Assembly (NCBI GenBank): GCA_030583785.1
Contig: CP129475.1
Span: 914,209-978,208 of the forward strand
Length of the DNA stretch: 64,000 nt
Direction of reading: 5' to 3'
DNA from: Candidatus Dojkabacteria bacterium
GTDB taxonomy: Bacteria; Patescibacteriota; Dojkabacteria; B142; OLB20
The notes under the pieces: generated by a model
Told to the model about the DNA's origin: nothing
Database searches by the model: none
Seen by the model: the letters and a program-made list of their open reading frames with translations, nothing else
In this document: one piece after another, positions 1 to 64,000 of the stretch
Numbering within the stretch: the stretch's first letter is position 1
Layout: the number at the start of each line of letters is the position of its first letter
Position numbers and translations under genes: made by a program

Positions 1-580
1 TTTTCAAATAGCTTTCCAGCCATATATAAAAGTTAATTTCGGACTTGGAGAAGAGCATATTTCATATGTCTTAATACTGAGTGGAATCGTAAACATTCTG
101 TTTTTGCCTTTGGTAAAAATATTTACTAACAAGTTTGGTTTATACAAGCTGTTGAACCTTACATTCTTATTTAGGGCTCTAAACTTTGCAATTTTGGCTC
201 TGTTGGTCGATCAATCTGTCTTCTGGCTTATGATGGTTGTATTCGCTTTTGTGAATCTATTTAGCAGACCGATCATCACGAGTTTACTAACAAGAAATGT
301 AAAGTCAGAAGATCAGGGTGTAGCAATTGGAGTGTCAGAAAGCATGTTCTCTCTTGGATTGGCAGTTGGACCAGCAATTTTTGCATTTGTAAATTTGCCG
401 CTTCAAGAAGGGTTTACCTTTCTACAAATACCATTAATTACTGATATATTAATTGATTTGGCAAAGAATTACACACTTTCTTTCTATGCTATTGCCATAA
501 TTTCCGTAATTGCTTGGTTTTATGTGTTATGGTTTTTGAGGAGGATAAAGTATTCAAAAGCTGGAAACAATGATTTTTAA
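1..580 (+). CDS. MFS-type transporter, C-terminal fragment (5' end outside window)
   Basis: The reading frame is open from base 2 to the stop at 580. The product is hydrophobic with multi-TM character (FQIAFQPY...LVDQSVFWLMMVVFAFVNLF...GLAVGPAIFAFV). The listed ORF start at 104 is a TTG; the gene is most likely truncated by the window edge. Confidence 0.45.
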   Translation, partial: FQIAFQPYIKVNFGLGEEHISYVLILSGIVNILFLPLVKIFTNKFGLYKLLNLTFLFRALNFAILALLVDQSVFWLMMVVFAFVNLFSRPIITSLLTRNVKSEDQGVAIGVSESMFSLGLAVGPAIFAFVNLPLQEGFTFLQIPLITDILIDLAKNYTLSFYAIAIISVIAWFYVLWFLRRIKYSKAGNNDF

Positions 581-590
581 TTGTAGTTAA

Positions 591-2513
591 CTAAATGCCA
601 AGTTCCTGTTTGGCAAGTTGAGACAGATTCTCTCTCTTAGACCAGTCTCGTTTAGTTTTAGTTAGTTGTGCTTTCCGTAGGCGCAAGTTTAGTGGTGTTA
701 CTTCAAGAAGTTCGTCTTTACCTAAGAATGTTAAAGCGAAGTCTAATGTTAGTGGCTTGATTGTTTTTAACGAAACATTGGTGACCTCGGCCTGATTCCT
801 GCGTACTCCTGATTTTGCCCGTTCTTTTGCAACATTTACTTCAAGGTCTTGTTCGTATTTGTTTATCCCAACAATCATCCCTTCGTATACCTTTGTTGCA
901 GGTGGAATAAATAGATCACCGCGTTCTTGGATTGTATTTAGAGAGTATTCCATTGCAACTCCGTTAGCAGAAGCAATTAGGACTCCTCGTCTAAATGGTT
1001 CCGGTTGTTGAATGTAAGGTATGTAATCCAGTAAGAAGTTGTTCATCACAAGGTTTCCTTTTGTTGCTGTCAGTAGTGAACTTCTGAGACCAAGTAAGTT
1101 TCTGGTTCTAATTTTATACTCAAAGCGCAGAGTCCCATTATTTTCGTTCTCCATATTCAGCATTTCTGCCTTGCGTTCGCTTAGTTCTGAAACAATAATA
1201 CCTTGATACTCTTCAGGAACTTCGATAATTAATTCTTCTAATGGTTCTGACTTAACTCCGTTGATTTCTTGAATAACAATTTCTGGTCTGCGAATCTGAA
1301 ATTCGTAGCCTTCGCGTCTTAATTCTTCAATTAGAATTGAAAGCTGTAATTCACCGCGACCGGCAACATAGTATCCACCACCATCTGTTTTGGTAATTCT
1401 TAAACTGATATTAGTTTCAATCTCTTTTTCCAAGCGAGCTTGGAGTAACCTTGCCGTAACAAATTCACCCTCTTGTCCAAGAAAAGGTGATGTATTCGCT
1501 TCGAATTTTATTTGCACAGACGGATTAGAGATTCTCATCACGGGTAAACCTTCAATGTGTGAAGATGCGCAAGCTGTTCCTCCGATTGCCCTGGAATCTA
1601 TACCCACAAGAGCTACGATTTCTCCGGCAGATGCCTCATTTACCTCCACAAAATCCAAACCTTCTCTGACTACAAGTTTTCTAACTGTGCCAGTTTCGCG
1701 TTTTGCATCTTTTGTTTCGTCATGGACAACAGTAATGTTGTCGCCTGCTTTAACTTTTCCGCGAAGGATTTTACCGACCAGATAATTACCGCTATGAGCG
1801 TCATGAGTAAGTGTTGTGATTTGCATCTGAAAAGGACCGGCTTCGTCTCCGGTTGGCGCAGGCACATGTTCGATTATTCCGTCAAGTAAAGGAGTTATAT
1901 CTCCCTTTAGGTTTGAAATATCATTTAAGTCTCCTGAAGGCATTTCTTTAAAGGCAAGTCCTGCACGCCCGATGGCGTAATAATGGGGAAAGTCAAGTTG
2001 GCTTTCGTCAGTAGCTAGACTTAGAATTAAATCATGCACTTTATCAAGTGCTTTTGCGGGATTGGCAAAGCGTTTATCGATTTTATTGACAACCACAATC
2101 GGTCTAAGTCCAAGCTCTAATGCTCGTTTAAGTACAAACTTTGTTTGAGGCATTGGTCCTTCTTGAGCGTCAACAAGTAATAGACACCCATCTGCCATAT
2201 TAAGTGTGCGCTCAACTTCTCCTCCAAAGTCAGCATGACCTGGAGTATCAATGATATTAATCTTATGATCTTTGTAGCGGATGGAAATATTCTTTGCCTT
2301 GATGGTGATCCCTTTCTCGCGCTCTAAATCTCCACTATCTAGAATCATTTGTTGAGACATTTCTTCTTGGTTATCTCTGAAAACATGAGTACTTTTAAGA
2401 AATGCATCAACAAGAGTGGTCTTACCATGGTCAACATGAGCAATAATTGCTACATTTCTAATTTTGTCCTGCTCGGGCTTTTTATACATATTAATTCTTA
2501 TAACACTCTGCAT
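591..2513 (-). CDS. typA: Translational GTPase TypA/BipA
   Basis: The N-terminus reads KIRNVAIIAHVDHGKTTLVD, followed by DTPGHADFGGEVER and NKIDK GTPase motifs. The protein has the ~600-aa TypA architecture. The true start may be the internal Met at about 2489. Confidence 0.9.
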   Translation of the reverse strand: MQSVIRINMYKKPEQDKIRNVAIIAHVDHGKTTLVDAFLKSTHVFRDNQEEMSQQMILDSGDLEREKGITIKAKNISIRYKDHKINIIDTPGHADFGGEVERTLNMADGCLLLVDAQEGPMPQTKFVLKRALELGLRPIVVVNKIDKRFANPAKALDKVHDLILSLATDESQLDFPHYYAIGRAGLAFKEMPSGDLNDISNLKGDITPLLDGIIEHVPAPTGDEAGPFQMQITTLTHDAHSGNYLVGKILRGKVKAGDNITVVHDETKDAKRETGTVRKLVVREGLDFVEVNEASAGEIVALVGIDSRAIGGTACASSHIEGLPVMRISNPSVQIKFEANTSPFLGQEGEFVTARLLQARLEKEIETNISLRITKTDGGGYYVAGRGELQLSILIEELRREGYEFQIRRPEIVIQEINGVKSEPLEELIIEVPEEYQGIIVSELSERKAEMLNMENENNGTLRFEYKIRTRNLLGLRSSLLTATKGNLVMNNFLLDYIPYIQQPEPFRRGVLIASANGVAMEYSLNTIQERGDLFIPPATKVYEGMIVGINKYEQDLEVNVAKERAKSGVRRNQAEVTNVSLKTIKPLTLDFALTFLGKDELLEVTPLNLRLRKAQLTKTKRDWSKRENLSQLAKQELGI

Positions 2514-2694
2514 TCTAACAGAATAACAGGCTGTTACCTATTTGTTTTGCTGATTTGTGATATAATGGTTAAGTCTGTAATAAAACAGGCAGAAGCAGAG
2601 TGCTACCTTTTCCTCATATTTAGGATATTTGTATAACTCGGCTTACCGATTGGTAGTCAATCCGGTTATACATTTATCTAAATAATCAAACATC

Positions 2695-3882
2695 ATGGCT
2701 TTCTCGTCTCACAGAAGAAGACCTCATTATGGTCGTAGAAACAATCCTGGACCACAAAGTGGCAATAGATTCAATAGTAGTAAAATCAGACACGATATGT
2801 ATATTTCACAGGCCGTCTTGAGCGAGCCAGAGTCTATCTATAATGAAGATATGACTTACTCAGAATTCGAACTACTCAGTCAAGTGCAAGCTAATATTGA
2901 TGCACGGGGCTATATTCACCCGACAAAAATTCAGAGTCAGGTTATACCTTCAGCACTTGAAGGGAAAGATATTCTAGCCATGGCTAGAACAGGCTCAGGT
3001 AAAACAGCAGCATTCTTAATTCCTATGGTAAATAAGCTTATCCAGAATCCTGGACAAAGATGTTTAATCATTCTGCCTACTCGTGAACTTGCTCAACAAA
3101 CAGATGCTGAACTTAAAACCTTTGTTAAAGTTACGCAAATCAGATCTGCTGTAGTGATTGGTGGAACAAATATGTATCGTCAGATTTCTGAAGTAAAAAG
3201 AAATCCGCAGATTGTTATTGCTACACCAGGAAGACTTAGAGATTTATTCCAAAGAAGGATTATCAATTTGGCTAGCTTTAAGAATATTGTACTTGACGAG
3301 GTTGATCATATGCTTGATATGGGATTTGTACATGAGATTCGGTTTATCATTTCGCAGATGCCTAAAGAGAAGCAGTCGATGTTTCTATCTGCCACTATGC
3401 CAAGAGAAGCTGAAAGGATTGCCAACGAATTGCTTGTGAATCCTGTTCGTTTCGAAGTCAAAGAGGCAGTAAGGCAACAAAATATTGAACAAAATATTAT
3501 TAAGGTTCCGGCAGGTCAAAATAAGCTTGATGTGCTTGTTGATCATCTTAAGAAAGAGAATACAACAAAAGTACTTATCTTTTCCAAAACTAAGCATGGG
3601 GCGGATAAACTAAGTAATAGATTAGCATTGCGTGGGTTTAGAGTAGACGCAATCCATGGTAATAAATCTCAAGCAAAAAGAACCCGAGTAATCGAACTAT
3701 TCAAACAATGTAAGATCGACATTCTAGTAGCAACTGATGTTGCTGCAAGAGGTGTAGATATTCAAGATATCACGATGGTCATTAACTACGATGAGCCAGC
3801 TAATTACGATGACTACATTCACAGAATTGGTCGTACAGGTAGAATTGGTAAAAAGGGATACGCTTTTACCTTTGTGGAATAG
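2695..3882 (+). CDS. DEAD-box ATP-dependent RNA helicase
   Basis: Carries the Q-motif (PTKIQSQ), Walker A (AMARTGSGKTAAF), the DEVD box (LDEVDHM), SAT, and a helicase C domain (VATDVAARGVDI...HRIGRTGR). Confidence 0.9.
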   Translation: MAFSSHRRRPHYGRRNNPGPQSGNRFNSSKIRHDMYISQAVLSEPESIYNEDMTYSEFELLSQVQANIDARGYIHPTKIQSQVIPSALEGKDILAMARTGSGKTAAFLIPMVNKLIQNPGQRCLIILPTRELAQQTDAELKTFVKVTQIRSAVVIGGTNMYRQISEVKRNPQIVIATPGRLRDLFQRRIINLASFKNIVLDEVDHMLDMGFVHEIRFIISQMPKEKQSMFLSATMPREAERIANELLVNPVRFEVKEAVRQQNIEQNIIKVPAGQNKLDVLVDHLKKENTTKVLIFSKTKHGADKLSNRLALRGFRVDAIHGNKSQAKRTRVIELFKQCKIDILVATDVAARGVDIQDITMVINYDEPANYDDYIHRIGRTGRIGKKGYAFTFVE

Positions 3883-3970
3883 GTAATCAGGTAATTCTTG
3901 ATATTAAATAGGTTGGGTTTCTTGGGGTTTCAGAAAATGATTAGAAAGGCTCCAGATACTTCTGTCATTA

Positions 3971-4837
3971 TTATGTTTTAGGTTTGATATAACTATTCCA
4001 GTGGTCGCCCGCAAGATACTCCAGAGGTGGAGTAACAAAAATGCTCTCTGCTTGAGTATCGATTTTTTTTATGATGATTTCTCCTGAGTTAGTATCAATC
4101 TCCAGGTACTCATGATTGAAGCCCATTCCTTCATCGCAGTCTTCCGCTTTCGGAGTAATAATTGTCACTTTTGACAATTCGGGTCTATTATATTTGTAGG
4201 TTTTGTAAGCGTGCACATGACCGTGAAAGTATGTTAATTCCCCCAGCACCTCCGAGATTAGCTTTACGGCATTAAAATGATGAATATAGTATTGTTTTTC
4301 GTGATCAGGGTATAGAGGACAATGCCCAAGTACAAATAATTTCTTAAATTCACCAGTAATATTATTAATAACAGAATCGATCTCCTCGTATGTATCATCT
4401 CTGTAAGGTAGGAATATGATACAAACATTGTCTATTGTCTTGTATGTGAGCTGTTCTACGAAGTCAAACTTGGGGTTAGATCCTGTTGCTTTTTGTAAAG
4501 CTTCTCGCATTTCCGGGAAAAAATTCAGCATGCGAAGATCGCTATTACCTCTAACAACTGTCAGGTTCTTGCCTGATTCACTGATCATCTTTAATTGCTT
4601 CTCCCAGCCATCCACATTGATATCATGGTACCATTTAATTTCCTCCTCTGTGACAGTAGTTAAATCCTCAGCAGCATGAGCTTTCCAAACCTTGGAATAC
4701 CTACTCACGTTTTTAAGATAATCTTGTGTATCAACTGCTACAATATCCCCAAGCGAATAAACTTTATCTAGTCTTGAGAGTATTCTGCGCAGAGCTGGGA
4801 CATCATGTGTGTCACCTACAATATTTATTTTAGCCAT
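3971..4837 (-). CDS. Calcineurin-like metallophosphoesterase
   Basis: Contains GDTHD, GD, GNSD and GHVH metal-binding motifs. The start is set at the internal Met (MAKINIVGDTHD); the ORF extends to 4888. Confidence 0.6.
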   Translation of the reverse strand: MAKINIVGDTHDVPALRRILSRLDKVYSLGDIVAVDTQDYLKNVSRYSKVWKAHAAEDLTTVTEEEIKWYHDINVDGWEKQLKMISESGKNLTVVRGNSDLRMLNFFPEMREALQKATGSNPKFDFVEQLTYKTIDNVCIIFLPYRDDTYEEIDSVINNITGEFKKLFVLGHCPLYPDHEKQYYIHHFNAVKLISEVLGELTYFHGHVHAYKTYKYNRPELSKVTIITPKAEDCDEGMGFNHEYLEIDTNSGEIIIKKIDTQAESIFVTPPLEYLAGDHWNSYIKPKT

Positions 4838-4924
4838 TATCTTTGGTTTCCAAAGTATGATACATATGACCGAACATGATCTTATCATACTGGGAAATTC
4901 AAGAATTGTCTGTGGTGTAGTGAA

Positions 4925-4960
4925 TGGGGTGAGTTATTAGACTCGTTCCTGAACCTGCGG
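4925..4960. repeat. Putative attL of the integrative island: an 11-bp perfect direct repeat (tgaacctgcgg, 4950-4960) preceded by a degenerate copy of the tRNA-His 3' end
   Basis: tgaacctgcgg is identical at 4950-4960 and at 19625-19635 (inside the tRNA-His T-arm and at the recombinase stop). The upstream 4925-4943 sequence tggggtgagttattagact resembles the tRNA 3'-end sequence tggggtggttgacaggact at 19606-19624. Confidence 0.4.
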
Positions 4961-5080
4961 ATTGAGTTTAAGGTGAATGTTAATAATGTTCAATTCCTTT
5001 TAGGAAAATCGCTCGCGGCGTGACCTATAGTCTTATTTCTGCTACAATCACTGAAAAGTTTAATTAAATACACATTATTA

Positions 5081-5899
5081 ATGCGTAGGAGTATTCAATC
5101 CATAGAGTCGTCTGGGGTTGGTTTATCTACGCACATTGCTCGATACAATTTCCCTGCACGCTCTGATTATGAGCAATACTATATGTCTGGTGGGCAGATT
5201 CAATCCCCAGAAGAGTTATGGCAGAACAATGATTATGTCGCAGATGTTCAGAGACACTGGCATACTAAAGGGCAGAACGGATGTGTCTTTGCACAAAGGC
5301 AAGCAATAATTGGTGACGGGTGGAATACGCATGTAGTGTCTGATCCACTTGAAACGATACTCGGAGAAGACATTTTAGGTGATATCCCTTTGGTTGTCGC
5401 CAATGCAATAAATGATCCTAGTATTGAAGTTGTGAGTCTTTTGTTCCCTCAAGTGCGAACATCTGCCGAATTGGTAGTGTTCCTAAAGGCTCTTCGGTCA
5501 ACAAAACCATTTACTGTAGGACGAGAGGACAGATTTGATGATTATACTGCCCTAGGATTACGATTTCCCATTTCTGACGAAGTTACTGCTTGGATAGTAG
5601 GGTTCGCCCCATTCCCTTATTTACCTATAACTCGGCAAGCGCCTTCATTGGAACTTGCAGTGCGTGTGAAGGTAAAACCAGAAGATATGTTCTATAAATT
5701 AAATCATGATCAGAGTGTTGCACATCCTGCAGATATTCCTTTACAGATGGATGACGAGGTTGCAGAAAGACTATATACTATCACTGTAGAAAAAACAGCG
5801 GAATTGTTAGGGGGACATGATGCAAGAAAGAATAATCCCCATGCAAAGGCGAAGTACACTATATCCGTTCCCACTGAGCTGTGGTTTGGTGACACATAA
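5081..5899 (+). CDS. Hypothetical protein, possibly YqcI/YcgG-family-like
   Basis: Weak motif resemblance from memory (NGCVFAQ; IVGFAPFPYLPITRQAP compared with the YqcI signature FVFGSCP.Y..RR). GC content is higher than the left flank, and the gene is the first one inside the putative island. Confidence 0.3.
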   Translation: MRRSIQSIESSGVGLSTHIARYNFPARSDYEQYYMSGGQIQSPEELWQNNDYVADVQRHWHTKGQNGCVFAQRQAIIGDGWNTHVVSDPLETILGEDILGDIPLVVANAINDPSIEVVSLLFPQVRTSAELVVFLKALRSTKPFTVGREDRFDDYTALGLRFPISDEVTAWIVGFAPFPYLPITRQAPSLELAVRVKVKPEDMFYKLNHDQSVAHPADIPLQMDDEVAERLYTITVEKTAELLGGHDARKNNPHAKAKYTISVPTELWFGDT

Positions 5900-5931
5900 A
5901 AGAGATTAAATAAGTTAACAAAAATACATCA

Positions 5932-6573
5932 ATGATAGAAGTAGAAAAGAGATCTCTTGTAACTCAACAACAACTTGATACTCACCCCCTTAAGAACTTT
6001 TTTTCTGAGAAGGCAACGTTACAAAAACACTTTCGTCGCTTTACGATGGTTGGTATAGAAAATGCAGATTTTACTCCAAATCCTGATTCACTGATTGACC
6101 TAAAGGTGAGGACAACAGAAGAAAAAGGACTACTTACTGTAAAATATGGAAATTGGCATACGGGGACTGCAAGAGAAGAGCATGAAATATCTTTTAACCC
6201 TGAGACTGAGATAACAGCGGTAATGAATATCCTTAGGTTATTGGGAAGACAAACATTTATTATTAGTTATCTTGAGCGGTTTGAGTATCATTTCGAAAAC
6301 ATCATTATTACAAAGGACGTTTATAAATCGATGCCGGGCTCAATTTTATTAGAGCTGGAGGTAGGAGTACAGAATGAGAATGAGGTCGAATCAGCGGAAA
6401 AAAAGATTGATAACCTTATGGCTGAATTACAGTTAGAGACGCTTGATTCTGAGGGAACAAAAAGATTTATTGCTGATATGAATGCTATCAAAGAGTACCA
6501 GGTGAGTTTTGTGAGTCAGTCAGTTGACGAATGGTATACAAAATGGAGTGATTACATTCATTGTCGAATATAA
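5932..6573 (+). CDS. CYTH (triphosphate tunnel) domain protein
   Basis: The N-terminal MIEVEKR matches the CYTH ExExK signature, and there are later acidic ELE/LELEVG strands. The size of about 210 aa is typical. Confidence 0.5.
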   Translation: MIEVEKRSLVTQQQLDTHPLKNFFSEKATLQKHFRRFTMVGIENADFTPNPDSLIDLKVRTTEEKGLLTVKYGNWHTGTAREEHEISFNPETEITAVMNILRLLGRQTFIISYLERFEYHFENIIITKDVYKSMPGSILLELEVGVQNENEVESAEKKIDNLMAELQLETLDSEGTKRFIADMNAIKEYQVSFVSQSVDEWYTKWSDYIHCRI

Positions 6574-6589
6574 ATTAACATTCAGCATA

Positions 6590-7162
6590 ATGATAAAGGT
6601 TCAACTTGGTGGTAAGTTTACAAGAGAGGATGATGGGATTTTCCTGTTAAAGAAAAAACTGAAGGAGAGTGGACATTTTAGTATTCGGTATCCAGAAGGA
6701 GATGGGATTATGACTGATCATAATGGTATACCACTAACATTCGATCCAGCAAAAGAGAAAAAGTCTTTTTATGAAGTCGAGCTAGACTTTATGTTATCAA
6801 TCAAAGAATCTGATTTTCACATTGTTTATAATAAGTTTGCAGAAAAAATTGGCTACATTGGTGAGAGTTCGAGCATAGAAATTGCGTATGGGTTAGTTCA
6901 TGATAAAAACATTGTCCTCATGCACCAACCACTTTTTTCGGATAAAGTTCCAGAGAGTATCAAAAACCTCATTTCTGTAGCGGTGCAAAAAGAAAAAATA
7001 CTTGTTATTCCCTTATATACATATAATCTCACCGAAATTGATAATTTTGTTCATGATTATAAATCCTATGAGGTAAAGTATTCATTATCTGTTACTCAGG
7101 AAATGACAGTATTACAAGAAGTCGAAAAACTTCTATTATCATACAAGAATGCAAATTTCTAA
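6590..7162 (+). CDS. Hypothetical protein
   Basis: ORF with an internal ATG start (MIKVQLGG). The listed ORF at 6524 overlaps the upstream gene. No motif was recognised. Confidence 0.4.
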   Translation: MIKVQLGGKFTREDDGIFLLKKKLKESGHFSIRYPEGDGIMTDHNGIPLTFDPAKEKKSFYEVELDFMLSIKESDFHIVYNKFAEKIGYIGESSSIEIAYGLVHDKNIVLMHQPLFSDKVPESIKNLISVAVQKEKILVIPLYTYNLTEIDNFVHDYKSYEVKYSLSVTQEMTVLQEVEKLLLSYKNANF

Positions 7163-7164
7163 TA

Positions 7165-8031
7165 ATGTCTGATGCTTTAATTGACAGAGATCCCATGCCT
7201 GATCCACACCCATTGCTACAATACGAAACTATACGGCCAGGTATTGAACAATATCGTCTCGATCTTCGTGTTCTCTATCCCGATAGAGCAAAAAGAGATG
7301 CATTTGAGGGCAAGTGGCAAAGATTTTATGATTCTGATTCAGCAAACAGGGATGTTTTTGGGAGAGAAGATGATGCAATTATTTATCTTTCCGAATCACT
7401 TATTCCTGAGAAAAAAGACGAAAGACCCCCGTTGTTAATGGTTTTTGGTAATCCTGCGCCACATTCTATTAAGGAGGGTATGTTTTTTTCATATGAAGGA
7501 AATGGCAGAGAACATCGTATTTGGAAAATATTCAGAGATGTCGGGATAGTCTCGTTTGAGTTAGACACATTGTTCGAGGATCCAAATGAGCGAAGGAAAC
7601 GGCAGTTACATTCTCTTGAATACCATTCCCCATTTAGGATTGGGATGATACCATTTTACGCGATGGCAACAACGCCAAGTGCAGCACCATGGACTGGAGT
7701 ATCTGGTCTTTATAGGCTATTTGGAACGCAGGCAATGCAGAACATTGCAATGGCCGAAAGAGAGAGGCTAGGACGCATAGTGAGGAACTTTATGTCAGAT
7801 GGTGGGCTTATTATCGCCTTTCAAAAAGATGCATACGAGAATCTTTCACATGCTGAAGCCCCAGCTTATGGGAGAGATTCTGCATTACAAAATGGTCTTA
7901 TTGCATATTACGATGGGAATCCAGATGTAATGGTTGCGGGATCGCCTCCCACCCGTTCACTTCATGGAGTTCAAGCGAAAAAAGCACTTGCAGGGATTGT
8001 AGTGAAGTTTTTTAAAAGGGATGGGATGTAG
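7165..8031 (+). CDS. UDG-superfamily, MUG/TDG-like DNA glycosylase homologue (divergent motif)
   Basis: LLMVFGNPAPHS...EHRIWKIFRDVGIV parallels E. coli Mug VFCGINPGLSS...ANRFWKVIYQAGF. The catalytic-motif position carries GNPAP instead of GINPG. Confidence 0.4.
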   Translation: MSDALIDRDPMPDPHPLLQYETIRPGIEQYRLDLRVLYPDRAKRDAFEGKWQRFYDSDSANRDVFGREDDAIIYLSESLIPEKKDERPPLLMVFGNPAPHSIKEGMFFSYEGNGREHRIWKIFRDVGIVSFELDTLFEDPNERRKRQLHSLEYHSPFRIGMIPFYAMATTPSAAPWTGVSGLYRLFGTQAMQNIAMAERERLGRIVRNFMSDGGLIIAFQKDAYENLSHAEAPAYGRDSALQNGLIAYYDGNPDVMVAGSPPTRSLHGVQAKKALAGIVVKFFKRDGM

Positions 8032-8247
8032 TTGGGGATTAAAAGATGGGGTGGAGAAACTCAACCTGCGTGAACTTTTAGAGCAAATAGATATTAAATC
8101 CCTTAATGGTATCGATAAAGTTCACGAGCAGTATGCACAATACGTAGCTGCCGACCTTGCAGGCGAGAAAGTGAAACTTATCGACTACCGTTTATAGCCT
8201 TCTACTTGAAAGTAAGGAGGATAGTAAATGAACTAATACAGTATTAT

Positions 8248-8276
8248 TTGAATGGTAGAGCTAGACAATGTATCAT
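8248..8276 (+). promoter_or_regulatory. Candidate sigma70-like promoter for mrr (TTGAAT - 17 bp - TATCAT)
   Basis: TTGAAT at 8248-8253 and TATCAT at 8271-8276 with a TG immediately upstream. It lies about 40 bp upstream of the mrr ATG. Confidence 0.3.
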
Positions 8277-8317
8277 GATGATAAGTATAGATAAAAATCG
8301 ACCCACGAACTAAAACT

Positions 8318-9157
8318 ATGGCGGTACCTAAATACGACGACCTCTTTCAACCATTACTAGATGCATTGCATCAACTAGGCGGGTCGGGTACGGTCGAAGA
8401 AATCAACGAAAAAGTAGCAGAAATGCTAAATCTCTCAGAAGACGATGTAAATGAAATTCACAAAGGCACTGCTACGAAACTTGCCTACCGTTCTGGTTGG
8501 TCAAAAAACTACCTAAAACGGTATGGCTTAATCGAAAATTCCGAGCGAGGCGTGTGGCGGTTAACACTTAAAGGTCAGCAGACCAAAGTTGTAGATAAGG
8601 CGGATGTCCGTAGATTTGTACAAAAGCTATCACGCAAACAGGTAAACGTTGCGGATGCTGCAAATGACGGTCTTGAGCCAAACGAAACAGAAACCACGTG
8701 GGAGGAAGCGTTAATCCAAAAGTTATTGGAAATATCACCTGAATCATTTGAGAAATTATGCCAACGCATTTTGCGCGAATCTGGATTTATCCAGGTCGAA
8801 GTCACTGGCAAAAGTGGTGACGGCGGCATTGATGGTAAAGGGATTTTGCGTTTGAACGGATTATTGAGCTTCCACATCATTTTTCAGTGCAAACGCTATT
8901 CTGGCGCAGTCAGTTCCAAAGAAATCAGAGATTTCCGCGGTGCAATGCAAGGTCGAGCAGACAAAGGCCTATTTTTGACTACTGGAACATTTACCCGTGA
9001 TGCCAAGCAGGAAGCTACACGTGATGGCGCGCCACCGATTGACCTTGTAGACGGTAATTTATTAGCCCAGAAGCTCAAAGAACTTAGACTGGGCGTTGAC
9101 GTCGAAGTCCAGGAAGAAGTTACGATTAATCCAGCATTTTTTGAACAGTACAGTTGA
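8318..9157 (+). CDS. mrr: Mrr-like type IV (modification-dependent) restriction endonuclease
   Basis: The N-terminal Mrr_N winged helix (PKYDDLFQPLLDAL...) is followed by a PD-(D/E)xK Mrr_cat core (GKSGDGGIDGKG...FQCKRY). Confidence 0.8.
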   Translation: MAVPKYDDLFQPLLDALHQLGGSGTVEEINEKVAEMLNLSEDDVNEIHKGTATKLAYRSGWSKNYLKRYGLIENSERGVWRLTLKGQQTKVVDKADVRRFVQKLSRKQVNVADAANDGLEPNETETTWEEALIQKLLEISPESFEKLCQRILRESGFIQVEVTGKSGDGGIDGKGILRLNGLLSFHIIFQCKRYSGAVSSKEIRDFRGAMQGRADKGLFLTTGTFTRDAKQEATRDGAPPIDLVDGNLLAQKLKELRLGVDVEVQEEVTINPAFFEQYS

Positions 9158-9333
9158 TGACCGACGACACATACCTAACAATCGAAGAAGTGGCAGAAAA
9201 GCTCAAAGTAGCCTACATCACTGTGTATAGGTGGGTAAGAACTGGTCAGCTAAAATCGGTTAAAGCTGGCAAGCAACATCGGATAAAGCAAACCGACCTA
9301 GATAATTTTTTAGAACGAAAAAATGGCGCTTAG
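9157..9333 (+). CDS. Small excisionase-family HTH DNA-binding protein (58 aa)
   Basis: The ATG at 9157 overlaps the mrr stop (ATGA). The product MTDDTYLTIEEVAEKLKVAYITVYRWVRTGQLKSVKAGKQHRIKQTDLDNFLERKNGA matches the excisionase-family HTH_17 pattern (LTxxEVAExLxVSxxTVYRWxxxGxLPAxKxGxxWRI). Its stop at 9331-9333 overlaps the start of the downstream RM gene by 11 nt. It is absent from the ORF track because it is under 60 aa. Confidence 0.55.
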   Translation: MTDDTYLTIEEVAEKLKVAYITVYRWVRTGQLKSVKAGKQHRIKQTDLDNFLERKNGA

Positions 9334-12031
9334 TTGGAATGAAATAAAAAAACGCGCCATAGAGTTCTCTAAATCGTGGGAAGGGGTCGAACGCGAGAAA
9401 GCAGAGGCACAAACCTTCTGGAATGAGTTCTTTGAGGTATTTGGACAAACTCGCAGGAAAGTCGCCATCTTAGAGCAGGAAGTTAAAAGACTAGATGAAT
9501 CCAAAGGCTATATTGACCTATTTTGGCCAAAGGTACTCTTGGCAGAGGCTAAATCCAAGGGCAAAGACCTGGTTAAAGCCAAAGAACAGGCGATTTCCTA
9601 CCTTCATGGCATCGAAGACAGTGAATTACCACAGTATATTTTGACCTCTGACTTTGATGCTATGTCCCTACTCGACCTTGAATCAGGTGAGTCGTGGCAG
9701 TTCAAAGTCGGGAAATTACACGAAAATATCAAACTATTTTCTTTTATTGCTGGCTATGCGAAAACTGACTTCAAGGAAGAGGACCCTGTAAACATAAAAG
9801 CTGCGGAATTAATGGGTAAATTACATGACAGCCTCACGGAAGCAGGTTATTCTGGACATACTTTGGAAGTTTTCCTGGTCAGAGTGCTATTTTGTTTATT
9901 TGCTGACGACACTGGCATTTTTGAAAAAGGTACTTTTTCTCAATACATTAGCAGCACCAAAGTTGACGGCACCGACGTTGGTCCCCAGCTTGCGCAGCTT
10001 TTCCAGTTGCTAGATACGCCAGAAGAAAAGCGGTTTAGAAACCTTGATGAAAATCTCGCTAGGTTCCCTTACGTTAACGGTAAGCTATTTGAGGAAGTCA
10101 TACCTATGGCTGGATTCGATAGCACCATGCGCGGGTCACTAATCGCCTGTTCACAGTTTGATTGGAGTCGTATATCACCTGCTGTGTTTGGTTCATTGTT
10201 CCAATCTGTAATGGACCAAAAAGCCCGCAGAAACCTCGGCGCGCACTATACCAGTGAATCAAACATTTTAAAGGTAATAAGGCCGCTTTTCTTGGATGAA
10301 CTGTGGCAAGAATTTGAGTTGGTAAAAAATAACAAACCAAAGCTAGCCCAGTTCCATGACAAAATTGCTGGCTTGAAATTTATGGACCCTGCCTGCGGTT
10401 GTGGTAACTTTTTGGTCATCACCTACCGAGAATTGCGCTTACTTGAGTTAGAGGTCGTTAAAAAGTTGGCTGGACATCAAAGGACCTTTGACATAACAAG
10501 CCTCGTTAAACTCAACGTAGACAGCTTTTACGGTATAGAAATTGAGGAATTCCCAGCCAGAATCGCTGAAGTAGCCATGTGGCTAGTTGACCACCAAATG
10601 AACGTCAGATTCTCAGAAGAACTTGGGCAGTATTTTGTTCGTTTGCCGTTAAAAAAATCTGCCAACATAATTCACGGCAACGCCCTTCAAATCGACTGGC
10701 AATCTATCGTAAAACCTTCTGAGCTGTCATACATACTAGGCAACCCACCTTTCGTCGGCAAACAAATGCGAAGCAGAGAACAAACTGAAGACCAGCTTAA
10801 AGTAATGGCAGGTATAAAAGGAGCAGGTGTGCTAGATTTCGTAGCTTGCTGGTATATAAAAGCGGCACAGTACATCCAAAATACTGCAATTAAAGTTGCA
10901 CTAGTATCCACAAATTCAATAACGCAGGGTGAACAGGTCGGAATTCTATGGAGCGAGCTATTTGCAAAGTATGGTATAAAAATCCACTTCGCCCACCGCA
11001 CATTCCAATGGAACAGCGAGGCCAGGGGTAAAGCCGCCGTACACGTCGTAATTATAGGTTTTGCTAACTTCGACGACACGACGAAATACATATTTGAATA
11101 TGACCACATTCAGTCAGAGCCACATAAAATTAAAGTCAAAAACATAAACCCCTATTTGGTTGAAGGTAAAGAGTTAACAGTTCCCCTTAGGCGTAATCCC
11201 ATTTGTGATGTACCACGCATGGATTATGGAAGTACACCAAGGGATTTTAACCATTTAGTTTTGTCTTCTGATGAAAAAGAGGCATTAATCAGTGCGGAAC
11301 CTTTGGCAAAAAGATTTATCCGCCCATTCATAGGTTCATTTGAGTTTATTAATAACGTCAAAAGATACTGTTTATGGCTTGAAAATGTAACACCAAGTGA
11401 GCTCAACCAACTCCCGCTTGTGAAAGCAAGGGTTGAATTGGTGCGCAAAGATAGAAATCTAAGTGAAAGAGCTGGAACTAAGAAAATGGCCGAATATCCA
11501 ACTCTATTCGCGGAAAACCGTCAGCCTGACACGGATTATCTAGTTGTACCTCTAGTATCGTCAGTTAATAGAACTTATGTGCCTATTGGTTTCATGGATA
11601 AAAGTACAGTTACAAATAACCAGGTTTCAATAGTTCCTGAAGCTGGATTGTTTCACTTCGCAGTCATACAATCCTTAATGCACATGACATGGATGAGGTA
11701 TATTGCAGGACGATTAAAAAGCGATTACAGATATTCAAATTCATTGGTATACAATAATTTCCCTTGGCCAGCCAGCATCACAGATGACCTAAAAAGTCGA
11801 ATTGAATTTAAAGCACAGGAAGTGCTTAATATTAGGGCAGATTTTAATGATTCGACACTTGGTGAATTATATAACTCTCTGACAATGCCAGCTAAACTGC
11901 TAAAAGCACATAAGGAATTAGACAAATTAGTCGACAAGGCATATCGCAAAGACACCTTTGGTGATGACCGCGAGCGTATTGAGTTTTTGTTTGAGCTGTA
12001 TGCTGGCTTAACGCAAGCCCCAATCCAATAG
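9323..12031 (+). CDS. MmeI-family type IIL restriction-modification enzyme (fused endonuclease + N6-adenine methyltransferase + TRD)
   Basis: The N-terminus MALSWNEIKKRAIEFSKSWEGVEREKAEAQTFWNEFFEVFG...IDLFWPKVLLAEAKSKGKDL matches the MmeI N-terminal PD-ExK nuclease. An NPPF motif (LGNPPFVGKQ) and an FxGxG SAM region (MDPACGCGNFLV) are present. The 902-aa size fits the family. Confidence 0.85.
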   Translation: MALSWNEIKKRAIEFSKSWEGVEREKAEAQTFWNEFFEVFGQTRRKVAILEQEVKRLDESKGYIDLFWPKVLLAEAKSKGKDLVKAKEQAISYLHGIEDSELPQYILTSDFDAMSLLDLESGESWQFKVGKLHENIKLFSFIAGYAKTDFKEEDPVNIKAAELMGKLHDSLTEAGYSGHTLEVFLVRVLFCLFADDTGIFEKGTFSQYISSTKVDGTDVGPQLAQLFQLLDTPEEKRFRNLDENLARFPYVNGKLFEEVIPMAGFDSTMRGSLIACSQFDWSRISPAVFGSLFQSVMDQKARRNLGAHYTSESNILKVIRPLFLDELWQEFELVKNNKPKLAQFHDKIAGLKFMDPACGCGNFLVITYRELRLLELEVVKKLAGHQRTFDITSLVKLNVDSFYGIEIEEFPARIAEVAMWLVDHQMNVRFSEELGQYFVRLPLKKSANIIHGNALQIDWQSIVKPSELSYILGNPPFVGKQMRSREQTEDQLKVMAGIKGAGVLDFVACWYIKAAQYIQNTAIKVALVSTNSITQGEQVGILWSELFAKYGIKIHFAHRTFQWNSEARGKAAVHVVIIGFANFDDTTKYIFEYDHIQSEPHKIKVKNINPYLVEGKELTVPLRRNPICDVPRMDYGSTPRDFNHLVLSSDEKEALISAEPLAKRFIRPFIGSFEFINNVKRYCLWLENVTPSELNQLPLVKARVELVRKDRNLSERAGTKKMAEYPTLFAENRQPDTDYLVVPLVSSVNRTYVPIGFMDKSTVTNNQVSIVPEAGLFHFAVIQSLMHMTWMRYIAGRLKSDYRYSNSLVYNNFPWPASITDDLKSRIEFKAQEVLNIRADFNDSTLGELYNSLTMPAKLLKAHKELDKLVDKAYRKDTFGDDRERIEFLFELYAGLTQAPIQ

Positions 12032-12079
12032 GCTTACTTATCTACATCTGTTCTCTCTGAAGGCTTTTAGCGTTTAACC

Positions 12080-12108
12080 TTGTGTTTTAGAATTTGTAGG
12101 TGTATAAT
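12080..12108 (+). promoter_or_regulatory. Candidate promoter of the higB operon (TTGTGT - 17 bp - TATAAT)
   Basis: -35 TTGTGT at 12080-12085 and a perfect -10 TATAAT at 12103-12108, about 40 bp upstream of the higB ATG. Confidence 0.45.
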
Positions 12109-12124
12109 TTCCCAAAATGGGAAA
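12108..12124. promoter_or_regulatory. Inverted repeat TTTCCCA-aaa-TGGGAAA overlapping the predicted transcription start; candidate antitoxin operator
   Basis: A perfect 7-bp inverted repeat with a 3-bp spacer sits immediately after the -10 element. Type II TA operons are typically autoregulated through such palindromes. Confidence 0.35.
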
Positions 12125-12150
12125 AGATAATCAATCATTAAAACTGAATA

Positions 12151-12438
12151 ATGAAACTAGTAGGAATGCCAATTTTAAGTGAGTTTAAATCGAAGCATGC
12201 GGATGTGAAGTCACCAATCGACTCATGGGTGCAAGAAGTAAAAGCGGCGCAATGGCAGAACACTCACGACGTAAAGGCAAGGTACTCATCGGCTGACTTC
12301 TTTAAAGGCAATCGCGTAGTAATTAACTTGAAGGGTAATAAATATAGACTACTTTTTCGAGTTAATTATCAGGTGAAAGTGGTACAGGTGGAGAAAGTCG
12401 GCACACATAATGAATACAATAAGTGGAATTTAAATTAG
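12151..12438 (+). CDS. higB: HigB toxin (RelE/ParE superfamily mRNA interferase)
   Basis: 95 aa; FKGNRVVINLKGNKYRLLFRVNYQVKVVQVEKVGTHNEY matches the HigB signature. It sits upstream of a HigA-like gene and overlaps it by 16 nt. Confidence 0.75.
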   Translation: MKLVGMPILSEFKSKHADVKSPIDSWVQEVKAAQWQNTHDVKARYSSADFFKGNRVVINLKGNKYRLLFRVNYQVKVVQVEKVGTHNEYNKWNLN

Positions 12439-13658
12439 CGAACAAAATTATGGCAATAAAAGTAATAAAAACAGATGAAGAATACCAGGAGGCATTGGAA
12501 CTCTTAACTGCCCTCATGGCAAAAGACATTGAACCTCATTCAAGCGAGGCCGAAACCCTTGAATTGCTTGCAGCACTCATCGAGGATTACGAAGAAACAA
12601 TGTGGGGCGAAAATATCCCTGACCCAATTGATGCATTGCAGTTTAGAATGGAACAACAAGGGCTAACAGCCGACGACCTTGTTCCTTATATTGGTAGTCG
12701 TAGCAAAGTATCTGAAGTCCTATCGCGAAAGAGGCCGTTAAGTCTGAATATGCTCAAATCACTGCAAACTGGATTAGGGATTCCTGCAAATGTTCTTTTA
12801 AATCAGCCGAGAACCCAGGAGTTTAAAGGGGTTGATATAGAGCAGTTCCCTTTGAAAGAAATGATAAAAAGGGGTTATATCCAGGGCAAAATTGACGAAG
12901 GGCTAGATTATTTAGAAAAAAAGGTAAATGAATTTCTAAGCCCAGTCTTGGATAGTACTCACATTTCGACACTATTAAGTAAGACCTCCTATATTCGCTC
13001 ATCTAGGCCAATGAGTAGGCATGCCTTAATTGCGTGGGTAGCTGAAGTAATGCGTAAAGCAGAACAGAAAGAAAATATCGTTGAATTTGATGTAGCCTAT
13101 TTGGACAAAAACCTTCTCAATCAAGTAATAAAATTCAGTTCGGAAGATGGTGGTATTAATAAAGCCATAAAATATATTGAAGAAAATGGCATCTCAGTTG
13201 TCGTTGAACCCCATCTGCCTAAAACATATTTGGATGGTGCGGCTATTATGATTGATGGTAAAAACCCAGTAATAGGTTTAACCATTCGACATGACCGACT
13301 CGACAATTTTTGGTTTACCCTATTACATGAGTTATCTCATATCGTTTTGCATTACGATGAAGGAGTCCATCTATTCTATGACGACCTAGACACAATCGAC
13401 AGCACTAATCCAAAAGAAAAAGAAGCTGATGATTTAGCTATTAATACAATGATACCTTTAGACAAATGGAAAGTCAGTCCAGCTAGCATATTACCTTCTC
13501 CCGATGCAGCTAAACTGCTCGCAAACCAATTAGGGATACATATATCAATTGTTGCGGGACGAATGAGATACGAAAGAAAGCAGTACCAATTCCTAAATGA
13601 ACTAATTGGAAAAGGTGAAGTGCGTAAATATTTTCCAGAGGTGAAATGGGAGGTATGA
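12423..13658 (+). CDS. higA: HigA-like antitoxin (XRE HTH) fused to an ImmA/IrrE-family (COG2856, DUF955) HEXXH metallopeptidase domain
   Basis: The N-terminal ~135 aa align with HigA (EEYQEALELLTALM...IGSRSKVSEVLSRKRPLSLNMLKSLQTGLGIPANVLL). The C-terminal ~270 aa carry the HELSHIVLH zinc-peptidase motif. The start may be the internal Met at 12450. Confidence 0.7.
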   Translation: MEFKLANKIMAIKVIKTDEEYQEALELLTALMAKDIEPHSSEAETLELLAALIEDYEETMWGENIPDPIDALQFRMEQQGLTADDLVPYIGSRSKVSEVLSRKRPLSLNMLKSLQTGLGIPANVLLNQPRTQEFKGVDIEQFPLKEMIKRGYIQGKIDEGLDYLEKKVNEFLSPVLDSTHISTLLSKTSYIRSSRPMSRHALIAWVAEVMRKAEQKENIVEFDVAYLDKNLLNQVIKFSSEDGGINKAIKYIEENGISVVVEPHLPKTYLDGAAIMIDGKNPVIGLTIRHDRLDNFWFTLLHELSHIVLHYDEGVHLFYDDLDTIDSTNPKEKEADDLAINTMIPLDKWKVSPASILPSPDAAKLLANQLGIHISIVAGRMRYERKQYQFLNELIGKGEVRKYFPEVKWEV

Positions 13659-13659
13659 A

Positions 13660-14736
13660 ATGGAACATAATCAGAAATACATGCCAATACTACGATGGAA
13701 AAAAGCTGAGAGAGATGCATTAAAGTCGTTATCGGACGACCAAAAGAAAAACATCGTGCCGCTGTTTGAAATGGTTCCTAAAAGGATAACTGACCCCAAG
13801 AACAAGGACAACAAGTTACCAATGCCACCTAAACAGAATCTCGGCAATTGCATTGCATTCATACATAAAGAATTGACTGATATGAAAGTGCTATTGGACG
13901 TTACACATGTATATCCAAAGAAAGCAGAAGCGTTTGATGAAATGAGCATACCGACTACCTTATTTGGTAACAACCTTGTCCCAGTATTAAATTTGAATGA
14001 CATCAGAGCAGAGAACTTTAGCACAAATGTAAAAACCTTTTTTCGCAATCAAGGTATATGTCTAAGAGTAAAGTATAAGGAGATAGATGATAGTTTTTGG
14101 AATAGCGTAGACAACGAATTAACGGGCCTTGGCCTGACCAGACAGGATGTTGATTTTGTCATGGATTATGGGATTGCAAGCGTGAACCAAAAGGATGAAA
14201 TGCACAAGATAGTCAGTGATACCGACAAGACCACGGGATGGCGTAGCTATTTCTTTGCTAGTGGAGCTTTTCCTAAAGATTTACAAAAGATTACGCCTGG
14301 GAAAAAAGAGGAACTCGCACGAATCGACTGGACAAATTGGACTGACCTACTTAATCAAAACCCAGAACTACGATTACCGGGATTTAGCGACTACACGATT
14401 CAATATGCGGAGTATCACGAACCACCTGAAAAGGCTTTCCCAAGCTACAGCATAAGGTATACAGCACCAAATAAGTGGATTATTATGCGTGGACAAGGGT
14501 CAAATGCCCAAAATAGCGCTGGAGATAAACAATACTACGCGCATTCGGTCCTTTTAGTCATGGAAAGCGATTTCGCAGGTGCGAGTTGCTGTGAAAGCGA
14601 TAAAGACATCATCGCCCTAAGCCAAAATCCTGATGGCAAAATGGGAACACCCCAAAGCTGGATAAGAGCTGGGATAAGACATCACATTGTAGTTACGTTA
14701 AAGGGAGTAGAAAGCGTTTTGTCTTCTGGTAACTAG
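13660..14736 (+). CDS. Uncharacterised 358-aa protein, translationally coupled to higA (possibly Beta-protein/sce7725-like family)
   Basis: The ATG at 13660 lies 1 nt after the higA stop. N-terminus MEHNQKYMPILRWKKAERDALKSL. No catalytic motif was recognised. The family guess is from memory only. Confidence 0.45.
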   Translation: MEHNQKYMPILRWKKAERDALKSLSDDQKKNIVPLFEMVPKRITDPKNKDNKLPMPPKQNLGNCIAFIHKELTDMKVLLDVTHVYPKKAEAFDEMSIPTTLFGNNLVPVLNLNDIRAENFSTNVKTFFRNQGICLRVKYKEIDDSFWNSVDNELTGLGLTRQDVDFVMDYGIASVNQKDEMHKIVSDTDKTTGWRSYFFASGAFPKDLQKITPGKKEELARIDWTNWTDLLNQNPELRLPGFSDYTIQYAEYHEPPEKAFPSYSIRYTAPNKWIIMRGQGSNAQNSAGDKQYYAHSVLLVMESDFAGASCCESDKDIIALSQNPDGKMGTPQSWIRAGIRHHIVVTLKGVESVLSSGN

Positions 14737-15288
14737 ACACTCTCTTACAGAGGCTTTAAGCTCTCTTTCTGTAAAATTCTTCACCAACACTTCACAGATT
14801 TCCTTTTTATTTTTGCTATTCATGCCGTGAGCCAGATTTCTTCTTTTTAGGATATCAAGTGCTTCCGTTTTCCAGAGCATATTAGCAATAGTTAGCAAAT
14901 CCTGTGCTGGGTTTTCTTCTGCATTGCGCACACTAATAAGTTTAGGTTCATATTCGCTGTCTACTACTTTAGCTATAGTTATACCCCACCAATCTGGAAT
15001 CATTCTCAGTGCCTCAACCACATGACTTTTGCCAACCACAAGCGTAACTTTGTCGAAGATTAAGTTGTATGTGTTGGCCTGTGCAGAAAGTCTAAAAAGG
15101 TTATCCAAATCACCTTTTAGTTCATAACAGTGCATTATTCCATTAATAACTGCTATATCTGCTCTTACACTTCCATTGGAAATAGAAAACTCTGGAATAA
15201 TTGCCGTGTCAGGACCATTATATTTATTCTGAAGTTCCGACATTAACACCTTTCTTATTGTTTTGTCGCGAGTAATAAAATTATTCAT
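14698..15288 (-). CDS. sce7726-family-like protein (uncharacterised; usually paired with an sce7725-family gene)
   Basis: VRADIAVINGIMHCYELKGDLDNLFRLSAQANTYNLIFDKVTLVVGKSHVVEALRMIPDWWGI matches the remembered sce7726 signature (vRvDiAvvNG..hGyEiKsd.D.L.RL..Q...Y....D.vtLVvg..H...a....PdWWG). It converges on the upstream gene and overlaps it by 39 nt. Confidence 0.45.
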   Translation of the reverse strand: MNNFITRDKTIRKVLMSELQNKYNGPDTAIIPEFSISNGSVRADIAVINGIMHCYELKGDLDNLFRLSAQANTYNLIFDKVTLVVGKSHVVEALRMIPDWWGITIAKVVDSEYEPKLISVRNAEENPAQDLLTIANMLWKTEALDILKRRNLAHGMNSKNKKEICEVLVKNFTERELKASVRECLVTRRQNAFYSL

Positions 15289-15386
15289 ATAGCAGTTTTA
15301 CTTACAGTATAAATTTTTGCGATAATGACATCAACAATTTAAGCGCCTAACCCCATAAATTTCGGTTTATGGGTATGGACATAAGA

Positions 15387-15521
15387 CCTTGCGAGTATAG
15401 ACGGTTCCATCCGTCCAGATTTGCTCGCAAGGCCTTCAGGGGAAACTCTGATGCTGGATTGGGTGGGACCATTTTTGTGGTTTCCCAGTCCAGCATCGCT
15501 AAACGTATTTTATTTTTTAGC
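15387..15521 (+). promoter_or_regulatory. Highly structured leader: three consecutive hairpins immediately upstream of the ATG at 15531
   Basis: Hairpin 1: ccttgcgag (15387-15395) pairs with ctcgcaagg (15424-15432), with a nested gacgg/ccgtc stem. Hairpin 2: gatgctggattggg (15450-15463) pairs with cccagtccagcatc (15484-15497). Hairpin 3: gctaaa (15498-15503) pairs with tttagc (15516-15521) across a U-rich loop. Confidence 0.35.
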
Positions 15522-15530
15522 AACTGGACT

Positions 15531-16394
15531 ATGCGAATTCCATTTCCCAAAAGCAAGCCTGCAATTGCGGTAATAATAATCGTTGGTATTTTAGTACTCT
15601 GCTCAATCTGCTGCGTGTCAGCTATTCTTATTGCTCCTTCATTGCCTACAACACTTAAACTGACGTCTTCGCCGACGACTTCGTGGGACTCAAAGGAACC
15701 AACCCAGACAGTTAAATTCGATTGTACAAATGCTCAAAAAATCACGCTAAACGGCTCTCAGTTAAACGAAAAGGATAAAAATGAACTTTGTATTGGCAAT
15801 GGTTATAAACTCGATTTGCAGAATGGTCAGAACACTTTTACTTTTGTTGCTAGCCATGAGCGTGGTGACGTTGTGACAGTAGAATTAAAAATCAGTTTTG
15901 ACAAGAAAGCCTATGAGGATAGGTTGGCCGCCGAAGAAAAACAACGGCAAGAAGAGGAAGCTAAACGTAAGCAAAAAGAAGCCGATGACAAGGCAAAAGC
16001 CGAAGCTGAGGCTAACAAACCCAAAGTCGGTGACTCTCTTTTGGGGCCGAGTTACGAAGATATTAAAGCGGAGTATGAAAAGCAAAATAAACTTTCGAGT
16101 TACAAGGGTATGCAATATTTAGAGAGTTTAAAAGGTACCAAGATTGTCTGGGTGGCAGAAATAGGCGATGTCGACGAAGAATCGTTTGGAGATGATTTAT
16201 ACATCTCCTTGCTACTTTCGACTGGCATAGTTCAAAATAAACTAGCTTTTGTCGATAATCCCAAGCCCGAATACCTCAATTTGAATATGAAAACAGTAGT
16301 TAAGGTCACAGGCACGATAAAAGAGGTCAACACAAATTTTTTAGGACAAACAGTCTACATTAATGGTGACGCGACTTTCGAGGTTATCAACTAA
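15531..16394 (+). CDS. Membrane-anchored protein with a Lys/Glu-rich coiled-coil segment (hypothetical)
   Basis: Start set at the internal Met (MRIPFPKSKPAIAVIIIVGILVLCS TM helix). The central region reads KKAYEDRLAAEEKQRQEEEAKRKQKEADDKAKAEAEANK. The listed ORF start at 15369 spans the hairpin region. Confidence 0.45.
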   Translation: MRIPFPKSKPAIAVIIIVGILVLCSICCVSAILIAPSLPTTLKLTSSPTTSWDSKEPTQTVKFDCTNAQKITLNGSQLNEKDKNELCIGNGYKLDLQNGQNTFTFVASHERGDVVTVELKISFDKKAYEDRLAAEEKQRQEEEAKRKQKEADDKAKAEAEANKPKVGDSLLGPSYEDIKAEYEKQNKLSSYKGMQYLESLKGTKIVWVAEIGDVDEESFGDDLYISLLLSTGIVQNKLAFVDNPKPEYLNLNMKTVVKVTGTIKEVNTNFLGQTVYINGDATFEVIN

Positions 16395-16458
16395 CTACGT
16401 TTTATCTTAAATTGAACAAACGTGTGGAACGCCATGTGAGCAGCGGCTATAATGTGCT

Positions 16459-16800
16459 ATGGCTAGACCAACTAAACTCGACCAAATAACAGTCAAAAAA
16501 CTCGAAGAGGCATTTGCCGTAGGAGCAACTGTACCAGAAGCCTGTTTTAATGCGGGTATTAGTAAACAGACATACTACAACTGGACGGGAGAAAACCCTG
16601 AGTTATTGGACCGTTTTGAAGCATTGCAACAATCACCGATTTTGAGGGCTAGGAAGGCGGTATATGAGGGATTGGCAAATGACCCACATTTCGCATTAAA
16701 GTTCCTTGAAAGGAAGCTCAAGGGCGAATTTGGAATAAATCCAAACATAGCCGACACTGGTCACGAAATAAATATTGTCATTAGGAGGAAGCAAAATTAA
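16459..16800 (+). CDS. Phage terminase small-subunit-like HTH protein
   Basis: 113 aa; MARPTKLDQITVKKLEEAFAVGATVPEACFNAGISKQTYYNW...ENPELLDRFEALQ...KFLERK resembles phage TerS-like HTH proteins (PTKYTPEL...ICEAxGISxxTxYxWxxxNPEFxxxxxxAR...WxLERR). Confidence 0.45.
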   Translation: MARPTKLDQITVKKLEEAFAVGATVPEACFNAGISKQTYYNWTGENPELLDRFEALQQSPILRARKAVYEGLANDPHFALKFLERKLKGEFGINPNIADTGHEINIVIRRKQN

Positions 16801-16804
16801 ATAA

Positions 16805-17743
16805 ATGGAAAAGCCCGACATATTAGTATTTCGTGAGAAACGCTGGTTCCAACAATTTATTGGCAAAGAGTATGTTATCTACCACCGCCCTTTAAGCAAA
16901 GGGCAATCCGAATTGCACAGAGAGCTGACAGCTAGCCATGCAATTATGAAATCTCGGCAGTCAGAGGACGGGGAAAAGGAAAAATTTGTTATCTACGAAA
17001 TATTCCCGCATGAATTCCATCAATACTGCCAAGCCGAAATCGACAAACTTAGTGAGTGTAGAAAATCACAGGCCATTCAGACAAAAGAATTATTAGACCT
17101 GCTTGCCGCTGACTTTATCCAACACCAAAACACTGCGCCACTGGTCAACGAAGAGATTCTAGGGAGTTACAAGGCTAACCCTAAATTCGCGGCGGATTCA
17201 CCTAGCAATAGCCGCCATCGATTGAAGTTTAACGCGACCATGCGTCAATTGGAGCTTCAAGGGTATTTTAGGATTACTAACTTCGAGCTAGACGTATTCG
17301 CGACAGAAAAACCACTATCGCCTGAAAAAGCCCATGAACTAGAAAAGAAACCCGACCACAAAACAAAAACCGACTATCTACCTGCCGCTTACAGCAACTA
17401 CAAAATTAAATATCTTAGAGAATTTTCCGAATACGTCAGAAATGGCTATGGGAAAGAAACTGTGGAAATAGAGTTTGACCCTGAAAGTGGAGAAATCTGG
17501 TATGACGGCAAAAGTCGAAGTGTCGTCGGCAAGACTAGCCATTCCTACAAAGTTATAGCCGAATTTGCACTAGGCAAAAGCAGTGTTGAGATTAAGCAAT
17601 TATTTCCTGTTCAAAACGATAGTGATTTTAGACATGAGCTTGCGAAAGAGGTACGCAGGAAGATGGGTTTGTCAGCACAGCAGTTGAGAAATAAAGATGG
17701 AAACTTTATTTTGCAAAATGTTAGCGTAGCACCTAAAAAGTAA
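16805..17743 (+). CDS. Hypothetical protein (312 aa)
   Basis: ORF lying 5 nt after the TerS-like gene. No motif was recognised. Confidence 0.45.
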   Translation: MEKPDILVFREKRWFQQFIGKEYVIYHRPLSKGQSELHRELTASHAIMKSRQSEDGEKEKFVIYEIFPHEFHQYCQAEIDKLSECRKSQAIQTKELLDLLAADFIQHQNTAPLVNEEILGSYKANPKFAADSPSNSRHRLKFNATMRQLELQGYFRITNFELDVFATEKPLSPEKAHELEKKPDHKTKTDYLPAAYSNYKIKYLREFSEYVRNGYGKETVEIEFDPESGEIWYDGKSRSVVGKTSHSYKVIAEFALGKSSVEIKQLFPVQNDSDFRHELAKEVRRKMGLSAQQLRNKDGNFILQNVSVAPKK

Positions 17744-17986
17744 TTAGTTCTATCCCTACTTTTTCCCGCTTTTTTCCTAAGAATCCTACTTGATAGTTGG
17801 GATAGTGATTATGTGGAAAACACAGATATAAACTACAACGGCGAACCAATACGAAACCTACCAGCACTAGTTAAGGCTGTCCAGGTGGAAACCGCTAAAC
17901 GCTCGAGGACCAAACCCACCAAGGCTCTTTCAAAAAAACATAAATATCGAATGAAAGACAAGCTCGGAGAATATATAATGTAGTTA

Positions 17987-19627
17987 ATGAATGATGAGAA
18001 CCCACTTGAACAAGCACAGTACAAAGAGGCATTACTAAAATACGCCCACGCTTACACGCTCAAAAAGCAGAAAAATAAAAGCGAGAAACAACTTTCCGAT
18101 TCTAAACGCTACTATGTTATCTACGCCCGCAAATCCACCGAGGATGATAAACGACAAGTGCAATCCATAGAGGACCAAATCGAACAATGTCAGAAGTTTG
18201 CTAAAAGGGAGAATTTAGAGGTAGTTGATATTGTCCAAGAAGACAAAAGTGCAAAAACCGCTGGTAGACGTCCGAAATTTGCGGCAATGTTGGAACGGTT
18301 AAGGAAAGGTGATTTATACAACAGTATCCTGGCATGGCATCCAGACCGTTTAGCGCGCAATATGAAGGAAAGTGGAGAGATACTGGACCTGCTCGATAAC
18401 GACATTATTGTCGACCTTAAATTTCCATCTTACTCATTCAACAATGATGCTGCGGGCAAAATGACTCTAAGTATTTTGTTCGCGATGGCAAAGGAATTTT
18501 CCGACAAGTTATCAGAGGATACGAAGCGCGGTATTCGTAAAAAGATTCGCGAAGGTAAATATTCAGGCACAGGCAAACGTGGTTATATGGTGAACAAGCA
18601 CGAATATTTTAGACCCGATGACAGCAACTTCGCAATATATCAAAAGGCATGGCAGGAATACAGTAGTGGCAAAACGCAAAGTGAAATTATCCGCGGCTTA
18701 AAGGAACAAGGTGAGAAAATTTCCACAAATGGTATGTCAGAATACTTCCAAGACCCTTTTGTAGCTGGCATTTATACTTACGGTGAGCAGGTAGTTGACC
18801 TCGAAAAAGTAGACCCTAAATTTACGCCTATGATAGGTCCCAAGGAGTTTTTAATGGCACAAAAGATAAACAGGCCTAATCCACGCGGTTGGTGCATGAA
18901 CGATGAATTCAAACCACTAAATGACCTAGTCTTGTGTGCTGATTGTGGCAACCCAATGATTGCTGGTTTGAGTGAAGGTAATCGTTATCGATACCTAAAC
19001 CTGACTTGTAGCAATCGGGCTTGTAAGGAGAAAAGGCGAGAGAAAAAGATTAAACCAGTATCCAACACCATACGCGCATTCGAGATAATCGACTTTGCCC
19101 GTAGAGTGTTTGATGAATTGCTAAATATTGACCAAGCTACTTACGACAAGGCCAAGAAAAAGTATTTCACCGAACGCAGTGCGGTCATTAAAGGATTGGT
19201 TGCAGAGTCTGCAAAGTTGAAAGCTAGCAAATCCAAACTCGAAACTAAGTCCTCCAAACTAAGCGACCAGATACTCGAAAAGCACAGTGAAGATGTCAAA
19301 CAAAAGTTCTCAGAGGAATTTACAAGCGTGCTTGCGCAGATTAGAAATATTGACGCAAGTTTAGTTACCTTGGAACAAAAAAAGCGGGATTTGGAATTTG
19401 AAATCGAAGATGAATTTCCTGACTTCAAGACGTTTCTGAACTTCTTTGAAAACATATCGGCCACAATAGAATCCACCGATAATGCCTATCTTGTCGACCA
19501 ACTAGTGAAATTGGTATTTCTGAACCTAACTGTAAGTGAGAAAAAGGTTGTTAAATATACCCTTCGCGAGCCTTTCAAAACCTATGAGAACCTGAATTTC
19601 CTTGTTGGGGTGGTTGACAGGACTTGA
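17987..19627 (+). CDS. Large serine recombinase (integrase)
   Basis: Resolvase catalytic domain YVIYARKSTEDDKRQVQSIEDQ with the nucleophile Ser. The 546-aa length and a Cys-rich recombinase/zinc-ribbon region (CADCGNPM...CSNRAC) fit a large serine recombinase. Its 3' end overlaps the tRNA-His 3' end. Confidence 0.85.
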   Translation: MNDENPLEQAQYKEALLKYAHAYTLKKQKNKSEKQLSDSKRYYVIYARKSTEDDKRQVQSIEDQIEQCQKFAKRENLEVVDIVQEDKSAKTAGRRPKFAAMLERLRKGDLYNSILAWHPDRLARNMKESGEILDLLDNDIIVDLKFPSYSFNNDAAGKMTLSILFAMAKEFSDKLSEDTKRGIRKKIREGKYSGTGKRGYMVNKHEYFRPDDSNFAIYQKAWQEYSSGKTQSEIIRGLKEQGEKISTNGMSEYFQDPFVAGIYTYGEQVVDLEKVDPKFTPMIGPKEFLMAQKINRPNPRGWCMNDEFKPLNDLVLCADCGNPMIAGLSEGNRYRYLNLTCSNRACKEKRREKKIKPVSNTIRAFEIIDFARRVFDELLNIDQATYDKAKKKYFTERSAVIKGLVAESAKLKASKSKLETKSSKLSDQILEKHSEDVKQKFSEEFTSVLAQIRNIDASLVTLEQKKRDLEFEIEDEFPDFKTFLNFFENISATIESTDNAYLVDQLVKLVFLNLTVSEKKVVKYTLREPFKTYENLNFLVGVVDRT

Positions 19628-19682
19628 ACCTGCGGCATCCAGTGCCACAAACTGGCGCTCTACCGACTGAGCTACAACCACC
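19605..19682 (-). tRNA. tRNA-His (anticodon GTG), CCA encoded
   Basis: Reverse complement GGTGGTTGTAGCTCAGTCGGTAGAGCGCCAGTTTGTGGCACTGGATGCCGCAGGTTCAAGTCCTGTCAACCACCCCA forms a cloverleaf. The anticodon loop is TTGTGGC (GTG), and the usual His-specific extra 5' G / C73 arrangement is present. Confidence 0.85.
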
Positions 19683-19829
19683 ATAATACTCCGTCAATTA
19701 TAGCAAAAGATCCGCAATCCTTGCTAAATTTCTGCGATGTAATATTAATCTGCAACCATCTTCTCAGCTAGGTTTGAACTGCCAAGTAATATTAGTCTAA
19801 TATGGTGTCATACTCTTCAACATGTAAAT

Positions 19830-21260
19830 ATGGATAATCAAAAAGCAGATATTGGATTTATTGGACTGGCTGTAATGGGACAGAATCTGGTGCAAAATAT
19901 CGCCTCTAAAGGCTTCTCTGTCGCTGTCTATAATAGAACTGCTGCTATAACCAGAGAGTATATCGAAACTGTCGATTCTGAGAATATTTCTCCTGCTTAT
20001 TCCTTATCTGATTTATGTAATTCGATAAAATCACCAAAAAGGATCATGCTTATGGTCAAAGCAGGAGAAGCTGTTGACGAAGTTATCGATCAATTACTGC
20101 CAAATCTTCACAAAGGAGATGCATTGTTAGATATGGGTAATTCCAATTACAAAGATACGCAAAGACGAACGCACCAATTAACCGAAAAGGGGATTCTCTA
20201 TTCTGGTGTAGGTGTTTCAGGCGGAGAAGAAGGTGCCTTAAATGGTCCGAGTATTATGTTTGGAGGCTCTAAAGAGTTGTTTACTGAAGTTGAAGCGCTT
20301 ATAAAAAGTATTTCTGCTATGGATTTTCAGGGAGCTGCTACACTTACCTATGTTGGGCCGGACGGAGCAGGTCACTATGCCAAGATGGTGCATAACGGAA
20401 TCGAATATGCCATGATGCAGGCGATTTCTGAGGCGTATTTTCTGCTTAGAGATGTTTTCCACAAAGATCCCTCAGAAATCGCCGCAGTATTCGCTAATCT
20501 AAATGAAGGTCCTCTCAATTCCTATCTCATACAAATAACTGCTGATGTGCTTAACAAGCGAGACGATCTTACCGAAGGATTCTTAATAGATAAGATTCTC
20601 GATGTCGCGGAACAAAAAGGAACCGGCTCTTGGGTTTCTATCTCTGCCCTAGAGAATGGAACTGCACTAAATATTCTCACCGAAGCGGTCTTTGCACGCA
20701 GTCTGTCTGCAGACAAACAAACAAGGATCAAACTTGCTGAATTATCAACCAAGAACGAGCTTGAAAAAAATTCACGAGACAAAAACTTGCCAGATGACAA
20801 GCAACTGCATAAACTCGTCGAGGATTCGTTGCTTGTTTCGTTTTATTTGGCCTTTATCCAAGGATTTCACTTGTTAGCTAAGGCTGAAGCAGAAAACAAC
20901 TGGCAGATTAATCTTTCTGAACTGACAAGAATCTGGCAAGGGGGGTGCATCATTAGGGCAGAGCTTCTTAAAGACCTAAAAAGATATACAGAGACAAAGG
21001 CTGTACTTATTGAAAATGAAGAATTGTTTAAGATGATTAACGGTAAAATTCCGTCACTTCGAGAACTGGCACTAATGGCGACATCGCATGCTTTGCCCTT
21101 GCCGGTAATGCAAAACAGTTTGCTTTATTTCGACAGCATGATAAATCCCAATTTACCTACCAATTTAATCCAGGGTCTGCGAGATTATTTTGGAGCGCAT
21201 ACATATAAACGAACTGACAGAGAAGGAATCTTCCATACAAACTGGGACGATCAGAACTAA
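19830..21260 (+). CDS. gnd: 6-phosphogluconate dehydrogenase (decarboxylating)
   Basis: The N-terminal Rossmann segment IGFIGLAVMGQNLVQNIASKGFSVAVYNRT is present, with the Gnd catalytic and C-terminal domains over the full 476-aa length. Confidence 0.9.
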   Translation: MDNQKADIGFIGLAVMGQNLVQNIASKGFSVAVYNRTAAITREYIETVDSENISPAYSLSDLCNSIKSPKRIMLMVKAGEAVDEVIDQLLPNLHKGDALLDMGNSNYKDTQRRTHQLTEKGILYSGVGVSGGEEGALNGPSIMFGGSKELFTEVEALIKSISAMDFQGAATLTYVGPDGAGHYAKMVHNGIEYAMMQAISEAYFLLRDVFHKDPSEIAAVFANLNEGPLNSYLIQITADVLNKRDDLTEGFLIDKILDVAEQKGTGSWVSISALENGTALNILTEAVFARSLSADKQTRIKLAELSTKNELEKNSRDKNLPDDKQLHKLVEDSLLVSFYLAFIQGFHLLAKAEAENNWQINLSELTRIWQGGCIIRAELLKDLKRYTETKAVLIENEELFKMINGKIPSLRELALMATSHALPLPVMQNSLLYFDSMINPNLPTNLIQGLRDYFGAHTYKRTDREGIFHTNWDDQN

Positions 21261-21282
21261 AGGCTGCGGATATGTTCAAGCA
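21255..21282. repeat. Left copy of a 28-bp perfect direct repeat (aactaaaggctgcggatatgttcaagca) flanking the CRISPR-Cas cassette
   Basis: Identical 28-mer at 21255-21282 and 29750-29777. The left copy contains the gnd codon AAC plus stop TAA and abuts the truncated terminal CRISPR repeat. Confidence 0.75.
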
Positions 21283-23611
21283 ACAGTAGAAATCTCTTAT
21301 AAGGAATAAGGTTATTCATAAGCTGAAAAAGGTCGCAGAAATCTACAACAGTAGAAACCTCTTATAAGGAATAAGGAGGAGAGGTATCAGTCGCTCAAGT
21401 CATCTACAACAGTAGAAATCTCTTATAAGGAATAAGAATCTGGCAGTTGCGTTAGACAATACGATCTACAACAGTAGAAATCTCTTATAAGGAATAAGAA
21501 TAAATTATTAATTACCCACCATGAGAATCTACAACAGTAGAAATCTCTTATAAGGAATAAGTTTTAATTATTAGCGAATAAGTATGGATCTACAACAGTA
21601 GAAATCTCTTATAAGGAATAAGCTAGTAAATTTCCTGATATATTTTACAGCATCTACAACAGTAGAAATCTCTTATAAGGAATAAGTCATATTTATAGAA
21701 TACACACTTATTATCTACAACAGTAGAAATCTCTTATAAGGAATAAGCTCGTAACAGATATGTTGACAGCTCTAATCTACAACAGTAGAAATCTCTTATA
21801 AGGAATAAGTCCATAAATCAAATTACTAACATCTCTATCTACAACAGTAGAAATCTCTTATAAGGAATAAGATGTTGTTCGCCATAGTTTTCTAAAATCT
21901 ACAACAGTAGAAATCTCTTATAAGGAATAAGAGTAGACAAGTTTCGTGACGATGCAGAGTATCTACAACAGTAGAAATCTCTTATAAGGAATAAGTGCAA
22001 ACTTCAATTTTCACTTCAACATTTATCTACAACAGTAGAAATCTCTTATAAGGAATAAGATATATATATATTGAGGTTTATTCTTTAAATCTACAACAGT
22101 AGAAATCTCTTATAAGGAATAAGTACTTGGATTTTTATAGTTAACGCATTTATCTACAACAGTAGAAATCTCTTATAAGGAATAAGTGATGAGATAGCAA
22201 TGTTTGCAGGAATTATCTACAACAGTAGAAATCTCTTATAAGGAATAAGGCTACATTCTTATTCATTCTCAGAATTATCTACAACAGTAGAAATCTCTTA
22301 TAAGGAATAAGAAATCAAATAGTTTTTGGTATCTGTTTATCTACAACAGTAGAAATCTCTTATAAGGAATAAGTTCGCGACGATGCAGAGGCAAAAATTA
22401 TCTACAACAGTAGAAATCTCTTATAAGGAATAAGACAAGTATATCAGACCGACGGGACAAAATCTACAACAGTAGAAATCTCTTATAAGGAATAAGATTC
22501 TGCCAGTACCTTCTCAATTAATCCATCTACAACAGTAGAAATCTCTTATAAGGAATAAGACTGGAGAGTTTACTGGACAGGTTAATCTACAACAGTAGAA
22601 ATCTCTTATAAGGAATAAGATCACAGACACAGTTTCGCTTTAGTATCTACAACAGTAGAAATCTCTTATAAGGAATAAGATCACTGTATATAGAGCTGTT
22701 ACTGAATCTACAACAGTAGAAATCTCTTATAAGGAATAAGCGTATTTATACACCGACGGTTCCTTGGATCTACAACAGTAGAAATCTCTTATAAGGAATA
22801 AGTGCATGGTTTTTTCCTAAATAACTAAAATCTACAACAGTAGAAATCTCTTATAAGGAATAAGATTGGAAGATGTTTCAGCAAGATTTCGAATCTACAA
22901 CAGTAGAAATCTCTTATAAGGAATAAGGCTATTGGTAAAAAAGCTTAATCATAATATCTACAACAGTAGAAATCTCTTATAAGGAATAAGTTAGGCGTGT
23001 GTTATCCACATTTGAAATCTACAACAGTAGAAATCTCTTATAAGGAATAAGAGCAATAGACTGGGGAGGATATTCCTAATCTACAACAGTAGAAATCTCT
23101 TATAAGGAATAAGCATTATTTCTATCAATTTCAATGTTTATATCTACAACAGTAGAAATCTCTTATAAGGAATAAGATTCTGTTGCCGTCTTCAAGTTCG
23201 GCAAATCTACAACAGTAGAAATCTCTTATAAGGAATAAGCTTATTATTATTTAGCCATTGAATTTGATCTACAACAGTAGAAATCTCTTATAAGGAATAA
23301 GTGGAATATATTTTATCCTCTTATATGATCTACAACAGTAGAAATCTCTTATAAGGAATAAGAATGGATATATTAATTAATAACTAACGGATCTACAACA
23401 GTAGAAATCTCTTATAAGGAATAAGAGAAATAAAAGAGGGAGCAATCTTAATCTACAACAGTAGAAATCTCTTATAAGGAATAAGTTAGAGTTTATACGA
23501 AGTTTGCACATCGAATCTACAACAGTAGAAATCTCTTATAAGGAATAAGTCATACTAGTCTTGTTAATCCTAACAAATCTACAACAGTAGAAATCTCTTA
23601 TAAGGAATAAG
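21281..23611 (-). CRISPR. Type V-A CRISPR array: 38 repeats (one truncated terminal, 37 full) of 35 nt, 37 spacers of 26-29 nt
   Basis: Plus-strand repeat is ATCTACAACAGTAGAAATCTCTTATAAGGAATAAG. Its reverse complement ends ...AGAUUUCUACUGUUGUAGAU, the Cas12a crRNA 5' handle and pseudoknot. The leader and cas genes lie on the high-coordinate side, so transcription is on the minus strand. The distal repeat (21339-21373) carries one SNP, and the terminal repeat (21281-21310) lacks 5 nt. Confidence 0.95.
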
Positions 23612-23809
23612 AGCCATTTTCTTGATATAAAAGGAGATTCGATACAACCGATATTTACCGGGACGGATTCATATCATATTAAGAATAATGGGAAAAGCCT
23701 TAATTATCAACCTTATTGACGAATAGTATGGCTCGTCTGCTTAAAAATTAAGACTGAGGTTTGTTTTCCTTAGAAACGATTTATACCGTTAACTTGTCAA
23801 AGAGCTATT
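23612..23809 (-). promoter_or_regulatory. CRISPR leader (AT-rich, about 198 bp) between cas2 and the first repeat
   Basis: AT-rich non-coding stretch in the canonical position cas2-leader-array. It contains TTGATA and TATTCT/TAATAT hexamers in the transcript orientation. Confidence 0.55.
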
Positions 23810-24091
23810 CTAATCAAAGTATACCACATCCTCCTCTTCGTAATGTGCAGCACCATACTTGCGGATCTTCTTTTGGCAAGCTTCACATATCTCCATTACA
23901 AGGATATGATCTGTCAAATCAGCTTTTGTCATATGCTTTTTTTCGATACCCTCTATAACCAATCTTAATAGTCGTTTGCTATTGCGTATCTCGTAAACAG
24001 AGTACTGCAAAGCATGACCAAACTTTTTAAGGAACTTAGAGAATCTGGTTCTCCTTTTATTATCAGCGATATCGTATGTGACTAGAATCAT
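23810..24091 (-). CDS. cas2: CRISPR-associated endoribonuclease Cas2
   Basis: 93 aa with N-terminus MILVTYDIADNKRRTRFSKFL (Cas2 signature). It overlaps cas1 by 4 nt. Confidence 0.9.
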   Translation of the reverse strand: MILVTYDIADNKRRTRFSKFLKKFGHALQYSVYEIRNSKRLLRLVIEGIEKKHMTKADLTDHILVMEICEACQKKIRKYGAAHYEEEDVVYFD

Positions 24092-25041
24092 TTGTATATA
24101 TATTGTTTAAAATGATATCTGTTTGGATCCATTATATGTTTATAAAAATTCTTAATATATGTATAAATATCTTCACGATTTCTCATTAATTCTTCAAAGA
24201 ACATATTAGTATATTTTCTATGGAAATCTTTCTTGATTAAGAATTCTCCATCTTTGAAATAGAAATCTTTCTCATTAATCTGACCAAGGTTCCAAGCTTT
24301 TACGAGCTTATAATCAATAATTGGGCGTAAAGGTTCCATTACATCGCAAGACAATGATTTCCTAATGAAAAATGGTTTATGATAGTAACCCATATAAGTA
24401 TCAAAGCCAAACAGTCTTAGTAACGAGTCAACATAGTTAAATAAATATGTGTATCCAATATCTAACAACAAGTTTGGAATATCCTCCTTTGTTCTGGGTG
24501 TTCTTCGATACCACTTCAGATTGTCAAACATCCGATTGAAATAACCCTTAGCCGCATTTCCTTCGAATCCAAGCATTGATTCTGTACTTTTTGCATTTGT
24601 TATGCCGTTGATTGAAGCAATATCTGTAATAACAATTCCTGTTCTTGTCTTTTGGAGAGCATTGTATTGATTCTGGACCTTATTGAGGACCAAGTTTCTA
24701 CTAATCTCTAAAGCAAATGAATCATTATGGTGATACTGTTTCTTTCTAAGGATGTAATTCCCTTCTGCTGCTGATGTGATTTCGGCATAAGTTTTTAAAG
24801 AGTCATTAAGCAGAAAAAGAGATATCCCATGTTCTCTCATCTGTTTAATCAATACACTAGTCAAACTTAATTCGCCGATATAATAGATTGCAAATATTAA
24901 GTGTGTTGAAACTTGATGAGTGAATCTATCATCTCTATATAGGCAGATATTGCTGTTCCTAAATTTGAGTTTGTTATCTAACCCTGGTCTATTACCAACA
25001 TGCAGTATCTTTTTTTCTTTGAAATCATTTAACTGTAGCAT
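24088..25041 (-). CDS. cas1: CRISPR-associated integrase Cas1
   Basis: 317 aa with Cas1 motifs, including the conserved His/Glu region (GFDTYMGYYHK...FFIRKSLSCDVMEPLRPIID). Confidence 0.9.
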   Translation of the reverse strand: MLQLNDFKEKKILHVGNRPGLDNKLKFRNSNICLYRDDRFTHQVSTHLIFAIYYIGELSLTSVLIKQMREHGISLFLLNDSLKTYAEITSAAEGNYILRKKQYHHNDSFALEISRNLVLNKVQNQYNALQKTRTGIVITDIASINGITNAKSTESMLGFEGNAAKGYFNRMFDNLKWYRRTPRTKEDIPNLLLDIGYTYLFNYVDSLLRLFGFDTYMGYYHKPFFIRKSLSCDVMEPLRPIIDYKLVKAWNLGQINEKDFYFKDGEFLIKKDFHRKYTNMFFEELMRNREDIYTYIKNFYKHIMDPNRYHFKQYIYK

Positions 25042-25589
25042 GTAGCCTTGTCACATAATGTAATGTAAATACAGTTCGAACATTTATTTGCTGAAACTGG
25101 TTTCGTCAACTGTGAAGGGTTATATTGTAGTATCGATTTCGTTAACAATCTCAAACTTACCTGTTCATATGCTGTCGGCAAAGGGATTGGATACCGTTTA
25201 TTGTCTATTAGTGAGTGGATGCACATTGACTTAACTTTATAACCCATTTCGGTTAAACAGACATATTGGGCATGCAGTTGGAGAATATATCCTGCGTAGA
25301 TCTTCTTCACTTTCCGTTTCCTTTCGACCAGAAGACCGGTAGATTTGTCGAAGATGTCAATCTTTCCAATTAAGTTATAGGTCTCACTATATATTGCTGT
25401 ACTCTTAAGTATGTTCTTTCTCGAGGAATACTTTTTTGTGTCTACTGCTTCGTGAGCGATTGTACCAAGTAACTGTGGAGTGTCCTGATATAAAGACTTG
25501 TCGAAAGATTCAAATATGGCGTGCAAATATAAAGAATAGGGGCAAAAGATGAAATCATTAAGTTTAGATATCTGTATAGCTCTTACCAT
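25029..25589 (-). CDS. cas4: CRISPR-associated exonuclease Cas4 (RecB-like nuclease, 4Fe-4S)
   Basis: An N-terminal Cys (FIFCPYSLYL), GTIAHE, GKIDIFD and a C-terminal CxxCxxxxxC cluster (CSNCIYITLC) are present. The 186-aa size is typical for type V-A Cas4. Confidence 0.85.
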   Translation of the reverse strand: MVRAIQISKLNDFIFCPYSLYLHAIFESFDKSLYQDTPQLLGTIAHEAVDTKKYSSRKNILKSTAIYSETYNLIGKIDIFDKSTGLLVERKRKVKKIYAGYILQLHAQYVCLTEMGYKVKSMCIHSLIDNKRYPIPLPTAYEQVSLRLLTKSILQYNPSQLTKPVSANKCSNCIYITLCDKATCYS

Positions 25590-25662
25590 ACAGATATTAT
25601 ACTATAAGACACTATTATTCCGAAGCCTATAGTTGATATGTTTTTATGGAACTATTTCTGAA

Positions 25663-28600
25663 TTATTCTCTTGATGCAAAATCATCCCATTCAAGATTTG
25701 AGATATACAAATCATTCCAACTTGGTGTTGCCGACTGACCATTAACTTGCATGAAACGTTTTACTTTTCTAATCATTACAACCCCTTTGCGTGCAATATT
25801 ATAAGCACCATTTTCATCGCCATTCTTTGGTAAATGCTTCCCAAATACTTCAGCCTTTCTACTGTCAAAGAAGGGTTCAACAGGCGAGAGTATGAAATCG
25901 TTCTCATCACCATCGGAATCGACTTTAGTGTTTCTTATTTGACAAATAAGTCCGAAATAGTAGATTAAGCTACGGAATAATTTAGAGTTATTCTTGTCTT
26001 CTTCATCAATGTCTTTAATTTGCTTTAGTAGGTCCTTGTTTATATCTACTTCATATTCTTCTAATACCTCTTTAATGCTTATAGTGATATTGTCATAGTG
26101 TTCGTATGCACCTTTATTATTATTCAGTTTTTTATCCCATTTGTATCGTTCAACATTTGAGCAGACAGTCCAGATATGTTTCTTTGGATACTCTTTAGCT
26201 TTAGGATAGAATTTTTTTAGATCATATGTAAATTTGAAATGGTCTTTTGTGTCATCGTACTCAATACTATCAAAATTTAATAGATCGATCTTTGCCATTT
26301 TTGCATTGGTATTTTTTAAATACAGATTTGGCCTCCAACCGGTAAGCGGATCAATCTTAGAAGTATACGCTGCTTGAGTATAAAAAATAATACCTGTTTG
26401 TTTACCTATTTCGTCAAAACTCCTAAATGGTGAGGTAAGTTGATATGCTTTGTGAATACCGCCTAACTCAGAGCGGTTATTATGAGTCTTGTCAGCTAGG
26501 TAATTAAGTTTCTCGATTAATCCTTTTTCCAGTTGTTGGTAAGTACTTTTTTCAAATCCACTTCGAATTTGTTTAAACCTCATATTCAAATCTTCCATAA
26601 CGATTATTGCTCCATGCTTAATTGCTAGGTCAGATATTTTTTTGACTAACAACGAAACATAACCTCGTTTTAGATCCTTTATCTTTTGAATCTCTTGCCA
26701 ATCTTTACGATCTCTTTCTCTATCGACTGCCCGGTCTGATAATAGTTTCTTGAAGTCAATGCCTTTGAGGTTATTTAATGATCCACTTTCAATTACCTCT
26801 CCATCTTGTGTAATCACTGAATAGTAGGCCAAGTGCTTTTCGCCTCTGTCAACACCAATGATGTTTATTGAATCATTACTTGCTAAGAGCTTACACACTA
26901 GATCGTTTACCCTAGTAACTCCCTTGTTGATCCGATTAAGTGTGATTGGAACATGGAAAAAGTACTTATTTTCTGAATACCTTGTGTTTATTACTCTCTT
27001 ATTTCCTTTTTTATCTACCCGCTCGCCCAGCTTGTCTTTGTCGGTCTTCGGTCTAAAGAACAGCTCTGCTTGACCATTTAGTTTAAAACGGTAATTATTA
27101 TCAAGATTCTCTTGTGAGAATAATTCTTCAAAGTAAATTGTGTGTAAGTTCTTCGTTCCTCTGCTCTCTTTTGAGAAATCTTTATTGTAAATTTGAAATA
27201 AATATAATTCACCTTTACTATTGCTTTCAATTATTTGACTCTCGGCAAAGGGTGTAAACCAAACCTTGTATCCTTTCTGGTTTAATTCTTTGTAGAATTC
27301 GTCAACGCTGTCATATTTTTCGGAATCTTTTATCAAAGAATAGTCAAAATATGCTGTACTTGGATAGCATTCGAGGAACTGTTTGCAGAAATCTATCCAT
27401 TTCTTTACAGCCTCTCTATGCAAAGTTTCATTTCCTCCTAACTTTAAGTACTCTTTCTGGAAGACTTTTATATAGTATTTTTCATCGTCACTATTAACTT
27501 CACCTCTTAAAACAGATCTTGATAGATCCTCTTTAAGATAAATACGGTTGTTTATCTCGTATATTTCTTTTGTGATTTTTAATGGATTAAGTAGATCACC
27601 TATAGAAGAAGTTTTCGTTAGAACATAATCATCATCAGAGTTTTGAAAGTGATTCGCAACCTCTTTTAATTGAGTTGTTGTCTTTGGTATGTTTGTTACT
27701 ACATCCTTCACAAATTTGTAATTCAGCAGTTCATAATGATTCGGTTCTACTTCAGCTTCTTGAGTATCTTTTGCCTTAGTAAATAATTTGTTGTAACCTT
27801 TCTTCATTATCCCTAGAAAGAACTCGTGATTTCTTCTAAGAATTACAGTTGAGTATGATGCCACCTTATTCTTATCCCAGCCATCAGCTAGAGTTGGATT
27901 GTCGAAGTTAAGCTTCCACTTTTCTTCGCTATATGGTTTTCTTGTTAAATAATTTCTAACCTTGTTATATGGTTGGACAATTTCCTCGTATGCGTTTGCG
28001 TAAAATTCCAGATAACCAATATCTGGTTCTGTATAGAATGTATCTAACATACTGTCGTATTCAGTTAACCAATTGCGTTTTTTTTCTAATGCAAAGTACA
28101 TCGCCATCTGATAGATATGTAAAACTGAATCCAGATAGTCTTTAATAATTTTTTTTGTATCTTTATTAATTCTAAATTCCTCTAGAAGTTTTACAAAAAC
28201 TGGTTCACTCTTACTGTAATCAATTTGATTTTCTTGATCTCGCTGTTTGTTAACAATCAATGAGTCAAACTCATACTTAAAGATGTCAACAAACTGCAAC
28301 CAATTTGGTTGTCCTGCTTGTGTTGCGGAAGTACCACTCTTTTCGTAGTACCGATCTTTCCATATTTCGTTCTCATCACCAATTGCAGTTAGAGCAGTTT
28401 TAATATCTTTTAGGGTAATGAACTGTGGAAAACGATATGTTTCTCCAACCTTATTGATACCTTCCACTGCATTTTCTTTCAGTGTATTGTAGAGCGCTTC
28501 TTCTAGTTGGCTTTTGTCGTTGATCCATCTATGAAGAATAGTATTGAAAGCTTCTTTGCTAATTAAGATTCCACCGATGTCATATTCTTCAGTACTCCTA

Positions 28601-29673
28601 AAGAATTTATCGAGTAGTTTGTACAGATTCTTAATTCTTATCTTTGCAGATTCATGAAAAGTTAGGAGCATATCAAATAGCTCGTTTTCGTTGTCAAGCT
28701 CATCAATAAATTTCTCCTTTTCACTAAGTAGTTGTTTATCGAGTTTCTTCAAAAATGATATCTTTTTATCACGATTGTTTTGTCGATATTCATTAATAAC
28801 TTCGTTTACACCGATAACTTTTTCACCATTTTCTAGTGTTTTCCCACCAATTAGCTCGTTATATGTATTCAAACCCTCTTGTGTTAGGCATCGATTATAG
28901 TAAACGATACTTATTAATTGATTTGCAGCGATCTTAAGTTCTCGGTGCGGTTCTAAGATACTTCCAACATCTTGTGACTCAAATGTGAGGATATTCTCGA
29001 TGAAACGATCAAGATTATGATCAATAATTCTTGTAGCTAGAGCAGTACTCGTTCCGTCAGATTTATAAAAATTCTCTCTTGTTGCAAAGAATTTTTTAAA
29101 ATATCCTGTAAAACCTTTCCAACCATCGAAGATTGAAATAATCTCTCCCGTATCTTTATTAATTAACTTTGTTTCTTGATCGTCTCCATAACTTTCTTTA
29201 AGTATCTGGAAGACTTTTTCTTCAAAGAGGATATTAAGATCTGTTTTTTTTAGCTTGAGGTGGGTATATCTTTTTTCTGCCCATTTCTTACCAGTATTAT
29301 TGAATGACGCTATTACTTGAGATCTTAATTCCTGCCTTGCTTTTTTTAATTTATCGAATAGCTTTTTATCTTTTTTATTAGTTTTGTATTCTTTATAGGT
29401 TTTGAGATACTCTTCCAGCCCATCTATTTCGAAGTTGTTCAGTGATTCTTGAATAAATTCTCTATGTAGCTTGTCAAAGTAAGGTTTGGTTCTCTCATAG
29501 GCAAGCTTTCGATTTTTATCAATCTCTACAATGTTATTCTCCATTAACATGTTTTCTGTATTACCAACAGGTTTTAATTCAAATCTTAGTGTTTTTGAAA
29601 GTGGATATAGATTAGTAAAGTCACTGAAGGGGTGCTTAGACATATTAGTATCGTGAAGAATATTGCTTCCCAT
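25663..29673 (-). CDS. cas12a: Cas12a (Cpf1) type V-A effector nuclease
   Basis: The N-terminus ...MSKHPFSDFTNLYPLSKTLRFELKPVG is the Cas12a hallmark. RuvC-I (IGVDRGEKHLAY), RuvC-II (IVMEDLNMRFKQ), RuvC-III (GDENGAYNIARKG) and the Nuc region (ILSPVEPFFDSR) are all present. The likely true start is the internal Met at 29643, which would give 1326 aa. Confidence 0.95.
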   Translation of the reverse strand: MGSNILHDTNMSKHPFSDFTNLYPLSKTLRFELKPVGNTENMLMENNIVEIDKNRKLAYERTKPYFDKLHREFIQESLNNFEIDGLEEYLKTYKEYKTNKKDKKLFDKLKKARQELRSQVIASFNNTGKKWAEKRYTHLKLKKTDLNILFEEKVFQILKESYGDDQETKLINKDTGEIISIFDGWKGFTGYFKKFFATRENFYKSDGTSTALATRIIDHNLDRFIENILTFESQDVGSILEPHRELKIAANQLISIVYYNRCLTQEGLNTYNELIGGKTLENGEKVIGVNEVINEYRQNNRDKKISFLKKLDKQLLSEKEKFIDELDNENELFDMLLTFHESAKIRIKNLYKLLDKFFRSTEEYDIGGILISKEAFNTILHRWINDKSQLEEALYNTLKENAVEGINKVGETYRFPQFITLKDIKTALTAIGDENEIWKDRYYEKSGTSATQAGQPNWLQFVDIFKYEFDSLIVNKQRDQENQIDYSKSEPVFVKLLEEFRINKDTKKIIKDYLDSVLHIYQMAMYFALEKKRNWLTEYDSMLDTFYTEPDIGYLEFYANAYEEIVQPYNKVRNYLTRKPYSEEKWKLNFDNPTLADGWDKNKVASYSTVILRRNHEFFLGIMKKGYNKLFTKAKDTQEAEVEPNHYELLNYKFVKDVVTNIPKTTTQLKEVANHFQNSDDDYVLTKTSSIGDLLNPLKITKEIYEINNRIYLKEDLSRSVLRGEVNSDDEKYYIKVFQKEYLKLGGNETLHREAVKKWIDFCKQFLECYPSTAYFDYSLIKDSEKYDSVDEFYKELNQKGYKVWFTPFAESQIIESNSKGELYLFQIYNKDFSKESRGTKNLHTIYFEELFSQENLDNNYRFKLNGQAELFFRPKTDKDKLGERVDKKGNKRVINTRYSENKYFFHVPITLNRINKGVTRVNDLVCKLLASNDSINIIGVDRGEKHLAYYSVITQDGEVIESGSLNNLKGIDFKKLLSDRAVDRERDRKDWQEIQKIKDLKRGYVSLLVKKISDLAIKHGAIIVMEDLNMRFKQIRSGFEKSTYQQLEKGLIEKLNYLADKTHNNRSELGGIHKAYQLTSPFRSFDEIGKQTGIIFYTQAAYTSKIDPLTGWRPNLYLKNTNAKMAKIDLLNFDSIEYDDTKDHFKFTYDLKKFYPKAKEYPKKHIWTVCSNVERYKWDKKLNNNKGAYEHYDNITISIKEVLEEYEVDINKDLLKQIKDIDEEDKNNSKLFRSLIYYFGLICQIRNTKVDSDGDENDFILSPVEPFFDSRKAEVFGKHLPKNGDENGAYNIARKGVVMIRKVKRFMQVNGQSATPSWNDLYISNLEWDDFASRE

Positions 29674-29749
29674 TATATCATGGGAAAAAATATATAAACA
29701 AACTAAAAAATGTTTAGGTTGGTGAGGGTAAGAATCACATTCTTAGGTC

Positions 29750-29777
29750 AACTAAAGGCTGCGGATATGTTCAAGCA
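29750..29777. repeat. Right copy of the 28-bp direct repeat; encodes the C-terminal MLEHIRSL-stop of the VanW-like gene on the minus strand
   Basis: Identical to 21255-21282. Its reverse complement reads ATG CTT GAA CAT ATC CGC AGC CTT TAG. Confidence 0.75.
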
Positions 29778-30651
29778 TAGATTGTTTATATTCCTCAATC
29801 ATTTCCTGTGGGTCTGTGTACGATATTAATCGAATGTCTTTGTTTGCCATAATATATGCTCCGATGCTTTCGCCTTTGTAGGCGCTAGGATGATCGTTTC
29901 TATAAGTAAGCACGATTCTAATCTTTAGACCTTCAAGCTCTTTAATGTTTTTTATGGCGGGATTTAGTGTAAAGCCATAGTCTTGTCCTCCTCCTGAACT
30001 GATTTTTATGACTGTGTAGCCATAGCCTCGATTACTATCTTTGTAAGTATGCGACCAGTCGGCGTGAGGAGCTCGATCTCCACGGGCAAAAACAAACATA
30101 GGTATACCGTATCTTTCCTTAAACTGATTATTGGCATTGTCCATCATTTGTCCGAGCGCACTTGTACTCCAGCACAAACCGGAACCGAAGAAATAGCCGT
30201 TTTGCGGTCTTACATATCCGTTTCTTGGATTTAAAGAAAGATAGCCGTCTGCGATGACCCGAATTCTATTACCAGGAGCTAAGGTAGGCATGCGATTTAA
30301 TTCTCTGACGCCTGCTGCGGCATTTAAGTATTTCCCCCAGTAGTAGTCATTTTTGTGCAGTGGAAGTTCGGTGAAGGCAAACTGGTAGCTCAAAGAAGGA
30401 TCAATGCTTTCGCCGGCAACAGCAGGTAGGTTGTCGTCACTTGGAAATGCGTCTTCTGCAAAGATGATTCCGTTATCGCTATAGACGGCAAAGTTGTCTT
30501 TATAGGAGTCTTTCCCTTGATAAAACTGTGAGGCGATTCTTTGTCCAAGATTGAAAGTCGGACCCTGTTGAAACAATTTAATTCGTGCAGATACCGACAC
30601 AGGCTGTGCCAACAGTAAAGTAATTACTAACAGGAATTTCAGGATTTTCAT
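29752..30651 (-). CDS. Exported VanW-like domain protein
   Basis: Signal peptide MKILKFLLVITLLLAQPVSVSA. NGYFFGSGLCWSTSALGQ resembles the VanW GGGxCQxSTTLY motif. Confidence 0.45.
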   Translation of the reverse strand: MKILKFLLVITLLLAQPVSVSARIKLFQQGPTFNLGQRIASQFYQGKDSYKDNFAVYSDNGIIFAEDAFPSDDNLPAVAGESIDPSLSYQFAFTELPLHKNDYYWGKYLNAAAGVRELNRMPTLAPGNRIRVIADGYLSLNPRNGYVRPQNGYFFGSGLCWSTSALGQMMDNANNQFKERYGIPMFVFARGDRAPHADWSHTYKDSNRGYGYTVIKISSGGGQDYGFTLNPAIKNIKELEGLKIRIVLTYRNDHPSAYKGESIGAYIMANKDIRLISYTDPQEMIEEYKQSMLEHIRSL

Positions 30652-30707
30652 TGATCGATACTACTCTGATATACAGACTAGCATAATCGCAGTGAACTTT
30701 GAATCAA

Positions 30708-30784
30708 TGGTGCGCTGAGAAGGACTCGAACCTTCAACCTACTGCTTAGAAGGCAGTTGCTCTATCCATTGAGCTATCAGCGCC
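30708..30784 (-). tRNA. tRNA-Arg (anticodon TCT), CCA encoded
   Basis: Reverse complement GGCGCTGATAGCTCAATGGATAGAGCAACTGCCTTCTAAGCAGTAGGTTGAAGGTTCGAGTCCTTCTCAGCGCACCA, with anticodon loop CTTCTAA. Confidence 0.85.
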
Positions 30785-30904
30785 CAGTAACGCCACCAAT
30801 TATAGCAGTAGATTAATTATTTATAAAGCCAAAAGAATTGTAATGCAGCACAATGCATAAATATTTGCATATTCGTAATCTGGATAGTAATTAATCTAAA
30901 GAAT

Positions 30905-31591
30905 ATGCAAAAACCATTCCCAGAAATTGAAACAGCTAAGACAAATACAGACGAACTTATGCAGTGTTTTCTGCATGATTTGTCTGGTCCTTTGTCTATA
31001 TTGCAAATGCAGTTAGAGCAAGCCGGTCGAGATATTACCCATGAACAGATAGTTTCGGTTAAATCGTTGTTAAGTAAAGCACAGCAAGGACTAAGTCATG
31101 TAAATCGTATGGTTGTTTCTGCCAAGACAGGAATTGACGATTCTGCCGAACTTAGCTTTTCTGCAGTTCATCAGCTTAACCAGCTCTGTGATTGGTATGG
31201 TTTGCTTGCCACAGAACATGAAATCGACTTAATACAAGATTATCTCGACGACAAAATACTGCTTGGTAGCTCTACAATATTTAATCGCTGTCTGGCCAAT
31301 GTTATTCAAAATGCCATCGAAGCTCTTGTGACCGTAAAAGGGACGAAACAAATCCTAATTGCAACAAAACGAACGATAAGCTCATTCATTGTAAGCATCT
31401 CCGACAATGGAATTGGAATACAGCCACATTTGCTGCCGCTACTATGTAACAAAGGTTTTTCGAAGAAGGGAACAAACCGAGGATACGGCTTATATAATGT
31501 TAAAAAACAAATGGCAAAGCATTTTAATGCAGAAATAAATATTGCTACCAATAAAAGCAAGGGAACAAAAGTCAGGTTGATCTTTCGCTAA
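30905..31591 (+). CDS. Cytoplasmic sensor histidine kinase (HisKA + HATPase_c)
   Basis: H-box FLHDLSGPLS. ATPase N/G boxes are present (IQNAIEAL; ISDNGIGI; GYGLYNVKK). No TM segments. Confidence 0.65.
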   Translation: MQKPFPEIETAKTNTDELMQCFLHDLSGPLSILQMQLEQAGRDITHEQIVSVKSLLSKAQQGLSHVNRMVVSAKTGIDDSAELSFSAVHQLNQLCDWYGLLATEHEIDLIQDYLDDKILLGSSTIFNRCLANVIQNAIEALVTVKGTKQILIATKRTISSFIVSISDNGIGIQPHLLPLLCNKGFSKKGTNRGYGLYNVKKQMAKHFNAEINIATNKSKGTKVRLIFR

Positions 31592-31597
31592 AAGAAA

Positions 31598-32152
31598 CTA
31601 AATAGGACTCTCTTTAAGCTTTAGAAAGTACCCAATTACAGTAGATATCGGGTGCAGTGTAAACCAGATTAAAAATATTAGAACATACTCAAGTAGGTTC
31701 AATTGAACATAAAAAAGTGTAAAGGCTACTCCTCCGATGATATAGTCAAGCTGGTCAAACGGAAACCAGGCTTTGCCGGGAGCTACTCCTATTCTGCGTT
31801 TAAAAGAACTTTCAATTGCATCTCCCAGTAATGCGCCAAGTGCGAATAACGAGCCAAGTATAAGGGGATTTATTTGACTGTAATCAAGGTTAATTGATTC
31901 TTTTAAGTAATCACTTTGCATGTAGATGTTTTGTTGAAGCAAGACTACAACGATGCCGACGATTATTCCTGCAATCAGTCCACGAATTGATTTGTTCTTG
32001 CCGAATAATCTGGCGCCCCCAATTTCGATGCCAAAGTCTAGGGGTGCATTAAACTTTTTTAGAAAAGGTATCTTCATGGCAATGACGGGCGCCGTATTTG
32101 CAAGACCTGCAGGAAGAAAGAACCATATTGCCGTGAGTATTGCTTCAAACAT
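31598..32152 (-). CDS. CDP-archaeol synthase (CarS, DUF46)-like integral membrane cytidylyltransferase
   Basis: WFFLPAGLANTAPV, GKNKSIRG and GDAIESSFKRRIG parallel CarS motifs (LPAYxPN...GxxKTWRG...GDLxxSFIKRRxG). The 184-aa polytopic size is typical. Confidence 0.5.
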   Translation of the reverse strand: MFEAILTAIWFFLPAGLANTAPVIAMKIPFLKKFNAPLDFGIEIGGARLFGKNKSIRGLIAGIIVGIVVVLLQQNIYMQSDYLKESINLDYSQINPLILGSLFALGALLGDAIESSFKRRIGVAPGKAWFPFDQLDYIIGGVAFTLFYVQLNLLEYVLIFLIWFTLHPISTVIGYFLKLKESPI

Positions 32153-33083
32153 GCTCTAGAAGATAGGAAATATAATATTTGCAGAGTCTTTCTATTTGGC
32201 TTGGGATGATAATCCCTTTCTTAATAGTATTATCTTTGGTATTCCAGAGCCATCTGGTATCAACAAATGTAACGCGCTTACTGGAAACAATAATATTATC
32301 TGTTTTTAGAAGCCAATCAGATACTTCTTTGACCGGATATCTGGGTCTTGTGTCTGGGAGAAGATTATCCTTCATTCTCATTAATAGGATTAGATAGATG
32401 AGAATGATTAACTGATAGATCACTGCGTCGCTGAAGTCGTCGTTATCTATGTTTAAGTCGTGAAGTAATTCACCTTCAACAAATTTTTGAATAATAAAGT
32501 ATGTGTCTCGGCCTTTATTTTGAGGAGATATTGACTTGCCGTAGAGTAGATATTCTTTCGGTAGAAAATTATGGTATCGATATTTTGAGCCTAGAACCTT
32601 TTCGATGTTGTCATCAAGTTTTATCTTGAAGAACTTTTCGATTTCACTTCGATATAAAAGCAGATCGTCACGGATTCTTTTTTGCGAGCTGAAGAACAGA
32701 TCACGATTTTCGTGGTAATAATAATCGTCTTTTCTAAAATAACCAAAGTATTGAACAAAAGTTAGATACATTTCGTATTGTCTGCGGATTTCATCTTCGT
32801 CTGGTAGAAATGTAAATTGAAACAGTTTGAGAACCTTTTGAGCAAGCATTGTCGGAAAGGGAAGCTTAGCATTTTCGAACATGACAGAAATATCTATGTC
32901 CCATCTGCCTTCTTTAATTACCCATTCTGAATTTTGCAGTTTGAATGTTCTGCCTTGCAGACCCTGACCTATTGGTTTTAGTTCGTAACCTGAAAAGATT
33001 TCTTCGATAGGTGCTTTGTGCAGCTTGTTGGCCGAATAAATAGCATATTTGCGAAATTTTTGTTCTAATTCAGATATTGCCAT
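32145..33083 (-). CDS. Hypothetical protein (possible kinase-like fold)
   Basis: PIGQGLQGRTFKL resembles a glycine-rich loop, but no catalytic loop is clear. Confidence 0.35.
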   Translation of the reverse strand: MAISELEQKFRKYAIYSANKLHKAPIEEIFSGYELKPIGQGLQGRTFKLQNSEWVIKEGRWDIDISVMFENAKLPFPTMLAQKVLKLFQFTFLPDEDEIRRQYEMYLTFVQYFGYFRKDDYYYHENRDLFFSSQKRIRDDLLLYRSEIEKFFKIKLDDNIEKVLGSKYRYHNFLPKEYLLYGKSISPQNKGRDTYFIIQKFVEGELLHDLNIDNDDFSDAVIYQLIILIYLILLMRMKDNLLPDTRPRYPVKEVSDWLLKTDNIIVSSKRVTFVDTRWLWNTKDNTIKKGIIIPSQIERLCKYYISYLLEHV

Positions 33084-33115
33084 GAGAGATTATTATACCT
33101 CTCGTTTGATTTAGG

Positions 33116-33802
33116 TCAAAGTCTGCCGTTTCTGATTTGATAGCCAATTCCATGAACGGTTTTGATGATGTCGCACTTAAATACTTTTTTTACCTTTCTA
33201 CGGATGTTGCTGATGTGCACATCTATTGTTCCGCTAAAAGGTTCTTTGTCTCCCCAGACATTACTAAGTATTTGGCTACGACTTACTGCTGAATTATTGT
33301 ATTTGCTTAGATAATAGATTAGCTCAAACTCTCGTTTGCGAAGTGGGAGTCTGGTGCGGCCCCGTTTTAGTTCTAAGGTGTTTTGATCAAGCTGTAAATC
33401 TTGTATAAACTCGATATGGCCTTTAGTAATAGGGGGCCGCACCAACAACTTATCTATTCTGGCTCGCAGTTCTTGCATAGAGAAGGGTTTGGTGACATAA
33501 TCGTCTGCGCCTTCTGCCAAGACCTTGCAAATATGTTCAATATTATCTGTGCCACTTAGAAATAGTACGGGAGTGTCATATTGAAGACTACGAATCTTTT
33601 TTAACAATTGCAGACCGGTTTCGCTTGCCATGGTATGATCTAAAATGATTAAATCAGGAAGCTGATTTTCTAAAATTCTAAGACCGCTTTTTGCGTCTGT
33701 TGCCAAATGGCAGAAATAGTCTTTATCGCCTAAATAGTGACGAATGTTTTGAATGAGTTTTAGGTTATCGTCAATAAGTAGCAGTTTATACATAGTATTC
33801 AA
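33116..33802 (-). CDS. OmpR-family response regulator
   Basis: REC domain (LLLIDD...DLIILD...TKPF) followed by a winged-helix trans_reg_C domain (TVHGIGYQIRNG). The start may be the Met at 33793. Confidence 0.85.
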   Translation of the reverse strand: MNTMYKLLLIDDNLKLIQNIRHYLGDKDYFCHLATDAKSGLRILENQLPDLIILDHTMASETGLQLLKKIRSLQYDTPVLFLSGTDNIEHICKVLAEGADDYVTKPFSMQELRARIDKLLVRPPITKGHIEFIQDLQLDQNTLELKRGRTRLPLRKREFELIYYLSKYNNSAVSRSQILSNVWGDKEPFSGTIDVHISNIRRKVKKVFKCDIIKTVHGIGYQIRNGRL

Positions 33803-33886
33803 TTAAAGAATTAATTATTCGTTTTTCTTTTGCTTGTATTTTATTCTTTGTTCGTGGTAACAAGCATTGTGATCTAATACAAATTT

Positions 33887-34723
33887 ATGAAAAAAAATCT
33901 TTTACAGCTTAGTAGTTTTCAGAAACTTATAATCTTCCTAATAACCCTCTCGGTAGGCATAATCGCCATAAACGAGACGCAAACCAGACACCTTAGTGTT
34001 GCCGAAGAAGATACTATTGAGATACAAGAATCAGATTCAGACACAGAAGTCGATCTTCAACTAGCCGAAAATCAGGAACAAGAAAGCGCCGACCTTTTAG
34101 GTATTTCAGACAGAAAAGTAACTGTCTTTTTAGATAAAGATGGGAATGGCAACTATACCCAGACTGATTCATTGTGTGATACCTGCGTTGCCAAATCCCT
34201 TGTGGCAGGTAATAGAACAAATGGAAGATATCCTGATTTAAAAGAATTGAAGACTATTACTATTGCTTCATCGGGAAGTCTTCAAGAGTCCGACCTACTA
34301 ACAGTTAATTCAGTTTGGGGTTTCTTTCCCGATAGGGATCTGGCGATTATTCCGTTTACTGTAGCCTTAAACGACGGCAGTTCAGATCTTTACATTCCTG
34401 CAAGATCGGTTAAACATAAAATTTCTGGTAATAATGCAAATATTGCCTTCGTAAATAGTGTTGATGAAACAAAAATACTTATCGGGTTCTCTAAATTAAT
34501 ACCAAGCTACATTACTGCTGCGAACGAAAATAGCGATGTTTGGGTACAGCTTACTCCCGATACAGGCAAACCGGATTTTCAATATCTTGCCAAATCTAAA
34601 TTAACAAAAGATGATGCCTTGCTGACTGGCAGCAGTGACGGCTATTTGCTCGAAGTCGACTTTCAGACCAAACAGAGTTTAGACAAGCTATCAGCCGAGC
34701 AACTATATTTCTTCTTGCTTTAG
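33887..34723 (+). CDS. Exported/membrane-anchored hypothetical protein
   Basis: N-terminal hydrophobic segment IIFLITLSVGIIAI. No recognised motifs. Confidence 0.45.
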   Translation: MKKNLLQLSSFQKLIIFLITLSVGIIAINETQTRHLSVAEEDTIEIQESDSDTEVDLQLAENQEQESADLLGISDRKVTVFLDKDGNGNYTQTDSLCDTCVAKSLVAGNRTNGRYPDLKELKTITIASSGSLQESDLLTVNSVWGFFPDRDLAIIPFTVALNDGSSDLYIPARSVKHKISGNNANIAFVNSVDETKILIGFSKLIPSYITAANENSDVWVQLTPDTGKPDFQYLAKSKLTKDDALLTGSSDGYLLEVDFQTKQSLDKLSAEQLYFFLL

Positions 34724-34748
34724 ACTCGATTCGTAAATACAATGTGAT

Positions 34749-36035
34749 ATGAGCCTCCTTGATTATGTCAACTTAGGACTAGATCATTTGTCCGTTAAGG
34801 ATTTGCATTCGCTTGCCAATGATTACGCAACCCAGATTAAAGATTCACTCGAAGGCAAACCAACCACACTTGAAATGATTCCTGCTCAGATCGCAAAAAA
34901 GAACACTGACTCTGGTTCTGGAGTTGTGCTAGCCATAGACATTGGAGGCAGTAAAGTTCGTTTGGCATTCATCTCTCGAAACGGATCAAACCAAGAAGTG
35001 CTGACTGAAACACAATTTGAATTCAAAGGGGGATCATTAACTATCGATGAATACAGTTCAATGCTTGTCAGCAAGATCTTAGAGTTTTATCAGACTTATA
35101 AACTGCCCGAGATTTTGGGGATTGGTTTTGTCTTTTCGTTTCCTGCAAAGATAATTCAAACAAACTGCGGTACCGATGTTAGCAGAGAGGGCTATGATGA
35201 TGAATGGGGCAAAGATTTTCTGGTAAAAGATTCAAACATAAACATTACTAGGCAAATTCGCAACGAACTAGAAAAGAAAGGTTTCCCAGTCAATTGTTGG
35301 GTTTCGATGAATGATGTTACGGCACTTCTTTATACTCAACAAGATTCTAATATTTGTTTCGTGGCTGGAACGGGTTTTAATTTGGGTATAAATATTAATG
35401 GAAGCTTGTATAACACAGAATCGGGCTTCTTTTCTTCTCCTCTGTTTGTGCAACTTATGCCTAAGGTAGTAAAGAAGTACTTTGCAGAGGTAGAAGCAAT
35501 TCTCAAAATCAATGACGAAGATCCTGGGCAAAGTTTGCACATGCTTGATATAACAGAAGTTCAAGTCGGGGGTCTATATTTATACCGACTACTTATCTTG
35601 GCAATGCTTACGCTTGGGGACTGTGATAACAGCCTGATAATTGCTATAAATCGTCTAGAAAGCAAAGCCTTAACTATGGCATTGACTTCCGAATACGAGT
35701 CTATTTCCAAAGAGTGTGACTGCGGAATGACGCCTCGAAGGTTTGAGAATTTGAAAAGCGTGTCTGCACTTCTTAGAGATCGTGCTGCAGATATTGTTGC
35801 TTTTCAGATTGCAGGAGCACTTCAGGTGCGCCAAGATGTAAACGACGGGAATCATACTATCGTTGCTAACGGCTCGCTAATTGAAAAACTCCCCGGTTTT
35901 AAAGAGCGAATCGTGTCACGAGTCAAAGAGATCTGGGGTTACAACATAACTATAGCAACAAACGACGAAGCACCGCTAATTGGAGCTGCAAATGCCTGCT
36001 TTGATCATGTCCTTAACTCAGGAGAGAATAAATGA
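34749..36035 (+). CDS. Hexokinase-family sugar kinase
   Basis: LAIDIGGSKVRLAFI and GFVFSFPAKI match the hexokinase phosphate-1 and sugar-binding signatures (LAIDLGGTNFRV; GFTFSFP). Confidence 0.7.
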   Translation: MSLLDYVNLGLDHLSVKDLHSLANDYATQIKDSLEGKPTTLEMIPAQIAKKNTDSGSGVVLAIDIGGSKVRLAFISRNGSNQEVLTETQFEFKGGSLTIDEYSSMLVSKILEFYQTYKLPEILGIGFVFSFPAKIIQTNCGTDVSREGYDDEWGKDFLVKDSNINITRQIRNELEKKGFPVNCWVSMNDVTALLYTQQDSNICFVAGTGFNLGININGSLYNTESGFFSSPLFVQLMPKVVKKYFAEVEAILKINDEDPGQSLHMLDITEVQVGGLYLYRLLILAMLTLGDCDNSLIIAINRLESKALTMALTSEYESISKECDCGMTPRRFENLKSVSALLRDRAADIVAFQIAGALQVRQDVNDGNHTIVANGSLIEKLPGFKERIVSRVKEIWGYNITIATNDEAPLIGAANACFDHVLNSGENK

Positions 36036-36588
36036 CAATAAAATAGGTTATTGTCAGAATGGTTGACGCCTTTTCGGTGAGCGTGTTTTGTGTTCGGATT
36101 GTTTCGATAAAATGTAGGCTTTGCCATAGCGGAACAGCAAGCAGTGCAATGATGTAAAGTGAATTGAAGTTTAATGACGCGATATTTTCGACAAGAAATA
36201 TAATTATGACAAAAAGAATTCGGTCGATAAGAAATGCAGTAACGATTACTGGGAGCAAGCCTTTGATCGTTTTAACAAGAGACAGTTTTAACTTGTAAAT
36301 CCTTCCTACTACGAAGAAGAATAATAACACTATAAGGTTTAGAAGAATATATAATACTGCGACTCCAAGCCCGTAAGCCATAGCGTTTAATACTCCTACA
36401 GAGTATTGTGCCGAGCCTGAACTGATAAGTAATTCTGCAGGTATGTACATAAGGATACTGACAACAAAAACCAAAGCAGACCAGAGCATAAGTTTTTTGT
36501 TATTAACTCCAGAAACCCTTTTTTGGAATGAATTGGGATTAAATAGTAATAAACCGGCTTTCTTATCAAGTTCTCTTAGTATTTGCAT
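36013..36588 (-). CDS. Polytopic membrane protein (hypothetical)
   Basis: Five to six predicted TM helices. No motif. Confidence 0.45.
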   Translation of the reverse strand: MQILRELDKKAGLLLFNPNSFQKRVSGVNNKKLMLWSALVFVVSILMYIPAELLISSGSAQYSVGVLNAMAYGLGVAVLYILLNLIVLLFFFVVGRIYKLKLSLVKTIKGLLPVIVTAFLIDRILFVIIIFLVENIASLNFNSLYIIALLAVPLWQSLHFIETIRTQNTLTEKASTILTITYFIVIYSLLS

Positions 36589-36670
36589 ATTGACCTTAGA
36601 ATAATTTAATCATAAGCTAATACTAGCAAAGTTTCGCCACTTAGCGATATAACTTTATATATTTATTTAC

Positions 36671-36820
36671 GATGGAAGGATTTGTAGTGTCTCTGGTTGT
36701 AAGCGCAATTACAGGTTTTGTTGTTGCCTTCATTGTCAGATCTACACAACTAACAAAGAATATGACTCCAGAAGAGAAAAAGCGCAAAACAGGTGGCTTT
36801 GATGTAGAGGTCGACTTATG
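36671..36820 (+). CDS. Small membrane protein (49 aa), putative
   Basis: MEGFVVSLVVSAITGFVVAFIVRSTQLTKNMTPEEKKRKTGGFDVEVDL. Its stop overlaps the start of the next ORF (ATGA). Short, so low confidence. Confidence 0.3.
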
Positions 36821-37951
36821 ACGATTGATCGCGTCAGCAGAAAACTCATCGTCTTGGCACTATATCTAGACTCGCTTAGTCCGGGTGCGGTTTCTGAATT
36901 CTGGTTACCTGCCCCTGTTCGTAAAGAATTAAAACAAGAAGTGCCCAAAAGCATAGATTTAGACAAAATATCTTTCGAGATCAACTCTGAAATAACACTG
37001 CTCCTTGATCGTGAACGCAGGTCTTACTTAAGCGAAATCGCCAAATCGATCATTTTTCAAATTACTGCGATTCTAGAAGACGAAGAAAAAAGCTTTGCAG
37101 ATTTTAATCGCAATTGTTTCGGAATAATTGTCGAACGAGCTAGCGAAGTTGAAATAAAAAGGCTGGATGACAAAATAATTGATCTGGAATCAAGACTCAG
37201 AAAATCAAGGTACGATGTACTTGCAGAAAATCGAGTAGATAAAAGATCTCTACTTAGGCAATTTTCGCAACAGGTCGAAAACGCGAAAATTGCCATGCCA
37301 CCAAACCTTGCCTTACCTGAATCAGAATCCTTTTCAGTCAGTTCAACATCTCGCAAAGTATGGTCTGCATTCAATAAACATGTAGCTCCATTTAAATCCG
37401 AATTAATAATAAATAAAGACTTTGATTTCACCACACATGGACTAGCCAACTTGGCAGCACACGAAGGCTATGGCGGACACCATACAGAGTTATCATTAAA
37501 AGATAAGCTTCTCGTCAACGAAGGCAGAGGAGAGCATAGTTTTGTATTAACCTTCAGTCCGCAGACATTTATAAGTGAAGCTATCGCTGAATCGGCTTAT
37601 CAACTTCATGGTCTTAATCCCTTAACCAGAGAATCAATGCTAATTTGGTATTACGAAAAACAGTTGATGGCTCTTCAGAATCTGGCAGTCTTTCTGCATT
37701 TTGAAGACGGACTTGAAAAGCAGGAGATCATGCACAGGCTTGACGGTTATGATGTATCCGAAACTGATCTGCAAAAATTAGTTAATTTCGCCACCGATAA
37801 AAAACTTGGTAGATATGCGCACATTTATCATGCCGGATTTAGATTTTTGCAAAGCATTATTCAAAGACTTGAAGATAAAAGTCCATTAATAAAAAGGATA
37901 TATACAAGACCGGTAACTCCAAATATGCTTCTGGTTCAACACGCTGTCTAA
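36818..37951 (+). CDS. Hypothetical protein (377 aa)
   Basis: ORF of consistent length. No motif recognised. Confidence 0.45.
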   Translation: MTIDRVSRKLIVLALYLDSLSPGAVSEFWLPAPVRKELKQEVPKSIDLDKISFEINSEITLLLDRERRSYLSEIAKSIIFQITAILEDEEKSFADFNRNCFGIIVERASEVEIKRLDDKIIDLESRLRKSRYDVLAENRVDKRSLLRQFSQQVENAKIAMPPNLALPESESFSVSSTSRKVWSAFNKHVAPFKSELIINKDFDFTTHGLANLAAHEGYGGHHTELSLKDKLLVNEGRGEHSFVLTFSPQTFISEAIAESAYQLHGLNPLTRESMLIWYYEKQLMALQNLAVFLHFEDGLEKQEIMHRLDGYDVSETDLQKLVNFATDKKLGRYAHIYHAGFRFLQSIIQRLEDKSPLIKRIYTRPVTPNMLLVQHAV

Positions 37952-38006
37952 GAAAGGATTTGACAACTTTGCTATTATTTTAGGTATTAATTCAAAATAA
38001 TTTGTT

Positions 38007-38909
38007 ATGAGTAAATTATCTCTACTGCTTGCACTTGTGTTAATCATTGTCGGAGCATTTGTCGTGCTCTCCAATAACGAACAAGGTCTTCAGCAAGAAC
38101 GAACTGTTGCCGCCTCAATTGCACCACTAGCCAGCCTCGTTCAATCTGTTGCCGGAGACAAGATCGAAGTAGTTCAAATACTTCCTGCAGGTAGCAGTCC
38201 ACACACATTTTCACTCGCAGTTTCAGATAAGCTGAAGATCGAAAAGGCTGAAGCAGTTTTTGTCATTGGTCACGAACTTGATGACTGGGCCGTTGAAGGT
38301 CTTTCCGAAGATAAGATTCTACAGGTTGACAGCGGAATAGAACTTAAAGAAGCTGAAGATCACGAAGACGAGCTCGAAGCAGATCATGATCACGAAGGAG
38401 AAGATCCCCACTATTGGTTATCCTTAACGAATGCCATAATCATGGTTGATAATATCGAGAGCCAACTTTCGAAACTCTACCCACAAGATAAAGATACATT
38501 CGTTGCCAATGCACAGTCACTTAAATCTGAACTTGAAACATTGCGCAATGATGCTGTCGCAAAATTCTCGCAGTTGCAGAACAAAGAATTGGTCACTTTT
38601 CATAATGCTTTTGCTTACTTTGCAGATGATCTTGGTTTAGAAGTGATAGCAACAATAGAAGAATTCCCTGGCAAAGAGCCAACGGCAGCTTACCTAAAAA
38701 GTGTTGGAGAACTTATACAAGAAAAAAACATCAAAGTACTATTCAAAGAGCCACAACTTTCTGATGCAGTTATTAAACCACTAGCAGAAGATTACGGTGC
38801 TAAAGTTCTTACTCTTGATCCCATTGGGGGCATAAATGGCAGAGAAAGTTACCTTTCAATGATGCACTATAACATTGATACAATCTTTAGCGCTCTCAGC
38901 GAAGAATAG
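38007..38909 (+). CDS. znuA: Zinc ABC transporter substrate-binding protein ZnuA (TroA-like cluster 9)
   Basis: Signal/TM N-terminus. A His/Asp/Glu-rich loop EAEDHEDELEADHDHEGEDPHYW is typical of ZnuA, along with metal-ligand His residues. Confidence 0.8.
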   Translation: MSKLSLLLALVLIIVGAFVVLSNNEQGLQQERTVAASIAPLASLVQSVAGDKIEVVQILPAGSSPHTFSLAVSDKLKIEKAEAVFVIGHELDDWAVEGLSEDKILQVDSGIELKEAEDHEDELEADHDHEGEDPHYWLSLTNAIIMVDNIESQLSKLYPQDKDTFVANAQSLKSELETLRNDAVAKFSQLQNKELVTFHNAFAYFADDLGLEVIATIEEFPGKEPTAAYLKSVGELIQEKNIKVLFKEPQLSDAVIKPLAEDYGAKVLTLDPIGGINGRESYLSMMHYNIDTIFSALSEE

Positions 38910-39828
38910 TTTGTTTAAAGAGTTCTGCAACTTTCTGTTGATAAGCAAGAGCACTCTTGCTCATAAAGGCGATGCGGGTTTCTTTGTTATAGTCAGGAAG
39001 ATCCTGCCAAGTTGTGCGGCTAAACACAGTGTTTAATAATTTATAGCCAGTGTCGGTTTTTATTATTCCTTTGATGCGAATAAATCCCCACGCAGAAATT
39101 TTCTCTAACAATTCATCGATAGCTTGTTGCGAATAAGTGTTATTTGAATCTGTAAAACCGAAAGCTTGAACAGAGTCTGCATGTTCGTGATGCGAATCAT
39201 GATTGTCGTAGTCTAAATTTTCTTTAAAGTCCACCAGCTTTGGATCGATCCCTAAAATTGCATCTTTATGAATATTGCCGCTAGCAGTTTTTATAATTGG
39301 CACACCCGGATAAAGATCGTGAACATAGTCGAGAGCTTTTTCGAGTTGTTTCTCGTTGACCAGCGTGATTTTATTCAGGATTATTAAATCAACATATTCT
39401 GCTTGTTCTTTTGCCATAACACTATTGTCTCGAAAAGCTTCGTAATTAAGAGCATCAACAACAGTGACAAGTCCATCGAATTCAAGTTTATCAACTCGCT
39501 TAACCTGTATGATTACCGGAAAAGGATAGGCGGTTCCGGCAGTTTCGATAATGATTCGATCCACTTCGATTGTATCTGCAATTTCAATTAGGGCTTCGTG
39601 TAATTTACCGACAAGAACACAACATAAACATCCGTTTAATATTTCTTTGGCAGCAATATTTTTTGCTTTCAGAAGTTCGCTATCAATATTTACATCGCCG
39701 TATTCGTTTTTTAGCCAGACAGTTTTGTAATCATCTGGTAATTGTTTTACAAGATTTCGAATGACGGTTGTCTTACCTGCTCCAAGTGATCCGCTGATTA
39801 TTGTTGTAGGAATCTTTTTTTGACTCAT
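38896..39828 (-). CDS. COG0523-family GTPase (CobW/ZigA-like putative zinc metallochaperone)
   Basis: Walker A GSLGAGKTTVI and the GCLCCV (CxCC) metal-binding motif. It converges on and overlaps znuA. Confidence 0.8.
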   Translation of the reverse strand: MSQKKIPTTIISGSLGAGKTTVIRNLVKQLPDDYKTVWLKNEYGDVNIDSELLKAKNIAAKEILNGCLCCVLVGKLHEALIEIADTIEVDRIIIETAGTAYPFPVIIQVKRVDKLEFDGLVTVVDALNYEAFRDNSVMAKEQAEYVDLIILNKITLVNEKQLEKALDYVHDLYPGVPIIKTASGNIHKDAILGIDPKLVDFKENLDYDNHDSHHEHADSVQAFGFTDSNNTYSQQAIDELLEKISAWGFIRIKGIIKTDTGYKLLNTVFSRTTWQDLPDYNKETRIAFMSKSALAYQQKVAELFKQTILR

Positions 39829-39958
39829 GGATTTTGTTGTCTCACAATAAATAAAAGCATACCATATTTATTTTTTTTTGCTAATTATTTTCAGAAAAGT
39901 ATTGTCATGTCATGATAGCCAAGTTAATATGTAGTCATATAATTTTTACTTAATATAA

Positions 39959-40159
39959 ATGGCAACGAAAAAAACTGCCAAAAAGCCGGTGAAGAAGGCT
40001 GTTAAGAAACCGGTAAAGAAAGTTGCTAAGAAAGCAGTAAAGAAAACAGTAAAGAAGGTTGCAAAAAAAACAGTTAAAAAAACTGTAAAAAAAGCAGCTA
40101 AAAAGACAGTTAAAAAAACTGCTAAGAAGAGCACTGCCAAAAAAGCAAAGAAGAAATAG
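39959..40159 (+). CDS. Lysine/alanine-rich histone H1-like DNA-binding protein
   Basis: 66 aa made of (A/T/P)VKK(A/T) repeats. The DNA is a tandem 15-18 bp repeat. The overlapping minus-strand ORFs are Phe-rich mirror artefacts. Confidence 0.6.
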   Translation: MATKKTAKKPVKKAVKKPVKKVAKKAVKKTVKKVAKKTVKKTVKKAAKKTVKKTAKKSTAKKAKKK

Positions 40160-40160
40160 T

Positions 40161-40184
40161 AACGACAATAGGTCGTTTTTTAAT
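40161..40184 (+). terminator. Rho-independent terminator hairpin (aacgac-aatag-gtcgtt + TTTTT)
   Basis: A 6-bp stem followed by a T-run, 2 nt after the stop of the Lys-rich gene. Confidence 0.5.
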
Positions 40185-40190
40185 GCTTAC

Positions 40191-40221
40191 AAACACTCCT
40201 TTCGAGGAGTGTTTTGTGTTT
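40191..40221 (+). terminator. Second, stronger terminator hairpin (aaacactcct-ttcg-aggagtgttt, then tgtgttt)
   Basis: A 10-bp perfect stem and a U-rich tail. It supports the later start (40256) for the downstream gene. Confidence 0.55.
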
Positions 40222-40255
40222 AGAAGTTTGTAAACCTTTTGGTATAATCCGATCT

Positions 40256-41323
40256 ATGAATGAATCGGACTTGCAAATAAAGCTTGGCGAGATTACCTCT
40301 GCCATGATGGCTTATCTAAGTGATAAGCTATGTCCAGACCTGAATAATCCTCCAGCTTCTTATGATTATCAAGGTATCGAAATACCACTTGAATGTTTTT
40401 ATTTGAATATGCCCCTGTTCTGGCAGCCAAGACCGGGGGCGAAGATTGATGGAGCGCATGATTATCGAGCATCAGAATCATTTGTTCTGCGACCTGATAA
40501 TGTACGAATTCCCTTATCTGGTTCCGCAGTCTCGCAGGCTGCAATAGTTCATGCGGAATCAACAAAAAGACACGAGATTTTACTCCCTGCATTTGTTCGT
40601 AGCGGAAATACAATTTTTGCAGATGATGACTTTTTTCCTCCGGATAGCTTTTTTAAAGGAGAGGATCTTGCCGGATTGACAGTTATAAGAATGGTCGACT
40701 TGTATCGTACATTTGGAATGTTTCCTGAAAATCTTTATTCTTCAGGGTTGTCCGCTGTAATGCAGAGTTTTGATTTTCGTGGCCGAAGGATTGTCGATTT
40801 TGGATGTGGAGAAGCAAGTCAATTGTTGCTTGCAGGTATCTTGGGTGCAGATTCTGGAATCGGTATAGATCTTCCGAGTTCTGTCGACGAAGATTTTAGA
40901 ACAAGGCACCAACAGAATCTAGCCATGAACAAATTAGATATGCGCATCATCGTTGAAGGATGCGATCTTAATAATGATCAGGCTGCTTCGGTAATTGAAG
41001 ATTTATCTTTGTTAAACAATCTTCGCTCTCCCAATACTGCAATCATAAATATCGGTCCTTCATATGATAGACGCGATAACGAAGAAGGTTCACATATCAA
41101 AGCATTAGAAGCTTTGTTTGATTTACCCTATGTTGATCTTTTATTTGCAGGCGGTTATGCAAGTGTCTACTCTGGTGATACGCATCTTGCACCAAGCCAT
41201 ATTATCGAAAGTCATGATCTTGCGATGCAAATCATTAACGAACTATTTGAAAATGTCTTAGTTTATAACCTTCCTGGAAACATGTTGGTTATTGTTGGTC
41301 GGGGCAGAAAAGTAAACGCTTAG
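40256..41323 (+). CDS. Putative SAM-dependent methyltransferase-like protein
   Basis: VDFGCGEASQLL resembles methyltransferase motif I. Start set at MNESDLQ, downstream of the terminators; the listed ORF start is 40214. Confidence 0.4.
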   Translation: MNESDLQIKLGEITSAMMAYLSDKLCPDLNNPPASYDYQGIEIPLECFYLNMPLFWQPRPGAKIDGAHDYRASESFVLRPDNVRIPLSGSAVSQAAIVHAESTKRHEILLPAFVRSGNTIFADDDFFPPDSFFKGEDLAGLTVIRMVDLYRTFGMFPENLYSSGLSAVMQSFDFRGRRIVDFGCGEASQLLLAGILGADSGIGIDLPSSVDEDFRTRHQQNLAMNKLDMRIIVEGCDLNNDQAASVIEDLSLLNNLRSPNTAIINIGPSYDRRDNEEGSHIKALEALFDLPYVDLLFAGGYASVYSGDTHLAPSHIIESHDLAMQIINELFENVLVYNLPGNMLVIVGRGRKVNA

Positions 41324-41325
41324 AA

Positions 41326-44300
41326 CTATTTAAATAGTAGCGATGCACCATTAGAATAGTACTCCCTCTTAACATCTTCTTCAGTGAGAGCGTAGGTGAA
41401 GTGTTTTGTTTCATCTAGCACAACAGGCACATAAATATTAACATTTCTATATCTAGCAAAGTTAAGACCAGTATTGTAGTTGGCGATTAATCCGCCACCA
41501 GTATGACTGCATATTAATTGCCCATCTATATAAAATTTTAATGTACCTTGAGCATCATAGGTACCAACTAGATGCATCCACTCTCCGACTCTACTGTTCC
41601 AATAGTTAGCTCCGGTGCCACATGAACGGTTCACTGTCACTGTTGATGTTTTAACGAAGAAGCCTAATCTATAAGGATCGGGTCCATAGTTCCCAACGGA
41701 ACTTAATCTGTAATGATAAAAAGGATCGGTATGCGAAGTGAAATCTTTTCCAAAAATCAAATCGTTGCCCGCACCGACATAGGTCTTAGTAAATTTGACC
41801 CAAGTAGATAGAGTGAGTTCTTGTGGCGGGTTAAGATATGCACTCGTGGAAGTAGTTGCATAATCATTGGTTCCATCAAATTCGTGACAGCCATTATATT
41901 TACAATTTGTTGGTGCCAACCAGGCAGTGGAAGGTGTCGTATTTAGAAGTGTTGCATGAAGTCCATTACCAGAATGATCAAAGGCTGTTGTTCCAGAACC
42001 TTCGTCAAATTTCCAATACCCAGTTGGCGCTCCACCATTATATTCCAGAGCAATCTCTCGGACAGTCAGTGCCCGTTTCCAAATCTTAACATTGTCTATG
42101 CTACCGTTAAACATCCATGATCCTCCCCAAGAAGGATTGCCACCTATTGTAAGCGGTTGAGCACCGTTGTGAATGTTCCCCGTAAAGTTTACCGCCGTTC
42201 CAGGCAGTCCATTAACTGTAACTCGAATATTGCTTCCGTTATAAACGCAGGTCGCAAAATTCCATTCCCCATTAACATAATTCTGACCTGTAAGACTATA
42301 AGCAAGTGTTGATGGGGTCGTTCCATTTGTTGACATCCAGCAGCGGACTCTGCCATCAGCTTCAACACTTAAATGGAATTCGTAAGCATTTGCTCCCGCC
42401 ATTTTTGCTACCAATGATCTTTGCGCTGCCGTTGATGTCTTAAACCAAGCGCTTACAGTTATTTGGTTAGACCAGTCAAATAGAGAAGAGTCAGCAGTTG
42501 AAACATACTGATCTGATCCGTTCAGGTTAATCGCTCCCCCAACTTTGCCTCTTACCCAATTTGCGTCAGTAGTATTATTTAGTGTTCCGTTTGCAGCATT
42601 TGTTGATGAGTCTACTGCAGTTACACCTGATTTGCTATCTAACTTATAGTGCACAGCAAGATCTTGAGTGGTTTGTTTTTCGGTTGATTGGGTAAGATTA
42701 AGAAAATCTGTAGATTCTGGAATATCTTTGAGATCGTTCAAGGAGATAATTTCGTCATCGGTTAGAATTTTTGAATAAGCACGGAAATCGTCAATATATC
42801 CCGAGAAGTTGAACCCCCAGCTGTTGAGATATTTGTTTCCAATTCCAAATGTCGTTGCGAAGTTAGAAAAAGTTGTAGTTGTCGTTTTGTCTAAAACACC
42901 ATTGATATAAAGTTTAGTATTAGAATTACCTAAAAGGATCACTATATGAGACCATTGATTAGTTGGTATGGTTGAGTTGCTAATCTCAACCCATGAAGCT
43001 CCTGTCCAAGCATTAATTTTATTGGAAAAAAATGCCAAAGCAAAGTTTGAAGTAGAACCTGAAAGTGCACCAAATATTCTTCTGTCGTTAGCTGTAGTTG
43101 TTGGGTTGATCCAGATACTGAATGATTTAAGAGTTGAATTAAAGCTTCCTGCATTAACATAGCTTGTCGTACCATTAAGACTCACTGATCGATTGCCAAC
43201 AATACTGGTAGATGATGTAGTTGCTCCACTTACTCCTGTGCCGTTAAATGTCTTACTTGTATCCATTACCTCTCCTGTTATATTTGAGTAGCTTTGCTCC
43301 TCGAACTTATAGTGTCGAAGTAGGTCTTCATTAATTGATGAAAATATATAATCGAAATCTGCAATTTTACTGAAGCTGGAAACAGCGTAATTGAAGAATC
43401 TAATGTCGTCGATTTGACCGGAAAACTCGTTACCAATATCACTCCCGCCGATAAATAGAGAACTATTGTTATATAGGGCTCCTGTTGAGGATAATGTTGT
43501 GTCATCGGGACCTGCTCTTTGGCCATTAACAAATAGTTGCAACTTAGTATTCCTTTTGACGCACAATGCATGGTGCCACTCTGAATCATCATATTCAGCA
43601 GTGCTTACGACGCTATCTTCTGGGAAAGAAATGGCATCGTCGTCGATGCCGCATACGACCTTCCCGGTGCTATCAAGGTATAGACTGTAACCAATAGAAT
43701 TGCCTAGTCCTCCTTTACCAACTAGCAAAGAATCACTAGATACAGTTCCGTCTGTTTTAAACCAGGTTGCAATAGAAAAACTGCCACCTGCTGCCACATC
43801 AAGAAGGTCGTTGTCGGGAACAGAAATATAATCATTAGTGCCATCAAAACGAAGTGATTTTGATATTTTCCCTTCTTGCCACTCGTTACCAGACATATTT
43901 TGCAGAGTTCCGTGTAGGTTATTTAAAGATGAATCGTTAGCTGTAGTACCTTCTTTTTCGTCAAGCTTCCAATGTGCTATCGCATCTGGTTGGAAAGAGT
44001 AGAGATCTTCAACAGCTTTCTTGTCGAGTGCAGTTCGATAAATACGCACATCGTCAATTAAACCGTTCCATGGTGCGATATTTGTTGTGGTCTGAATCCC
44101 AACTTTTGTTGAGGCGGCATTGCTGATTGACCCTGTGGTTGTGTCAGCTACTTCACTAACAAGCACTCCGTCTAGATAAAGCGATAATGTACCTTTTGCT
44201 TTGTCCCTAACTCCTACAAGATGATGCCAGTCCGAATTTACATTGTTAGAGCTGCTTGCTGTAGGATTATTCGAACCATCCCATATGGCGAATTGCCAGG

Positions 44301-47300
44301 TGTTATCTGAGTGTAGTTTAAGCACATACGGATAGGTTGTTCCTGTATTATATCTTTGCACAGCGGTCCTGATTGTACCTGAAGTTGGATTGTTGGCTTT
44401 GACCCAGGCACTAACTGTAAAAGAGTCGTTTGCTCCAAAATTGAGGGCGTTATGGTTAAAGTTGACATAATCGTTGGTTCCGTCGAAACTTCCGGAGTTC
44501 CCATAAATTGAATTTCCGGTTACGACTGCTCCGCCAGTTGCTGTCCCATGAAAATTATTTCCAGAAGCGTCTATTACCTGGTTTGCGGTTCCATTCCAAA
44601 GACCTTCGTCAAACTTCCACCAGGCTAAAAGTCCGCTCCTGTCTTCGTTGTTACTTGTTCCAAGAACTTGAGAGTAGCTGTTGTACTCTTTTAGAACCTC
44701 ATCTGTTGTAATTGCTCTATCATAGAGTTTTATTTCGTCCATGAATCCATCATAGTTCTGACTGGTTACTGATAGGTGGTTTGAACCAAATCTAAGTGGG
44801 GCAGTGTTATTAATATCAAGTGAAGATATTGCTAAACTATTGTCAAGTACCCCATTAATGAATATCTTTAATACATTACTCTCACGCATAAATACATAAT
44901 GTCGCCACCGGCTGTCATCGAGCGCAGATGCATTTGTTTCAAGTTCGTTGGCATTAGAAACGCGAAAGATTGTTTTCCCAACAGGGCTAACAAAAGGGGT
45001 GTCAATAAAAGCCGTCATCCCCTGATAAGGTGTTGATGGATTAGATGTTTTTATAAATAATGTTGCGTAGTTTGTGGCACCTCCTTGTTGATCGTTAGCT
45101 AAAATCCACATAGAAACTGTAAAGTCTCCTGTACCCATGTTTAACAAATCGTGATGATCGACCTGAAAAATGTCGTTGACACCGTCAAGTTTAAGACAGT
45201 TTCCGGATACACATTGATTAACTCTTAGAGGATCCGAGGTCGTGACATAAGGAGCCGTTCCTAAATAGCCATCAAGCTTTGATCCGGCTGTACCATGATT
45301 CTTTAATATCTGCCCCTCAGTTTCATCTAGTTTTAGCCACAGAAGCGGACCTTCGCTTTTCACTTCAGATCCTACCACGACAGTTGTTGGTATCGAAGTG
45401 GCATGTTGTCCAACGGCTATCCAATCTAAAACCACGCTGTCGCTAGTATTGCTTGTTTCAAAGCGTAAGTACATATTTTCGTCGGGAACATTTGTGGTTA
45501 GTGCGCCAGCAGAAGTATTGTCAACGATAAAATCAGTATTGCCGGTTCTCCAAGCTATCTCAAACACCCTTGCTACAGTGTTTTCGGCGATTGATCCTGC
45601 AGTTGTAGTAGTTGTACCTTCGTTACTTGTGTTTCTGATCCAGTTTCCGCTGGCGGATGTGAAACTGAAATAAGCAGAATCATCGGCATTGAAATTGTTT
45701 GCAAAAGTTCTATTAGAAAAACCTAGCCTTGCAATGTCTAAGGTGTTTGAAGATTGCGAGGCTCTAAAAAGAACTCTGGAACTAGTTGCAAAGGTGCTAT
45801 TTGAGACAAGACCTATTGTGTTTGATGCATCCGATAATGTGATAGTGCCATTATTATTAATTTGAATGTTGCCGTTAAGCTCAAAGCCGCTAATAGTTTT
45901 ATCTGAACTCTTGTGGTTTTCTGAAGATTCAACTTTGATGTACTTGTTGAGTGATTTTTGGTTTTCAATTTCTGTATTAATCCATCCTCGGCTAAGTCCG
46001 GTTGATGCAACTCGAACTTCGTCCATAACACCATCAAAATAATAACCATTACTAAGATGGGCACCTATTCTTGATGCACCAGTAGGGTTTGTTCTAAGGG
46101 TTTGTGAATACGCTGTTGTATCGACAAGGTTTCCATTTATATAGATGTTTTTTGATGATCCATTATATACACAAGCGATATGTGTCCATACTCCCGGCTT
46201 AAGGACACCTCCGGCAATAGAGAATGATTGTGAATGAAGCACACTACTTGCGTTGACTGTTCTAAAGAGAATTAATTGGTTTGAACCTTCTATGAAACAA
46301 CTATATTGTGTATTTACTGCATTCGTTGCGGATTTTTCAAAAATTAACATGTTCTTTGTTGTATCGTCGAGTTTGACCCAAGCTGATATCGAAAGTTGTT
46401 GCAGATCGAGTGTTGCCGAGCCATCAATCGCAAAGTAATCGTTTGTTCCATCGAAATCGATTCCATTCCCAACTATTCCCTCAACTGAAGCAGAACTTAG
46501 CATGCTACCGGACATAGTAGCGTTATTGGCACTTCCGGAACTATCAAGAAGTTGAGGAGCTGAACCCGAAGGATCTTGATTCATATGTTGTACAAGGCGA
46601 TAGCTTCCACTCCAAACTGCTGTACTATTTGTTTCGGACGCTGAACTGTTGGCGTAGTATATGTAAAAGTGATTATCATCAGTTGCTGATAATGTAGGGG
46701 CAAGAAACCAGAGTTTTCCTGTGTCAGTAGAGGTATTTAGACTGACAAGCTCTCGATTAAGTTTGGTGACTCCATCTGCAGCAGTAATCACAATGTCATC
46801 TCCATCAGCATCTACTCTGTCAAAGAACTCCGTACCGAGAAGTGACAAATCAAGATAAACTGGGAAGTCTGTAAGGGTAGAAGCTCTTACCATTTCTTTG
46901 GCAATCGTGAACTTTTGTCTTAGCCCCCATGCTGAGTTATACCAAGGTGCTTGCTGAATTGATAGATCCGAGAAGAAATTGAAAGTGTTTGCTCCCGATG
47001 AGTAGGCATTAGCAAGTTGATTCCCATAATACATATAAATTTTTGTGCCGCCGACTTCAACCCTAGGCATTCTGACCCAAAAATCTGTACTCGTTGAATC
47101 TCCGCAGGCAAGATCTTTATCAACAATCCAATATGGAAGAAGATTTCCGGCTCTATCAACAAAGCGAATGTCTTGACAATTGAATTGCAGTTTGCCTTCG
47201 TTAAATAGCGTTTGCGTGTTTACGGCAGTTATCTTAACTTGAAAGTTAGTTAGGAGTGCAGTGTTTCCTGAGATATCGACTTCTCTTCTATAAGCCCAGC

Positions 47301-47442
47301 TATCATCGAACCAAGTTGAGGCGCTTGTAGCATCGGGGTTAACAAGAATAACAATAATCGGGACAAACAGAATGAGCACACTGAGGCAAATTACCAGCAA
47401 ACGGGAATACAAAACTTTAAGAAAAAACTTCTTCAATTTCAT
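41326..47442 (-). CDS. Giant (2038 aa) surface protein with an N-terminal TM/signal anchor and about 8 LamG/ConA-like lectin repeats
   Basis: The FDGTNDY...SxSAWVK module recurs (FDGTNDYFAIDGS; FDGTNDYVNFNHN...TVSAWVK; FDGTNDYISVPDN...SIATWFK; FDGTNDYATTSTS...TLSTWVK). N-terminal hydrophobic segment LLVICLSVLILFVPIIVILV. Confidence 0.75.
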   Translation of the reverse strand: MKLKKFFLKVLYSRLLVICLSVLILFVPIIVILVNPDATSASTWFDDSWAYRREVDISGNTALLTNFQVKITAVNTQTLFNEGKLQFNCQDIRFVDRAGNLLPYWIVDKDLACGDSTSTDFWVRMPRVEVGGTKIYMYYGNQLANAYSSGANTFNFFSDLSIQQAPWYNSAWGLRQKFTIAKEMVRASTLTDFPVYLDLSLLGTEFFDRVDADGDDIVITAADGVTKLNRELVSLNTSTDTGKLWFLAPTLSATDDNHFYIYYANSSASETNSTAVWSGSYRLVQHMNQDPSGSAPQLLDSSGSANNATMSGSMLSSASVEGIVGNGIDFDGTNDYFAIDGSATLDLQQLSISAWVKLDDTTKNMLIFEKSATNAVNTQYSCFIEGSNQLILFRTVNASSVLHSQSFSIAGGVLKPGVWTHIACVYNGSSKNIYINGNLVDTTAYSQTLRTNPTGASRIGAHLSNGYYFDGVMDEVRVASTGLSRGWINTEIENQKSLNKYIKVESSENHKSSDKTISGFELNGNIQINNNGTITLSDASNTIGLVSNSTFATSSRVLFRASQSSNTLDIARLGFSNRTFANNFNADDSAYFSFTSASGNWIRNTSNEGTTTTTAGSIAENTVARVFEIAWRTGNTDFIVDNTSAGALTTNVPDENMYLRFETSNTSDSVVLDWIAVGQHATSIPTTVVVGSEVKSEGPLLWLKLDETEGQILKNHGTAGSKLDGYLGTAPYVTTSDPLRVNQCVSGNCLKLDGVNDIFQVDHHDLLNMGTGDFTVSMWILANDQQGGATNYATLFIKTSNPSTPYQGMTAFIDTPFVSPVGKTIFRVSNANELETNASALDDSRWRHYVFMRESNVLKIFINGVLDNSLAISSLDINNTAPLRFGSNHLSVTSQNYDGFMDEIKLYDRAITTDEVLKEYNSYSQVLGTSNNEDRSGLLAWWKFDEGLWNGTANQVIDASGNNFHGTATGGAVVTGNSIYGNSGSFDGTNDYVNFNHNALNFGANDSFTVSAWVKANNPTSGTIRTAVQRYNTGTTYPYVLKLHSDNTWQFAIWDGSNNPTASSSNNVNSDWHHLVGVRDKAKGTLSLYLDGVLVSEVADTTTGSISNAASTKVGIQTTTNIAPWNGLIDDVRIYRTALDKKAVEDLYSFQPDAIAHWKLDEKEGTTANDSSLNNLHGTLQNMSGNEWQEGKISKSLRFDGTNDYISVPDNDLLDVAAGGSFSIATWFKTDGTVSSDSLLVGKGGLGNSIGYSLYLDSTGKVVCGIDDDAISFPEDSVVSTAEYDDSEWHHALCVKRNTKLQLFVNGQRAGPDDTTLSSTGALYNNSSLFIGGSDIGNEFSGQIDDIRFFNYAVSSFSKIADFDYIFSSINEDLLRHYKFEEQSYSNITGEVMDTSKTFNGTGVSGATTSSTSIVGNRSVSLNGTTSYVNAGSFNSTLKSFSIWINPTTTANDRRIFGALSGSTSNFALAFFSNKINAWTGASWVEISNSTIPTNQWSHIVILLGNSNTKLYINGVLDKTTTTTFSNFATTFGIGNKYLNSWGFNFSGYIDDFRAYSKILTDDEIISLNDLKDIPESTDFLNLTQSTEKQTTQDLAVHYKLDSKSGVTAVDSSTNAANGTLNNTTDANWVRGKVGGAINLNGSDQYVSTADSSLFDWSNQITVSAWFKTSTAAQRSLVAKMAGANAYEFHLSVEADGRVRCWMSTNGTTPSTLAYSLTGQNYVNGEWNFATCVYNGSNIRVTVNGLPGTAVNFTGNIHNGAQPLTIGGNPSWGGSWMFNGSIDNVKIWKRALTVREIALEYNGGAPTGYWKFDEGSGTTAFDHSGNGLHATLLNTTPSTAWLAPTNCKYNGCHEFDGTNDYATTSTSAYLNPPQELTLSTWVKFTKTYVGAGNDLIFGKDFTSHTDPFYHYRLSSVGNYGPDPYRLGFFVKTSTVTVNRSCGTGANYWNSRVGEWMHLVGTYDAQGTLKFYIDGQLICSHTGGGLIANYNTGLNFARYRNVNIYVPVVLDETKHFTYALTEEDVKREYYSNGASLLFK

Positions 47443-47623
47443 AAAACCAGTTTAACCTAAATGAAGTGTTAGATAAAGTGGCGCAATGCAATTATGATAT
47501 AATACCTATATATAATTTAGATAGTATGGAAATATTTATTTGAAGACCGACAAAAGGTTTTTTCTGATGGTTATGTTCTTACTTGGCAAGAAATCGGGTT
47601 AGATATTCCAGAAAGCTAATTTT

Positions 47624-48229
47624 ATGAATCCTGAAATTCTTCAAATCATCAATGATTTATACACTCCCCAAGAGACCATTATCCAAGCCGGGCAATATGG
47701 AAACACTCGTGAGTTGTTATTTCAAATTGAAAATGATTCCTTAGGCATTAGTAGGTTCCGAATATGCGATCGAGAGCTAATATTAAAATTCACTACTCAT
47801 GCTTATACGACAGAAAACGAATTAGGCAGGTGGTTGAATTTCTCCTTAAAAACAAGGGTGACCAATGCTATGGATCATGCCAAGTATCCTTTTGTACCTG
47901 AGAACGGCTACCACCCAGATTTACGGGCAGGTGTTTTCGTCGATTATATAATTTCAATAATGCATGAATTCGGACCATTAAACGGGATAAGAGTGGTATG
48001 GATGGATGTTCCAGGTAAAGATCAGGAATACGGTCGTTATATAGAGAATCGCCAAGGAAGAAATGATTTAAATGCAGCAAATGGCACTTGGACAGCAAAT
48101 TATCTAACTAGGCACAACTATTCTTTATTTTTGGTGAGAGAAACATACGATCAGGTCTATGGTAGCATTGATAAAGTAGAGGCTTACTTTCGATTAGTAG
48201 CTGATGCAGGCATCACCCCAGAGCCCTAA
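47624..48229 (+). CDS. Hypothetical protein (201 aa)
   Basis: ORF with no motif recognised. Its 3' end overlaps the nuclease gene on the opposite strand by 36 nt. Confidence 0.4.
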   Translation: MNPEILQIINDLYTPQETIIQAGQYGNTRELLFQIENDSLGISRFRICDRELILKFTTHAYTTENELGRWLNFSLKTRVTNAMDHAKYPFVPENGYHPDLRAGVFVDYIISIMHEFGPLNGIRVVWMDVPGKDQEYGRYIENRQGRNDLNAANGTWTANYLTRHNYSLFLVRETYDQVYGSIDKVEAYFRLVADAGITPEP

Positions 48230-48739
48230 TCTTTTCTCTCTTGCACTCTTCTCTGCAGATTTAAATCTTTGCTGGTACTTGTAAACAGAGCTATAAGTGT
48301 ACTCACTAGCGTATCCATTGATAATCATTTCTTCGTTGATAAGCCGATCTTCAAGCCAGATGTATAGTAATAGTCTGCCGTATCGATCTGTTTCGCCTTG
48401 CGAAGGGTCAAACTCGATTGAAACATATTGATCAGTGAGTAGCTGTGTCAAAAATGCTGTAGCTTCTTTTCCGAAGCATTCAATTTGTTTTGTTGGATGT
48501 TTTGTTTCTGGCGCATCTATGCCAATCAATCTGATTGTGAAGCTTTCTCCATCGATAGATAGTTTTAAGGTATCACCATCCACGATTCTTTCGACAAGGT
48601 ACTGTTGTGTATGGTCGCTTGTGCCGAGTGTACTTGGTTCAAAGGTTTCTGTTCCTAGAAAGCTAAGGATAAATAGAAGTCCAAACAGAATAAGAGGAGC
48701 AACAACACCAGTCCAAAATCTTTTAGGGCTGATTTTCAT
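48194..48739 (-). CDS. Membrane-anchored thermonuclease (staphylococcal nuclease/SNase homologue)
   Basis: VERIVDGDTLKL...IRLIGIDAPE...CFGKEA...DRYGRLLLYIW...NGYA...GLW matches the SNase catalytic motifs. N-terminal TM anchor. Confidence 0.85.
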   Translation of the reverse strand: MKISPKRFWTGVVAPLILFGLLFILSFLGTETFEPSTLGTSDHTQQYLVERIVDGDTLKLSIDGESFTIRLIGIDAPETKHPTKQIECFGKEATAFLTQLLTDQYVSIEFDPSQGETDRYGRLLLYIWLEDRLINEEMIINGYASEYTYSSVYKYQQRFKSAEKSAREKRLGLWGDACISY

Positions 48740-48772
48740 GTGCAGAAAGGGTATTTACAGATTTATGCAGAG

Positions 48773-48847
48773 CGGGGCCGACGAGGCTCGAACTCGCAAC
48801 CTCTCGCGTGACAGGCGAGTGCTCTAACCAAGTTGAGCTACGGCCCC
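48773..48847 (-). tRNA. tRNA-Asp (anticodon GTC), no encoded CCA
   Basis: Reverse complement GGGGCCGTAGCTCAACTTGGTTAGAGCACTCGCCTGTCACGCGAGAGGTTGCGAGTTCGAGCCTCGTCGGCCCCG, with anticodon loop CTGTCAC. Confidence 0.85.
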
Positions 48848-48933
48848 GCTCTGCATTCTGGCATCTCTCAAAGTCAATGCTTTCGCATTATACCAGAAAT
48901 ATTTCTTGAACTTAATAATTTCTCTATTTTACA

Positions 48934-49016
48934 TGCTGCGGAGAGGACTTGAACCTCCACAGGATTGCTCCCACTACCACCTCAAGGTAGCGCGTCTACC
49001 ATTCCGCCACCGCAGC
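48934..49016 (-). tRNA. tRNA-Leu (anticodon GAG), long variable arm, no encoded CCA
   Basis: Reverse complement GCTGCGGTGGCGGAATGGTAGACGCGCTACCTTGAGGTGGTAGTGGGAGCAATCCTGTGGAGGTTCAAGTCCTCTCCGCAGCA, with anticodon loop TTGAGGT. Confidence 0.8.
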
Positions 49017-49070
49017 AATTTGTAGGCAATTATAACAGACAGTAACTATGCTAGTGAATAGCTAGAGCTA

Positions 49071-50759
49071 TCACTTCTTTTTGGTGAGATAGTATTCAAG
49101 GTACTTTCCAAATAACAGTCTGGTATGTGCTTCAAGTCCGGGAATCGCAACGAGAACCATTCCAACAACGGGTTGAACCACCCATTCGACAATTGAGAAC
49201 AACTTTTTGACGATATTAGTCTTTCCGGGTCGCACTGGTTTTAGGTACTGGTCAAGCAGTATCGAGATAATTAAGAACCAAAGCGTTAATTGAATCATGA
49301 ATGATGAAACTCGTGGCAAGTTTACTCCGGTTGTTGTGGCTGCGAAAGCAGGATTTACAAGTAACGGAATGTTTCCTCCAAACAGGATAATCACAGAAGA
49401 TACCGGTCCGATTATATGATCTGCAATAACATGAAGTCCCCTGTAAAATACAGCGATTGGAATCCTGCCTTGAATGAAAAGTTTGAGTAGATTCTTTAAA
49501 ACCCACCCGTCATCAGAGATCCCCCAAGACCATCTTCTTTCTTGGAAGTAATTGTTCTTGATTGTTTCTAGATGAGTTTCGCCTTCTGCTGCATCTGCCA
49601 TAACTTTTTGATAAATTGGCACCGTAGAAACTTTGTTGCCGAACTTAAATGCAGATTTGAAGAAGATATGAAAATCTTCTGGTGTGATATCTGGCGTCCA
49701 GTAGCCAATTTGGTCAATTAACCAGAACGAAGTCGTATATGTTGAGAACGGAACCAATTTATCTGTCCTGATCAATCTGCCGACATTATAAATTGTAGAC
49801 ATGCTGTTCTTGACTCTGGCATAGAATGGGAGTCTCCAGATATTTGCATACAAAATCATGGCAGCATTAAAGAACTTGAATTCTGCATCTTTTCTGGTCA
49901 AATATTCGTAACTAACATTGGCAAAGTATTGCTCTGGTAGTTGTGAGTCAGCATCACAGCTTGTTACGGTTACTTTTCGTAAATCCCAGCCTAGTTTGTC
50001 GATCATTGTTTTTGCATATTTGCCTGCTGAAGCCATGTTCGATGATTTCCCGACGATTTCATCTTCGGTAAGCTCGTGGCTGTTAATCCAGATATGTTCA
50101 AACTTATCTGCGTAGGCTTCTTTTAGTTGTTCAGATACTTTGACTCCATCTGGATCTCTAGCTTCGGCACCAAGTACAATAGAGATTTGTTTTGACGGAA
50201 AAGTGCCTGAGGCTACTTTTTGAATTGTCTTTTCTAGAACATGGTAGGGTTCCTTCCAATGAGGAATCACAATTATATGATGCAGATCTCGCCAGTTTTG
50301 CAGATCGAGTTTTTGCCTTAGCTCTTTGAGTCTGGATATTTCGGACTTTAAGTAATTCTTAACCTTTAATTTTTCGTTGGCAATAAGTATTCTATGTAAG
50401 AATCTTGGAAATCGTTTGGGTGCAATTGTTTCTGGATCGATCTCTAATTTCTTTTTCTGCGATAGCAGTCGTAGCTGTTCTTCTTTGTTTTTAATAGCAA
50501 CTTCGATGTCATCAAGCTCATGAAGTCTGCCGAGCCAATCAATTTGTTCTGCATGGCGAATTCGTACAAGACTTAAAGCAAAGAATACAGCGAATGAAAT
50601 CGATTTATATAAGAAGTAGACATTAAAAATGATTACAAAGTAGGCAGTAGCAAAAGGGAAAGCAAATCCACCCCAGATAGGAAAAAAGATCAGACTAAAT
50701 GTGATTAACGGTGGAATTTTTTCAAAGACGAGATCGATTCTACTGCGCTTTTTTTTCAT
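49071..50759 (-). CDS. Family 2 glycosyltransferase, processive/cellulose-synthase-like, membrane-embedded
   Basis: The DxD region (SCDADS) and the QERRWSWG (QxxRW) motif are present, with several TM helices at both ends. Confidence 0.7.
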   Translation of the reverse strand: MKKKRSRIDLVFEKIPPLITFSLIFFPIWGGFAFPFATAYFVIIFNVYFLYKSISFAVFFALSLVRIRHAEQIDWLGRLHELDDIEVAIKNKEEQLRLLSQKKKLEIDPETIAPKRFPRFLHRILIANEKLKVKNYLKSEISRLKELRQKLDLQNWRDLHHIIVIPHWKEPYHVLEKTIQKVASGTFPSKQISIVLGAEARDPDGVKVSEQLKEAYADKFEHIWINSHELTEDEIVGKSSNMASAGKYAKTMIDKLGWDLRKVTVTSCDADSQLPEQYFANVSYEYLTRKDAEFKFFNAAMILYANIWRLPFYARVKNSMSTIYNVGRLIRTDKLVPFSTYTTSFWLIDQIGYWTPDITPEDFHIFFKSAFKFGNKVSTVPIYQKVMADAAEGETHLETIKNNYFQERRWSWGISDDGWVLKNLLKLFIQGRIPIAVFYRGLHVIADHIIGPVSSVIILFGGNIPLLVNPAFAATTTGVNLPRVSSFMIQLTLWFLIISILLDQYLKPVRPGKTNIVKKLFSIVEWVVQPVVGMVLVAIPGLEAHTRLLFGKYLEYYLTKKK

Positions 50760-50761
50760 GA

Positions 50762-53122
50762 TTATTTTGTAATCTGCTTGATGTATTCCAAATATTCTTT
50801 AGCAATTTCATCCCAGCAAAACTCTTTGGCTTTGAGATGGTTATTCTTCTTAATTTCTTCTCTATTCTCTTTGTTATTGTAAAAGTATTCAATATGTTTT
50901 CTAAGTTCTTTTCGGTCTCCGAAGTCATAGAGTAAACCATTCTGTCCTTCTTTGATCAAAAACTCTCCACCCTCTGTCCGAGTTGAGATAATCACATTTT
51001 TGCGGGCCATCGCTTCCAAGATGCTAATTCCAAAAGCCTCCCACTGACTGGACATAATAAAGATTTCTGAACTCTCAAGAAGCGCCTGTTTCGTGCTGTC
51101 GTCGGCTTCTGGAAGGAGAATGACATTTTTCTCTAGATTCATTTCTTTAATCAGATTTTCGATATGCTCGAAATAGTCACCTTTTCTGCCGATTGCAATT
51201 AATACTAGATCGGGCAGCTCGTGCAATAAATCTGCTATTGCATATATAACATCTTCAAGACCTTTATACTTCTCAAATCTGCCCACAAAACTGATTACGA
51301 ACTTGCTCTTCAACTTGTATTTCTTCAAGAAGCTGGAATTATCAAAATCCTCTAAATATTCTTTACTTATGCCGTTAGGTAGGTAAAAGATTTTCTTGGG
51401 ATTAATTCTGTACCTTCTTAACCAGCGAATTTGCTGAGGATTGACCTGAATTACTCCTCGGTATAGCCAGTTTAGATATAGTGATTGTAAGGTATTCATA
51501 AACATCCTGATGATTTTTTGGGGGAGAGAATAATCATTTAGAGCCATAAATGGTCCGTGAGGAGTATTGATAAGTACACTTCTCGAAAATATCTTTTTCA
51601 AGATAAGCATGATGTCGTGCCAGATAAATCCAAATCCGTGGACATGTATAAGGTCATACCTGTTTCTGAGAAGATGAATGAGCATTCTTGGATAAATGGT
51701 AGCGTAGTAGTGACGATTAAGTCGTTTGAATCTGCGAATACTGATCCCAGAAAATTCTTCTGTTTCAGGCTGAGGATCTTCGCTTAGGTTGCCTGTAAGC
51801 ACTTCTACTTTGTGACCTGCTTTACTAGCGCGCAATGCAATTTCTAAGCAATTGTTTTCTGCTCCGCCTTTGAACGGATGAAAAAATGTAGAAAGGTAGG
51901 CGATTTTTAATGGTGATATAGTACCTGCGAGTTCGAGCAGTTTTTCTTTGGTTTTTGTTGCGCTTACATTCCAGTCGAATCTTTCAGCAACTTTCAGGCC
52001 TTTTTTAACCATAGTTTTATTTTTTTGCTCGTCTTCGATTATGCTTTGAATTGCTTCGCTGACATCGGTCGGTTCGTCTGGATTAACAAAGGCGGGTGTT
52101 TCGTCAAGAATTTCGGGGTAGCTAGATCTTCTAGGCGCTACAATAGGGACTCCTGCAGCAGCAGCTTCTAACACAGAAAAACCAAAACCTTCGTAGGTCG
52201 ATAGATGCACAAAGACACTGGCGTTTTTTAGAACAATAGGCAAGTGGATTTTATCGACTTCACCGGTAATAATGACATTATGCTTGAGTTTGTTGTCTTC
52301 GATTAACTCCAAAATCTGCTTTGCCGCAGGATTTTGTGGCTTTGGTTTGTTGTCCCAGCCGACTTTAAATTCTTTTCCGGTCAGTACAAGCTTCATATCA
52401 GGGAATCTGGTAATCAGGTTTTTGAAGGCTAGTATTAGCGAAGGTACATTTTTGTTGGATTCAAAGCCACCGTAATAAAGAATGTAGGGTGTAGAGATTT
52501 TGTACATTAATAAAACCCTTCTGACATCTCTTGCATCTGAAGAGATTTTTTTCTGGCGAAAGTTTTCGTCGATTCCTAAGTGAATCCGTTCTGTTTTTTC
52601 TTCCTTAAAACCTGCCTTTTGAATCAGTTCTCTTCTGCTGAAGTCTGAGTTTGTAAGGACAAGATCTGCTTTTTTTGCTTTCTTTAAGTTGTATCTGTAA
52701 AAAATTCCCTTAAGTGCGTTATGCAAAGTTCCTTTTTGTGAATATTTTCCTGTAGCGTAAGGAATCACATCGTGGACCATTACACAGGTTTTTACTATTC
52801 CTATTGGGAGTCCTCTTTCAAAATGGGGCGCAAAATATACATCTAATTTTTCTTGCTTTATTTTGCGCTTAACACGAAGCTTAAACCTGAGAATATTAAG
52901 AGGACTTGAATTTACCGGTTTTCCAAGGGAACAGAAAGAGATTTGTTTATTCTTGTTAACCCCTAGTTTGTTTAGATTGTCTTTTAGATTTTTGTATCCG
53001 AATAAGACCCAAGTGTGATTAGTATCTTCTATCATGCGTGCAATTATTTCGCGAGCATATGTACCAATACCTCTACTTGCATACTGATCAAACAGAAAAG
53101 TTGTGTCAATTCCTATGCGCAT
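50762..53122 (-). CDS. Tandem GT4-family glycosyltransferase (two GT-B modules fused)
   Basis: Two E(x7)E-type C-terminal GT4 signatures: EGFGFSVLEAAAAGVPIVAP and EAFGISILEAMARKNVIIST. Confidence 0.75.
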   Translation of the reverse strand: MRIGIDTTFLFDQYASRGIGTYAREIIARMIEDTNHTWVLFGYKNLKDNLNKLGVNKNKQISFCSLGKPVNSSPLNILRFKLRVKRKIKQEKLDVYFAPHFERGLPIGIVKTCVMVHDVIPYATGKYSQKGTLHNALKGIFYRYNLKKAKKADLVLTNSDFSRRELIQKAGFKEEKTERIHLGIDENFRQKKISSDARDVRRVLLMYKISTPYILYYGGFESNKNVPSLILAFKNLITRFPDMKLVLTGKEFKVGWDNKPKPQNPAAKQILELIEDNKLKHNVIITGEVDKIHLPIVLKNASVFVHLSTYEGFGFSVLEAAAAGVPIVAPRRSSYPEILDETPAFVNPDEPTDVSEAIQSIIEDEQKNKTMVKKGLKVAERFDWNVSATKTKEKLLELAGTISPLKIAYLSTFFHPFKGGAENNCLEIALRASKAGHKVEVLTGNLSEDPQPETEEFSGISIRRFKRLNRHYYATIYPRMLIHLLRNRYDLIHVHGFGFIWHDIMLILKKIFSRSVLINTPHGPFMALNDYSLPQKIIRMFMNTLQSLYLNWLYRGVIQVNPQQIRWLRRYRINPKKIFYLPNGISKEYLEDFDNSSFLKKYKLKSKFVISFVGRFEKYKGLEDVIYAIADLLHELPDLVLIAIGRKGDYFEHIENLIKEMNLEKNVILLPEADDSTKQALLESSEIFIMSSQWEAFGISILEAMARKNVIISTRTEGGEFLIKEGQNGLLYDFGDRKELRKHIEYFYNNKENREEIKKNNHLKAKEFCWDEIAKEYLEYIKQITK

Positions 53123-53165
53123 ATATTTCTTCTGAAGCTGTATTGATTGTACAACGAGCTAATGA

Positions 53166-54224
53166 TTACTCACAACTCATCCTGTTAAGAGAATATAGAT
53201 ATTCAGTCGGGGTGATTTGCAAATCCTCAATGATCTTTGCGTGTTCTTTACCCAGGTAGCGCCAGTGCCAGGGTTCGTATCTATAGCCTGTGATATGTTG
53301 TTTATCTTTAGGATAAGACATTGTGAATCCGTACTTATAAGCATTCTCTTTTAGCCATTTGCCCAGACGGGTGTTTTCATAGGCATCAGATATTGTGAAA
53401 TTGTTTTCTACTGTAAGCAGATCGACTGTTGTGCCAAGATGGTGTTCGCTGAAGCCGGGAAGTGCGGCATAATAATTTGCCTTGTCGCCAATTAGCGAGC
53501 TCCAATAGGAGTGTGCTTTTGTCTGTCCGGAAAAGCTTCTGTATCCGGAACTGATTACAACGCTTATTCCCTGTTGTTGGATATCTTTAATCATTTCTAC
53601 GAGTGCATCAAATGTTTCTGGGGTTACATAGGCGCTTCCATTTTTGTAAACGGGCAAACCTCGGGTTGATCCGTTGATTAGTACTGGAGGTATAAAGTTA
53701 TCTGGGAGCTTATTATATTTGTCTACGACGACTTCGATTGCAAAAGGAAAGACTGTTTCTTTCACGGTTCTGTCGGGATTCTGAAGACAGGTAGAAATAT
53801 TCATTCTGTTAACCGTAAGTTGATGATTGTTGATGTTTCCTACTTCGTCCGTAAGTGAAAGAGTGAGCTTGTTTTCGCCTTCAGAGAGATTGTCTAGTGT
53901 GACAAGGTATCTGAATTGGTTCTTGTTTTCTTCGATAAGTCGTAATGAGTAATTTTCTGTTTCTTTTTCAACTAGAGCCTTATCTGTTGAAAGTTTAAAA
54001 GAAGCATTTGCGTAAAATGTTTCGTTAGGAACTTCTATGCCAAGAATATTCGGGGCTTCCGATACATTGTCTGACTCTGCTGCATAAACTGTTGAGGCAT
54101 TGTAGATTGTTCCTGTTTGAGAACTTTCCGGAGAAGGCAGCGAATATAGAATAAAACCTGCCGAAAAGGAGATTATCCACAGGCAAACAACAATAAGCAA
54201 GTTTTGTATATCCCTTTTCGGCAT
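53166..54224 (-). CDS. Peptidase M15B (VanY-like D-alanyl-D-alanine carboxypeptidase), membrane-anchored
   Basis: SEHHLGTTVDL and EPWHWRY zinc-ligand motifs. N-terminal TM segment. Confidence 0.75.
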   Translation of the reverse strand: MPKRDIQNLLIVVCLWIISFSAGFILYSLPSPESSQTGTIYNASTVYAAESDNVSEAPNILGIEVPNETFYANASFKLSTDKALVEKETENYSLRLIEENKNQFRYLVTLDNLSEGENKLTLSLTDEVGNINNHQLTVNRMNISTCLQNPDRTVKETVFPFAIEVVVDKYNKLPDNFIPPVLINGSTRGLPVYKNGSAYVTPETFDALVEMIKDIQQQGISVVISSGYRSFSGQTKAHSYWSSLIGDKANYYAALPGFSEHHLGTTVDLLTVENNFTISDAYENTRLGKWLKENAYKYGFTMSYPKDKQHITGYRYEPWHWRYLGKEHAKIIEDLQITPTEYLYSLNRMSCE

Positions 54225-54333
54225 TCGCAGTAAAAATCGGATGTTACTAATTGTAAGAAATTGACAGTATTTAGTCCAGATTTATCTGCTTGCTCTCTGT
54301 AAATTGATATAATAAACTTATCGAACTTATTTT

Positions 54334-55314
54334 TTGTTATTTACCATGTCAAAGAACGCAGCTTTATTAATTTTGGTTGTCTTCATGTTTTCGGTTGTTA
54401 TGTGTTTTTGCTGCTTTGTCCTCTTTGCTGTCTCATCTATCGTTAGCGGTGGCTACATTTCAGGTATAGATTCAACTGTTTTATTGGATGGTGATTTTGC
54501 TAATACTGTCGCAGTTATTGATTTAGATGGTGTTATTACAACTGAGCCGCTGGTAGATCTGTTTGGGGCAACTACTACTGATATGACCACAAGTGTGATC
54601 TCTAAAATTGACCACGCCATTAATAACGATGGTATCAAAGGAGTTATTCTACGAGTTGATTCCCCCGGTGGAGAGGTTTATGCAACCAGAATGATTTATA
54701 ACAAGTTAGTTGAACTACAAGAAGCTGGAAAGCCCCTTGTTGTGCTTATGCAGGATGTAGCAGCATCTGGTGGATACTATGTCTCTGCTCCTGCTGATTA
54801 TATCGTGGCATCAGAAATGACTCTTACTGGAAGTATAGGCGTGGTATTTCAGACTACAGATTTAACTGGGCTTTATGACAAGATCGGAATTAAGCAAATA
54901 ACAATTGCAAACTCAGAGGGTGAACTTAAAGTCCTAGAAGACCTTGATGATCCTCAAAGTGATGGGTATAAAGTCTTGCAAGGTGTTGCCGATGATGTGC
55001 AGGATAATTTTATCAATGTTGTTGCTCAAGGGAGAGGATTATCTGTAGATCAAGTTAAGAAAATTGCGGATGCCAGAGTTTTTAGCGGTAAACAGGCGCT
55101 AGAGGCGGGACTTGTTGACGAACTTGGTGAACAATCGGTTGCCTTCGCTCGCATATCCGAGATACTAGAAATCGAAAATCCAAGATTTATTCTTTTGCAA
55201 GATCAAGAGAATAGTTTTAACAGCTTAATGATATCTTTACAAAACTCATTGGCACCTTGGTCCTTGCTTTCTAAGGATAAAGAGTTTAATATTAAATATC
55301 TCCTACACTTATAG
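54334..55314 (+). CDS. sppA: Signal peptide peptidase SppA (S49 family)
   Basis: DSPGGEVYA...LVVLMQDVAASGGYYVSAPADYIVASEMTLTGSIGV matches the S49 catalytic region. N-terminal TM segment. Confidence 0.8.
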   Translation: MLFTMSKNAALLILVVFMFSVVMCFCCFVLFAVSSIVSGGYISGIDSTVLLDGDFANTVAVIDLDGVITTEPLVDLFGATTTDMTTSVISKIDHAINNDGIKGVILRVDSPGGEVYATRMIYNKLVELQEAGKPLVVLMQDVAASGGYYVSAPADYIVASEMTLTGSIGVVFQTTDLTGLYDKIGIKQITIANSEGELKVLEDLDDPQSDGYKVLQGVADDVQDNFINVVAQGRGLSVDQVKKIADARVFSGKQALEAGLVDELGEQSVAFARISEILEIENPRFILLQDQENSFNSLMISLQNSLAPWSLLSKDKEFNIKYLLHL

Positions 55315-55339
55315 TAGTTTCTTAGTCAATTATAAATAT

Positions 55340-55975
55340 ATGACAATTACTGGCTTGCGTAAACTTGTGCGCAGTAGTAGAATAGCAATTCATGTAGATG
55401 GTGAGTATCGTTTCGCTGTTGATCCATCTCTAGTTCTTGAAGAGCAGTTGTTTGTCGGTAAGACTGTCAGCGAAGAAGAGTTAGCGTCTTACCAGCTATC
55501 TGCACAAGAAGCAAAATTGGTTCATCTTAGCCTTGCCTTAATTGCCAGAAGGCCTCGCACAAAGGTAGAACTAGAACGCTATCTTATTGCAAGATTAAAT
55601 CAAGAAGGTATGCCTCAAGAACAGTCTTATGACTTAGTAAAGAAGATAATTGAGAGGTTGACAGACAAGGGTTATATCGACGACAGGGCTTTCTCGAAGC
55701 TATATATTGACTCCTTAATAAAGAGCAAATATTATAGTCCATTGCAGATTAAACAGAAGCTTTTACAAAAAGGAATAGAACTCGAATTAACTAACGAGTT
55801 GTTGTCAGAGAAATACAAGAAAGTGCAGGTCGATAATGTGATTGTTGATTTGATCAAAAAGCAATCTAGGCGCATAAAGGCTCTGTCTAAAGACGATAAA
55901 GACTATACTTTAAGACTAAAAAAATACTTGATACAGAAAGGCTTTCGCTACTCTGATATTGAAAAGAATCTTTAA
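55340..55975 (+). CDS. recX: RecX-family regulatory protein
   Basis: Three-helix repeat pattern (SEEELASYQLS...RSRTKVELERYL...GYIDDRAFSKLYI...LQIKQKLLQKGIE). Confidence 0.6.
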   Translation: MTITGLRKLVRSSRIAIHVDGEYRFAVDPSLVLEEQLFVGKTVSEEELASYQLSAQEAKLVHLSLALIARRPRTKVELERYLIARLNQEGMPQEQSYDLVKKIIERLTDKGYIDDRAFSKLYIDSLIKSKYYSPLQIKQKLLQKGIELELTNELLSEKYKKVQVDNVIVDLIKKQSRRIKALSKDDKDYTLRLKKYLIQKGFRYSDIEKNL

Positions 55976-55992
55976 TTATTAATTGGTGAAAA

Positions 55993-56307
55993 ATGACTAC
56001 TTTTGGAGATCGCGTTAAAGCAGCAAGAGAAGAAGCTAAGCTCTCGCAGTTGCAAGTTGGTGTGGCTCTTGGTGTATCTGATAAAACGATTTCTGGTTAC
56101 GAGTCAGGCAGAATAAGTCCCCCGATTGATAAACTGCATAAGCTGGCAGATTTATTCAAGAAGCCGACGAGTTATTTTTTAGGTACAGATCCTAAGGATT
56201 ACAAAATCAGCTCAAGGTTACGCGCAGTTGAGATCATGCTCAGAGATATTCGTAGAGAACTTCGTGAAATTAAAGCTCTTTCTCAGACTGTAGATTTGGA
56301 TCGCTAA
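55993..56307 (+). CDS. XRE-family HTH transcriptional regulator
   Basis: FGDRVKAAREEAKLSQLQVGVALGVSDKTISGYESGR is a canonical Cro/C1-type HTH. Confidence 0.75.
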   Translation: MTTFGDRVKAAREEAKLSQLQVGVALGVSDKTISGYESGRISPPIDKLHKLADLFKKPTSYFLGTDPKDYKISSRLRAVEIMLRDIRRELREIKALSQTVDLDR

Positions 56308-56384
56308 AGCATTGTGCATAATAGAGCTTTCTGCTACAATCTGAGGTCAATTCAGGTAGGTATAATTAATAGTATAATCAAATC

Positions 56385-56831
56385 ATGGGGAACTTATTAA
56401 CAATAGAGCAATCATATGTAAAACAGACACCTCATTTCGAGGTAGGCGATACAATTGCTGTACATAACATTGTCCGCGAAGGAGACAAAAAGAGAATTCA
56501 GATTTTCAAAGGTATCGTCTTGGCTATCAAAGGAGATGGACTTGGAAGAACTTTCACTGTCAGAAAAATCAGCAATGGCATCGGTGTAGAAAAAATATTT
56601 CCATTACATAGCCCAAACATCAGCAAGATAGAGGTTCTTAAAAGCGGAAAAGTACGCAGTTCTAAGATTTACTACATGCGAAAACGAGTAGGTAAAAAAG
56701 CTCTAAAGGTTTCAGAAGGTGAAATGTACAGCGAAGAATTGACACAAGAAGAGCCTGTTGCAGAAAATGATGAACCAGCAAATGATCAGCAAGAGGCTAT
56801 CGAAGACTCAAAGGCCGACGACAAAGCTTGA
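56385..56831 (+). CDS. rplS: 50S ribosomal protein L19 with an acidic C-terminal extension
   Basis: FEVGDTIAVHNIVREGDKKRIQIFKGIVLAIKGDGLGRTFTVRKISNGIGVEKIFPLHSPNISKIEV matches L19 end to end. Confidence 0.9.
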   Translation: MGNLLTIEQSYVKQTPHFEVGDTIAVHNIVREGDKKRIQIFKGIVLAIKGDGLGRTFTVRKISNGIGVEKIFPLHSPNISKIEVLKSGKVRSSKIYYMRKRVGKKALKVSEGEMYSEELTQEEPVAENDEPANDQQEAIEDSKADDKA

Positions 56832-57429
56832 AATCGACTTGCTTAACACTGGTTATCAGCGCATAGTCGGTATTGATGAAGTTGGCAGAGGAGCATGGGC
56901 AGGTCCGGTTGTAGTTGGTGCTTTTGCTTACTATCCTTTCTCAAAAACAATTCCCGAAGTTAAAGATTCAAAGCTATTATCTCCTGCAAAACGAGAGATT
57001 ATTAACGAAGAATTAAGAAAAGAGGAGTATTCTCTTGCTGTAGCCGACAATACAATGATAGACACTCTAGGGGTTGGGCAAGCAATATGTGCGCTCATAA
57101 GCGAACTTATAGACAAATTCGATGACCATAATACATTTTTCTTGGTCGACGGCAGATTCAAGGCAGACTTCCATTTAAGCTGTAAAAAACTTGTAAAAGG
57201 TGATCTTCAACACTATAGCATCGCTTCTGCATCAATACTGGCAAAAGTATTCAGAGACAATCTAATGCAAAAGCTTGATCGTTTTTTTCCCAACTTCGAT
57301 TTCGCTTCAAATGTCGGTTATCCAACGCCAAGGCACATTAAAGCACTGCAGCAATTCGGGCCGTCAAAGATTCACAGGTTCAGTTACAAACCAATTAAAC
57401 AGCTTCAACATGACAAACACCAGGGCTAA
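56758..57429 (+). CDS. rnhB: Ribonuclease HII (start uncertain)
   Basis: GIDEVGRGAWAGPVVVGA carries the RNase HII DEDD catalytic start. As listed, the ORF overlaps rplS by 74 nt. The true start may be TTG at 56839 or the ATG at 56785. Confidence 0.75.
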   Translation: MQKMMNQQMISKRLSKTQRPTTKLEIDLLNTGYQRIVGIDEVGRGAWAGPVVVGAFAYYPFSKTIPEVKDSKLLSPAKREIINEELRKEEYSLAVADNTMIDTLGVGQAICALISELIDKFDDHNTFFLVDGRFKADFHLSCKKLVKGDLQHYSIASASILAKVFRDNLMQKLDRFFPNFDFASNVGYPTPRHIKALQQFGPSKIHRFSYKPIKQLQHDKHQG

Positions 57430-57772
57430 AGGAGCTAGAGCAGAAACTTTAGCACGAGATTATATTATCTCATTGGGGTACAAAATAATTGAGCGAAACT
57501 ATACCATTAGAGGTGGAGAAATTGATATAATTGCTTCTGATTCTAATACAATCGTTTTTTTTGAAGTCAAAAGTCTGATACAATCAAGTCGCTATCAGAT
57601 TGAAGAGCAGGTTACGCAAGAAAAAAAGAAAGTCCTTATCAGAACTTGTAAGTATTGGCTACTAAAAGCAGGCAAGTTAGATTCAAACTGGAGGATTGAC
57701 TTTATCGGTATTGTATACAAGAATAACCGTACAGACTATAAATTGCAGCACATCACAAATGCGATTTATTAA
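57410..57772 (+). CDS. YraN-family (UPF0102) endonuclease
   Basis: KGARAETLARDYIISLGYKIIERNYTIRGGEIDIIASDSNTIVFFEVK matches the YraN signature. Start is at the internal Met. Overlaps the rnhB end by 20 nt. Confidence 0.75.
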   Translation: MTNTRAKGARAETLARDYIISLGYKIIERNYTIRGGEIDIIASDSNTIVFFEVKSLIQSSRYQIEEQVTQEKKKVLIRTCKYWLLKAGKLDSNWRIDFIGIVYKNNRTDYKLQHITNAIY

Positions 57773-57773
57773 T

Positions 57774-57845
57774 GGGTCGGTAGCTCAATGGTAGAGCAGT
57801 GGCCTTTTAAGCCATTGGTTGAGGGTTCGAGTCCCTCCCGACTCA
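57774..57845 (+). tRNA. tRNA-Lys (anticodon TTT), no encoded CCA
   Basis: GGGTCGGTAGCTCAATGGTAGAGCAGTGGCCTTTTAAGCCATTGGTTGAGGGTTCGAGTCCCTCCCGACTCA, with anticodon loop CTTTTAA. It starts 2 nt after the yraN stop. Confidence 0.85.
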
Positions 57846-57909
57846 TATTGAAAATAATCTTTCCCCCTGGACTTCATAATTCTTTCACAATTATTTCGTA
57901 TAATTAATC

Positions 57910-58599
57910 ATGGAAAGAATACTTATAGTAGAAGATGATGATGGTATAGCTGCGATTGAGTCAGACTACCTTCGTAATTCCGGATATAGTGTATCTAGGG
58001 TTAAAAACGGTCAAGATGGTTATCATAAATTTCTAGAAGAGAAACCCGATCTCATTATTCTTGATTTAAACCTCCCATTAATTAATGGATACGATCTATG
58101 TAAGCTTATTCGCAAACAGTCTGGTATACCAATCATTATGGTAACTGCAAAAACTAAAGAGATTGACGAACTGCTTGGATTAGAATTAGGCGCGGATGAT
58201 TATGTAAAAAAACCCTTTAGCCCCAAAATCCTTGTATCGCGTGTTAAGGCCATGTTGAAAAGGCCAAACAATACAATACAAAATAATGATTCTCTTATCA
58301 TTGGAGACTTCAATATTGATTTTGATAAGAGATCAGTTAAACTGAATGATCGAATAATCCCATTCACCACAGTACAATTCAACATATTTGCACAACTTAT
58401 TCAAAATCCCGGAAAAGTCTTCAGTAGAAACGAGTTAATCGACAGATCATACGATGATAAAGATTTAGTAGATATTTACGATAGAACTATGGATTCTCAC
58501 ATCAAGAACATCAGAAAGCTCATCGAGATCGATCCCAAGAAGCCTCAATACATATATACTGTTCGTGGAATCGGATATAAGTTTAATGAATTCAATTAG
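57910..58599 (+). CDS. OmpR-family response regulator
   Basis: REC domain (ILIVEDD...DLIILDLNLP...KKPF) followed by a winged helix (VRGIGYKF). Confidence 0.85.
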   Translation: MERILIVEDDDGIAAIESDYLRNSGYSVSRVKNGQDGYHKFLEEKPDLIILDLNLPLINGYDLCKLIRKQSGIPIIMVTAKTKEIDELLGLELGADDYVKKPFSPKILVSRVKAMLKRPNNTIQNNDSLIIGDFNIDFDKRSVKLNDRIIPFTTVQFNIFAQLIQNPGKVFSRNELIDRSYDDKDLVDIYDRTMDSHIKNIRKLIEIDPKKPQYIYTVRGIGYKFNEFN

Positions 58600-59677
58600 A
58601 AAAAAAATCACAATTGGAATTCTTCTAACACTAGTTTCCTCAATCCTTATTGTCGGATTACTTTCAAGTCATCTACTTAATAATAGCTTCGAAGGTTTTC
58701 TACAGACACAAGAAGCAGAGGGTTTTGGGTATGGCAGAGGTAGAAATCAATCAGACGAGAAAAGGCTTGAACGATATCAAACCATAACTTCTGAGTTTCA
58801 AAACAATATCGTACTGAGTTTGATAGTGTCGTCTTTCTTTGGGTTTATTATCAGCATCGGAGTTGGTTTATATATTTCTAATCGTATTAGCAATCCACTT
58901 AAAGTTCTGCAACAAAAGCTTGTCGACATGAGGCAGAATCGTTATAAAAAACTGGACATCGAAACAGATACGGTCGAGATAATTAAACTTGCAGAAGCAT
59001 ACAATAAGTTAATTGACGAATTGGCAAGAATTGAATCCTTGAGAGAAGACTTAGTTTCTGATGTAGCGCATGAACTTAAAACACCACTTACTAAGGTTAT
59101 TGGTCAGCTTGAAGGCTGTGCAGATGGATTATATGAATGTGATAAATCTCATCTCACTAAGATTCTAGAGAATACATATCAAATAGGAGCATTGATCGAT
59201 TCCTTACAGAGAGTTGTAGAAATTAAAGCAAAGAAATACGAATTGACTTTAGATAAAGTCAAGCTTTCAGATTTTGTAGAGAGTATTATTTCGGGACTAT
59301 CAAAAGATAGTATAAAGATTCTTAATCGCGTGAGGAATGATGTAATTATCAAGGCTGATAAAGATAAACTTAGAGAGATATTTGATAACCTACTAAGTAA
59401 TGCCATCCGTCACACAGAAAAGGGAGAGGTCACAATTGATTACGATAGCACTTCAAGTTCGATCAAAATTTGTGATACCGGAGAAGGTATTGAGAAAAAA
59501 GATCTTCCATATATCTTTGAAAGATTCTATAGGGGCGATAAATCTAGAAGTAAAGAAACAGGAGGTTTTGGGTTGGGTCTGGCAATTGTAAGCGAATTGG
59601 TAGAGGCACATGGCTGGTCTATATCAGTGACCAGCAAAATAAAGAGGGGAACATGTTTTAGCATTTCACTAAATTAA
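58565..59677 (+). CDS. Membrane sensor histidine kinase
   Basis: Two TM segments, H-box SDVAHELKTPLT, N/G boxes (NLLSNAIRHT; DTGEGI; GGFGLGLAIV). Overlaps the regulator gene by 35 nt. Confidence 0.85.
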   Translation: MESDISLMNSIRKKITIGILLTLVSSILIVGLLSSHLLNNSFEGFLQTQEAEGFGYGRGRNQSDEKRLERYQTITSEFQNNIVLSLIVSSFFGFIISIGVGLYISNRISNPLKVLQQKLVDMRQNRYKKLDIETDTVEIIKLAEAYNKLIDELARIESLREDLVSDVAHELKTPLTKVIGQLEGCADGLYECDKSHLTKILENTYQIGALIDSLQRVVEIKAKKYELTLDKVKLSDFVESIISGLSKDSIKILNRVRNDVIIKADKDKLREIFDNLLSNAIRHTEKGEVTIDYDSTSSSIKICDTGEGIEKKDLPYIFERFYRGDKSRSKETGGFGLGLAIVSELVEAHGWSISVTSKIKRGTCFSISLN

Positions 59678-59878
59678 TTCTCCTCCATAATTCCTCCAAA
59701 TACTTGAATTAAGATTAGTTAAGCTTGAGTTAGATGTATATCAATAAAGCAAACCTAGCGCGGTTAGCGTAATACATATTTGGCTTACTAATTGTTTATC
59801 TAATACCAAGACTGCTCAAGAGAAAGCTTGAGGATAATAAAAAACAAATGTAAATTATCTTTTTTTATCGATTAAATC

Positions 59879-60328
59879 ATGAGCAAAGGAAAAATTGCGT
59901 TAGTATCCTTCGCTTTACTTACGGTTTCAGGATTGATTGGATTATCTGGTGTATCTGCTGCAGAATTTTCTGGAACAGAAAAGCTAGCGATGAATGCCGA
60001 AGTCCTATCGGTTGATGGTACGAGTGTTTCGATCAAAGACACTCAAACAGGAGAAATATACAAAACATCTTTTGGACCTGTAAGGTTCTCAAGAGAATAT
60101 AAGGCCGGCGAGATTCTCGAAGTAGAGGGTATGAGTACCGATCATGAAAACGAAAGGAATCACAACTTCAAAACGATCAAGGTTGGAGAACTCGAGCTTC
60201 GATCAGAGTTTGGCGGTAGACCCAATTGGGCTAGGTCAAATGGTGACTCGTTAGGAAAGCATAGAGCTGGTGGTCAAGCTAACTTTATTGATGCCGATGG
60301 TGATGGCAATTGTGACAATCGTAACTAA
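59879..60328 (+). CDS. Small exported protein with an Asp/Gly-rich, possibly metal-binding C-terminus
   Basis: Signal peptide MSKGKIALVSFALLTVSGLIGLSGVSAA. C-terminal DADGDGNCDNRN. Confidence 0.45.
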   Translation: MSKGKIALVSFALLTVSGLIGLSGVSAAEFSGTEKLAMNAEVLSVDGTSVSIKDTQTGEIYKTSFGPVRFSREYKAGEILEVEGMSTDHENERNHNFKTIKVGELELRSEFGGRPNWARSNGDSLGKHRAGGQANFIDADGDGNCDNRN

Positions 60329-60380
60329 ACGCACCGCAATATGCTCGTTATAAGGAGAAGTCGATTCGGCTTCTCCTTTT

Positions 60381-61787
60381 TTAATCCATTTCAAGGCTTT
60401 GTAGTTTATCTATCCCTAATGGTTCAGTGAAAAGATGGTGTAGTAAATCGGTAGCATTATTGTAATATTCAGGGAAGTCGATATCATCATTAAATCTGCC
60501 GTATCGATAAGAATAATAGTGAAGATAAAGATATATTCTGTGAGATATATCTGACTTCTGCGCAGCATTAAATCTTGTAAATAAAGGATTCTCATTAATT
60601 TGTTTTACAATCTGTGCTTGATTAAGTAGACTTATTTCTACAAGTCCGAATTGGTTTAGTTTTGGAATACCACCTTCAAGGGGTCTTCGGTATTCTATCC
60701 CAAGTAGAGCTAGGGTTGTCAAAATAATATCTTTGCGGATTCTAGCTTCAGTTATGTCTTTAAACGGTTCAACTATTATTGGATTAAAAGAATCAGGCAT
60801 CAATGTTGTTGCATTATAAACAGAATATTCAGCCGGAATAGGGCTTTGTAGGCTACCATCGCTATGTTGGTATAGCGTAAGTGCTCTGTCAATAATGACC
60901 GGATTAAGGCCTTCAACAATGATGTTGTCAGGTTTTATATCTAAATTGTATAACCCTGCCTCAAAATCTGCTTCTGTAGAATGTGCAATTCTGTTCATAA
61001 TTACTAGTGCTTCTGCAAGGCTTTGGGGTTGATATTCATCAAGGGTGACCCCCTCTACGGCTTCGTACATAGTTCCGTAGAACTTTCCTATCTCATTGTT
61101 TTCCTTATCAAATGCACTAAAAAGAACAACCACTCTACCGGATTGAATTGCTGTTCTCGCTACTTTTCTGTTGTCAGTTATTACTTGGAAGGTATCTGGA
61201 TCAATTGCTTCTATTGTTGCATATCTTGTCGAGTTGGCTTCTATTCTGTCTGTAATCTGGTTCTCGTATGCGGCCTCGGTAGGAACGCATCTTTTTTCTA
61301 GCAGTTTTCGTATTTTTAATATGGTGGCTTTTCTTTGTTCACCATCGCTTCGCCAATCAACATCTTCAGGAAGAGATCTGTCAGAATAATAGCTTCTTGC
61401 CATCTCTGGAAGATGAACAGCTTTCTGCCAGAGAATGTGATTAGCAATATTGAAATCAGGTTGACATAATAATGAATCTAATTGATTCAAGTCTGCGGGG
61501 GTGCGACATCCGTAGTAAGCTTCTCTTGTTAGTTGATTGTCTGCGTCAATTATTCTTTGAGTGAGATCATTTAAAAACCTACCCATTTCCACAGGATAAA
61601 GCTTAACTACGAGATTTCTTTCCTCCTCTTTTGCAAAAAATACCATACCCTGAGTCCCGCCTCCAATAAAGTCTACATTTCTGCAGGTAGTCTCGTTTGG
61701 CGCCTTGATACACACTGTATCAGCCAGAATATGAATGTTATCTAGTGGATCGACTTCACCAGGTTGTACAATAACAGTTTCCGCCAT
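60381..61787 (-). CDS. Protein-kinase-like (ePK/aminoglycoside phosphotransferase-fold) protein
   Basis: Gly-rich loop IGGGTQGMVFF, conserved Lys (VVKLY), and the catalytic loop LYNLDIKPDNIIV, which resembles HRDLKPENIL. Confidence 0.45.
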   Translation of the reverse strand: MAETVIVQPGEVDPLDNIHILADTVCIKAPNETTCRNVDFIGGGTQGMVFFAKEEERNLVVKLYPVEMGRFLNDLTQRIIDADNQLTREAYYGCRTPADLNQLDSLLCQPDFNIANHILWQKAVHLPEMARSYYSDRSLPEDVDWRSDGEQRKATILKIRKLLEKRCVPTEAAYENQITDRIEANSTRYATIEAIDPDTFQVITDNRKVARTAIQSGRVVVLFSAFDKENNEIGKFYGTMYEAVEGVTLDEYQPQSLAEALVIMNRIAHSTEADFEAGLYNLDIKPDNIIVEGLNPVIIDRALTLYQHSDGSLQSPIPAEYSVYNATTLMPDSFNPIIVEPFKDITEARIRKDIILTTLALLGIEYRRPLEGGIPKLNQFGLVEISLLNQAQIVKQINENPLFTRFNAAQKSDISHRIYLYLHYYSYRYGRFNDDIDFPEYYNNATDLLHHLFTEPLGIDKLQSLEMD

Positions 61788-61843
61788 AAGATCGTTTATA
61801 TATCATTATTATATAATAGAAGTGTGGAAATCACAATGGTATA

Positions 61844-63616
61844 TTACTCAATCTCAGAACCAATAAATTCTCCTTGCTGCAGTTTCCAAAGTGAATGGTA
61901 GATGCCGTTTTTTGCTAATAGTTCATGATGTGTTCCACTTTCAGCTATTCTTCCGTTATCTATAACTATTATGCGATCTGCCCTGAGAATTGTTGATAAT
62001 CTGTGAGCAATAATAATTGTTGTCTTACCTGCAGACACCCTCCAGAATGACTCTTGTATCAGCTTTTCTGATTTGCTATCAAGTTGGCTGGTAGCTTCGT
62101 CAAATATTATAACGGGAGGATTTTCGATAAACATTCGAGCAATCGCAAGTCTTTGCTTTTGTCCTCCCGAAAGCTTAATTCCTCTCTCGCCGACTTCTGT
62201 ATCGTATCCTTTAGGTAAAGAAGAAATAAATTCGTCAAGATTGGCAATTTTGGCCGCATCTTTTACTTTCTCAAGCTCATATTTTTTAGCTCCGTAGCCA
62301 ATGTTATAACCTATTGATTCATTAAACAGGACTGGTTCTTGAGGCACGACTCCAAGCAAGCTTCGAAGATTTGATTTAGTGATATCTTTTATTGAAACCC
62401 CGTCAATAAGGATTTCTCCTTTTTGCACATCGTAAAATCTAAGTAGTAGTTTTGTAAGTGTTGATTTTCCTGCTCCGGAGCTTCCGACAAAGGCAACAGT
62501 TTCGCCCGCATTGATTACTAGATTAAAGTCCTTGATTGTGCTTTCGCTTTTATTGTATGAGAAATCGACATCTCGGAATTCTATAGTACCTTTTGCATCA
62601 GACAGGTTTATTTTTTTTGGATTTGCTGGGTCAAGAATTTGAGGCTTGTGCGTTAATATGCCAATGTATTTTTCGAGATCGCTGTAATTCTTGGCAATTT
62701 CTCTAAAGCGCCAGACAACATCTTCGAGATTAGGGAAAAATGTGGTTACGAATCCGGCAACCAGAACAAAGTCTCCAACAGAGAAATTGCCACTAGTGGT
62801 TTCGTATAAGGCAATAAAAAGTACTAATCCTGCGCCAAGTAGCGAAAGTGATCCTGTACTTATGTCTATCAAGCGGAAGGTATTGATATATTTCCAAACA
62901 GCAGATTTCCAAGTTGCGTATTCGCTTTTTATTCGAGAAATTTCTTCCTTTTCTTTGGCAAAATACTTAACAGTTTCGTAATTGATCATGTTGTCAACAA
63001 CTATCCCTGATATGCGATCTTCTTGTGTATTTAAGAGTCTTCGTTTGGAGATATTGCGTTTTACTAGGAAGGTTGCGGTAACAATGTTTACGAATACTAT
63101 GCCGATTACTACCATAAGTAATTTGCTGTCCAAAATTGAGAAAGCGAAAGATACAAAAATAAAATTAACTAGAAGTCTTAGCAGATTTCTGTTAATTTCG
63201 ATATTCATGCTGAAATGCGCGCCTTCTCCTCGACGCAGTGTCGAAATCAATGAGCCACTTCTTTTGTTGGCATGATAAGTATAGTCAAGGTCATGAAGAT
63301 GAGAGAAAACATCTACCTTTAGATCTCTGGAAGTATTAATGAAATAGATATCGTTTATGGTATCGCCTAATATCTCGAGAATGAAACTGATAGCTCGGAT
63401 AGCAATAAACCCGAATAGAATCTGTAGAACAAAAGTTATATCAAGTTGTTCAAGGCTGTCGACCAGGAATTTATAGAAATAAATTGCATAGTTCCCTGTA
63501 ACTCTTGATAAGATGACCAGTATTGCCCCGATGATCACTGCATAGGGGTATTTCCAATTATATCTGTAAAATATGCGAAATATGTTGCGCATGGTGGTGT
63601 CGCAAGAAAAGTACAA
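61844..63616 (-). CDS. ABC exporter, fused permease + ATPase (MsbA/multidrug-like)
   Basis: Six-TM N-terminal domain. Walker A GSSGAGKSTL, signature LSGGQKQRLAIAR, Walker B IIIFDEATSQLD. Confidence 0.9.
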   Translation of the reverse strand: MYFSCDTTMRNIFRIFYRYNWKYPYAVIIGAILVILSRVTGNYAIYFYKFLVDSLEQLDITFVLQILFGFIAIRAISFILEILGDTINDIYFINTSRDLKVDVFSHLHDLDYTYHANKRSGSLISTLRRGEGAHFSMNIEINRNLLRLLVNFIFVSFAFSILDSKLLMVVIGIVFVNIVTATFLVKRNISKRRLLNTQEDRISGIVVDNMINYETVKYFAKEKEEISRIKSEYATWKSAVWKYINTFRLIDISTGSLSLLGAGLVLFIALYETTSGNFSVGDFVLVAGFVTTFFPNLEDVVWRFREIAKNYSDLEKYIGILTHKPQILDPANPKKINLSDAKGTIEFRDVDFSYNKSESTIKDFNLVINAGETVAFVGSSGAGKSTLTKLLLRFYDVQKGEILIDGVSIKDITKSNLRSLLGVVPQEPVLFNESIGYNIGYGAKKYELEKVKDAAKIANLDEFISSLPKGYDTEVGERGIKLSGGQKQRLAIARMFIENPPVIIFDEATSQLDSKSEKLIQESFWRVSAGKTTIIIAHRLSTILRADRIIVIDNGRIAESGTHHELLAKNGIYHSLWKLQQGEFIGSEIE

Positions 63617-63712
63617 AATGGTTGGGATCGTTTAATATCTCACAATATCGAGTAATAGTCAAACAATTTTGTCGATATTTGTTGTATAATTAACTATATA
63701 GCAGATATATTC

Positions 63713-64000
63713 TTGGAACTCTATTCACAACAACCATTAATATCAAACATCTTTCGAATACAGAGAGATGGGCTTGTAGACCCAGCGTATTTATCCGAAG
63801 AAGATCATACCGATTATCCGAATCTTTATTGTCAGCTCTTTGACTGTGGCGTTGATTGGCTTGGTAGTTTGAATATCGAGCCTTTTAACAAGCTTGTTGG
63901 TTTTTATGATGACGGTGTTGTTCTGGGAATCAAGGATAGCCCCAATTTTTATACTGTAGGATCGCCGACAGGATTTGTGAGAGGTTATAACCTTGGAGGT
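63713..64000 (+). CDS. Partial ORF running off the window end (hypothetical; possible TTG start)
   Basis: The frame is open from 63659 to 64000 with no ATG. The first plausible start is TTG at 63713. Product ...IQRDGLVDPAYLSEEDHTDYPNLYCQLFDCGVDWLGSLNIEPFNKLVGFYDDGVVLGIKD. Confidence 0.2.
   Translation, partial: MELYSQQPLISNIFRIQRDGLVDPAYLSEEDHTDYPNLYCQLFDCGVDWLGSLNIEPFNKLVGFYDDGVVLGIKDSPNFYTVGSPTGFVRGYNLGG

Follow-up and report, generated by a model that had tools for sequence, protein, structure and literature searches.

A recombinase gene in this Candidatus Dojkabacteria genome ends inside a tRNA-His gene, which raises the question of what DNA the recombinase moves and what integration does to the gene that encodes it. 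The window analyzed, to which all coordinates refer, is a stretch of 64,000 nucleotides. We found that window 8055-19605 is an integrative island of defence genes that a large serine recombinase (LSR) moves. As a joint reading of the locus, we consider it highly probable that an LSR island lies at tRNA-His, with its recombinase gene split at attP, a putative isoform switch arising from this split, and an older block alongside. For serine integrases, how direction is controlled is the main unsettled question, one that also limits their use in genome engineering. In the natural family described here integration rewrites the C-terminus of the enzyme, which provides two ready-made isoforms to compare and makes factor-independent control of direction directly testable.

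Boundaries of the element and its target

The extent of the LSR-linked unit was determined by comparison with strains carrying an identical gnd gene. In five contigs (L001, L003, L007, L008 and L009) position 8054 is joined straight to 19606; the flanks are 99-100% identical and exactly 8055-19605 is missing, a unit of 11,559 bp when one copy of the core is counted. These empty sites show the predicted attB, AAAAGA-TGGGGTGG-TTGACAGG, and place the element junctions at 8047-8054 on the left and 19606-19613 on the right, with an 8-bp overlap. The only sequence that attL, attR and the empty attB have in common is TGGGGTGG, the complement of the last 8 bases of tRNA-His. The cores of His-type relatives intersect at GGGT, which narrows the crossover, and with it the central dinucleotide, to a place within these four bases of TGGGGTGG. 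As the crossover lies inside the core at the extreme 3' end of tRNA-His, the tRNA stays intact, and its sequence is the same with or without the element (identical in L001 and L003). In sample DRR859381 contigs end at 19635 and 19606, which fits a branch between occupied and empty sites in one sample.

Table 1. Features of the element, its target and the neighboring block.
Feature	Position	Strand	Basis
Older recombinase-less block, outside the LSR element	3929-8046		Absent in configuration A, present without LSR in B
Metallophosphoesterase (older block)	3971-4837	-	
Plausible degenerate copy of the last 30 nt of tRNA-His (TGGGGTG ... TGAACCTGCGG)	4925-4960		Inside older block
attL core TGGGGTGG	8047-8054		Contigs without the element match the window to 8054 and resume at 19606
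Detached LSR 3' end, 47 codons + stop, EKLNLRELLEQIDIKSLNGIDKVHEQYAQYVAADLAGEKVKLIDYRL*	8055-8197	+	In frame with LSR through core
Mrr-type (type IV) restriction endonuclease	8318-9157	+	Pfam Mrr_cat 3e-32, Mrr_N 9e-21; PADLOC mREase_IV 4e-27
58-aa HTH_17 (excisionase/MerR-like) DNA-binding protein	9157-9333	+	PF12728 (gene call, L010)
MmeI-like type IIG RM enzyme	9323-12031	+	All five MmeI Pfam domains; PADLOC REase_MTase_IIG 1215 bits
PD-Lambda-2 defence system, three genes	12151-14736	+	PADLOC; genes adjacent on one strand
PD-Lambda-2 A, HigB-like	12151-12438	+	PADLOC PD-Lambda-2_A 1.5e-38; Pfam HigB_toxin
PD-Lambda-2 B, HTH + M78 peptidase	12450-13658	+	PADLOC _B 1.7e-142; Pfam Peptidase_M78
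PD-Lambda-2 C, P4 beta-like	13660-14736	+	PADLOC _C 1.7e-31; Pfam Beta_protein
Phage P4 cII-like protein	14698-15288	-	PF26915 (gene call); PADLOC cII 3.5e-28; phrog_984 8.6e-37
341-aa protein	15369-16394	+	No Pfam, PHROG or PADLOC match
113-aa HTH protein resembling small terminase subunit	16459-16800	+	phrog_4102 2.6e-18
312-aa protein	16805-17743	+	No family match
LSR, chromosomal isoform, 546 aa	17987-19627	+	Pfam Resolvase; codon phase over core read from sequence
attR core TGGGGTGG	19606-19613		Complement of tRNA-His 3' end CCACCCCA
tRNA-His(GTG), integration target	19606-19681	-	ARAGORN

An initial annotation had correctly placed the end of the recombinase ORF in the T-arm of tRNA-His (TGA at 19625-19627) and had pointed to an 11-mer, TGAACCTGCGG, that is indeed rare: it occurs in the 64 kb at 4950-4960 and 19625-19635 only, against 0.01 occurrences expected. 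The integrative island at tRNA-His, its LSR and its defence-dominated cargo all hold. The proposed extent (14.7 kb, 4925-19690) and att sites (the 11-mer at 4950-4960 as attL, the T-arm as attR) do not, as the presence/absence junction falls at 8047-8054 and the core is the 8-bp TGGGGTGG at the very 3' end of the tRNA. A GC-richer interval had also been described. This holds weakly for 8055-19605, with a GC content of 0.408 compared to 0.386 +/- 0.012 for the host, whose 4-kb windows reach 0.411, and it fails for 3929-8046, which at 0.385 is the same as the host. The tetranucleotide profile, suggested there as a check, does set the element apart (L1 distance 0.211, host maximum 0.107).

The predicted end-to-end junction of the excised element reads ...CCTTGT-TGGGGTGG-AGAAACTC.... 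No circle junction of this element was found in a search for the full-length circle form that covered the protein collection: no 589-aa product appeared at 90% identity or above, and the sole 100%-identical product was the 546-aa form. The polymorphism between strains lacking and strains carrying the element (configurations B and C) therefore proves insertion or loss, not reversible excision. Scans for promoters and terminators around both junctions gave nothing better than shuffled sequences. When the att half-sites were inspected by eye for dyad symmetry, AACCTG was seen on both sides of attP as a direct, not inverted, repeat. Compared with the tRNA arm, the element arm has AACCTGCG 5 bp closer to the core; this motif is not general among the relatives.

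Cargo of the island

The genes listed for the initial annotation's cargo (Mrr, an MmeI-like RM enzyme, HigBA and a TerS-like gene) were mostly right, except that 'HigBA' together with the next gene forms a complete PD-Lambda-2 system, with A, B and C adjacent. Two small DNA-binding proteins may bear on recombination. The 58-aa HTH_17 protein matches PHROG excisionase families (1e-10) and PADLOC mad1 (1e-6), and is a candidate regulator or directionality factor. The 113-aa HTH protein, a candidate accessory or directionality factor, recurs a short way upstream of the LSR in related elements, with tblastn matches beside the LSR in L016, L021, L119, L121 and others. Part of the 312-aa protein, its C-terminal portion, is also found by tblastn directly upstream of the LSR in two relatives (L113 and L114).

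An older block at the same tRNA

The stretch at 3929-8046 is an older recombinase-less block at the same hotspot and is not part of the LSR element. Besides the metallophosphoesterase, its genes encode 272-aa, CYTH, 190-aa and 288-aa proteins, and TGGGGT flanks it at 3923-3928 and 8047-8052. Three arrangements bear on its history. In configuration A (L002 and L005) position 3928 is joined to 19602 and the block is absent; in configuration B it adjoins tRNA-His with no LSR; and other strains carry a different island after 8052. The tRNA-His gene is a hotspot with different islands in different strains, and with the boundaries corrected, a recently mobile defence island can be told apart from the older remnants there.

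These arrangements make a single 14.7-kb island, with the 11-mer as attL, attR in the T-arm and a displaced tRNA fragment on the left, very unlikely. Such a model would account for an 11-mer unique to two places and for the TGGGGTG ahead of its left copy, and a displaced fragment is typical of classical tRNA islands. It requires the block to be linked to the recombinase throughout, whereas strains with identical flanks carry its left third, 3929-8046, beside the tRNA without 8055-19605, others have a different island after 8052, and the detached LSR tail described below lies at 8055-8197 rather than at 4961.

The left 11-mer itself sits 3.1 kb outside the LSR element. Since TGGGGTG precedes it at 4925-4931, a degenerate tRNA 3' end at 4925-4960, as first annotated, is plausible; the gapped alignment with the tRNA end scores 23.5 against 19.7 +/- 2.3 for shuffles and is not significant alone. 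Because WGELLDSFLNLRIEF can be read in one frame at 4925-5035, we also considered this stretch as an old attL with a decayed LSR tail. It has no match to the tail HMM, and the site is better, and plausibly, read as a degenerate tRNA fragment.

The recombinase gene is split at attP

Residues 1-542 of the 546-aa LSR are encoded by the element; the last four (VDRT) and the stop are supplied by tRNA-His, read antisense. Once the circle is reconstituted, the ORF fused across the core runs into 8055-8197, giving 589 aa. On the chromosome this 47-codon tail lies 11.5 kb from the LSR, with four tRNA-antisense codons in its place. The attP site is located within the LSR gene, at Gly-Val codons, 47 codons ahead of the natural stop, and as a consequence the excised circle encodes the 589-aa enzyme and the integrated copy only the 546-aa form. 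The initial annotation noticed the ORF end in the tRNA and missed that the ORF crosses the crossover site to the other end of the element.

A tail HMM built from six other elements gave a single match in the six-frame translated window, at 8006-8194 (E=1.1e-12). No tail homolog was found at the left end of the alternative island (L211). Gene callers annotate a 58-aa ORF at 8021-8197 (L010), which might suggest that the 47 codons belong to a small gene of their own at the element's left end. We regard this as extremely improbable: the ATG of that ORF belongs to the host-side DNA and not to the element; across the core, 16 of the 17 distinct loci having a shared string of at least 7 nt keep the tail in the LSR reading frame (P=2.7e-7); and five unsplit genes carry LSR and tail without a break. 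Two homologs, P0009 (588 aa) and P0051 (581 aa), show the uninterrupted tail with GGGGTGGA at the junction. A search of full-text literature, with most subscription journals outside its coverage, returned no description of an attP within a serine integrase gene, or of these elements in candidate-phyla-radiation (CPR) bacteria.

The enzyme is a serine integrase

The sole recombinase in 8055-19605 is a serine recombinase. PF00239 (Resolvase) matches at 1.5e-26, above the Pfam cut-off, while PF07508 (Recombinase) and PF13408 (Zn-ribbon) match below their cut-offs in the window LSR and are precomputed in many homologs. Arg48, the catalytic Ser50 and the DRLxR motif are invariant in 33 homologs, as are C317, C320, C341 and C346 of the Zn-ribbon. 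The AF2 model of P0009, 55% identical to the LSR, matches the SPbeta, Bxb1, PhiC31 and LI integrases with a probability of 1.0, and contains two long antiparallel helices (382-430 and 434-475, pLDDT >90) that form the coiled-coil motif. With a catalytic domain, recombinase and zinc-ribbon domains, a coiled coil and short att sites, the enzyme is a large serine recombinase (serine integrase). The tail comes after the zinc-ribbon domain, beyond the coiled coil; it is modeled with low confidence (pLDDT 39-73), and only three alignment rows cover it.

The tail is conserved in related elements

Serine integrases target tRNA 3' ends on a large scale in CPR/Patescibacteria. Of 145 related loci whose 3' end is resolved, 114 have an LSR ORF that ends within a convergent tRNA gene, and the modal overlap is 20-22 nt; where named, the loci are mostly from Patescibacteria MAGs. 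The targets are tRNAs for Pro, His, Leu, Val, Ala, Asp, Ile, Met, Gly, Arg and Lys. No tRNA adjoins the LSR in a few relatives (L017, L154/L155), and a scan of viral contigs gave distant relatives only (at most 35% identity).

An iterated tail HMM produced 52 matches; every one is on the LSR strand, and the opposite strand has none. From these matches, 30 distinct split elements can be delineated in other CPR bacteria, 2.9-9.6 kb long and with cores at the tRNA 3' terminus, in which the tail is found at the end away from the LSR. The tail has a nearly invariant Glu and a conserved hydrophobic C-terminus. Its dN/dS is 0.09-0.25 in unsaturated close pairs, all sampled detached, and it is frameshifted in L013 only. 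These comparisons indicate that the tail is a functional coding sequence under purifying selection. A profile of 29 reconstructed C-terminal regions retrieved just four truncated fragments from a collection of 5.8 billion proteins. For annotation, the 540-550-aa 'recombinase family protein' entries in these genomes are truncated chromosomal isoforms, and the small ORFs at each island's far end are the missing LSR tails.

The conservation of the tail under purifying selection implies that it has a role which the chromosomal isoform has to forgo. It is kept across LSRs only about 30% identical and across eleven different tRNA targets, which argues against the overlap of attP and gene having no regulatory meaning. 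If the overlap were compaction, the isoforms would be equivalent and a separate factor would set direction. CPR genomes are compact, the 113-aa HTH protein conserved beside the LSR and the 58-aa HTH_17 protein are candidate accessory proteins, and most known LSRs need a separate directionality factor (PMC11722253); we nevertheless think this explanation unlikely.

Possible consequences of the isoform swap

The full-length 589-aa form made from the circle would carry out integration, and any excision would have to fall to the truncated chromosomal form, possibly helped by the 113-aa HTH or the 58-aa HTH_17 protein. Under this reading, the swap of C-termini would be an intrinsic switch that follows the state of the element and alters recombinase activity, directionality or stability, and convergent tRNA transcription into the LSR 3' end may also damp expression. 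We infer a directionality role for the swap; the truncated form could also be inactive, or equivalent to the full form.

Were the truncated LSR inactive, integration would be one-way ('suicidal'), the element would be locked in, and spread would depend on free copies or a helper enzyme. Loss of a conserved 47-aa module on integration, the missing circle junction, the recombinase-less remnants piled up at the same tRNA and the archaeal precedent of SSV-type integrases (PMC7253208) are all in keeping with this. We find it rather doubtful, as the 546-aa form keeps its catalytic, recombinase, zinc-ribbon and coiled-coil parts, and many integrated copies retain detached tails with intact frames and low dN/dS, where dead-end copies should decay unless all are recent.

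Returning to the state-dependent switch, we tentatively put forward, as a possibility, a class of serine integrases whose direction or activity would depend on the attached gene end. The circle would make a full-length, integration-proficient enzyme and the chromosome a tail-less one that is excision-proficient or silenced, so that directionality would be a property of element topology and not of a separate factor. If this is true, these LSRs, with conserved tRNA 3' ends as their targets, could also find use as integration tools for CPR/Patescibacteria.

Comparison with known systems

The SPbeta SprA, Bxb1, PhiC31 and A118/LI integrases share with the LSR the resolvase, recombinase and zinc-ribbon domains and the inserted coiled coil. 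Very short att identity (an 8-bp core here) is shared with phage/ICE-type large serine integrases, as is a gene at one element end beside the att site. Unlike in those systems, attP here lies within the integrase ORF, so that the protein differs after integration; insertion is into tRNA genes at their 3' terminus, and according to a 2020 survey tRNA genes were not known as S-Int targets (PMC7192596); and a conserved C-terminal module of ~45 aa follows the zinc-ribbon. According to PMC11722253, directionality factors of the SPbeta integrase act at the coiled-coil/zinc-ribbon region, and an extreme C-terminal element is tied to directionality (its reference 49). By analogy, this parallel and the position of the tail lend plausibility to a C-terminal switch.

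Islander/TIGER tandems, including cis-mobilizable remnant accretion, resemble the locus in their stacked units, recombinase-less remnants and degenerate tRNA fragment, and tandems at tRNA genes are a recognised pattern (PMC7192596). The active unit here carries a serine rather than a tyrosine recombinase, and only 8 bp of the tRNA are duplicated, in place of the displaced tRNA fragment that forms a direct repeat in Islanders.

The SSV-type 'suicidal' tyrosine integrases of archaeal viruses and plasmids likewise have attP in the integrase ORF, a tRNA target and a partitioned gene (PMC7253208, PMC8371274). Those are archaeal tyrosine recombinases whose gene is cut into two inactive pieces, whereas here a bacterial serine recombinase, with no tyrosine fold, is shortened by no more than its final 47 residues, with all recognised domains left in place. 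In the integration-dependent immunity of mycobacteriophages (BPs, Brujita and relatives), it is a regulatory gene that contains attP, in its 3' part; the C-termini of the proteins encoded by the free and integrated forms differ, and the switch sets the state of the element (PMC4557955). There the integrase is a tyrosine recombinase, and the split gene encodes the repressor, which loses an ssrA-like degradation tag; here it is the recombinase gene itself that is split.

Boundaries of the element at tRNA-His

The window was aligned with 14 public contigs encoding a gnd protein that is identical residue for residue; the strain arrangements at tRNA-His are listed as configurations A to D in the table below. 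Configuration B strains keep the five genes of 3971-8031 without anything from 8055-19605. Their junction reads …GGGGATTAAAAGA-TGGGGTGG-TTGACAGGACTTGAACC…, and the window reads …AAAAGA-TGGGGTGG-AGAAACTCAACC… at its left junction (8047) and …CCTTGT-TGGGGTGG-TTGACAGG… at its right junction (19606). Comparison of these junctions therefore establishes the recombinase-linked unit as 8055-19605 plus one copy of the 8-bp core, 11,559 bp in all. The junction of the empty site (attB) is GGGGATTAAAAGATGGGGTGGTTGACAGGACTTGAACC, and that of the excised circle (attP) is predicted to be GAATTTCCTTGTTGGGGTGGAGAAACTCAACCTGCGTGAA. The core is complementary to the final eight bases of the tRNA (CCACCCCA), and insertion therefore leaves the tRNA gene unaltered. 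The flanks of configurations B and C are 99.9-100% identical, and the difference between them must therefore be recent. In sample DRR859381 one contig terminates at 19635 and another begins at 19606; coexisting occupied and empty sites would be expected to break a k=31 assembly graph at just these points.

As tRNA-His is on the minus strand, its 3' end (…CAACCACCCCA) faces lower coordinates. The stop codon of the recombinase (TGA, 19625-19627) lies inside the tRNA T-arm. The initial annotation had noted both this ORF end and a paired 11-mer, and both are present in the sequence. The 11-mer, TGAACCTGCGG, is not frequent by chance: in the 64-kb window it occurs only at 4950-4960 and 19625-19635, against 0.01 expected, with TGGGGTG ahead of the left copy at 4925-4931. 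The island that had been drawn from these repeats (14.7 kb, 4925-19690) is real but was wrongly delimited, as comparison with strains lacking the element places its left end at 4950-4960 3.1 kb outside the recombinase-linked unit, and the attachment site inside the recombinase coding sequence had been missed. In the window the antisense T-loop (ACTTGAA) donates the stop codon. The recombinase and tRNA-His genes converge, and the last 22 nt of tRNA-His are complementary to the 3' end of the recombinase mRNA (19606-19627); transcriptional interference or antisense effects may result.

Features of the window and strain configurations at tRNA-His
Feature	Position or contigs	Strand	Remarks
Older block	3929-8046		metallophosphoesterase, 272-aa protein, CYTH protein, 190-aa protein, 288-aa protein
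Recombinase ORF, 546 aa	17987-19627	+	PF00239 resolvase catalytic domain 1.5e-26; Recombinase and zinc-ribbon matches weaker
tRNA-His(GTG)	19606-19681	-	ARAGORN
gnd	19830-21260		adjoins tRNA-His
CRISPR array	21281-23611		about 37 repeats, 62-nt period
cas2	23810-24091	-	
cas1, cas4	after cas2	-	
Cas12a, 1336 aa	about 25663-29673	-	
286-aa ORF	after Cas12a	-	locus ends just before tRNA-Arg (30708-30783)
Configuration A	L002; L005 (GCA_001567305.1)		window 3928 joined to 19602; DEAD-box helicase, tRNA-His, gnd
Configuration B	L001, L003, L007, L008, L009		window 1-8054 joined to 19606 onward
Configuration C	the window; L004/L010		full arrangement
Configuration D	L203, L208, L211		identical through window 8052, then different island
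Configuration-D island	L211 10889-20867 (also L203, L208)		other strains of same species, after window 8052

The recombinase gene is split across its own attachment site

Over the core the recombinase ORF runs …GTT GGG GTG | GTT GAC AGG ACT TGA, and from this codon phase residues 543-546 (VDRT) and the stop come from host tRNA DNA. When 19605 is joined to 8047, as in the excised circle, the frame instead reads …GTT GGG GTG GAG AAA CTC… and continues for 47 further codons to a stop at 8195-8197, giving a total of 589 aa. The extension is no chance open frame, as judged from long homologs, a match to a hidden Markov model (HMM), the upstream tails of relatives and dN/dS. Most homologs are 540-550 aa long, cover 92% of the 589-aa query and have tails that are antisense tRNA read-through (GVDDGT*, GVDNGT*, …GLEPSTLGTTNR…). 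The homologous recombinases P0009 (588 aa) and P0051 (581 aa) have a tail that can be aligned with the one predicted for the window (GVEKL…AG..V..I.Y[KR]L*), and their DNA at the junction reads GGGGTGGA. A tail HMM trained on six other elements, without the window, gave a single significant match in the window's six-frame translation, at 8006-8194 (E=1.1e-12). In His-type relatives (L013, L014, L015, L021) the tail follows immediately on a copy of the tRNA-end core, at a distance of 5-9 kb upstream from the recombinase; these cores intersect at GGGT, where the crossover dinucleotide should therefore fall. Selection on the detached tails is evident from dN/dS values of 0.09-0.25 in unsaturated close pairs. 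As read from these sequences, the attachment site lies inside the coding sequence of the serine integrase itself, and integration splits the gene.

In the 62%-identical relative L013 the detached tail (4270-4430) is readable only via a +1 frameshift. An immobilised copy in early decay would explain this, as would an assembly error.

Related elements share the split-gene design

Scanning the recombinase alignment against one genome per species and JGI metagenomes returned 160 loci, and the named records among them belong mainly to Patescibacteria/CPR MAGs (Saccharibacteria, WS6/Dojkabacteria, Paceibacteria, Woesebacteria, Gracilibacteria and others). Adding 18 viral-contig loci and two long-form contigs (L093, L094) brought the analysed set to 180 loci, of which 145 have a resolved 3' end. 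For 114 of these 145, the stop of the recombinase ORF falls within a convergent tRNA gene (Pro 40, His 19, Leu 19, Val 11, Ala 7, Asp 5, Ile 5, Met 4, Gly 3, Arg 1, Lys 1), with a modal overlap of 20-22 nt; at nine further loci the ORF runs off the contig with a tRNA-like tail.

All 52 hits of the iterated tail HMM fall on the recombinase strand, with none on the opposite one. Split configurations account for 37 of them; these come from 30 distinct elements, 2.9-9.6 kb long, whose cores lie at most a few bases from the tRNA 3' terminus. Another five are contiguous long forms. When the longest string common to both junctions was chosen irrespective of frame, the tail was in frame with the recombinase in 16 of 17 distinct loci with a shared string of at least 7 nt (P=2.7e-7). 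Within the tail, about 45 aa long, one Glu is nearly invariant (…T.LELF…), and the C-terminus is hydrophobic (I-D-Y-x-L and variants). Judged by these loci, the split-gene design is common to about 30 related elements in other CPR-type bacteria.

Some relatives are arranged differently. On L017 (11560-21530) a 54%-identical recombinase ends in GVGYMTLL* with no adjoining tRNA, the nearest tRNA-His being 9.8 kb further; a tandem array or a decayed junction is a possible explanation. Distant relatives of about 32-34% identity (L154 8991-10736, L155, L145/L146, L167) have C-terminal regions that are long and unsplit, and their contigs, of 20-50 kb, have no tRNA nearby; the L154 gene lies among NB-ARC/NACHT, RecD2 and methylase genes. 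They may be elements in the free state, or else a branch of the family that does not split.

The enzyme and its two forms

The DRLxR motif is invariant, as are the catalytic residues Ser50/Arg48 and the four zinc-ribbon cysteines. P0009, which is 55% identical to the window recombinase, was modelled with AF2 (mean pLDDT 86); the model contains a catalytic domain, a recombinase domain, a zinc ribbon and, at 382-475, a long coiled coil, and it matches the structures of the SPbeta, Bxb1, PhiC31 and LI integrases with probability 1.0. In P0009 the tail (540-588) comes after the final hairpin and helix of the zinc-ribbon domain and is modelled with low confidence. All defining features open to computational testing are found and, at the level of sequence and model, identify the window enzyme as a large serine integrase.

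Since the 589-aa enzyme is made by the circle alone, we infer that this form would integrate; the chromosome makes the 546-aa form alone, and any autonomous excision would therefore have to fall to it. The C-terminal swap may thus be a state-dependent switch of activity, direction or stability. Such a switch would fit what has been learned of the SPbeta integrase, where the zinc-ribbon domain and the coiled-coil hinge are the site of action of the directionality factor, and where an extreme C-terminal element has been linked to directionality (PMC11722253 and its reference 49). A rival explanation is a one-way, SSV-like lock-in after integration (PMC7253208). Many detached tails have intact frames and low dN/dS, which speaks for a regular return of the elements to the circular state, with recent insertion of all sampled copies a possible alternative. 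In a further rival the two isoforms are functionally equal, and direction is set by a separate factor. 

Cargo and surroundings of the element

Read from the left, the cargo opens with an Mrr type IV endonuclease, a 58-aa excisionase-like HTH_17 protein and an MmeI-type IIG enzyme. A complete PD-Lambda-2 system follows (A 1.5e-38, B 1.7e-142, C 1.7e-31), and then a P4 cII-like gene. After these come genes for an unknown 341-aa protein, a terminase-small-subunit-like HTH protein of 113 aa and an unknown 312-aa protein. Only the 113-aa HTH protein and, partly, the 312-aa protein recur beside the recombinase in relatives; the remaining cargo genes are variable. The interval had been described as GC-richer; the GC of the element exceeds that of the host by just 2 points (0.408 versus 0.386), but its tetranucleotide usage is clearly distinct.

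The older block to the left (3929-8046) has host-like GC, and neither a recombinase nor a tail homolog was found in it; PADLOC defence models matched none of its proteins. It is bounded by TGGGGT at 3923-3928 and 8047-8052, is missing from configuration A and is always a single block among recovered contigs having it. It was likewise gained or lost through an event at the tRNA tip. A degenerate tRNA fragment (4925-4960) lies within it between divergent genes and may mark the seam of two older insertions, perhaps made by a tyrosine integrase of the configuration-D kind. The sequence after TGGGGT, just within the left boundary of the older block, resembles that of the configuration-D island (…GATTAGAA…). 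That island encodes DUF5677, HTH_17 and DUF4357 proteins and a type I-like RM system. It also carries a tyrosine integrase of 349 aa and a second serine recombinase, which shares just 29% identity with that of the window. At least eight further contigs resemble the arrangement of this island. With a different island at the same site in other strains, tRNA-His is a hotspot with strain-specific occupants.

Four genes of the older block (5081-8031; 272-aa, CYTH, 190-aa and 288-aa proteins) are kept as a cluster in all B, C and D strains. Their products had no Pfam match apart from CYTH and none in PADLOC, and the 272-aa, 190-aa and 288-aa proteins had no PHROGs match. Directly after gnd is a type V-A CRISPR-Cas locus (21281-30612), whose array accounts for a GC trough near 0.30; the spacers of the configuration A strain L005 differ from those of the window.

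Comparison with known systems

The distance from the core of an octamer, AACCTGCG, is 8 nt in the element arm (8055-8075) and 13 nt in the tRNA arm (19614-19634), an offset of 5 bp. In known serine integrases the motif of the zinc-ribbon domain is 4-5 bp nearer the centre in attB than in attP (PMC11722253), whereas the offset here is opposite in sense. Among relatives the octamer recurs in L094 alone (CACCTGCG), and so it may be chance.

No prior description of the arrangement was found in full-text literature, in which subscription journals are largely uncovered, and a serine integrase with the attachment site in its own coding sequence is apparently undescribed. In the papers found, a phage repressor is the described case of a C-terminal swap by an attP within a gene (PMC4557955). 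Known self-splitting integrases are all archaeal tyrosine enzymes (PMC7253208, PMC8371274), whereas the window enzyme is a serine integrase.

Follow-up and report, generated by a model that had tools for sequence, protein, structure and literature searches.

Closest described systems

PD-lambda-2 is a three-gene abortive-infection system of Escherichia coli ECOR42 that was identified in a phage-resistance selection (Vassallo et al. 2022, PMC9519451). In E. coli, it confers Abi-type protection from lambda-vir and gene C is required; the Xre-peptidase protein was toxic when expressed alone, and the HigB-like protein neutralised this toxicity (PMC9519451). Table S4 of the same study lists the first gene of the family as PF09907 (PMC9519451). 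The literature found on PD-lambda-2 consisted of surveys, with no follow-up study of the mechanism, and a search of the literature on LOOT RNA returned nothing useful. Operons combining a RelE-family toxin with an Xre-COG2856 protein had already been described (Makarova et al. 2009), and the NCBI pipeline routinely labels such pairs as HigB family toxin and ImmA/IrrE family metallo-endopeptidase.

Three further groups of systems are relevant. One is gop-beta-cII of satellite phage P4 (Ghisotti 1990), which gives protection from both lambda and P1 (Rousset et al. 2022, PMC9122126). In the CapH/CapP, ImmR/ImmA and DdrO/IrrE pairs, DNA damage or ssDNA prompts a peptidase to cleave an XRE repressor, and CapP together with CapH regulates many immune operons. 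Finally, canonical HigBA modules have the toxin gene first, a RelE-fold toxin with conserved Arg, His and Tyr, an HTH-only antitoxin of about 100-140 aa, and an operator palindrome by which the promoter is autorepressed.

A probable PD-lambda-2-family locus in Candidatus Dojkabacteria

The window, which is the whole 64-kb stretch of Candidatus Dojkabacteria DNA that was analysed, contains at 12151-15288 what is very probably, judging from its sequence, an anti-phage module of the PD-lambda-2 family in a four-gene subtype. The unit consists of an A-B-C operon, a convergent cII-like gene D and a palindrome at the promoter (Table 1). Each of genes A, B and C matches a PADLOC PD-lambda-2 model over its full length (PD-Lambda-2_A, 1.5e-38, covering 1-93 of 94; PD-Lambda-2_B, 1.7e-142, 473 bits, covering 1-397 of 402; PD-Lambda-2_C, 1.7e-31). 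All three are on the plus strand in the order HigB-like, HigA HTH-M78 fusion, beta-like, and their Pfam families (PF09907, PF06114 and PF14350) are identical to those listed by Vassallo et al. for PD-lambda-2A, B and C. The locus resembles E. coli PD-lambda-2 in both gene order and its three Pfam families, and differs from it in its host, a candidate-phyla-radiation bacterium.

Table 1. Features of the locus, numbered from the first nucleotide of the window
Feature	Position	Strand	Basis
Gene A, HigB-family (RelE-fold) protein, 95 aa	12151-12438	+	Pfam, PADLOC, alignment
Gene B, HigA-type HTH and M78 (ImmA/IrrE) peptidase fusion, 402 aa	12450-13658	+	Pfam, PADLOC, PDB profile, Foldseek
Gene C, beta-family protein, 358 aa	13660-14736	+	Pfam, PADLOC, P4 beta similarity
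Gene D, sce7726-family / P4 cII-like protein, 196 aa	14698-15288	-	NCBIfam, PADLOC, P4 cII similarity
-10-like hexamer TATAAT (perfect)	12103-12108	+	Read from sequence
Palindrome TTTCCCA-aaa-TGGGAAA	12108-12124	.	Inverted-repeat search

This is a further member of a known system and not a new architecture. The combination of HigB with a HigA-peptidase fusion, which an earlier note on this DNA had regarded as unusual, has been known since 2009 and 2022 and is annotated routinely by the NCBI pipeline. The observation made in that note is confirmed, in that the open reading frames for both higB and the fusion are real and lie where they had been placed. Its interpretation is partly supported. 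The link to abortive infection stands by way of the E. coli homologue, PD-lambda-2 (PMC9519451), but the module is not one of two genes, as C and probably D also belong to it, and the interval that had been given, 12080-13658, ends too early to include them.

The HigB-like protein

Assignment of gene A to the HigB family, as proposed previously, is borne out by the match to Pfam HigB_toxin (PF09907, E 9e-27); a search of NCBIfam gave no match. The protein aligns to the E. coli mRNA interferase HigB (5ifg_A), and GN.YR and TH.EY motifs are common to both. Residues R66, H86 and Y89 are kept in 56-59 of the 72 family members (about 80%). As in E. coli HigB-HigA (YgjN-YgjM), the toxin gene comes first, and by sequence A has the conserved Arg, His and Tyr of a RelE-fold toxin.

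A homologous HigB / ImmA-IrrE / beta operon in E. coli strain AREA_C483 was reached via a Shewanella relative; with the window DNA as query, distant blastn found no match in complete E. coli genomes. The A protein of this PD-lambda-2 homologue is degenerate, with 87 aa and neither the GN.YR nor the TH.EY motif, whereas A of Dojkabacteria keeps both. Because the homologue lacks motifs that are kept here, the toxicity result obtained in E. coli may not transfer to this locus, and retention of the motifs argues for a retained RNase activity of A.

Which of A and B is the toxin and which the antitoxin is uncertain. The earlier note had A as HigB toxin and the fusion as its antitoxin. This contradicts the one experiment, done in E. 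coli, where B is toxic and A rescues, which is the opposite direction (PMC9519451). If the E. coli polarity applied here, B would be a toxic effector whose peptidase breaks down targets or antitoxins of the host, A would be its inhibitor, and C would license activation on infection. Toxicity of B alone, rescue by co-expressed A and the need for C (PMC9519451) all favour this assignment, as does the prediction that COG2856 is the toxin of Xre-COG2856 pairs (Makarova et al. 2009). However, the motifs absent from A of the E. coli homologue are present in Dojkabacteria and in about 80% of the family, and the toxicity that B shows on over-expression in E. coli K-12 may be an indirect effect. On balance, we consider the E. 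coli polarity rather unlikely for the locus described here.

The HigA-peptidase fusion

Gene B had been read as a 411-aa protein starting at GTG 12423. It likely starts at ATG 12450 and has 402 aa, since all homologues begin at the position matching this ATG and the database entry (100% identity) is also of 402 aa. The HTH occupies residues ~1-117 and is followed by a helical middle region and a C-terminal M78 zinc-peptidase core. The domain search that had been proposed put the protein above the gathering score for Pfam Peptidase_M78 (PF06114, 26.2 bits versus 22), and the HEXXH domain is present. The sequence HELSHIVLH lies at residues 293-301 (nt 13326-13352), with HEXXH at 293-297 (nt 13326-13340), and none of the residues H293, E294, H297, H301, E323 and D327 varies among 30 homologues. 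An HEXXH motif with a downstream Glu ligand, a profile score above the cut-off and a matching fold are what is expected of an M78/COG2856 peptidase. The two B proteins, that of Dojkabacteria and that of the E. coli homologue, share 40% identity over the full length (E 2e-99). Against NCBIfam, B gave sub-threshold matches only.

The N-terminal part scored just 12 bits against Pfam HTH_3, so the HigA assignment rests on the profile-to-PDB match and on the fold match. The B-family profile matched the E. coli HigA structures 5ifg_B and 5ycl_A (E 2e-13, residues 8-114), and the structural alignment of this segment with E. coli HigA has about 36% identity. In a Foldseek search with the AlphaFold model of B (pLDDT 81), the N-terminus matched E. 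coli HigA and the C-terminus matched CapP (7t5t) and IrrE/PprI (3dte, 8slm). These matches uphold the earlier description of B as a HigA HTH fused to an M78/COG2856 HEXXH peptidase. Compared with the antitoxin of E. coli HigBA, B carries ~280 extra residues that include the peptidase, so that it is not a small HTH-only antitoxin of the canonical kind, and two further genes, C and probably D, belong to the unit.

The presence of an M78 HEXXH peptidase with an XRE-type HTH is shared with CapH/CapP, ImmR/ImmA and DdrO/IrrE. Unlike in those pairs, HTH and peptidase form one polypeptide in B, with an HTH of HigA-antitoxin type and a RelE-fold protein as the partner. No GAF-like sensor domain was detected in B. 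As its sequence contains no cysteine, the 'cysteine switch' of CapP cannot apply to it. A fused HTH-M78 antitoxin beside a toxin gene, in defence contexts, is also found in RosmerTA (RmrT/RmrA) and in spr1629-type Xre-COG2856 systems. B matches PADLOC RmrA weakly (E 2e-6 to 2e-3) and NCBIfam spr1629 with E ~1e-6; these matches are confined to the peptidase region and are far below the family cut-offs. Membership of RosmerTA was rejected on the weakness of the RmrA matches and on the partner, which is HigB-like and of a different toxin family.

The beta/cII pair

Gene C begins 1 nt past the stop codon of B (13658/13660) and is preceded by a GGAGG Shine-Dalgarno sequence, an arrangement that indicates translational coupling of C to B. 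Its product matches Pfam Beta_protein (PF14350, 4.5e-51), P4 beta (E 8e-7) and the C protein of the E. coli PD-lambda-2 type (E 7e-11, 21% identity), with no match in NCBIfam. The AlphaFold model of C (pLDDT 89.5, pTM 0.90) predicts a TIM-barrel-like fold, to which the structural matches are weak.

Gene D is convergent with C, the two genes sharing 39 nt at their 3' ends. The D protein matches NCBIfam sce7726_fam (3.2e-49), PADLOC 'cll' (3.5e-28) and P4 cII (25% identity, E 2e-15); it has no Pfam family and no match among PDB sequences. By eye, the D..E.K pattern in RADIAV..YELKGD resembles the PD-(D/E)xK nuclease motif, a resemblance on which we base no claim. The convergent, 3'-overlapping position of D recurs in 10 other related loci, and because this position is conserved we count D in the functional unit, as a probable member. 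The beta/cII pair of prophage Rac-SA53 is likewise convergent and 3'-overlapping. The scan found no terminator-like site after C or D.

The locus resembles P4 gop-beta-cII in having a beta gene coupled to an upstream gene for a toxic component, followed by a convergent cII/sce7726 gene. It differs in that P4 has no HTH-peptidase and its beta and cII genes do not overlap, and in that neither A nor B shows detectable similarity to Gop (133 aa). The possibility that A or B is a relative of Gop was dropped, as there was no PADLOC gop match and BLASTP of B against Gop gave E 52.

Promoter and operator

The earlier note had described a strong promoter, which the sequence does not support. The -10 hexamer is perfect, but the candidate -35 (TTGTGT, 12080-12085, 17-nt spacer) matches at only 3 of 6 positions of the sigma-70 consensus, which may not be that of the host phylum. 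For this reason the sigma-70 consensus scan did not return the promoter at 12080-12108. The host is an uncultured episymbiont, so assumptions on promoters and physiology are weak.

The palindromic operator proposed at the promoter was recovered. The palindrome abuts the -10 hexamer, lies 27 nt ahead of the first start codon and is unique in the window, where TTCCC-N5-GGGAA occurs once versus 0.03 expected. Among related loci from many phyla, 44 of 71 have TCCC-N5-GGGA within 100 nt upstream of gene A, against a background of 18 occurrences in 800 kb, and operator-like TTCC(C/A)-N5-GGGAA sites are also found upstream of the E. coli homologue. From these sequences, the palindrome is an instance of a putative family-wide operator, TTCCC-N5-GGGAA, which B is predicted to bind.

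Related loci and genomic setting

Gene C follows B in 31 of the 80 related loci, whereas ~45 have A-B without C. C was accordingly rejected as an obligatory partner, and the A-B pair does not universally need it. Where C is missing, the gene after B is usually a defence gene (PglZ, type I HsdR/HsdM, Mrr, AbiJ, Abi_alpha, AbiEi or OLD-like ATPases), and A-B pairs are also found alone on small plasmids. Two forms of the A-B-C locus can be told apart. A degenerate A without D, as in E. coli AREA_C483, which in contrast to the locus described here has no cII-like gene downstream, was found in 10 proteobacterial loci. An intact A with D was found in 11 loci, including that of Dojkabacteria.

The recurrence of defence genes after B is one of several points in favour of a mainly transcriptional role, in which A-B would be a damage- or infection-responsive switch like CapH/CapP with HigB as an accessory, and the downstream defence genes, here beta/cII, would be silent until the peptidase cleaves the HTH. 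Further points are the likeness of the C-terminal domain of B to CapP and IrrE, the conservation of the putative operator and the control of many immune operons by CapP with CapH. However, a pure regulator needs no conserved RelE-fold partner with catalytic-type residues, some A-B pairs on small plasmids stand by themselves, B is toxic to E. coli when over-expressed (PMC9519451), and adjacency in defence islands can arise without co-regulation. We regard such a switch as unlikely to be the main role of the pair.

The locus sits in a mobile defence island of the Candidatus Dojkabacteria (candidate phyla radiation) genome. Around it lie genes for Mrr and an MmeI-like type IIG enzyme, together with a serine recombinase gene that adjoins a tRNA. 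Within ~22 kb, this small-genome bacterium holds Mrr, the MmeI-like enzyme, PD-lambda-2 and CRISPR-Cas12a.

A mobile setting would also suit an ordinary HigBA addiction module of type II, which would stabilise the island and play no part in phage defence, with the peptidase only tuning turnover of the antitoxin. The toxin-first order and HigA homology, the homologous two-gene pairs on plasmids and the serine recombinase beside a tRNA are in keeping with this. Against it, the three-gene homologue came from a selection for phage resistance and needs C (PMC9519451), the coupled beta/cII genes belong to a proven defence system of P4 (PMC9122126), and restriction enzymes flank the locus. An addiction module without a defence function is very unlikely.

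A tentative mechanism

With A as the toxin and B as its antitoxin, the following order of events is possible, and we offer it tentatively. In an uninfected cell, the HigA domain of B would bind A, as in E. coli HigBA, and a B dimer on TTCCC-N5-GGGAA would repress the operon. The M78 domain would act as the switch that responds to a signal, as in ImmA/ImmR, IrrE/DdrO and CapP/CapH; in M78 peptidases of this class a signal triggers cleavage of the XRE partner, and by analogy the same may hold for B. A phage-derived cue would activate the M78 domain, either by direct sensing or by relay via the beta-like protein, and the active peptidase would then cleave its own protein, B, in cis or in trans. 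The cut could fall in the flexible linker at 117-135 or in the conserved but disordered YIRS.RPM loop at 177-188. Cleavage would free a ribosome-dependent RNase of the HigB type and derepress the operon; translation would stop and the infected cell would abort the infection. The beta/cII pair would serve as an accessory module that is portable and also present in P4 gop-beta-cII. A demonstration of self-cleavage by fused Xre-M78 proteins was not found in the literature.

Implications for the PD-lambda-2 family

The four-gene form may represent a separate subtype in which two described systems are fused, a proposal that we make with reserve and as a whole. It would combine a HigB with intact motifs, a HigA-M78 fusion, beta and a convergent, 3'-overlapping cII/sce7726 gene, with beta/cII as a portable pair for phage sensing or as effectors. 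In place of Gop, the toxic arm would be a HigB RNase held by a self-cleaving HigA-peptidase, and all of this would be under the TTCCC-N5-GGGAA operator, whose conservation spans E. coli and the candidate phyla radiation. If this is true, the polarity found for PD-lambda-2 in E. coli would be a trait derived within a branch whose HigB is degenerate.

For the study of PD-lambda-2, the locus offers three handles. The first is a deeply conserved putative operator that is accessible to footprinting. The second is a natural split between intact and degenerate HigB-like proteins, which may account for the otherwise puzzling reversal of toxicity in E. coli. The third is the recurrent beta/cII pair, which ties PD-lambda-2 to P4 gop-beta-cII.

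Identity of the locus

Genes A (HigB-like), B (a HigA HTH-M78 peptidase fusion) and C (beta-like) are closely packed on the plus strand, and gene D (sce7726/cII-like) lies convergently on the minus strand, as read directly from the ORF listing. The stop codon of B and the start of C, which is preceded by GGAGG, are separated by 1 base, and the 3' ends of C and D overlap by 39 nt. PADLOC models for PD-lambda-2 cover A, B and C over their full length (1.5e-38, 1.7e-142 and 1.7e-31, respectively), with residues 1-397 of B matching model positions 1-398 of 402. PD-lambda-2, from E. coli ECOR42 (Vassallo et al. 2022, PMC9519451), consists of a HigB-like protein, a fusion of a HigA-like Xre HTH to a C-terminal peptidase, and a relative of a P4 phage antitoxin; it is an abortive-infection defence that requires C (PMC9519451). 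Its three components are assigned to PF09907, PF06114 and PF14350 in the supplementary table of that study, and these are also the families of A, B and C in the window. The locus is thus PD-lambda-2, a known defence system, in a new member from a candidate-phyla-radiation genome.

A homologous operon in a complete E. coli genome, which we do not equate with the ECOR42 system, is annotated as HigB family toxin, ImmA-IrrE family metallo-endopeptidase and beta family protein. The B proteins share 40 % identity end to end (E 2e-99) and the C proteins 21 % (E 7e-11), while A is 23 % identical in its N-terminal half only.

The earlier note, which described a HigB toxin and a HigA/M78 HEXXH fusion antitoxin, was right in its observation and partly right in its interpretation; the third and fourth genes of the system, C and D, were missed. 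The A-B architecture was already known from the PD-lambda-2 paper and from Makarova et al. 2009 (PMC2701414), who noted that Xre-COG2856 fusions can share an operon with RelE or PIN toxins and predicted three-component systems.

Coordinates of features in the window
Feature	Position	Strand	Length	Details
CYTH-domain protein	5932-6573
Mrr restriction enzyme	8318-9157			Mrr_N + Mrr_cat
MmeI-like type IIG restriction-modification enzyme	9323-12031		902 aa	five of five MmeI Pfam domains; PADLOC REase_MTase_IIG 1215 bits
A	12151-12438	+	95 aa
B	12450-13658	+	402 aa	from ATG; ORF also open from GTG 12423 (411 aa)
C	13660-14736	+	358 aa
D	14698-15288	-	196 aa
LOOT RNA (Rfam RF03000)	15344-15472	+		full length; 49.9 bits (gathering score 46.4), E 1.3e-8, local search
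Large serine recombinase	17987-19627			Resolvase, Recombinase and Zn_ribbon_recom domains
tRNA gene	19609-19681	opposite to recombinase
Type V-A CRISPR-Cas12a locus	21281-29673	-		complete
CRISPR array	21281-23611			about 37 repeats, period about 62
cas2	23810-24091	-
cas1	24088-25041	-
cas4	25029-25589	-
cas12a	25663-29673	-	1336 aa	Pfam RuvC_1, REC1, NUC, Cpf1 PI, REC2
Laminin_G_3 ORF	41326-47442	-	2038 aa	seven Laminin_G_3 (concanavalin-like lectin) repeats + DUF2341

Domains and start of the fusion protein

The reported architecture was confirmed by Pfam, profile and fold matches. A matches HigB_toxin (E 9e-27) and B matches Peptidase_M78 (26.2 bits, cut-off 22). Residues 293-301 of B are HELSHIVLH, and the homologue alignment shows H293, E294, H297, H301, E323 and D327 to be invariant. 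The HTH was not convincingly detected by Pfam (HTH_3, 12 bits); however, a B-family profile matched the E. coli HigA antitoxin structures 5ifg_B and 5ycl_A (E 2e-13, residues 8-114), and in the AlphaFold model (pLDDT 81) the N-terminus resembles E. coli HigA and the C-terminus CapP (7t5t) and IrrE/PprI (3dte, 8slm). The model of C is confident and TIM-barrel-like, without a close structural relative.

The length of 411 aa first given for B is probably nine residues too long, as the position of ATG 12450 is the start in 30/30 aligned homologues and the identical database protein has 402 aa. This entry, 100 % identical to B, is from a Candidatus Dojkabacteria metagenome-assembled genome (1.17-Mb contig).

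A homologue of the HigA-type N-terminal domain (B residues 4-132, 48 % identity) stands alone, without a peptidase domain, in Stx-converting E. coli phages, for example GQ499358.1 (1068-1454) and LC744179.1 (9807-10193). It is mostly unannotated; GQ499358.1, the sole record with a feature annotated there, places it in the immunity region.

Genomic setting

The operon is immediately preceded by the Mrr and MmeI-like genes. Just upstream of these, the CYTH-domain protein is found amid three ORFs without Pfam matches (5081-8031), and this group could be further defence-island cargo. Downstream, the end of the serine recombinase gene lies inside the tRNA gene, and the stretch between about 8 and 19.6 kb probably represents a mobile defence island that has integrated. 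A tRNA gene is also right beside the system in the related loci L001, L008, L010 and L014.

The LOOT RNA is just past the 5' end of D and overlaps the start of an ORF (15369-16394). A second one was found in L008, from Saccharibacteria, 1.4 kb beyond the cII-like gene (10264-10390, minus strand), and none in the other nine four-gene loci.

The CRISPR-Cas12a locus lies beyond a 6-phosphogluconate dehydrogenase gene. On the minus strand its repeat ends in ATTTCTACTGTTGTAGAT, which we take to be of Cas12a type. Elsewhere in the window, the 2038-aa ORF probably encodes a giant surface protein.

Promoter and operator

The 'strong promoter' of the earlier note was not borne out. TATAAT at 12103-12108 is perfect, but its -35 partner matches at 3/6 positions and the site was not returned by a consensus promoter scan, though that consensus may not be the one used in this phylum. 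The palindromic operator candidate is a real inverted repeat, TATAATTTCCCA / TGGGAAAAGATA, with the core TTTCCCA-aaa-TGGGAAA at 12108-12124. TTCCCN5GGGAA occurs once in the 64-kb window (0.03 expected), TCCC-N5-GGGA is found within 100 nt upstream of A in 44/71 related loci (background 18 per 800 kb), and comparable sites are found on either side of the promoter in the homologous E. coli operon. Together, these are good evidence for TTCCC-N5-GGGAA as a predicted family-wide operator, to which the HigA-type domain of B would most simply bind.

Relationship to gop-beta-cII

By NCBIfam, D belongs to the sce7726 family (3.2e-49); it also matches the PADLOC model 'cll' for P4 gop-beta-cII and shares 25 % identity with P4 cII (E 2e-15). 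The P4 order is gop, beta, then convergent cII, and prophage Rac-SA53 carries a beta/cII pair alone, convergent and with overlapping 3' ends. These matches and this order identify C-D as a P4-type beta/cII pair, with A-B in the place of Gop, to which no similarity of A or B was found. The P4 system gives protection from lambda as well as P1, and its Gop protein is toxic when beta is absent (PMC9122126).

Distribution of the four genes

Six-frame ORFs from 80 loci of many phyla, retrieved with the B profile, were searched with iterated profiles from the four window proteins. B is directly preceded by A in 71 of these loci and followed by C in 31; in 10, D comes after C, convergent and overlapping. 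These 10, the nearest relatives of the window B, are mostly from candidate-phyla-radiation bacteria, Chloroflexota, Planctomycetota and Thermodesulfobacteriota.

The motifs GN.YR and TH.EY of E. coli HigB, an active mRNA interferase, are also present in the window A, and R66, H86 and Y89 are kept by 56-59 of the 72 members of the family. Both motifs are missing from the 87-aa A protein of the homologous E. coli operon. In raw counts, without phylogenetic correction, intact A occurs with C and D in 11 loci (window included), with C only in 7, with D only in 1 and with neither in 37; degenerate A occurs with C only in 10 loci, all proteobacterial, and with neither in 6. The window locus belongs to a subtype of four genes in which the HigB-like protein is intact and a cII-like gene is present. 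The ECOR42 system tested probably falls, like its E. coli homologue, in the branch with degenerate A and no D. In that system B is toxic alone and is rescued by A (PMC9519451), and B could likewise be the toxin here; however, the window lies outside this branch, so the reversed toxicity need not apply.

In loci without C (L024-L075), the gene right after B is usually another defence gene, including PglZ, type I HsdR (twice), HsdM, Mrr_cat, AbiJ_NTD3, Abi_alpha, AbiEi, AAA_21/OLD-like ATPases, PLD-SNF2, RadC, DUF6933 and KilA-N. This hints that A-B may serve diverse defence systems as a front-end cassette. As a rival to the mechanism proposed below, A-B might be a CapH/CapP-like regulator of downstream defence genes. 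Two-gene A-B pairs are also carried by plasmids, and A-B might be a plain addiction module.

Possible mechanism

Established for the locus are the identities, order and coupling of its parts, the conserved metal-binding motif, the conserved (predicted) operator and the defence-island setting. In published work (PMC2701414 among other sources), M78 peptidases of the ImmA, IrrE and CapP type cut their XRE partner when cued by DNA damage or ssDNA. By analogy, the HigA domain of B would hold A while the operon is repressed by B. A cue from the phage, which C and D may relay, would switch on the peptidase; this would cut B, and the freed HigB would arrest translation. The CapP cysteine switch is precluded, as B contains no cysteine. 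Candidate cut sites are a low-confidence linker (B residues 121-126) and the YIRS.RPM segment (residues 177-188), which is conserved yet disordered.

The locus is of interest for its conserved predicted operator, for the division of the family into intact and degenerate HigB-like proteins, and for the link to P4 through beta/cII, all of which make the mechanism of PD-lambda-2 easier to test.

Follow-up and report, generated by a model that had tools for sequence, protein, structure and literature searches.

Positions 12151-15288 of the window, the stretch of 64,000 nucleotides of a Candidatus Dojkabacteria genome analysed here, hold a cassette that belongs to the known PD-lambda-2 kind of defence system, with an additional conserved gene related to cII of the satellite phage P4. 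Validation of PD-lambda-2 as a defence against lambda-vir dates from 2022 and was carried out in E. coli (Vassallo et al. 2022, Nat Microbiol, PMC9519451). The same three proteins are encoded here, with order and strand unchanged, and all three PADLOC profiles are matched over their full length. Whereas the described system comes from E. coli and comprises three genes, the present host is a bacterium of the CPR, and the window and most of its relatives also have a cII/sce7726 gene that converges on the last of the three and overlaps it. The four genes probably form one anti-phage cassette, working along the lines proposed further below. A sequence-only reading of this DNA had regarded the two downstream genes as an uncharacterised module coupled to higBA and as a candidate novel defence system. 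The anti-phage character of the module stands, but its novelty does not, as PADLOC assigns PD-Lambda-2_A, PD-Lambda-2_B and PD-Lambda-2_C plus cll, and the candidate is to be re-filed as PD-lambda-2. Table 1 collects the features of the cassette.

Table 1. Genes and sequence elements of the cassette, in window coordinates.
Feature	Position	Strand	Description
Gene A	12151..12438	+	95-aa HigB-like (RelE-fold) protein, PD-Lambda-2_A
Gene B	12450..13658	+	402-aa fusion of Xre-type HTH and ImmA/IrrE (M78) zinc metallopeptidase, PD-Lambda-2_B
Gene C (beta)	13660..14736	+	358 aa, ATG start; P4 beta / PD-Lambda-2_C family
Gene D (cII)	14698..15288	-	196 aa, ATG start; sce7726 / Phage_P4_cII family
Overlap of beta and cII 3' ends	14698..14736	both	39 nt, convergent, coding on each strand
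Shine-Dalgarno GGAGG	13649..13653	+	In the 3' end of gene B, 6 nt ahead of the beta ATG
Candidate operon promoter, -10 TATAAT (perfect)	12103..12108	+	43 nt upstream of gene A; from sequence reading only
Weak -35 TTGTGT	12080-12085	+	17-nt spacer to TATAAT at 12103
Promoter-like site TTGATG-17 nt-TATACT	15306..15334	-	18 nt upstream of the cII start; 9/12 consensus matches

Genes A, B and C are contiguous and co-directional in the list of open reading frames. The TGA stop codon of gene B (13656-13658) is separated by a single nucleotide from the ATG of beta, and this gap, together with the GGAGG ahead of that ATG, bears out the earlier claim that beta is tightly coupled to the gene ahead of it. 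A public gene call for the same beta protein (P0001, 351 aa) begins at Met8 (13681), but the start at 13660 is favoured because of the Shine-Dalgarno sequence and because the same 1-nt stop-to-start spacing recurs in three homologous loci. For gene B, the mechanical reading frame opens at GTG 12423 (411 aa), while the profile alignment backs the ATG at 12450. The candidate -10 site at 12103 was absent from a consensus scan because its -35 fits at 3/6 positions only. On the opposite strand, the site at 15306-15334 hints that cII would have its own transcription, directed towards the A-B-C operon; this is weak evidence, since such sites are no commoner in the region than in shuffled sequence.

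The proteins of the upstream pair are matched with high significance. Gene A matches Pfam HigB_toxin (PF09907, E 9e-27) and PADLOC PD-Lambda-2_A (E 1.5e-38), the latter at full length, with residues 1-93 against 94 profile positions. Gene B matches PADLOC PD-Lambda-2_B (E 1.7e-142; residues 10-406 of the 411-aa reading frame, profile positions 1-398 of 402) and Pfam Peptidase_M78, with PHROG transcriptional-regulator matches on residues 1-132. Its HExxH motif (H293, E294, H297) is invariant, and the protein is 41% identical to its homologue in E. coli strain C. The PADLOC capP profile also matches gene B (E 4.4e-07). A profile search with B proteins listed no E. coli entry among the best 120 of at least 7804 clusters, and tblastn of gene B against phage records found only relatives of the HTH domain, in Stx phages.

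Like a canonical HigB/HigA pair, the two genes combine a HigB_toxin match with a protein whose N-terminal part, like that of HigA, is an Xre-type HTH. However, gene B encodes some 400 aa with an M78 peptidase and an intact HExxH rather than a small HTH-only antitoxin, and the label of HigA proposed earlier gives way to that of a 402/411-aa protein of HTH plus Peptidase_M78. Proteins of the ImmA/IrrE and Xre types are known as protease/repressor switches, among them ImmA/ImmR of ICEBs1, IrrE/DdrO, and CapP/CapH of CBASS. Gene B has the same HTH and M78 domains, but here they are fused into one protein, which is teamed with a HigB-like protein and with proteins of predicted TIM-barrel and predicted nuclease fold, and whose homologue is itself toxic. 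In the E. coli PD-lambda-2 system, the HTH/peptidase protein B is toxic alone and the HigB-like protein A neutralises it (PMC9519451); the roles of a canonical HigBA pair are therefore swapped in this homologue, with B toxic and A rescuing.

The product of gene C matches Pfam Beta_protein (PF14350, E 4.5e-51, residues 7-344), the Pfam family to which the sequence-only reading had pointed, as well as PADLOC PD-Lambda-2_C (E 1.7e-31 and 1.4e-28). The PADLOC 'beta' profile, which was built on the P4 type, covers residues 5-38 only (E 3.7e-06). Identity is 23% over 194 aa with P4 beta (BLASTP, E 8e-07) and likewise only 23% with the E. coli beta protein. The structure is predicted to be a TIM barrel, that is, an eight-fold beta/alpha barrel, and a search of the beta family profile against PDB sequences returned noise only (E >= 0.2). 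In the beta alignment used, which is narrower than one spanning P4, Rac, Agrobacterium and Rhodococcus, the protein of the window has R where the family has a near-invariant N340. A sce7725-type identity had been suggested for this protein, but no NCBIfam match was found for it at E<=0.01; compared with sce7725/sce7726 pairs, the sce7726 member is present and its partner is a Pfam Beta_protein instead. In the E. coli (ECOR42) system, gene C is needed for abortive-infection defence and not for toxin neutralisation (PMC9519451). The literature searched yielded no mechanistic study of sce7726, PF14350 or gop-beta-cII.

The sce7726 signature read in the 196-aa protein was confirmed by the NCBIfam model sce7726_fam (NF033832), which matches residues 7-189 at E 3.2e-49 and 167.4 bits against a cutoff of 70. 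The protein also matches PADLOC cll (E 3.5e-28) and P4 cII (BLASTP E 2e-15, 25% identity). It shares the E, D and ExK residues with P4 cII, which is longer (264 aa). These profile matches, with that of Beta_protein on the other strand, identify beta and cII as genuine genes and not chance reading frames.

Modelling predicts for cII a PD-(D/E)xK nuclease fold followed by a C-terminal helical domain. The predicted structure contains a restriction-endonuclease-like alpha-beta-beta-beta-alpha-beta core. Residues E33, D44, E56 and K58 show no substitution among 40 cII-family sequences and are located on predicted strands 1-3, and D44 and E56-x-K58 fall on predicted strands 2 and 3, in agreement with PD-(D/E)xK nucleases. 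Like D...ExK, a QxxxY motif is intact and invariant; such a motif is typical of RecB/Cas4-type members of the superfamily. Structural neighbours of the model include 3dnx/SPO1766, which is the best match and is uncharacterised, the nuclease domain of Can2, NucS and type II restriction enzymes. We take the 3dnx family to be MmcB-like DNA repair proteins; an MmcB-like Pfam match was obtained for 1/40 cII homologues and was weak (0.034). From the PD-(D/E)xK nucleases, cII differs in its PxWWG motif and in the predicted C-terminal helical domain, which is specific to its family. A search of the cII family profile against PDB sequences gave no significant match to any solved structure (E >= 0.2), and a Pfam scan of the 40 homologues at E<=1, run without PF26915, gave no consistent family. 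The putative nuclease assignment rests on the predicted fold and the motif. The family-wide invariance of the catalytic-type residues argues for a selected, putatively enzymatic function. Together, the predicted TIM barrel of beta, the predicted PD-(D/E)xK fold and the invariant residues indicate specific point mutants.

Where the two genes meet, the earlier coordinates, 13660-14736(+) and 14698-15288(-) with 14698-14736 in common, proved to be correct. Beta ends with TAG at 14734-14736 and cII with TAA, read as TTA on the forward strand at 14698-14700, and the two reading frames lie exactly codon opposite codon. The overlap is not an artefact of an extended reading frame, because the family-invariant cII residue R188 is encoded within it, at 14725-14727. 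A convergent beta/cII overlap recurs in 77/80 genomic loci, a figure that describes this beta subfamily rather than all beta proteins because the retrieval patterns came from it; the overlaps range from 26 to 191 nt, with a mode of 50 nt. Where the overlap measures 50 nt (41 loci), its DNA is better conserved than that on either side: it averages 1.22 bits of information per nt, compared with 0.80 and 0.71 for the two flanks, and third-position relaxation is largely lost (1.06 vs 0.40 in beta-only coding). In this class, the cII stop codon falls within the I-N-H-H codons of beta (the NHH motif). RNA folding of the overlap beat shuffled sequences on neither strand (z -0.95 and -0.60), Rfam had no match inside the cassette, and a terminator scan found none between the genes. 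Through this conserved, dual-coded convergent overlap, the two genes are tied to each other in the DNA itself, and unusually clearly so.

The 80 genomic loci were taken from contigs of one genome per species and cover many phyla. All four genes occur in the same order in 71/80 of them on the DNA examined, and the four-gene cassette was also found in nine public metagenome or MAG loci, each with a different flanking context. The conserved pairing of the two downstream genes that had been proposed is upheld by these genomic loci and by 36/38 viral contigs from IMG/VR; in the latter, beta and cII stand without a match to the A or B profiles. The pair also occurs without A and B in the Rac-SA53 prophage, on one E. 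coli plasmid and on one Rhodococcus plasmid, and conversely A and B occur without beta and cII on plasmids of Paraburkholderia, Acinetobacter and Limnohabitans. This separate occurrence would suit an arrangement of two independent systems, a HigB/Xre-peptidase toxin-antitoxin pair (12151-13658) and a beta/cII module (13660-15288), adjoining only through clustering on the island. We regard such an arrangement as quite improbable: it is at odds with the 1-nt spacing between B and beta, with the Shine-Dalgarno sequence inside B and the same spacing in homologues, and with the retention of all four genes in one order across many phyla. Furthermore, the requirement for gene C in E. coli defence, even if not in toxin neutralisation, indicates that beta acts jointly with A and B.

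The single-cassette reading also includes cII. The published PD-lambda-2 clone reaches 396 bp past the stop codon of gene C if, as suggested by the descending order of the protein accessions, C occupies the low-coordinate end; a complete convergent cII would not fit into that length. One E. coli locus with HigB, ImmA/IrrE and beta, reached by a low-stringency blastn search with a gammaproteobacterial cassette, has no cII within 4.5 kb; this three-gene, cII-less E. coli form occurs in 4/5426 genomes and is possibly other than the locus of ECOR42. From the clone and this locus, it follows that cII is dispensable for the sole PD-lambda-2 phenotype measured. Genes of the cII family also occur where beta is absent, in phages of Staphylococcus and Bacillus and on a Rep_trans replicon of Paenibacillus, and 71 phage records match cII while only 3 match beta. 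All this would be expected if cII lay outside defence as a mobile-element gene, for example a lysogeny regulator, to which its name in P4 alludes, or a repair-type nuclease, that is co-inherited through the interlocked 3' ends, with the overlap as mere compaction; the best structural match, the uncharacterised 3dnx with its MmcB-like DNA repair family, and the insignificant RNA fold of the overlap fit as well. Such a passenger role is nevertheless unlikely, given the near-universal co-occurrence of cII with beta across phyla and behind differing front-end genes, the family-wide invariance of its putative catalytic residues, and the fact that the gop-beta-cII unit was tested as a whole and was protective (PMC9122126).

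The gop-beta-cII system of P4, which defends against lambda and P1 (Rousset et al. 2022, PMC9122126), is a close counterpart of the downstream half of the cassette. P4 carries gop(+), beta(+) and cII(-), the last annotated as 'sce7726 family protein', followed by int. The window has the same convergent beta(+)/cII(-) pair beside a recombinase gene, and the two beta proteins are members of one Pfam family, Beta_protein. It is thus the beta/cII pair of a validated system, and not an uncharacterised one as previously supposed. The beta and cII genes of P4 lie 27 nt apart with an annotated terminator, whereas those of the window overlap, and in place of gop the window has the HigB-like A and the peptidase B. 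Neither phmmer, with P4 Gop against all reading frames of 7001-21000 (E<=1e-3), nor PADLOC detected a gop homologue. Ghisotti and colleagues reportedly traced, in 1990, the killing seen in beta-less P4 to gop, which argues against cII as a toxin restrained by beta. Experiments on homologues showed that Gop of P4 is a toxin which beta neutralises, and a phage gene sets off the toxicity of gop-beta-cII (bioRxiv 10.1101/2023.04.06.535777).

The cassette lies on an integrative defence island of roughly 11 kb, with Mrr, an MmeI-type (type IIG) RM enzyme and a large serine recombinase adjoining tRNA-His as neighbours. The defence-island setting was therefore recognised correctly from the start; as for the 'integrase' noted there, a recombinase is present, but it is of the large serine type. 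A direct repeat of the tRNA-His end, by which the left border of the island would be defined, was sought in 1-21000 and not found. A recombinase and a tRNA gene at the island's edge, relatives adjoining conjugation genes, integrases and relaxases, the toxin-antitoxin-like behaviour of the A/B pair (PMC9519451) and database names for B homologues such as 'plasmid stabilization protein' could all suggest a module that mainly serves addiction or stabilisation of the island or other mobile elements. We consider it very improbable that this is the main function in place of anti-phage defence, because two homologous systems protected against phage when cloned off their elements (PMC9519451, PMC9122126), a phage gene triggers gop-beta-cII (bioRxiv 10.1101/2023.04.06.535777), and Mrr and the type IIG enzyme are neighbours. 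Addiction and anti-phage roles are compatible with each other.

Under the favoured reading of a single four-gene anti-phage cassette, A would restrain the peptidase B in the uninfected cell, and the operon is probably under autoregulation by the HTH of B. Beta may act as an adaptor or sensor that couples infection to the release of toxicity. The putative nuclease cII could be an accessory, either as a second effector or by processing phage DNA and so feeding the signal, and convergent transcription over the shared 3' ends may link its expression inversely to that of the operon. Beta and cII would represent the conserved core, with interchangeable toxin or peptidase genes ahead of them.

The convergent, overlapping fourth gene seems to be undescribed in the literature searched, as do the dual coding of the overlap, the occurrence of beta and cII without A and B on viral contigs, and the folds predicted for the two proteins. 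The three-gene definition of PD-lambda-2 in annotation tools appears to omit a gene present in 77/80 relatives of this beta subfamily. PD-lambda-2 and gop-beta-cII, although named separately, have a conserved beta/cII core in common. The host range of PD-lambda-2 takes in CPR bacteria whose genomes measure about 1 Mb. A broader and more speculative proposal, which we consider less likely than not, is that beta/cII is an ancient, interlocked sensing and effector core of a superfamily that unites PD-lambda-2, gop-beta-cII and many undescribed variants with interchangeable front ends, and that convergent transcription across the overlap is a switch for the ratio of beta to cII. A common upstream partner in the viral loci was ruled out, since the ORFs upstream of viral beta are heterogeneous and, M78 peptidases in three loci aside, their matches resemble ordinary phage regulators. 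The front ends under the core proposal are gop, HigB with Xre-M78, GNAT with M78, M78 alone, and none. GNAT with M78 precedes beta and cII in E. coli, a stand-alone M78 gene lies immediately upstream of beta in three viral loci, and a split HTH and M78 pair is another front end that was found.

The window cassette is of PD-lambda-2 type with a conserved fourth gene. Its three plus-strand genes correspond, by PADLOC profiles, to the three components of that system, and cII, running from its own promoter-like site, converges on the A-B-C operon. The sequence-only reading had proposed a candidate novel defence system; the PADLOC comparison instead places A, B and C in the known PD-lambda-2, the convergent pair is the beta/cII pair of satellite phage P4, and both genes already carry names from annotation pipelines. 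The upstream gene taken for higA encodes a 402-aa Xre-type HTH fused to an ImmA/IrrE (M78) metallopeptidase, whose HExxH motif is invariant. The sce7726 signature seen in the 196-aa protein was well founded (NCBIfam sce7726_fam, E 3.2e-49); this protein also matches the PADLOC profile 'cll' (cII of P4 gop-beta-cII, E 3.5e-28), and its homologues bear PF26915, Phage_P4_cII. Its 358-aa partner, supposed to be of sce7725 type, matches Pfam Beta_protein (E 4.5e-51) and, because it found no match in NCBIfam, is not a member of the sce7725 family by that model. Taken alone, the HTH domain of gene B shares 48% identity with a protein labelled 'transcriptional regulator' that many Stx-converting phages (BP-4795, ST2-8624 and others) carry in their immunity region and that lacks the peptidase half.

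Features of the cassette and its surroundings (window coordinates unless a locus is named)
Feature	Coordinates	Strand	Remark
Integrative defence island	8318-19681		apparent, from gene content
Mrr-like type IV restriction enzyme	8318-9157		island
HTH_17 excisionase-like gene	9154-9333		island
MmeI-type IIG RM enzyme	9323-12031		island, ahead of cassette
Gene A	12151-12438	+	PADLOC PD-Lambda-2_A, E 1.5e-38
Gene B	12450-13658	+	PADLOC PD-Lambda-2_B, E 1.7e-142
Gene B HTH	12450-12850		residues 4-132
GGAGG (SD)	13649-13653	+	6 nt 5' of beta ATG
Gene B stop TGA	13656-13658	+	sequence read
Beta start ATG	13660	+	sequence read
Beta (gene C)	13660-14736	+	358 aa, mechanical ORF list; PADLOC PD-Lambda-2_C, E 1.7e-31
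cII	14698-15288	-	196 aa, mechanical ORF list
Beta/cII shared stretch	14698-14736	both	39 nt
cII stop TAA (TTA on + strand)	14698-14700	-	sequence read
Beta stop TAG	14734-14736	+	sequence read
LOOT RNA (Rfam RF03000)	15344-15472	+	49.9 bits; gathering score 46.4
LOOT RNA elsewhere	L027 305-424; L003 2187-2300; L035 8066-8192		
341-aa mechanical ORF	15369-16394	+	
113-aa HTH protein	16459-16800	+	PHROG 'terminase small subunit' family, E 2.6e-18
Large serine recombinase	17987-19627		island, past cassette
tRNA-His	19606-19681	-	overlapped by recombinase 3' end
Housekeeping gnd	19830 onward		after tRNA-His

PD-lambda-2 was found by functional selection in E. coli and comprises three components, the first resembling HigB, the second a HigA-like HTH fused to a peptidase and the third 'related to a P4 phage antitoxin'; its phenotype is abortive infection (PMC9519451). 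Protection against lambda and P1 has been shown for P4 gop-beta-cII (PMC9122126), whose toxicity is set off by the phage accessory gene orf184 (bioRxiv 10.1101/2023.04.06.535777). The P4 RefSeq record has the order gop(+), beta(+), cII(-), int and names the pair 'beta family protein' and 'sce7726 family protein'. PD-lambda-2 as described has three genes, whereas the window cassette adds the convergent cII; P4 has gop where the window has A and B, and a 27-nt gap with an annotated terminator where the window genes overlap by 39 nt. No mechanistic work on beta or the cII/sce7726 family was found in the literature searched.

Sequence comparison strongly supports beta and cII as genuine genes. The two ORFs, their 39-nt convergent overlap and the start of beta 1 nt past the upstream stop were confirmed as first read, and the overlap is not the product of an over-extended ORF, because the codon of the family-invariant cII R188 falls inside it. 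The public call of window beta (P0001, 351 aa) begins at Met8; the upstream start is favoured because a Shine-Dalgarno sequence is present and the same 1-nt stop-to-start spacing occurs in three homologous loci. Genes B and beta are tightly coupled.

Profiles built for A, B, beta and cII were run against all ORFs of 80 loci, from many phyla, retrieved by scanning a single genome for each species. The conserved pairing anticipated from the sequence was borne out: a convergent cII overlaps the beta 3' end in 77 of the 80, a figure that holds for the window's beta subfamily rather than for all beta, since the loci were retrieved by subfamily peptide patterns. All four genes lie on available DNA in 71. 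The three loci in which cII was not detected are L052 (truncated at its start), L069 (disrupted beta near a contig end) and L077, apparently genuinely cII-less. Window cII is identical to a protein annotated in a Candidatus Dojkabacteria MAG, and the four-gene arrangement recurs among looked-up homologues whose flanking regions are unrelated; these derive from metagenomes of Patescibacteria, Actinomycetota and others, and some adjoin conjugation genes. A search of 1.84 billion 50%-identity clusters counted 3,884 representatives of the cII family at E<=1e-10; the gene B family takes in more than 7,800 90%-identity clusters. The four-gene form appears to be the prevalent natural form, and appears undescribed in the literature searched. 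Cassette G+C was 0.33-0.42 in all eight MAG loci measured (L019, L028, L081, L091 and others), Gammaproteobacteria and Thermodesulfobacteriota among them, which fits an AT-rich module that spread horizontally.

The beta/cII overlap is a dual-coded region. Its length in the 77 genomic loci ranges from 26 to 191 nt, with a mode of 50 nt (41 loci), and is always congruent to 2 modulo 3 (L019-L098; window equivalent 14677-14736). Where a viral locus has one intact beta and one intact cII, the overlap mostly shows this congruence too, except in L123 (66 nt) and in L117 and L139, whose genes do not overlap; it is likewise absent from the window, at 39 nt, and from the GNAT-type loci of E. coli, at 18 nt. 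In the 50-nt class the overlap DNA, at 1.22 bits per nt, is better conserved than the beta-only (0.80) and cII-only (0.71) coding flanks, and third-position relaxation is largely gone (1.06 versus 0.40 in beta-only coding). Its consensus, TTAACCACCAT..., sets the cII stop within the beta Ile-Asn codons of the conserved NHH motif, and the cII tail ...LNGG is encoded opposite beta His-His. The window overlap is shorter than in this class, with Arg replacing the motif Asn (GIRHH) and a different, codon-opposite-codon phase found here alone among the loci compared. Folding of the overlap RNA, on both strands, was no better than shuffled controls, and no terminator-like site was found between window beta and cII. 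Ghisotti et al. (1990) reportedly found P4 with a mutated cII terminator to be temperature-sensitive and ascribed this to impaired expression of beta, a case that would set a precedent for convergent transcription as a cause of interference. The interlocking of beta and cII through dual coding appears undescribed in the literature searched.

The halves of the cassette also occur apart. A and B without beta/cII are found on plasmids, and beta and cII without A/B in prophage Rac-SA53, an E. coli plasmid and a Rhodococcus plasmid; 36 of 38 IMG/VR contigs carry beta with cII, none matching the A or B profiles. The gene ahead of the pair is gop in P4; elsewhere there is a GNAT gene with a short M78 peptidase (E. 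coli chromosomes), a stand-alone M78 peptidase (three viral loci), a divergent HTH and M78 pair or unrelated genes (Plesiomonas and Agrobacterium). Such separation could be read as two independent systems that are merely adjacent; set beside the B-beta coupling and the four-gene layout kept in unrelated contexts, this is improbable. That PD-lambda-2 and gop-beta-cII have a beta/cII core in common, with interchangeable genes in front of it, appears undescribed in the literature searched. The GNAT variant on E. coli chromosomes L099 (NZ_CP027447) and L101 (NZ_CP068041), at locus 3400-6515, combines a GNAT N-acetyltransferase, a 282-aa ImmA/IrrE peptidase, beta and sce7726 with an 18-nt overlap; it adjoins a relaxase or degraded integrase and is named in no paper of the literature searched.

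Genes of the cII family also occur without beta, as on a Paenibacillus rolling-circle replicon, and phage records matching cII number 71 against only 3 matching beta. The published PD-lambda-2 clone spans 228989-232396 of an ECOR42 contig, with genes at 229385-232009 (PMC9519451). Its protein accessions run downward from A to C; therefore C possibly lies at the low-coordinate end, with only 396 bp past its stop, in which case the promoter of a convergent cII some 200 aa long would fall outside the clone, along with its first 50-60 codons and the putative catalytic residues in them. The HigB, ImmA/IrrE and beta locus of E. coli strain C, also present in 3 further genomes, has a gene B 41% identical to window B; all frames within 4.5 kb are free of cII. 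The short clone and this locus argue that cII is dispensable for the one PD-lambda-2 phenotype measured. A cII that merely hitch-hikes as a mobile-element gene, with no defence role, would fit these observations; given its presence in 77 of 80 loci it is unlikely, if less so than mere adjacency of two systems, and the E. coli three-gene form looks like an exception among relatives of the window cassette. In the strain C locus (L100, NZ_CP029371, 6109-7626) a SIR2-family gene comes after beta and converges on it, and a tyrosine integrase lies next.

In homologous systems the B peptidase is the toxic component, A restrains it and beta is required for defence, and in P4 beta also neutralises Gop; by analogy the window genes would have these roles. 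Beta may be an adaptor or sensor common to all variants, and cII an accessory nuclease, acting as a second effector or processing phage DNA to help generate the signal. The identity of the cassette together with this outline is held with good confidence; any specific role for cII is tentative. The predicted nuclease fold and signature of cII appear undescribed in the literature searched. ImmA/IrrE-type peptidases answer DNA-damage-type signals in ImmA/ImmR, IrrE/DdrO and CapP/CapH, and the recurring partnership with such peptidases is suggestive, not evidence. A toxic component under restraint could also serve a primarily addictive or stabilising function, which, beside the abortive infection of PD-lambda-2, is the least probable of the three alternatives; none of these is mutually exclusive with parts of the defence account.

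The defence-island setting held as regards the Mrr-like and RM enzymes, and the presumed integrase is a large serine recombinase. No attachment-site repeat was found for the island. The terminase-small-subunit-like 113-aa protein, which also matches PADLOC DrmC weakly, suggests descent of the island from a phage or satellite. A LOOT RNA, an sRNA motif of CPR phyla (Rfam RF03000), sits in the gap just past the cII start; of the 14 CPR loci scanned, 3 have the motif at 1-2 kb from their four-gene cassette, and it may characterise integrative islands of CPR bacteria. Over its first ~35 codons the 341-aa ORF coincides with the LOOT match, and translation probably begins at Met55 (15531, MRIPFPKSKPAIAVIIIVGILVLC...), in a hydrophobic, membrane-like stretch; its protein contains a Lys/Glu-rich stretch and has no family match in Pfam, NCBIfam, PADLOC or PHROGs. 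G+C falls to 0.31-0.35 within 21000-30000; the island has about 0.40-0.43 and other parts of the window 0.36-0.42.
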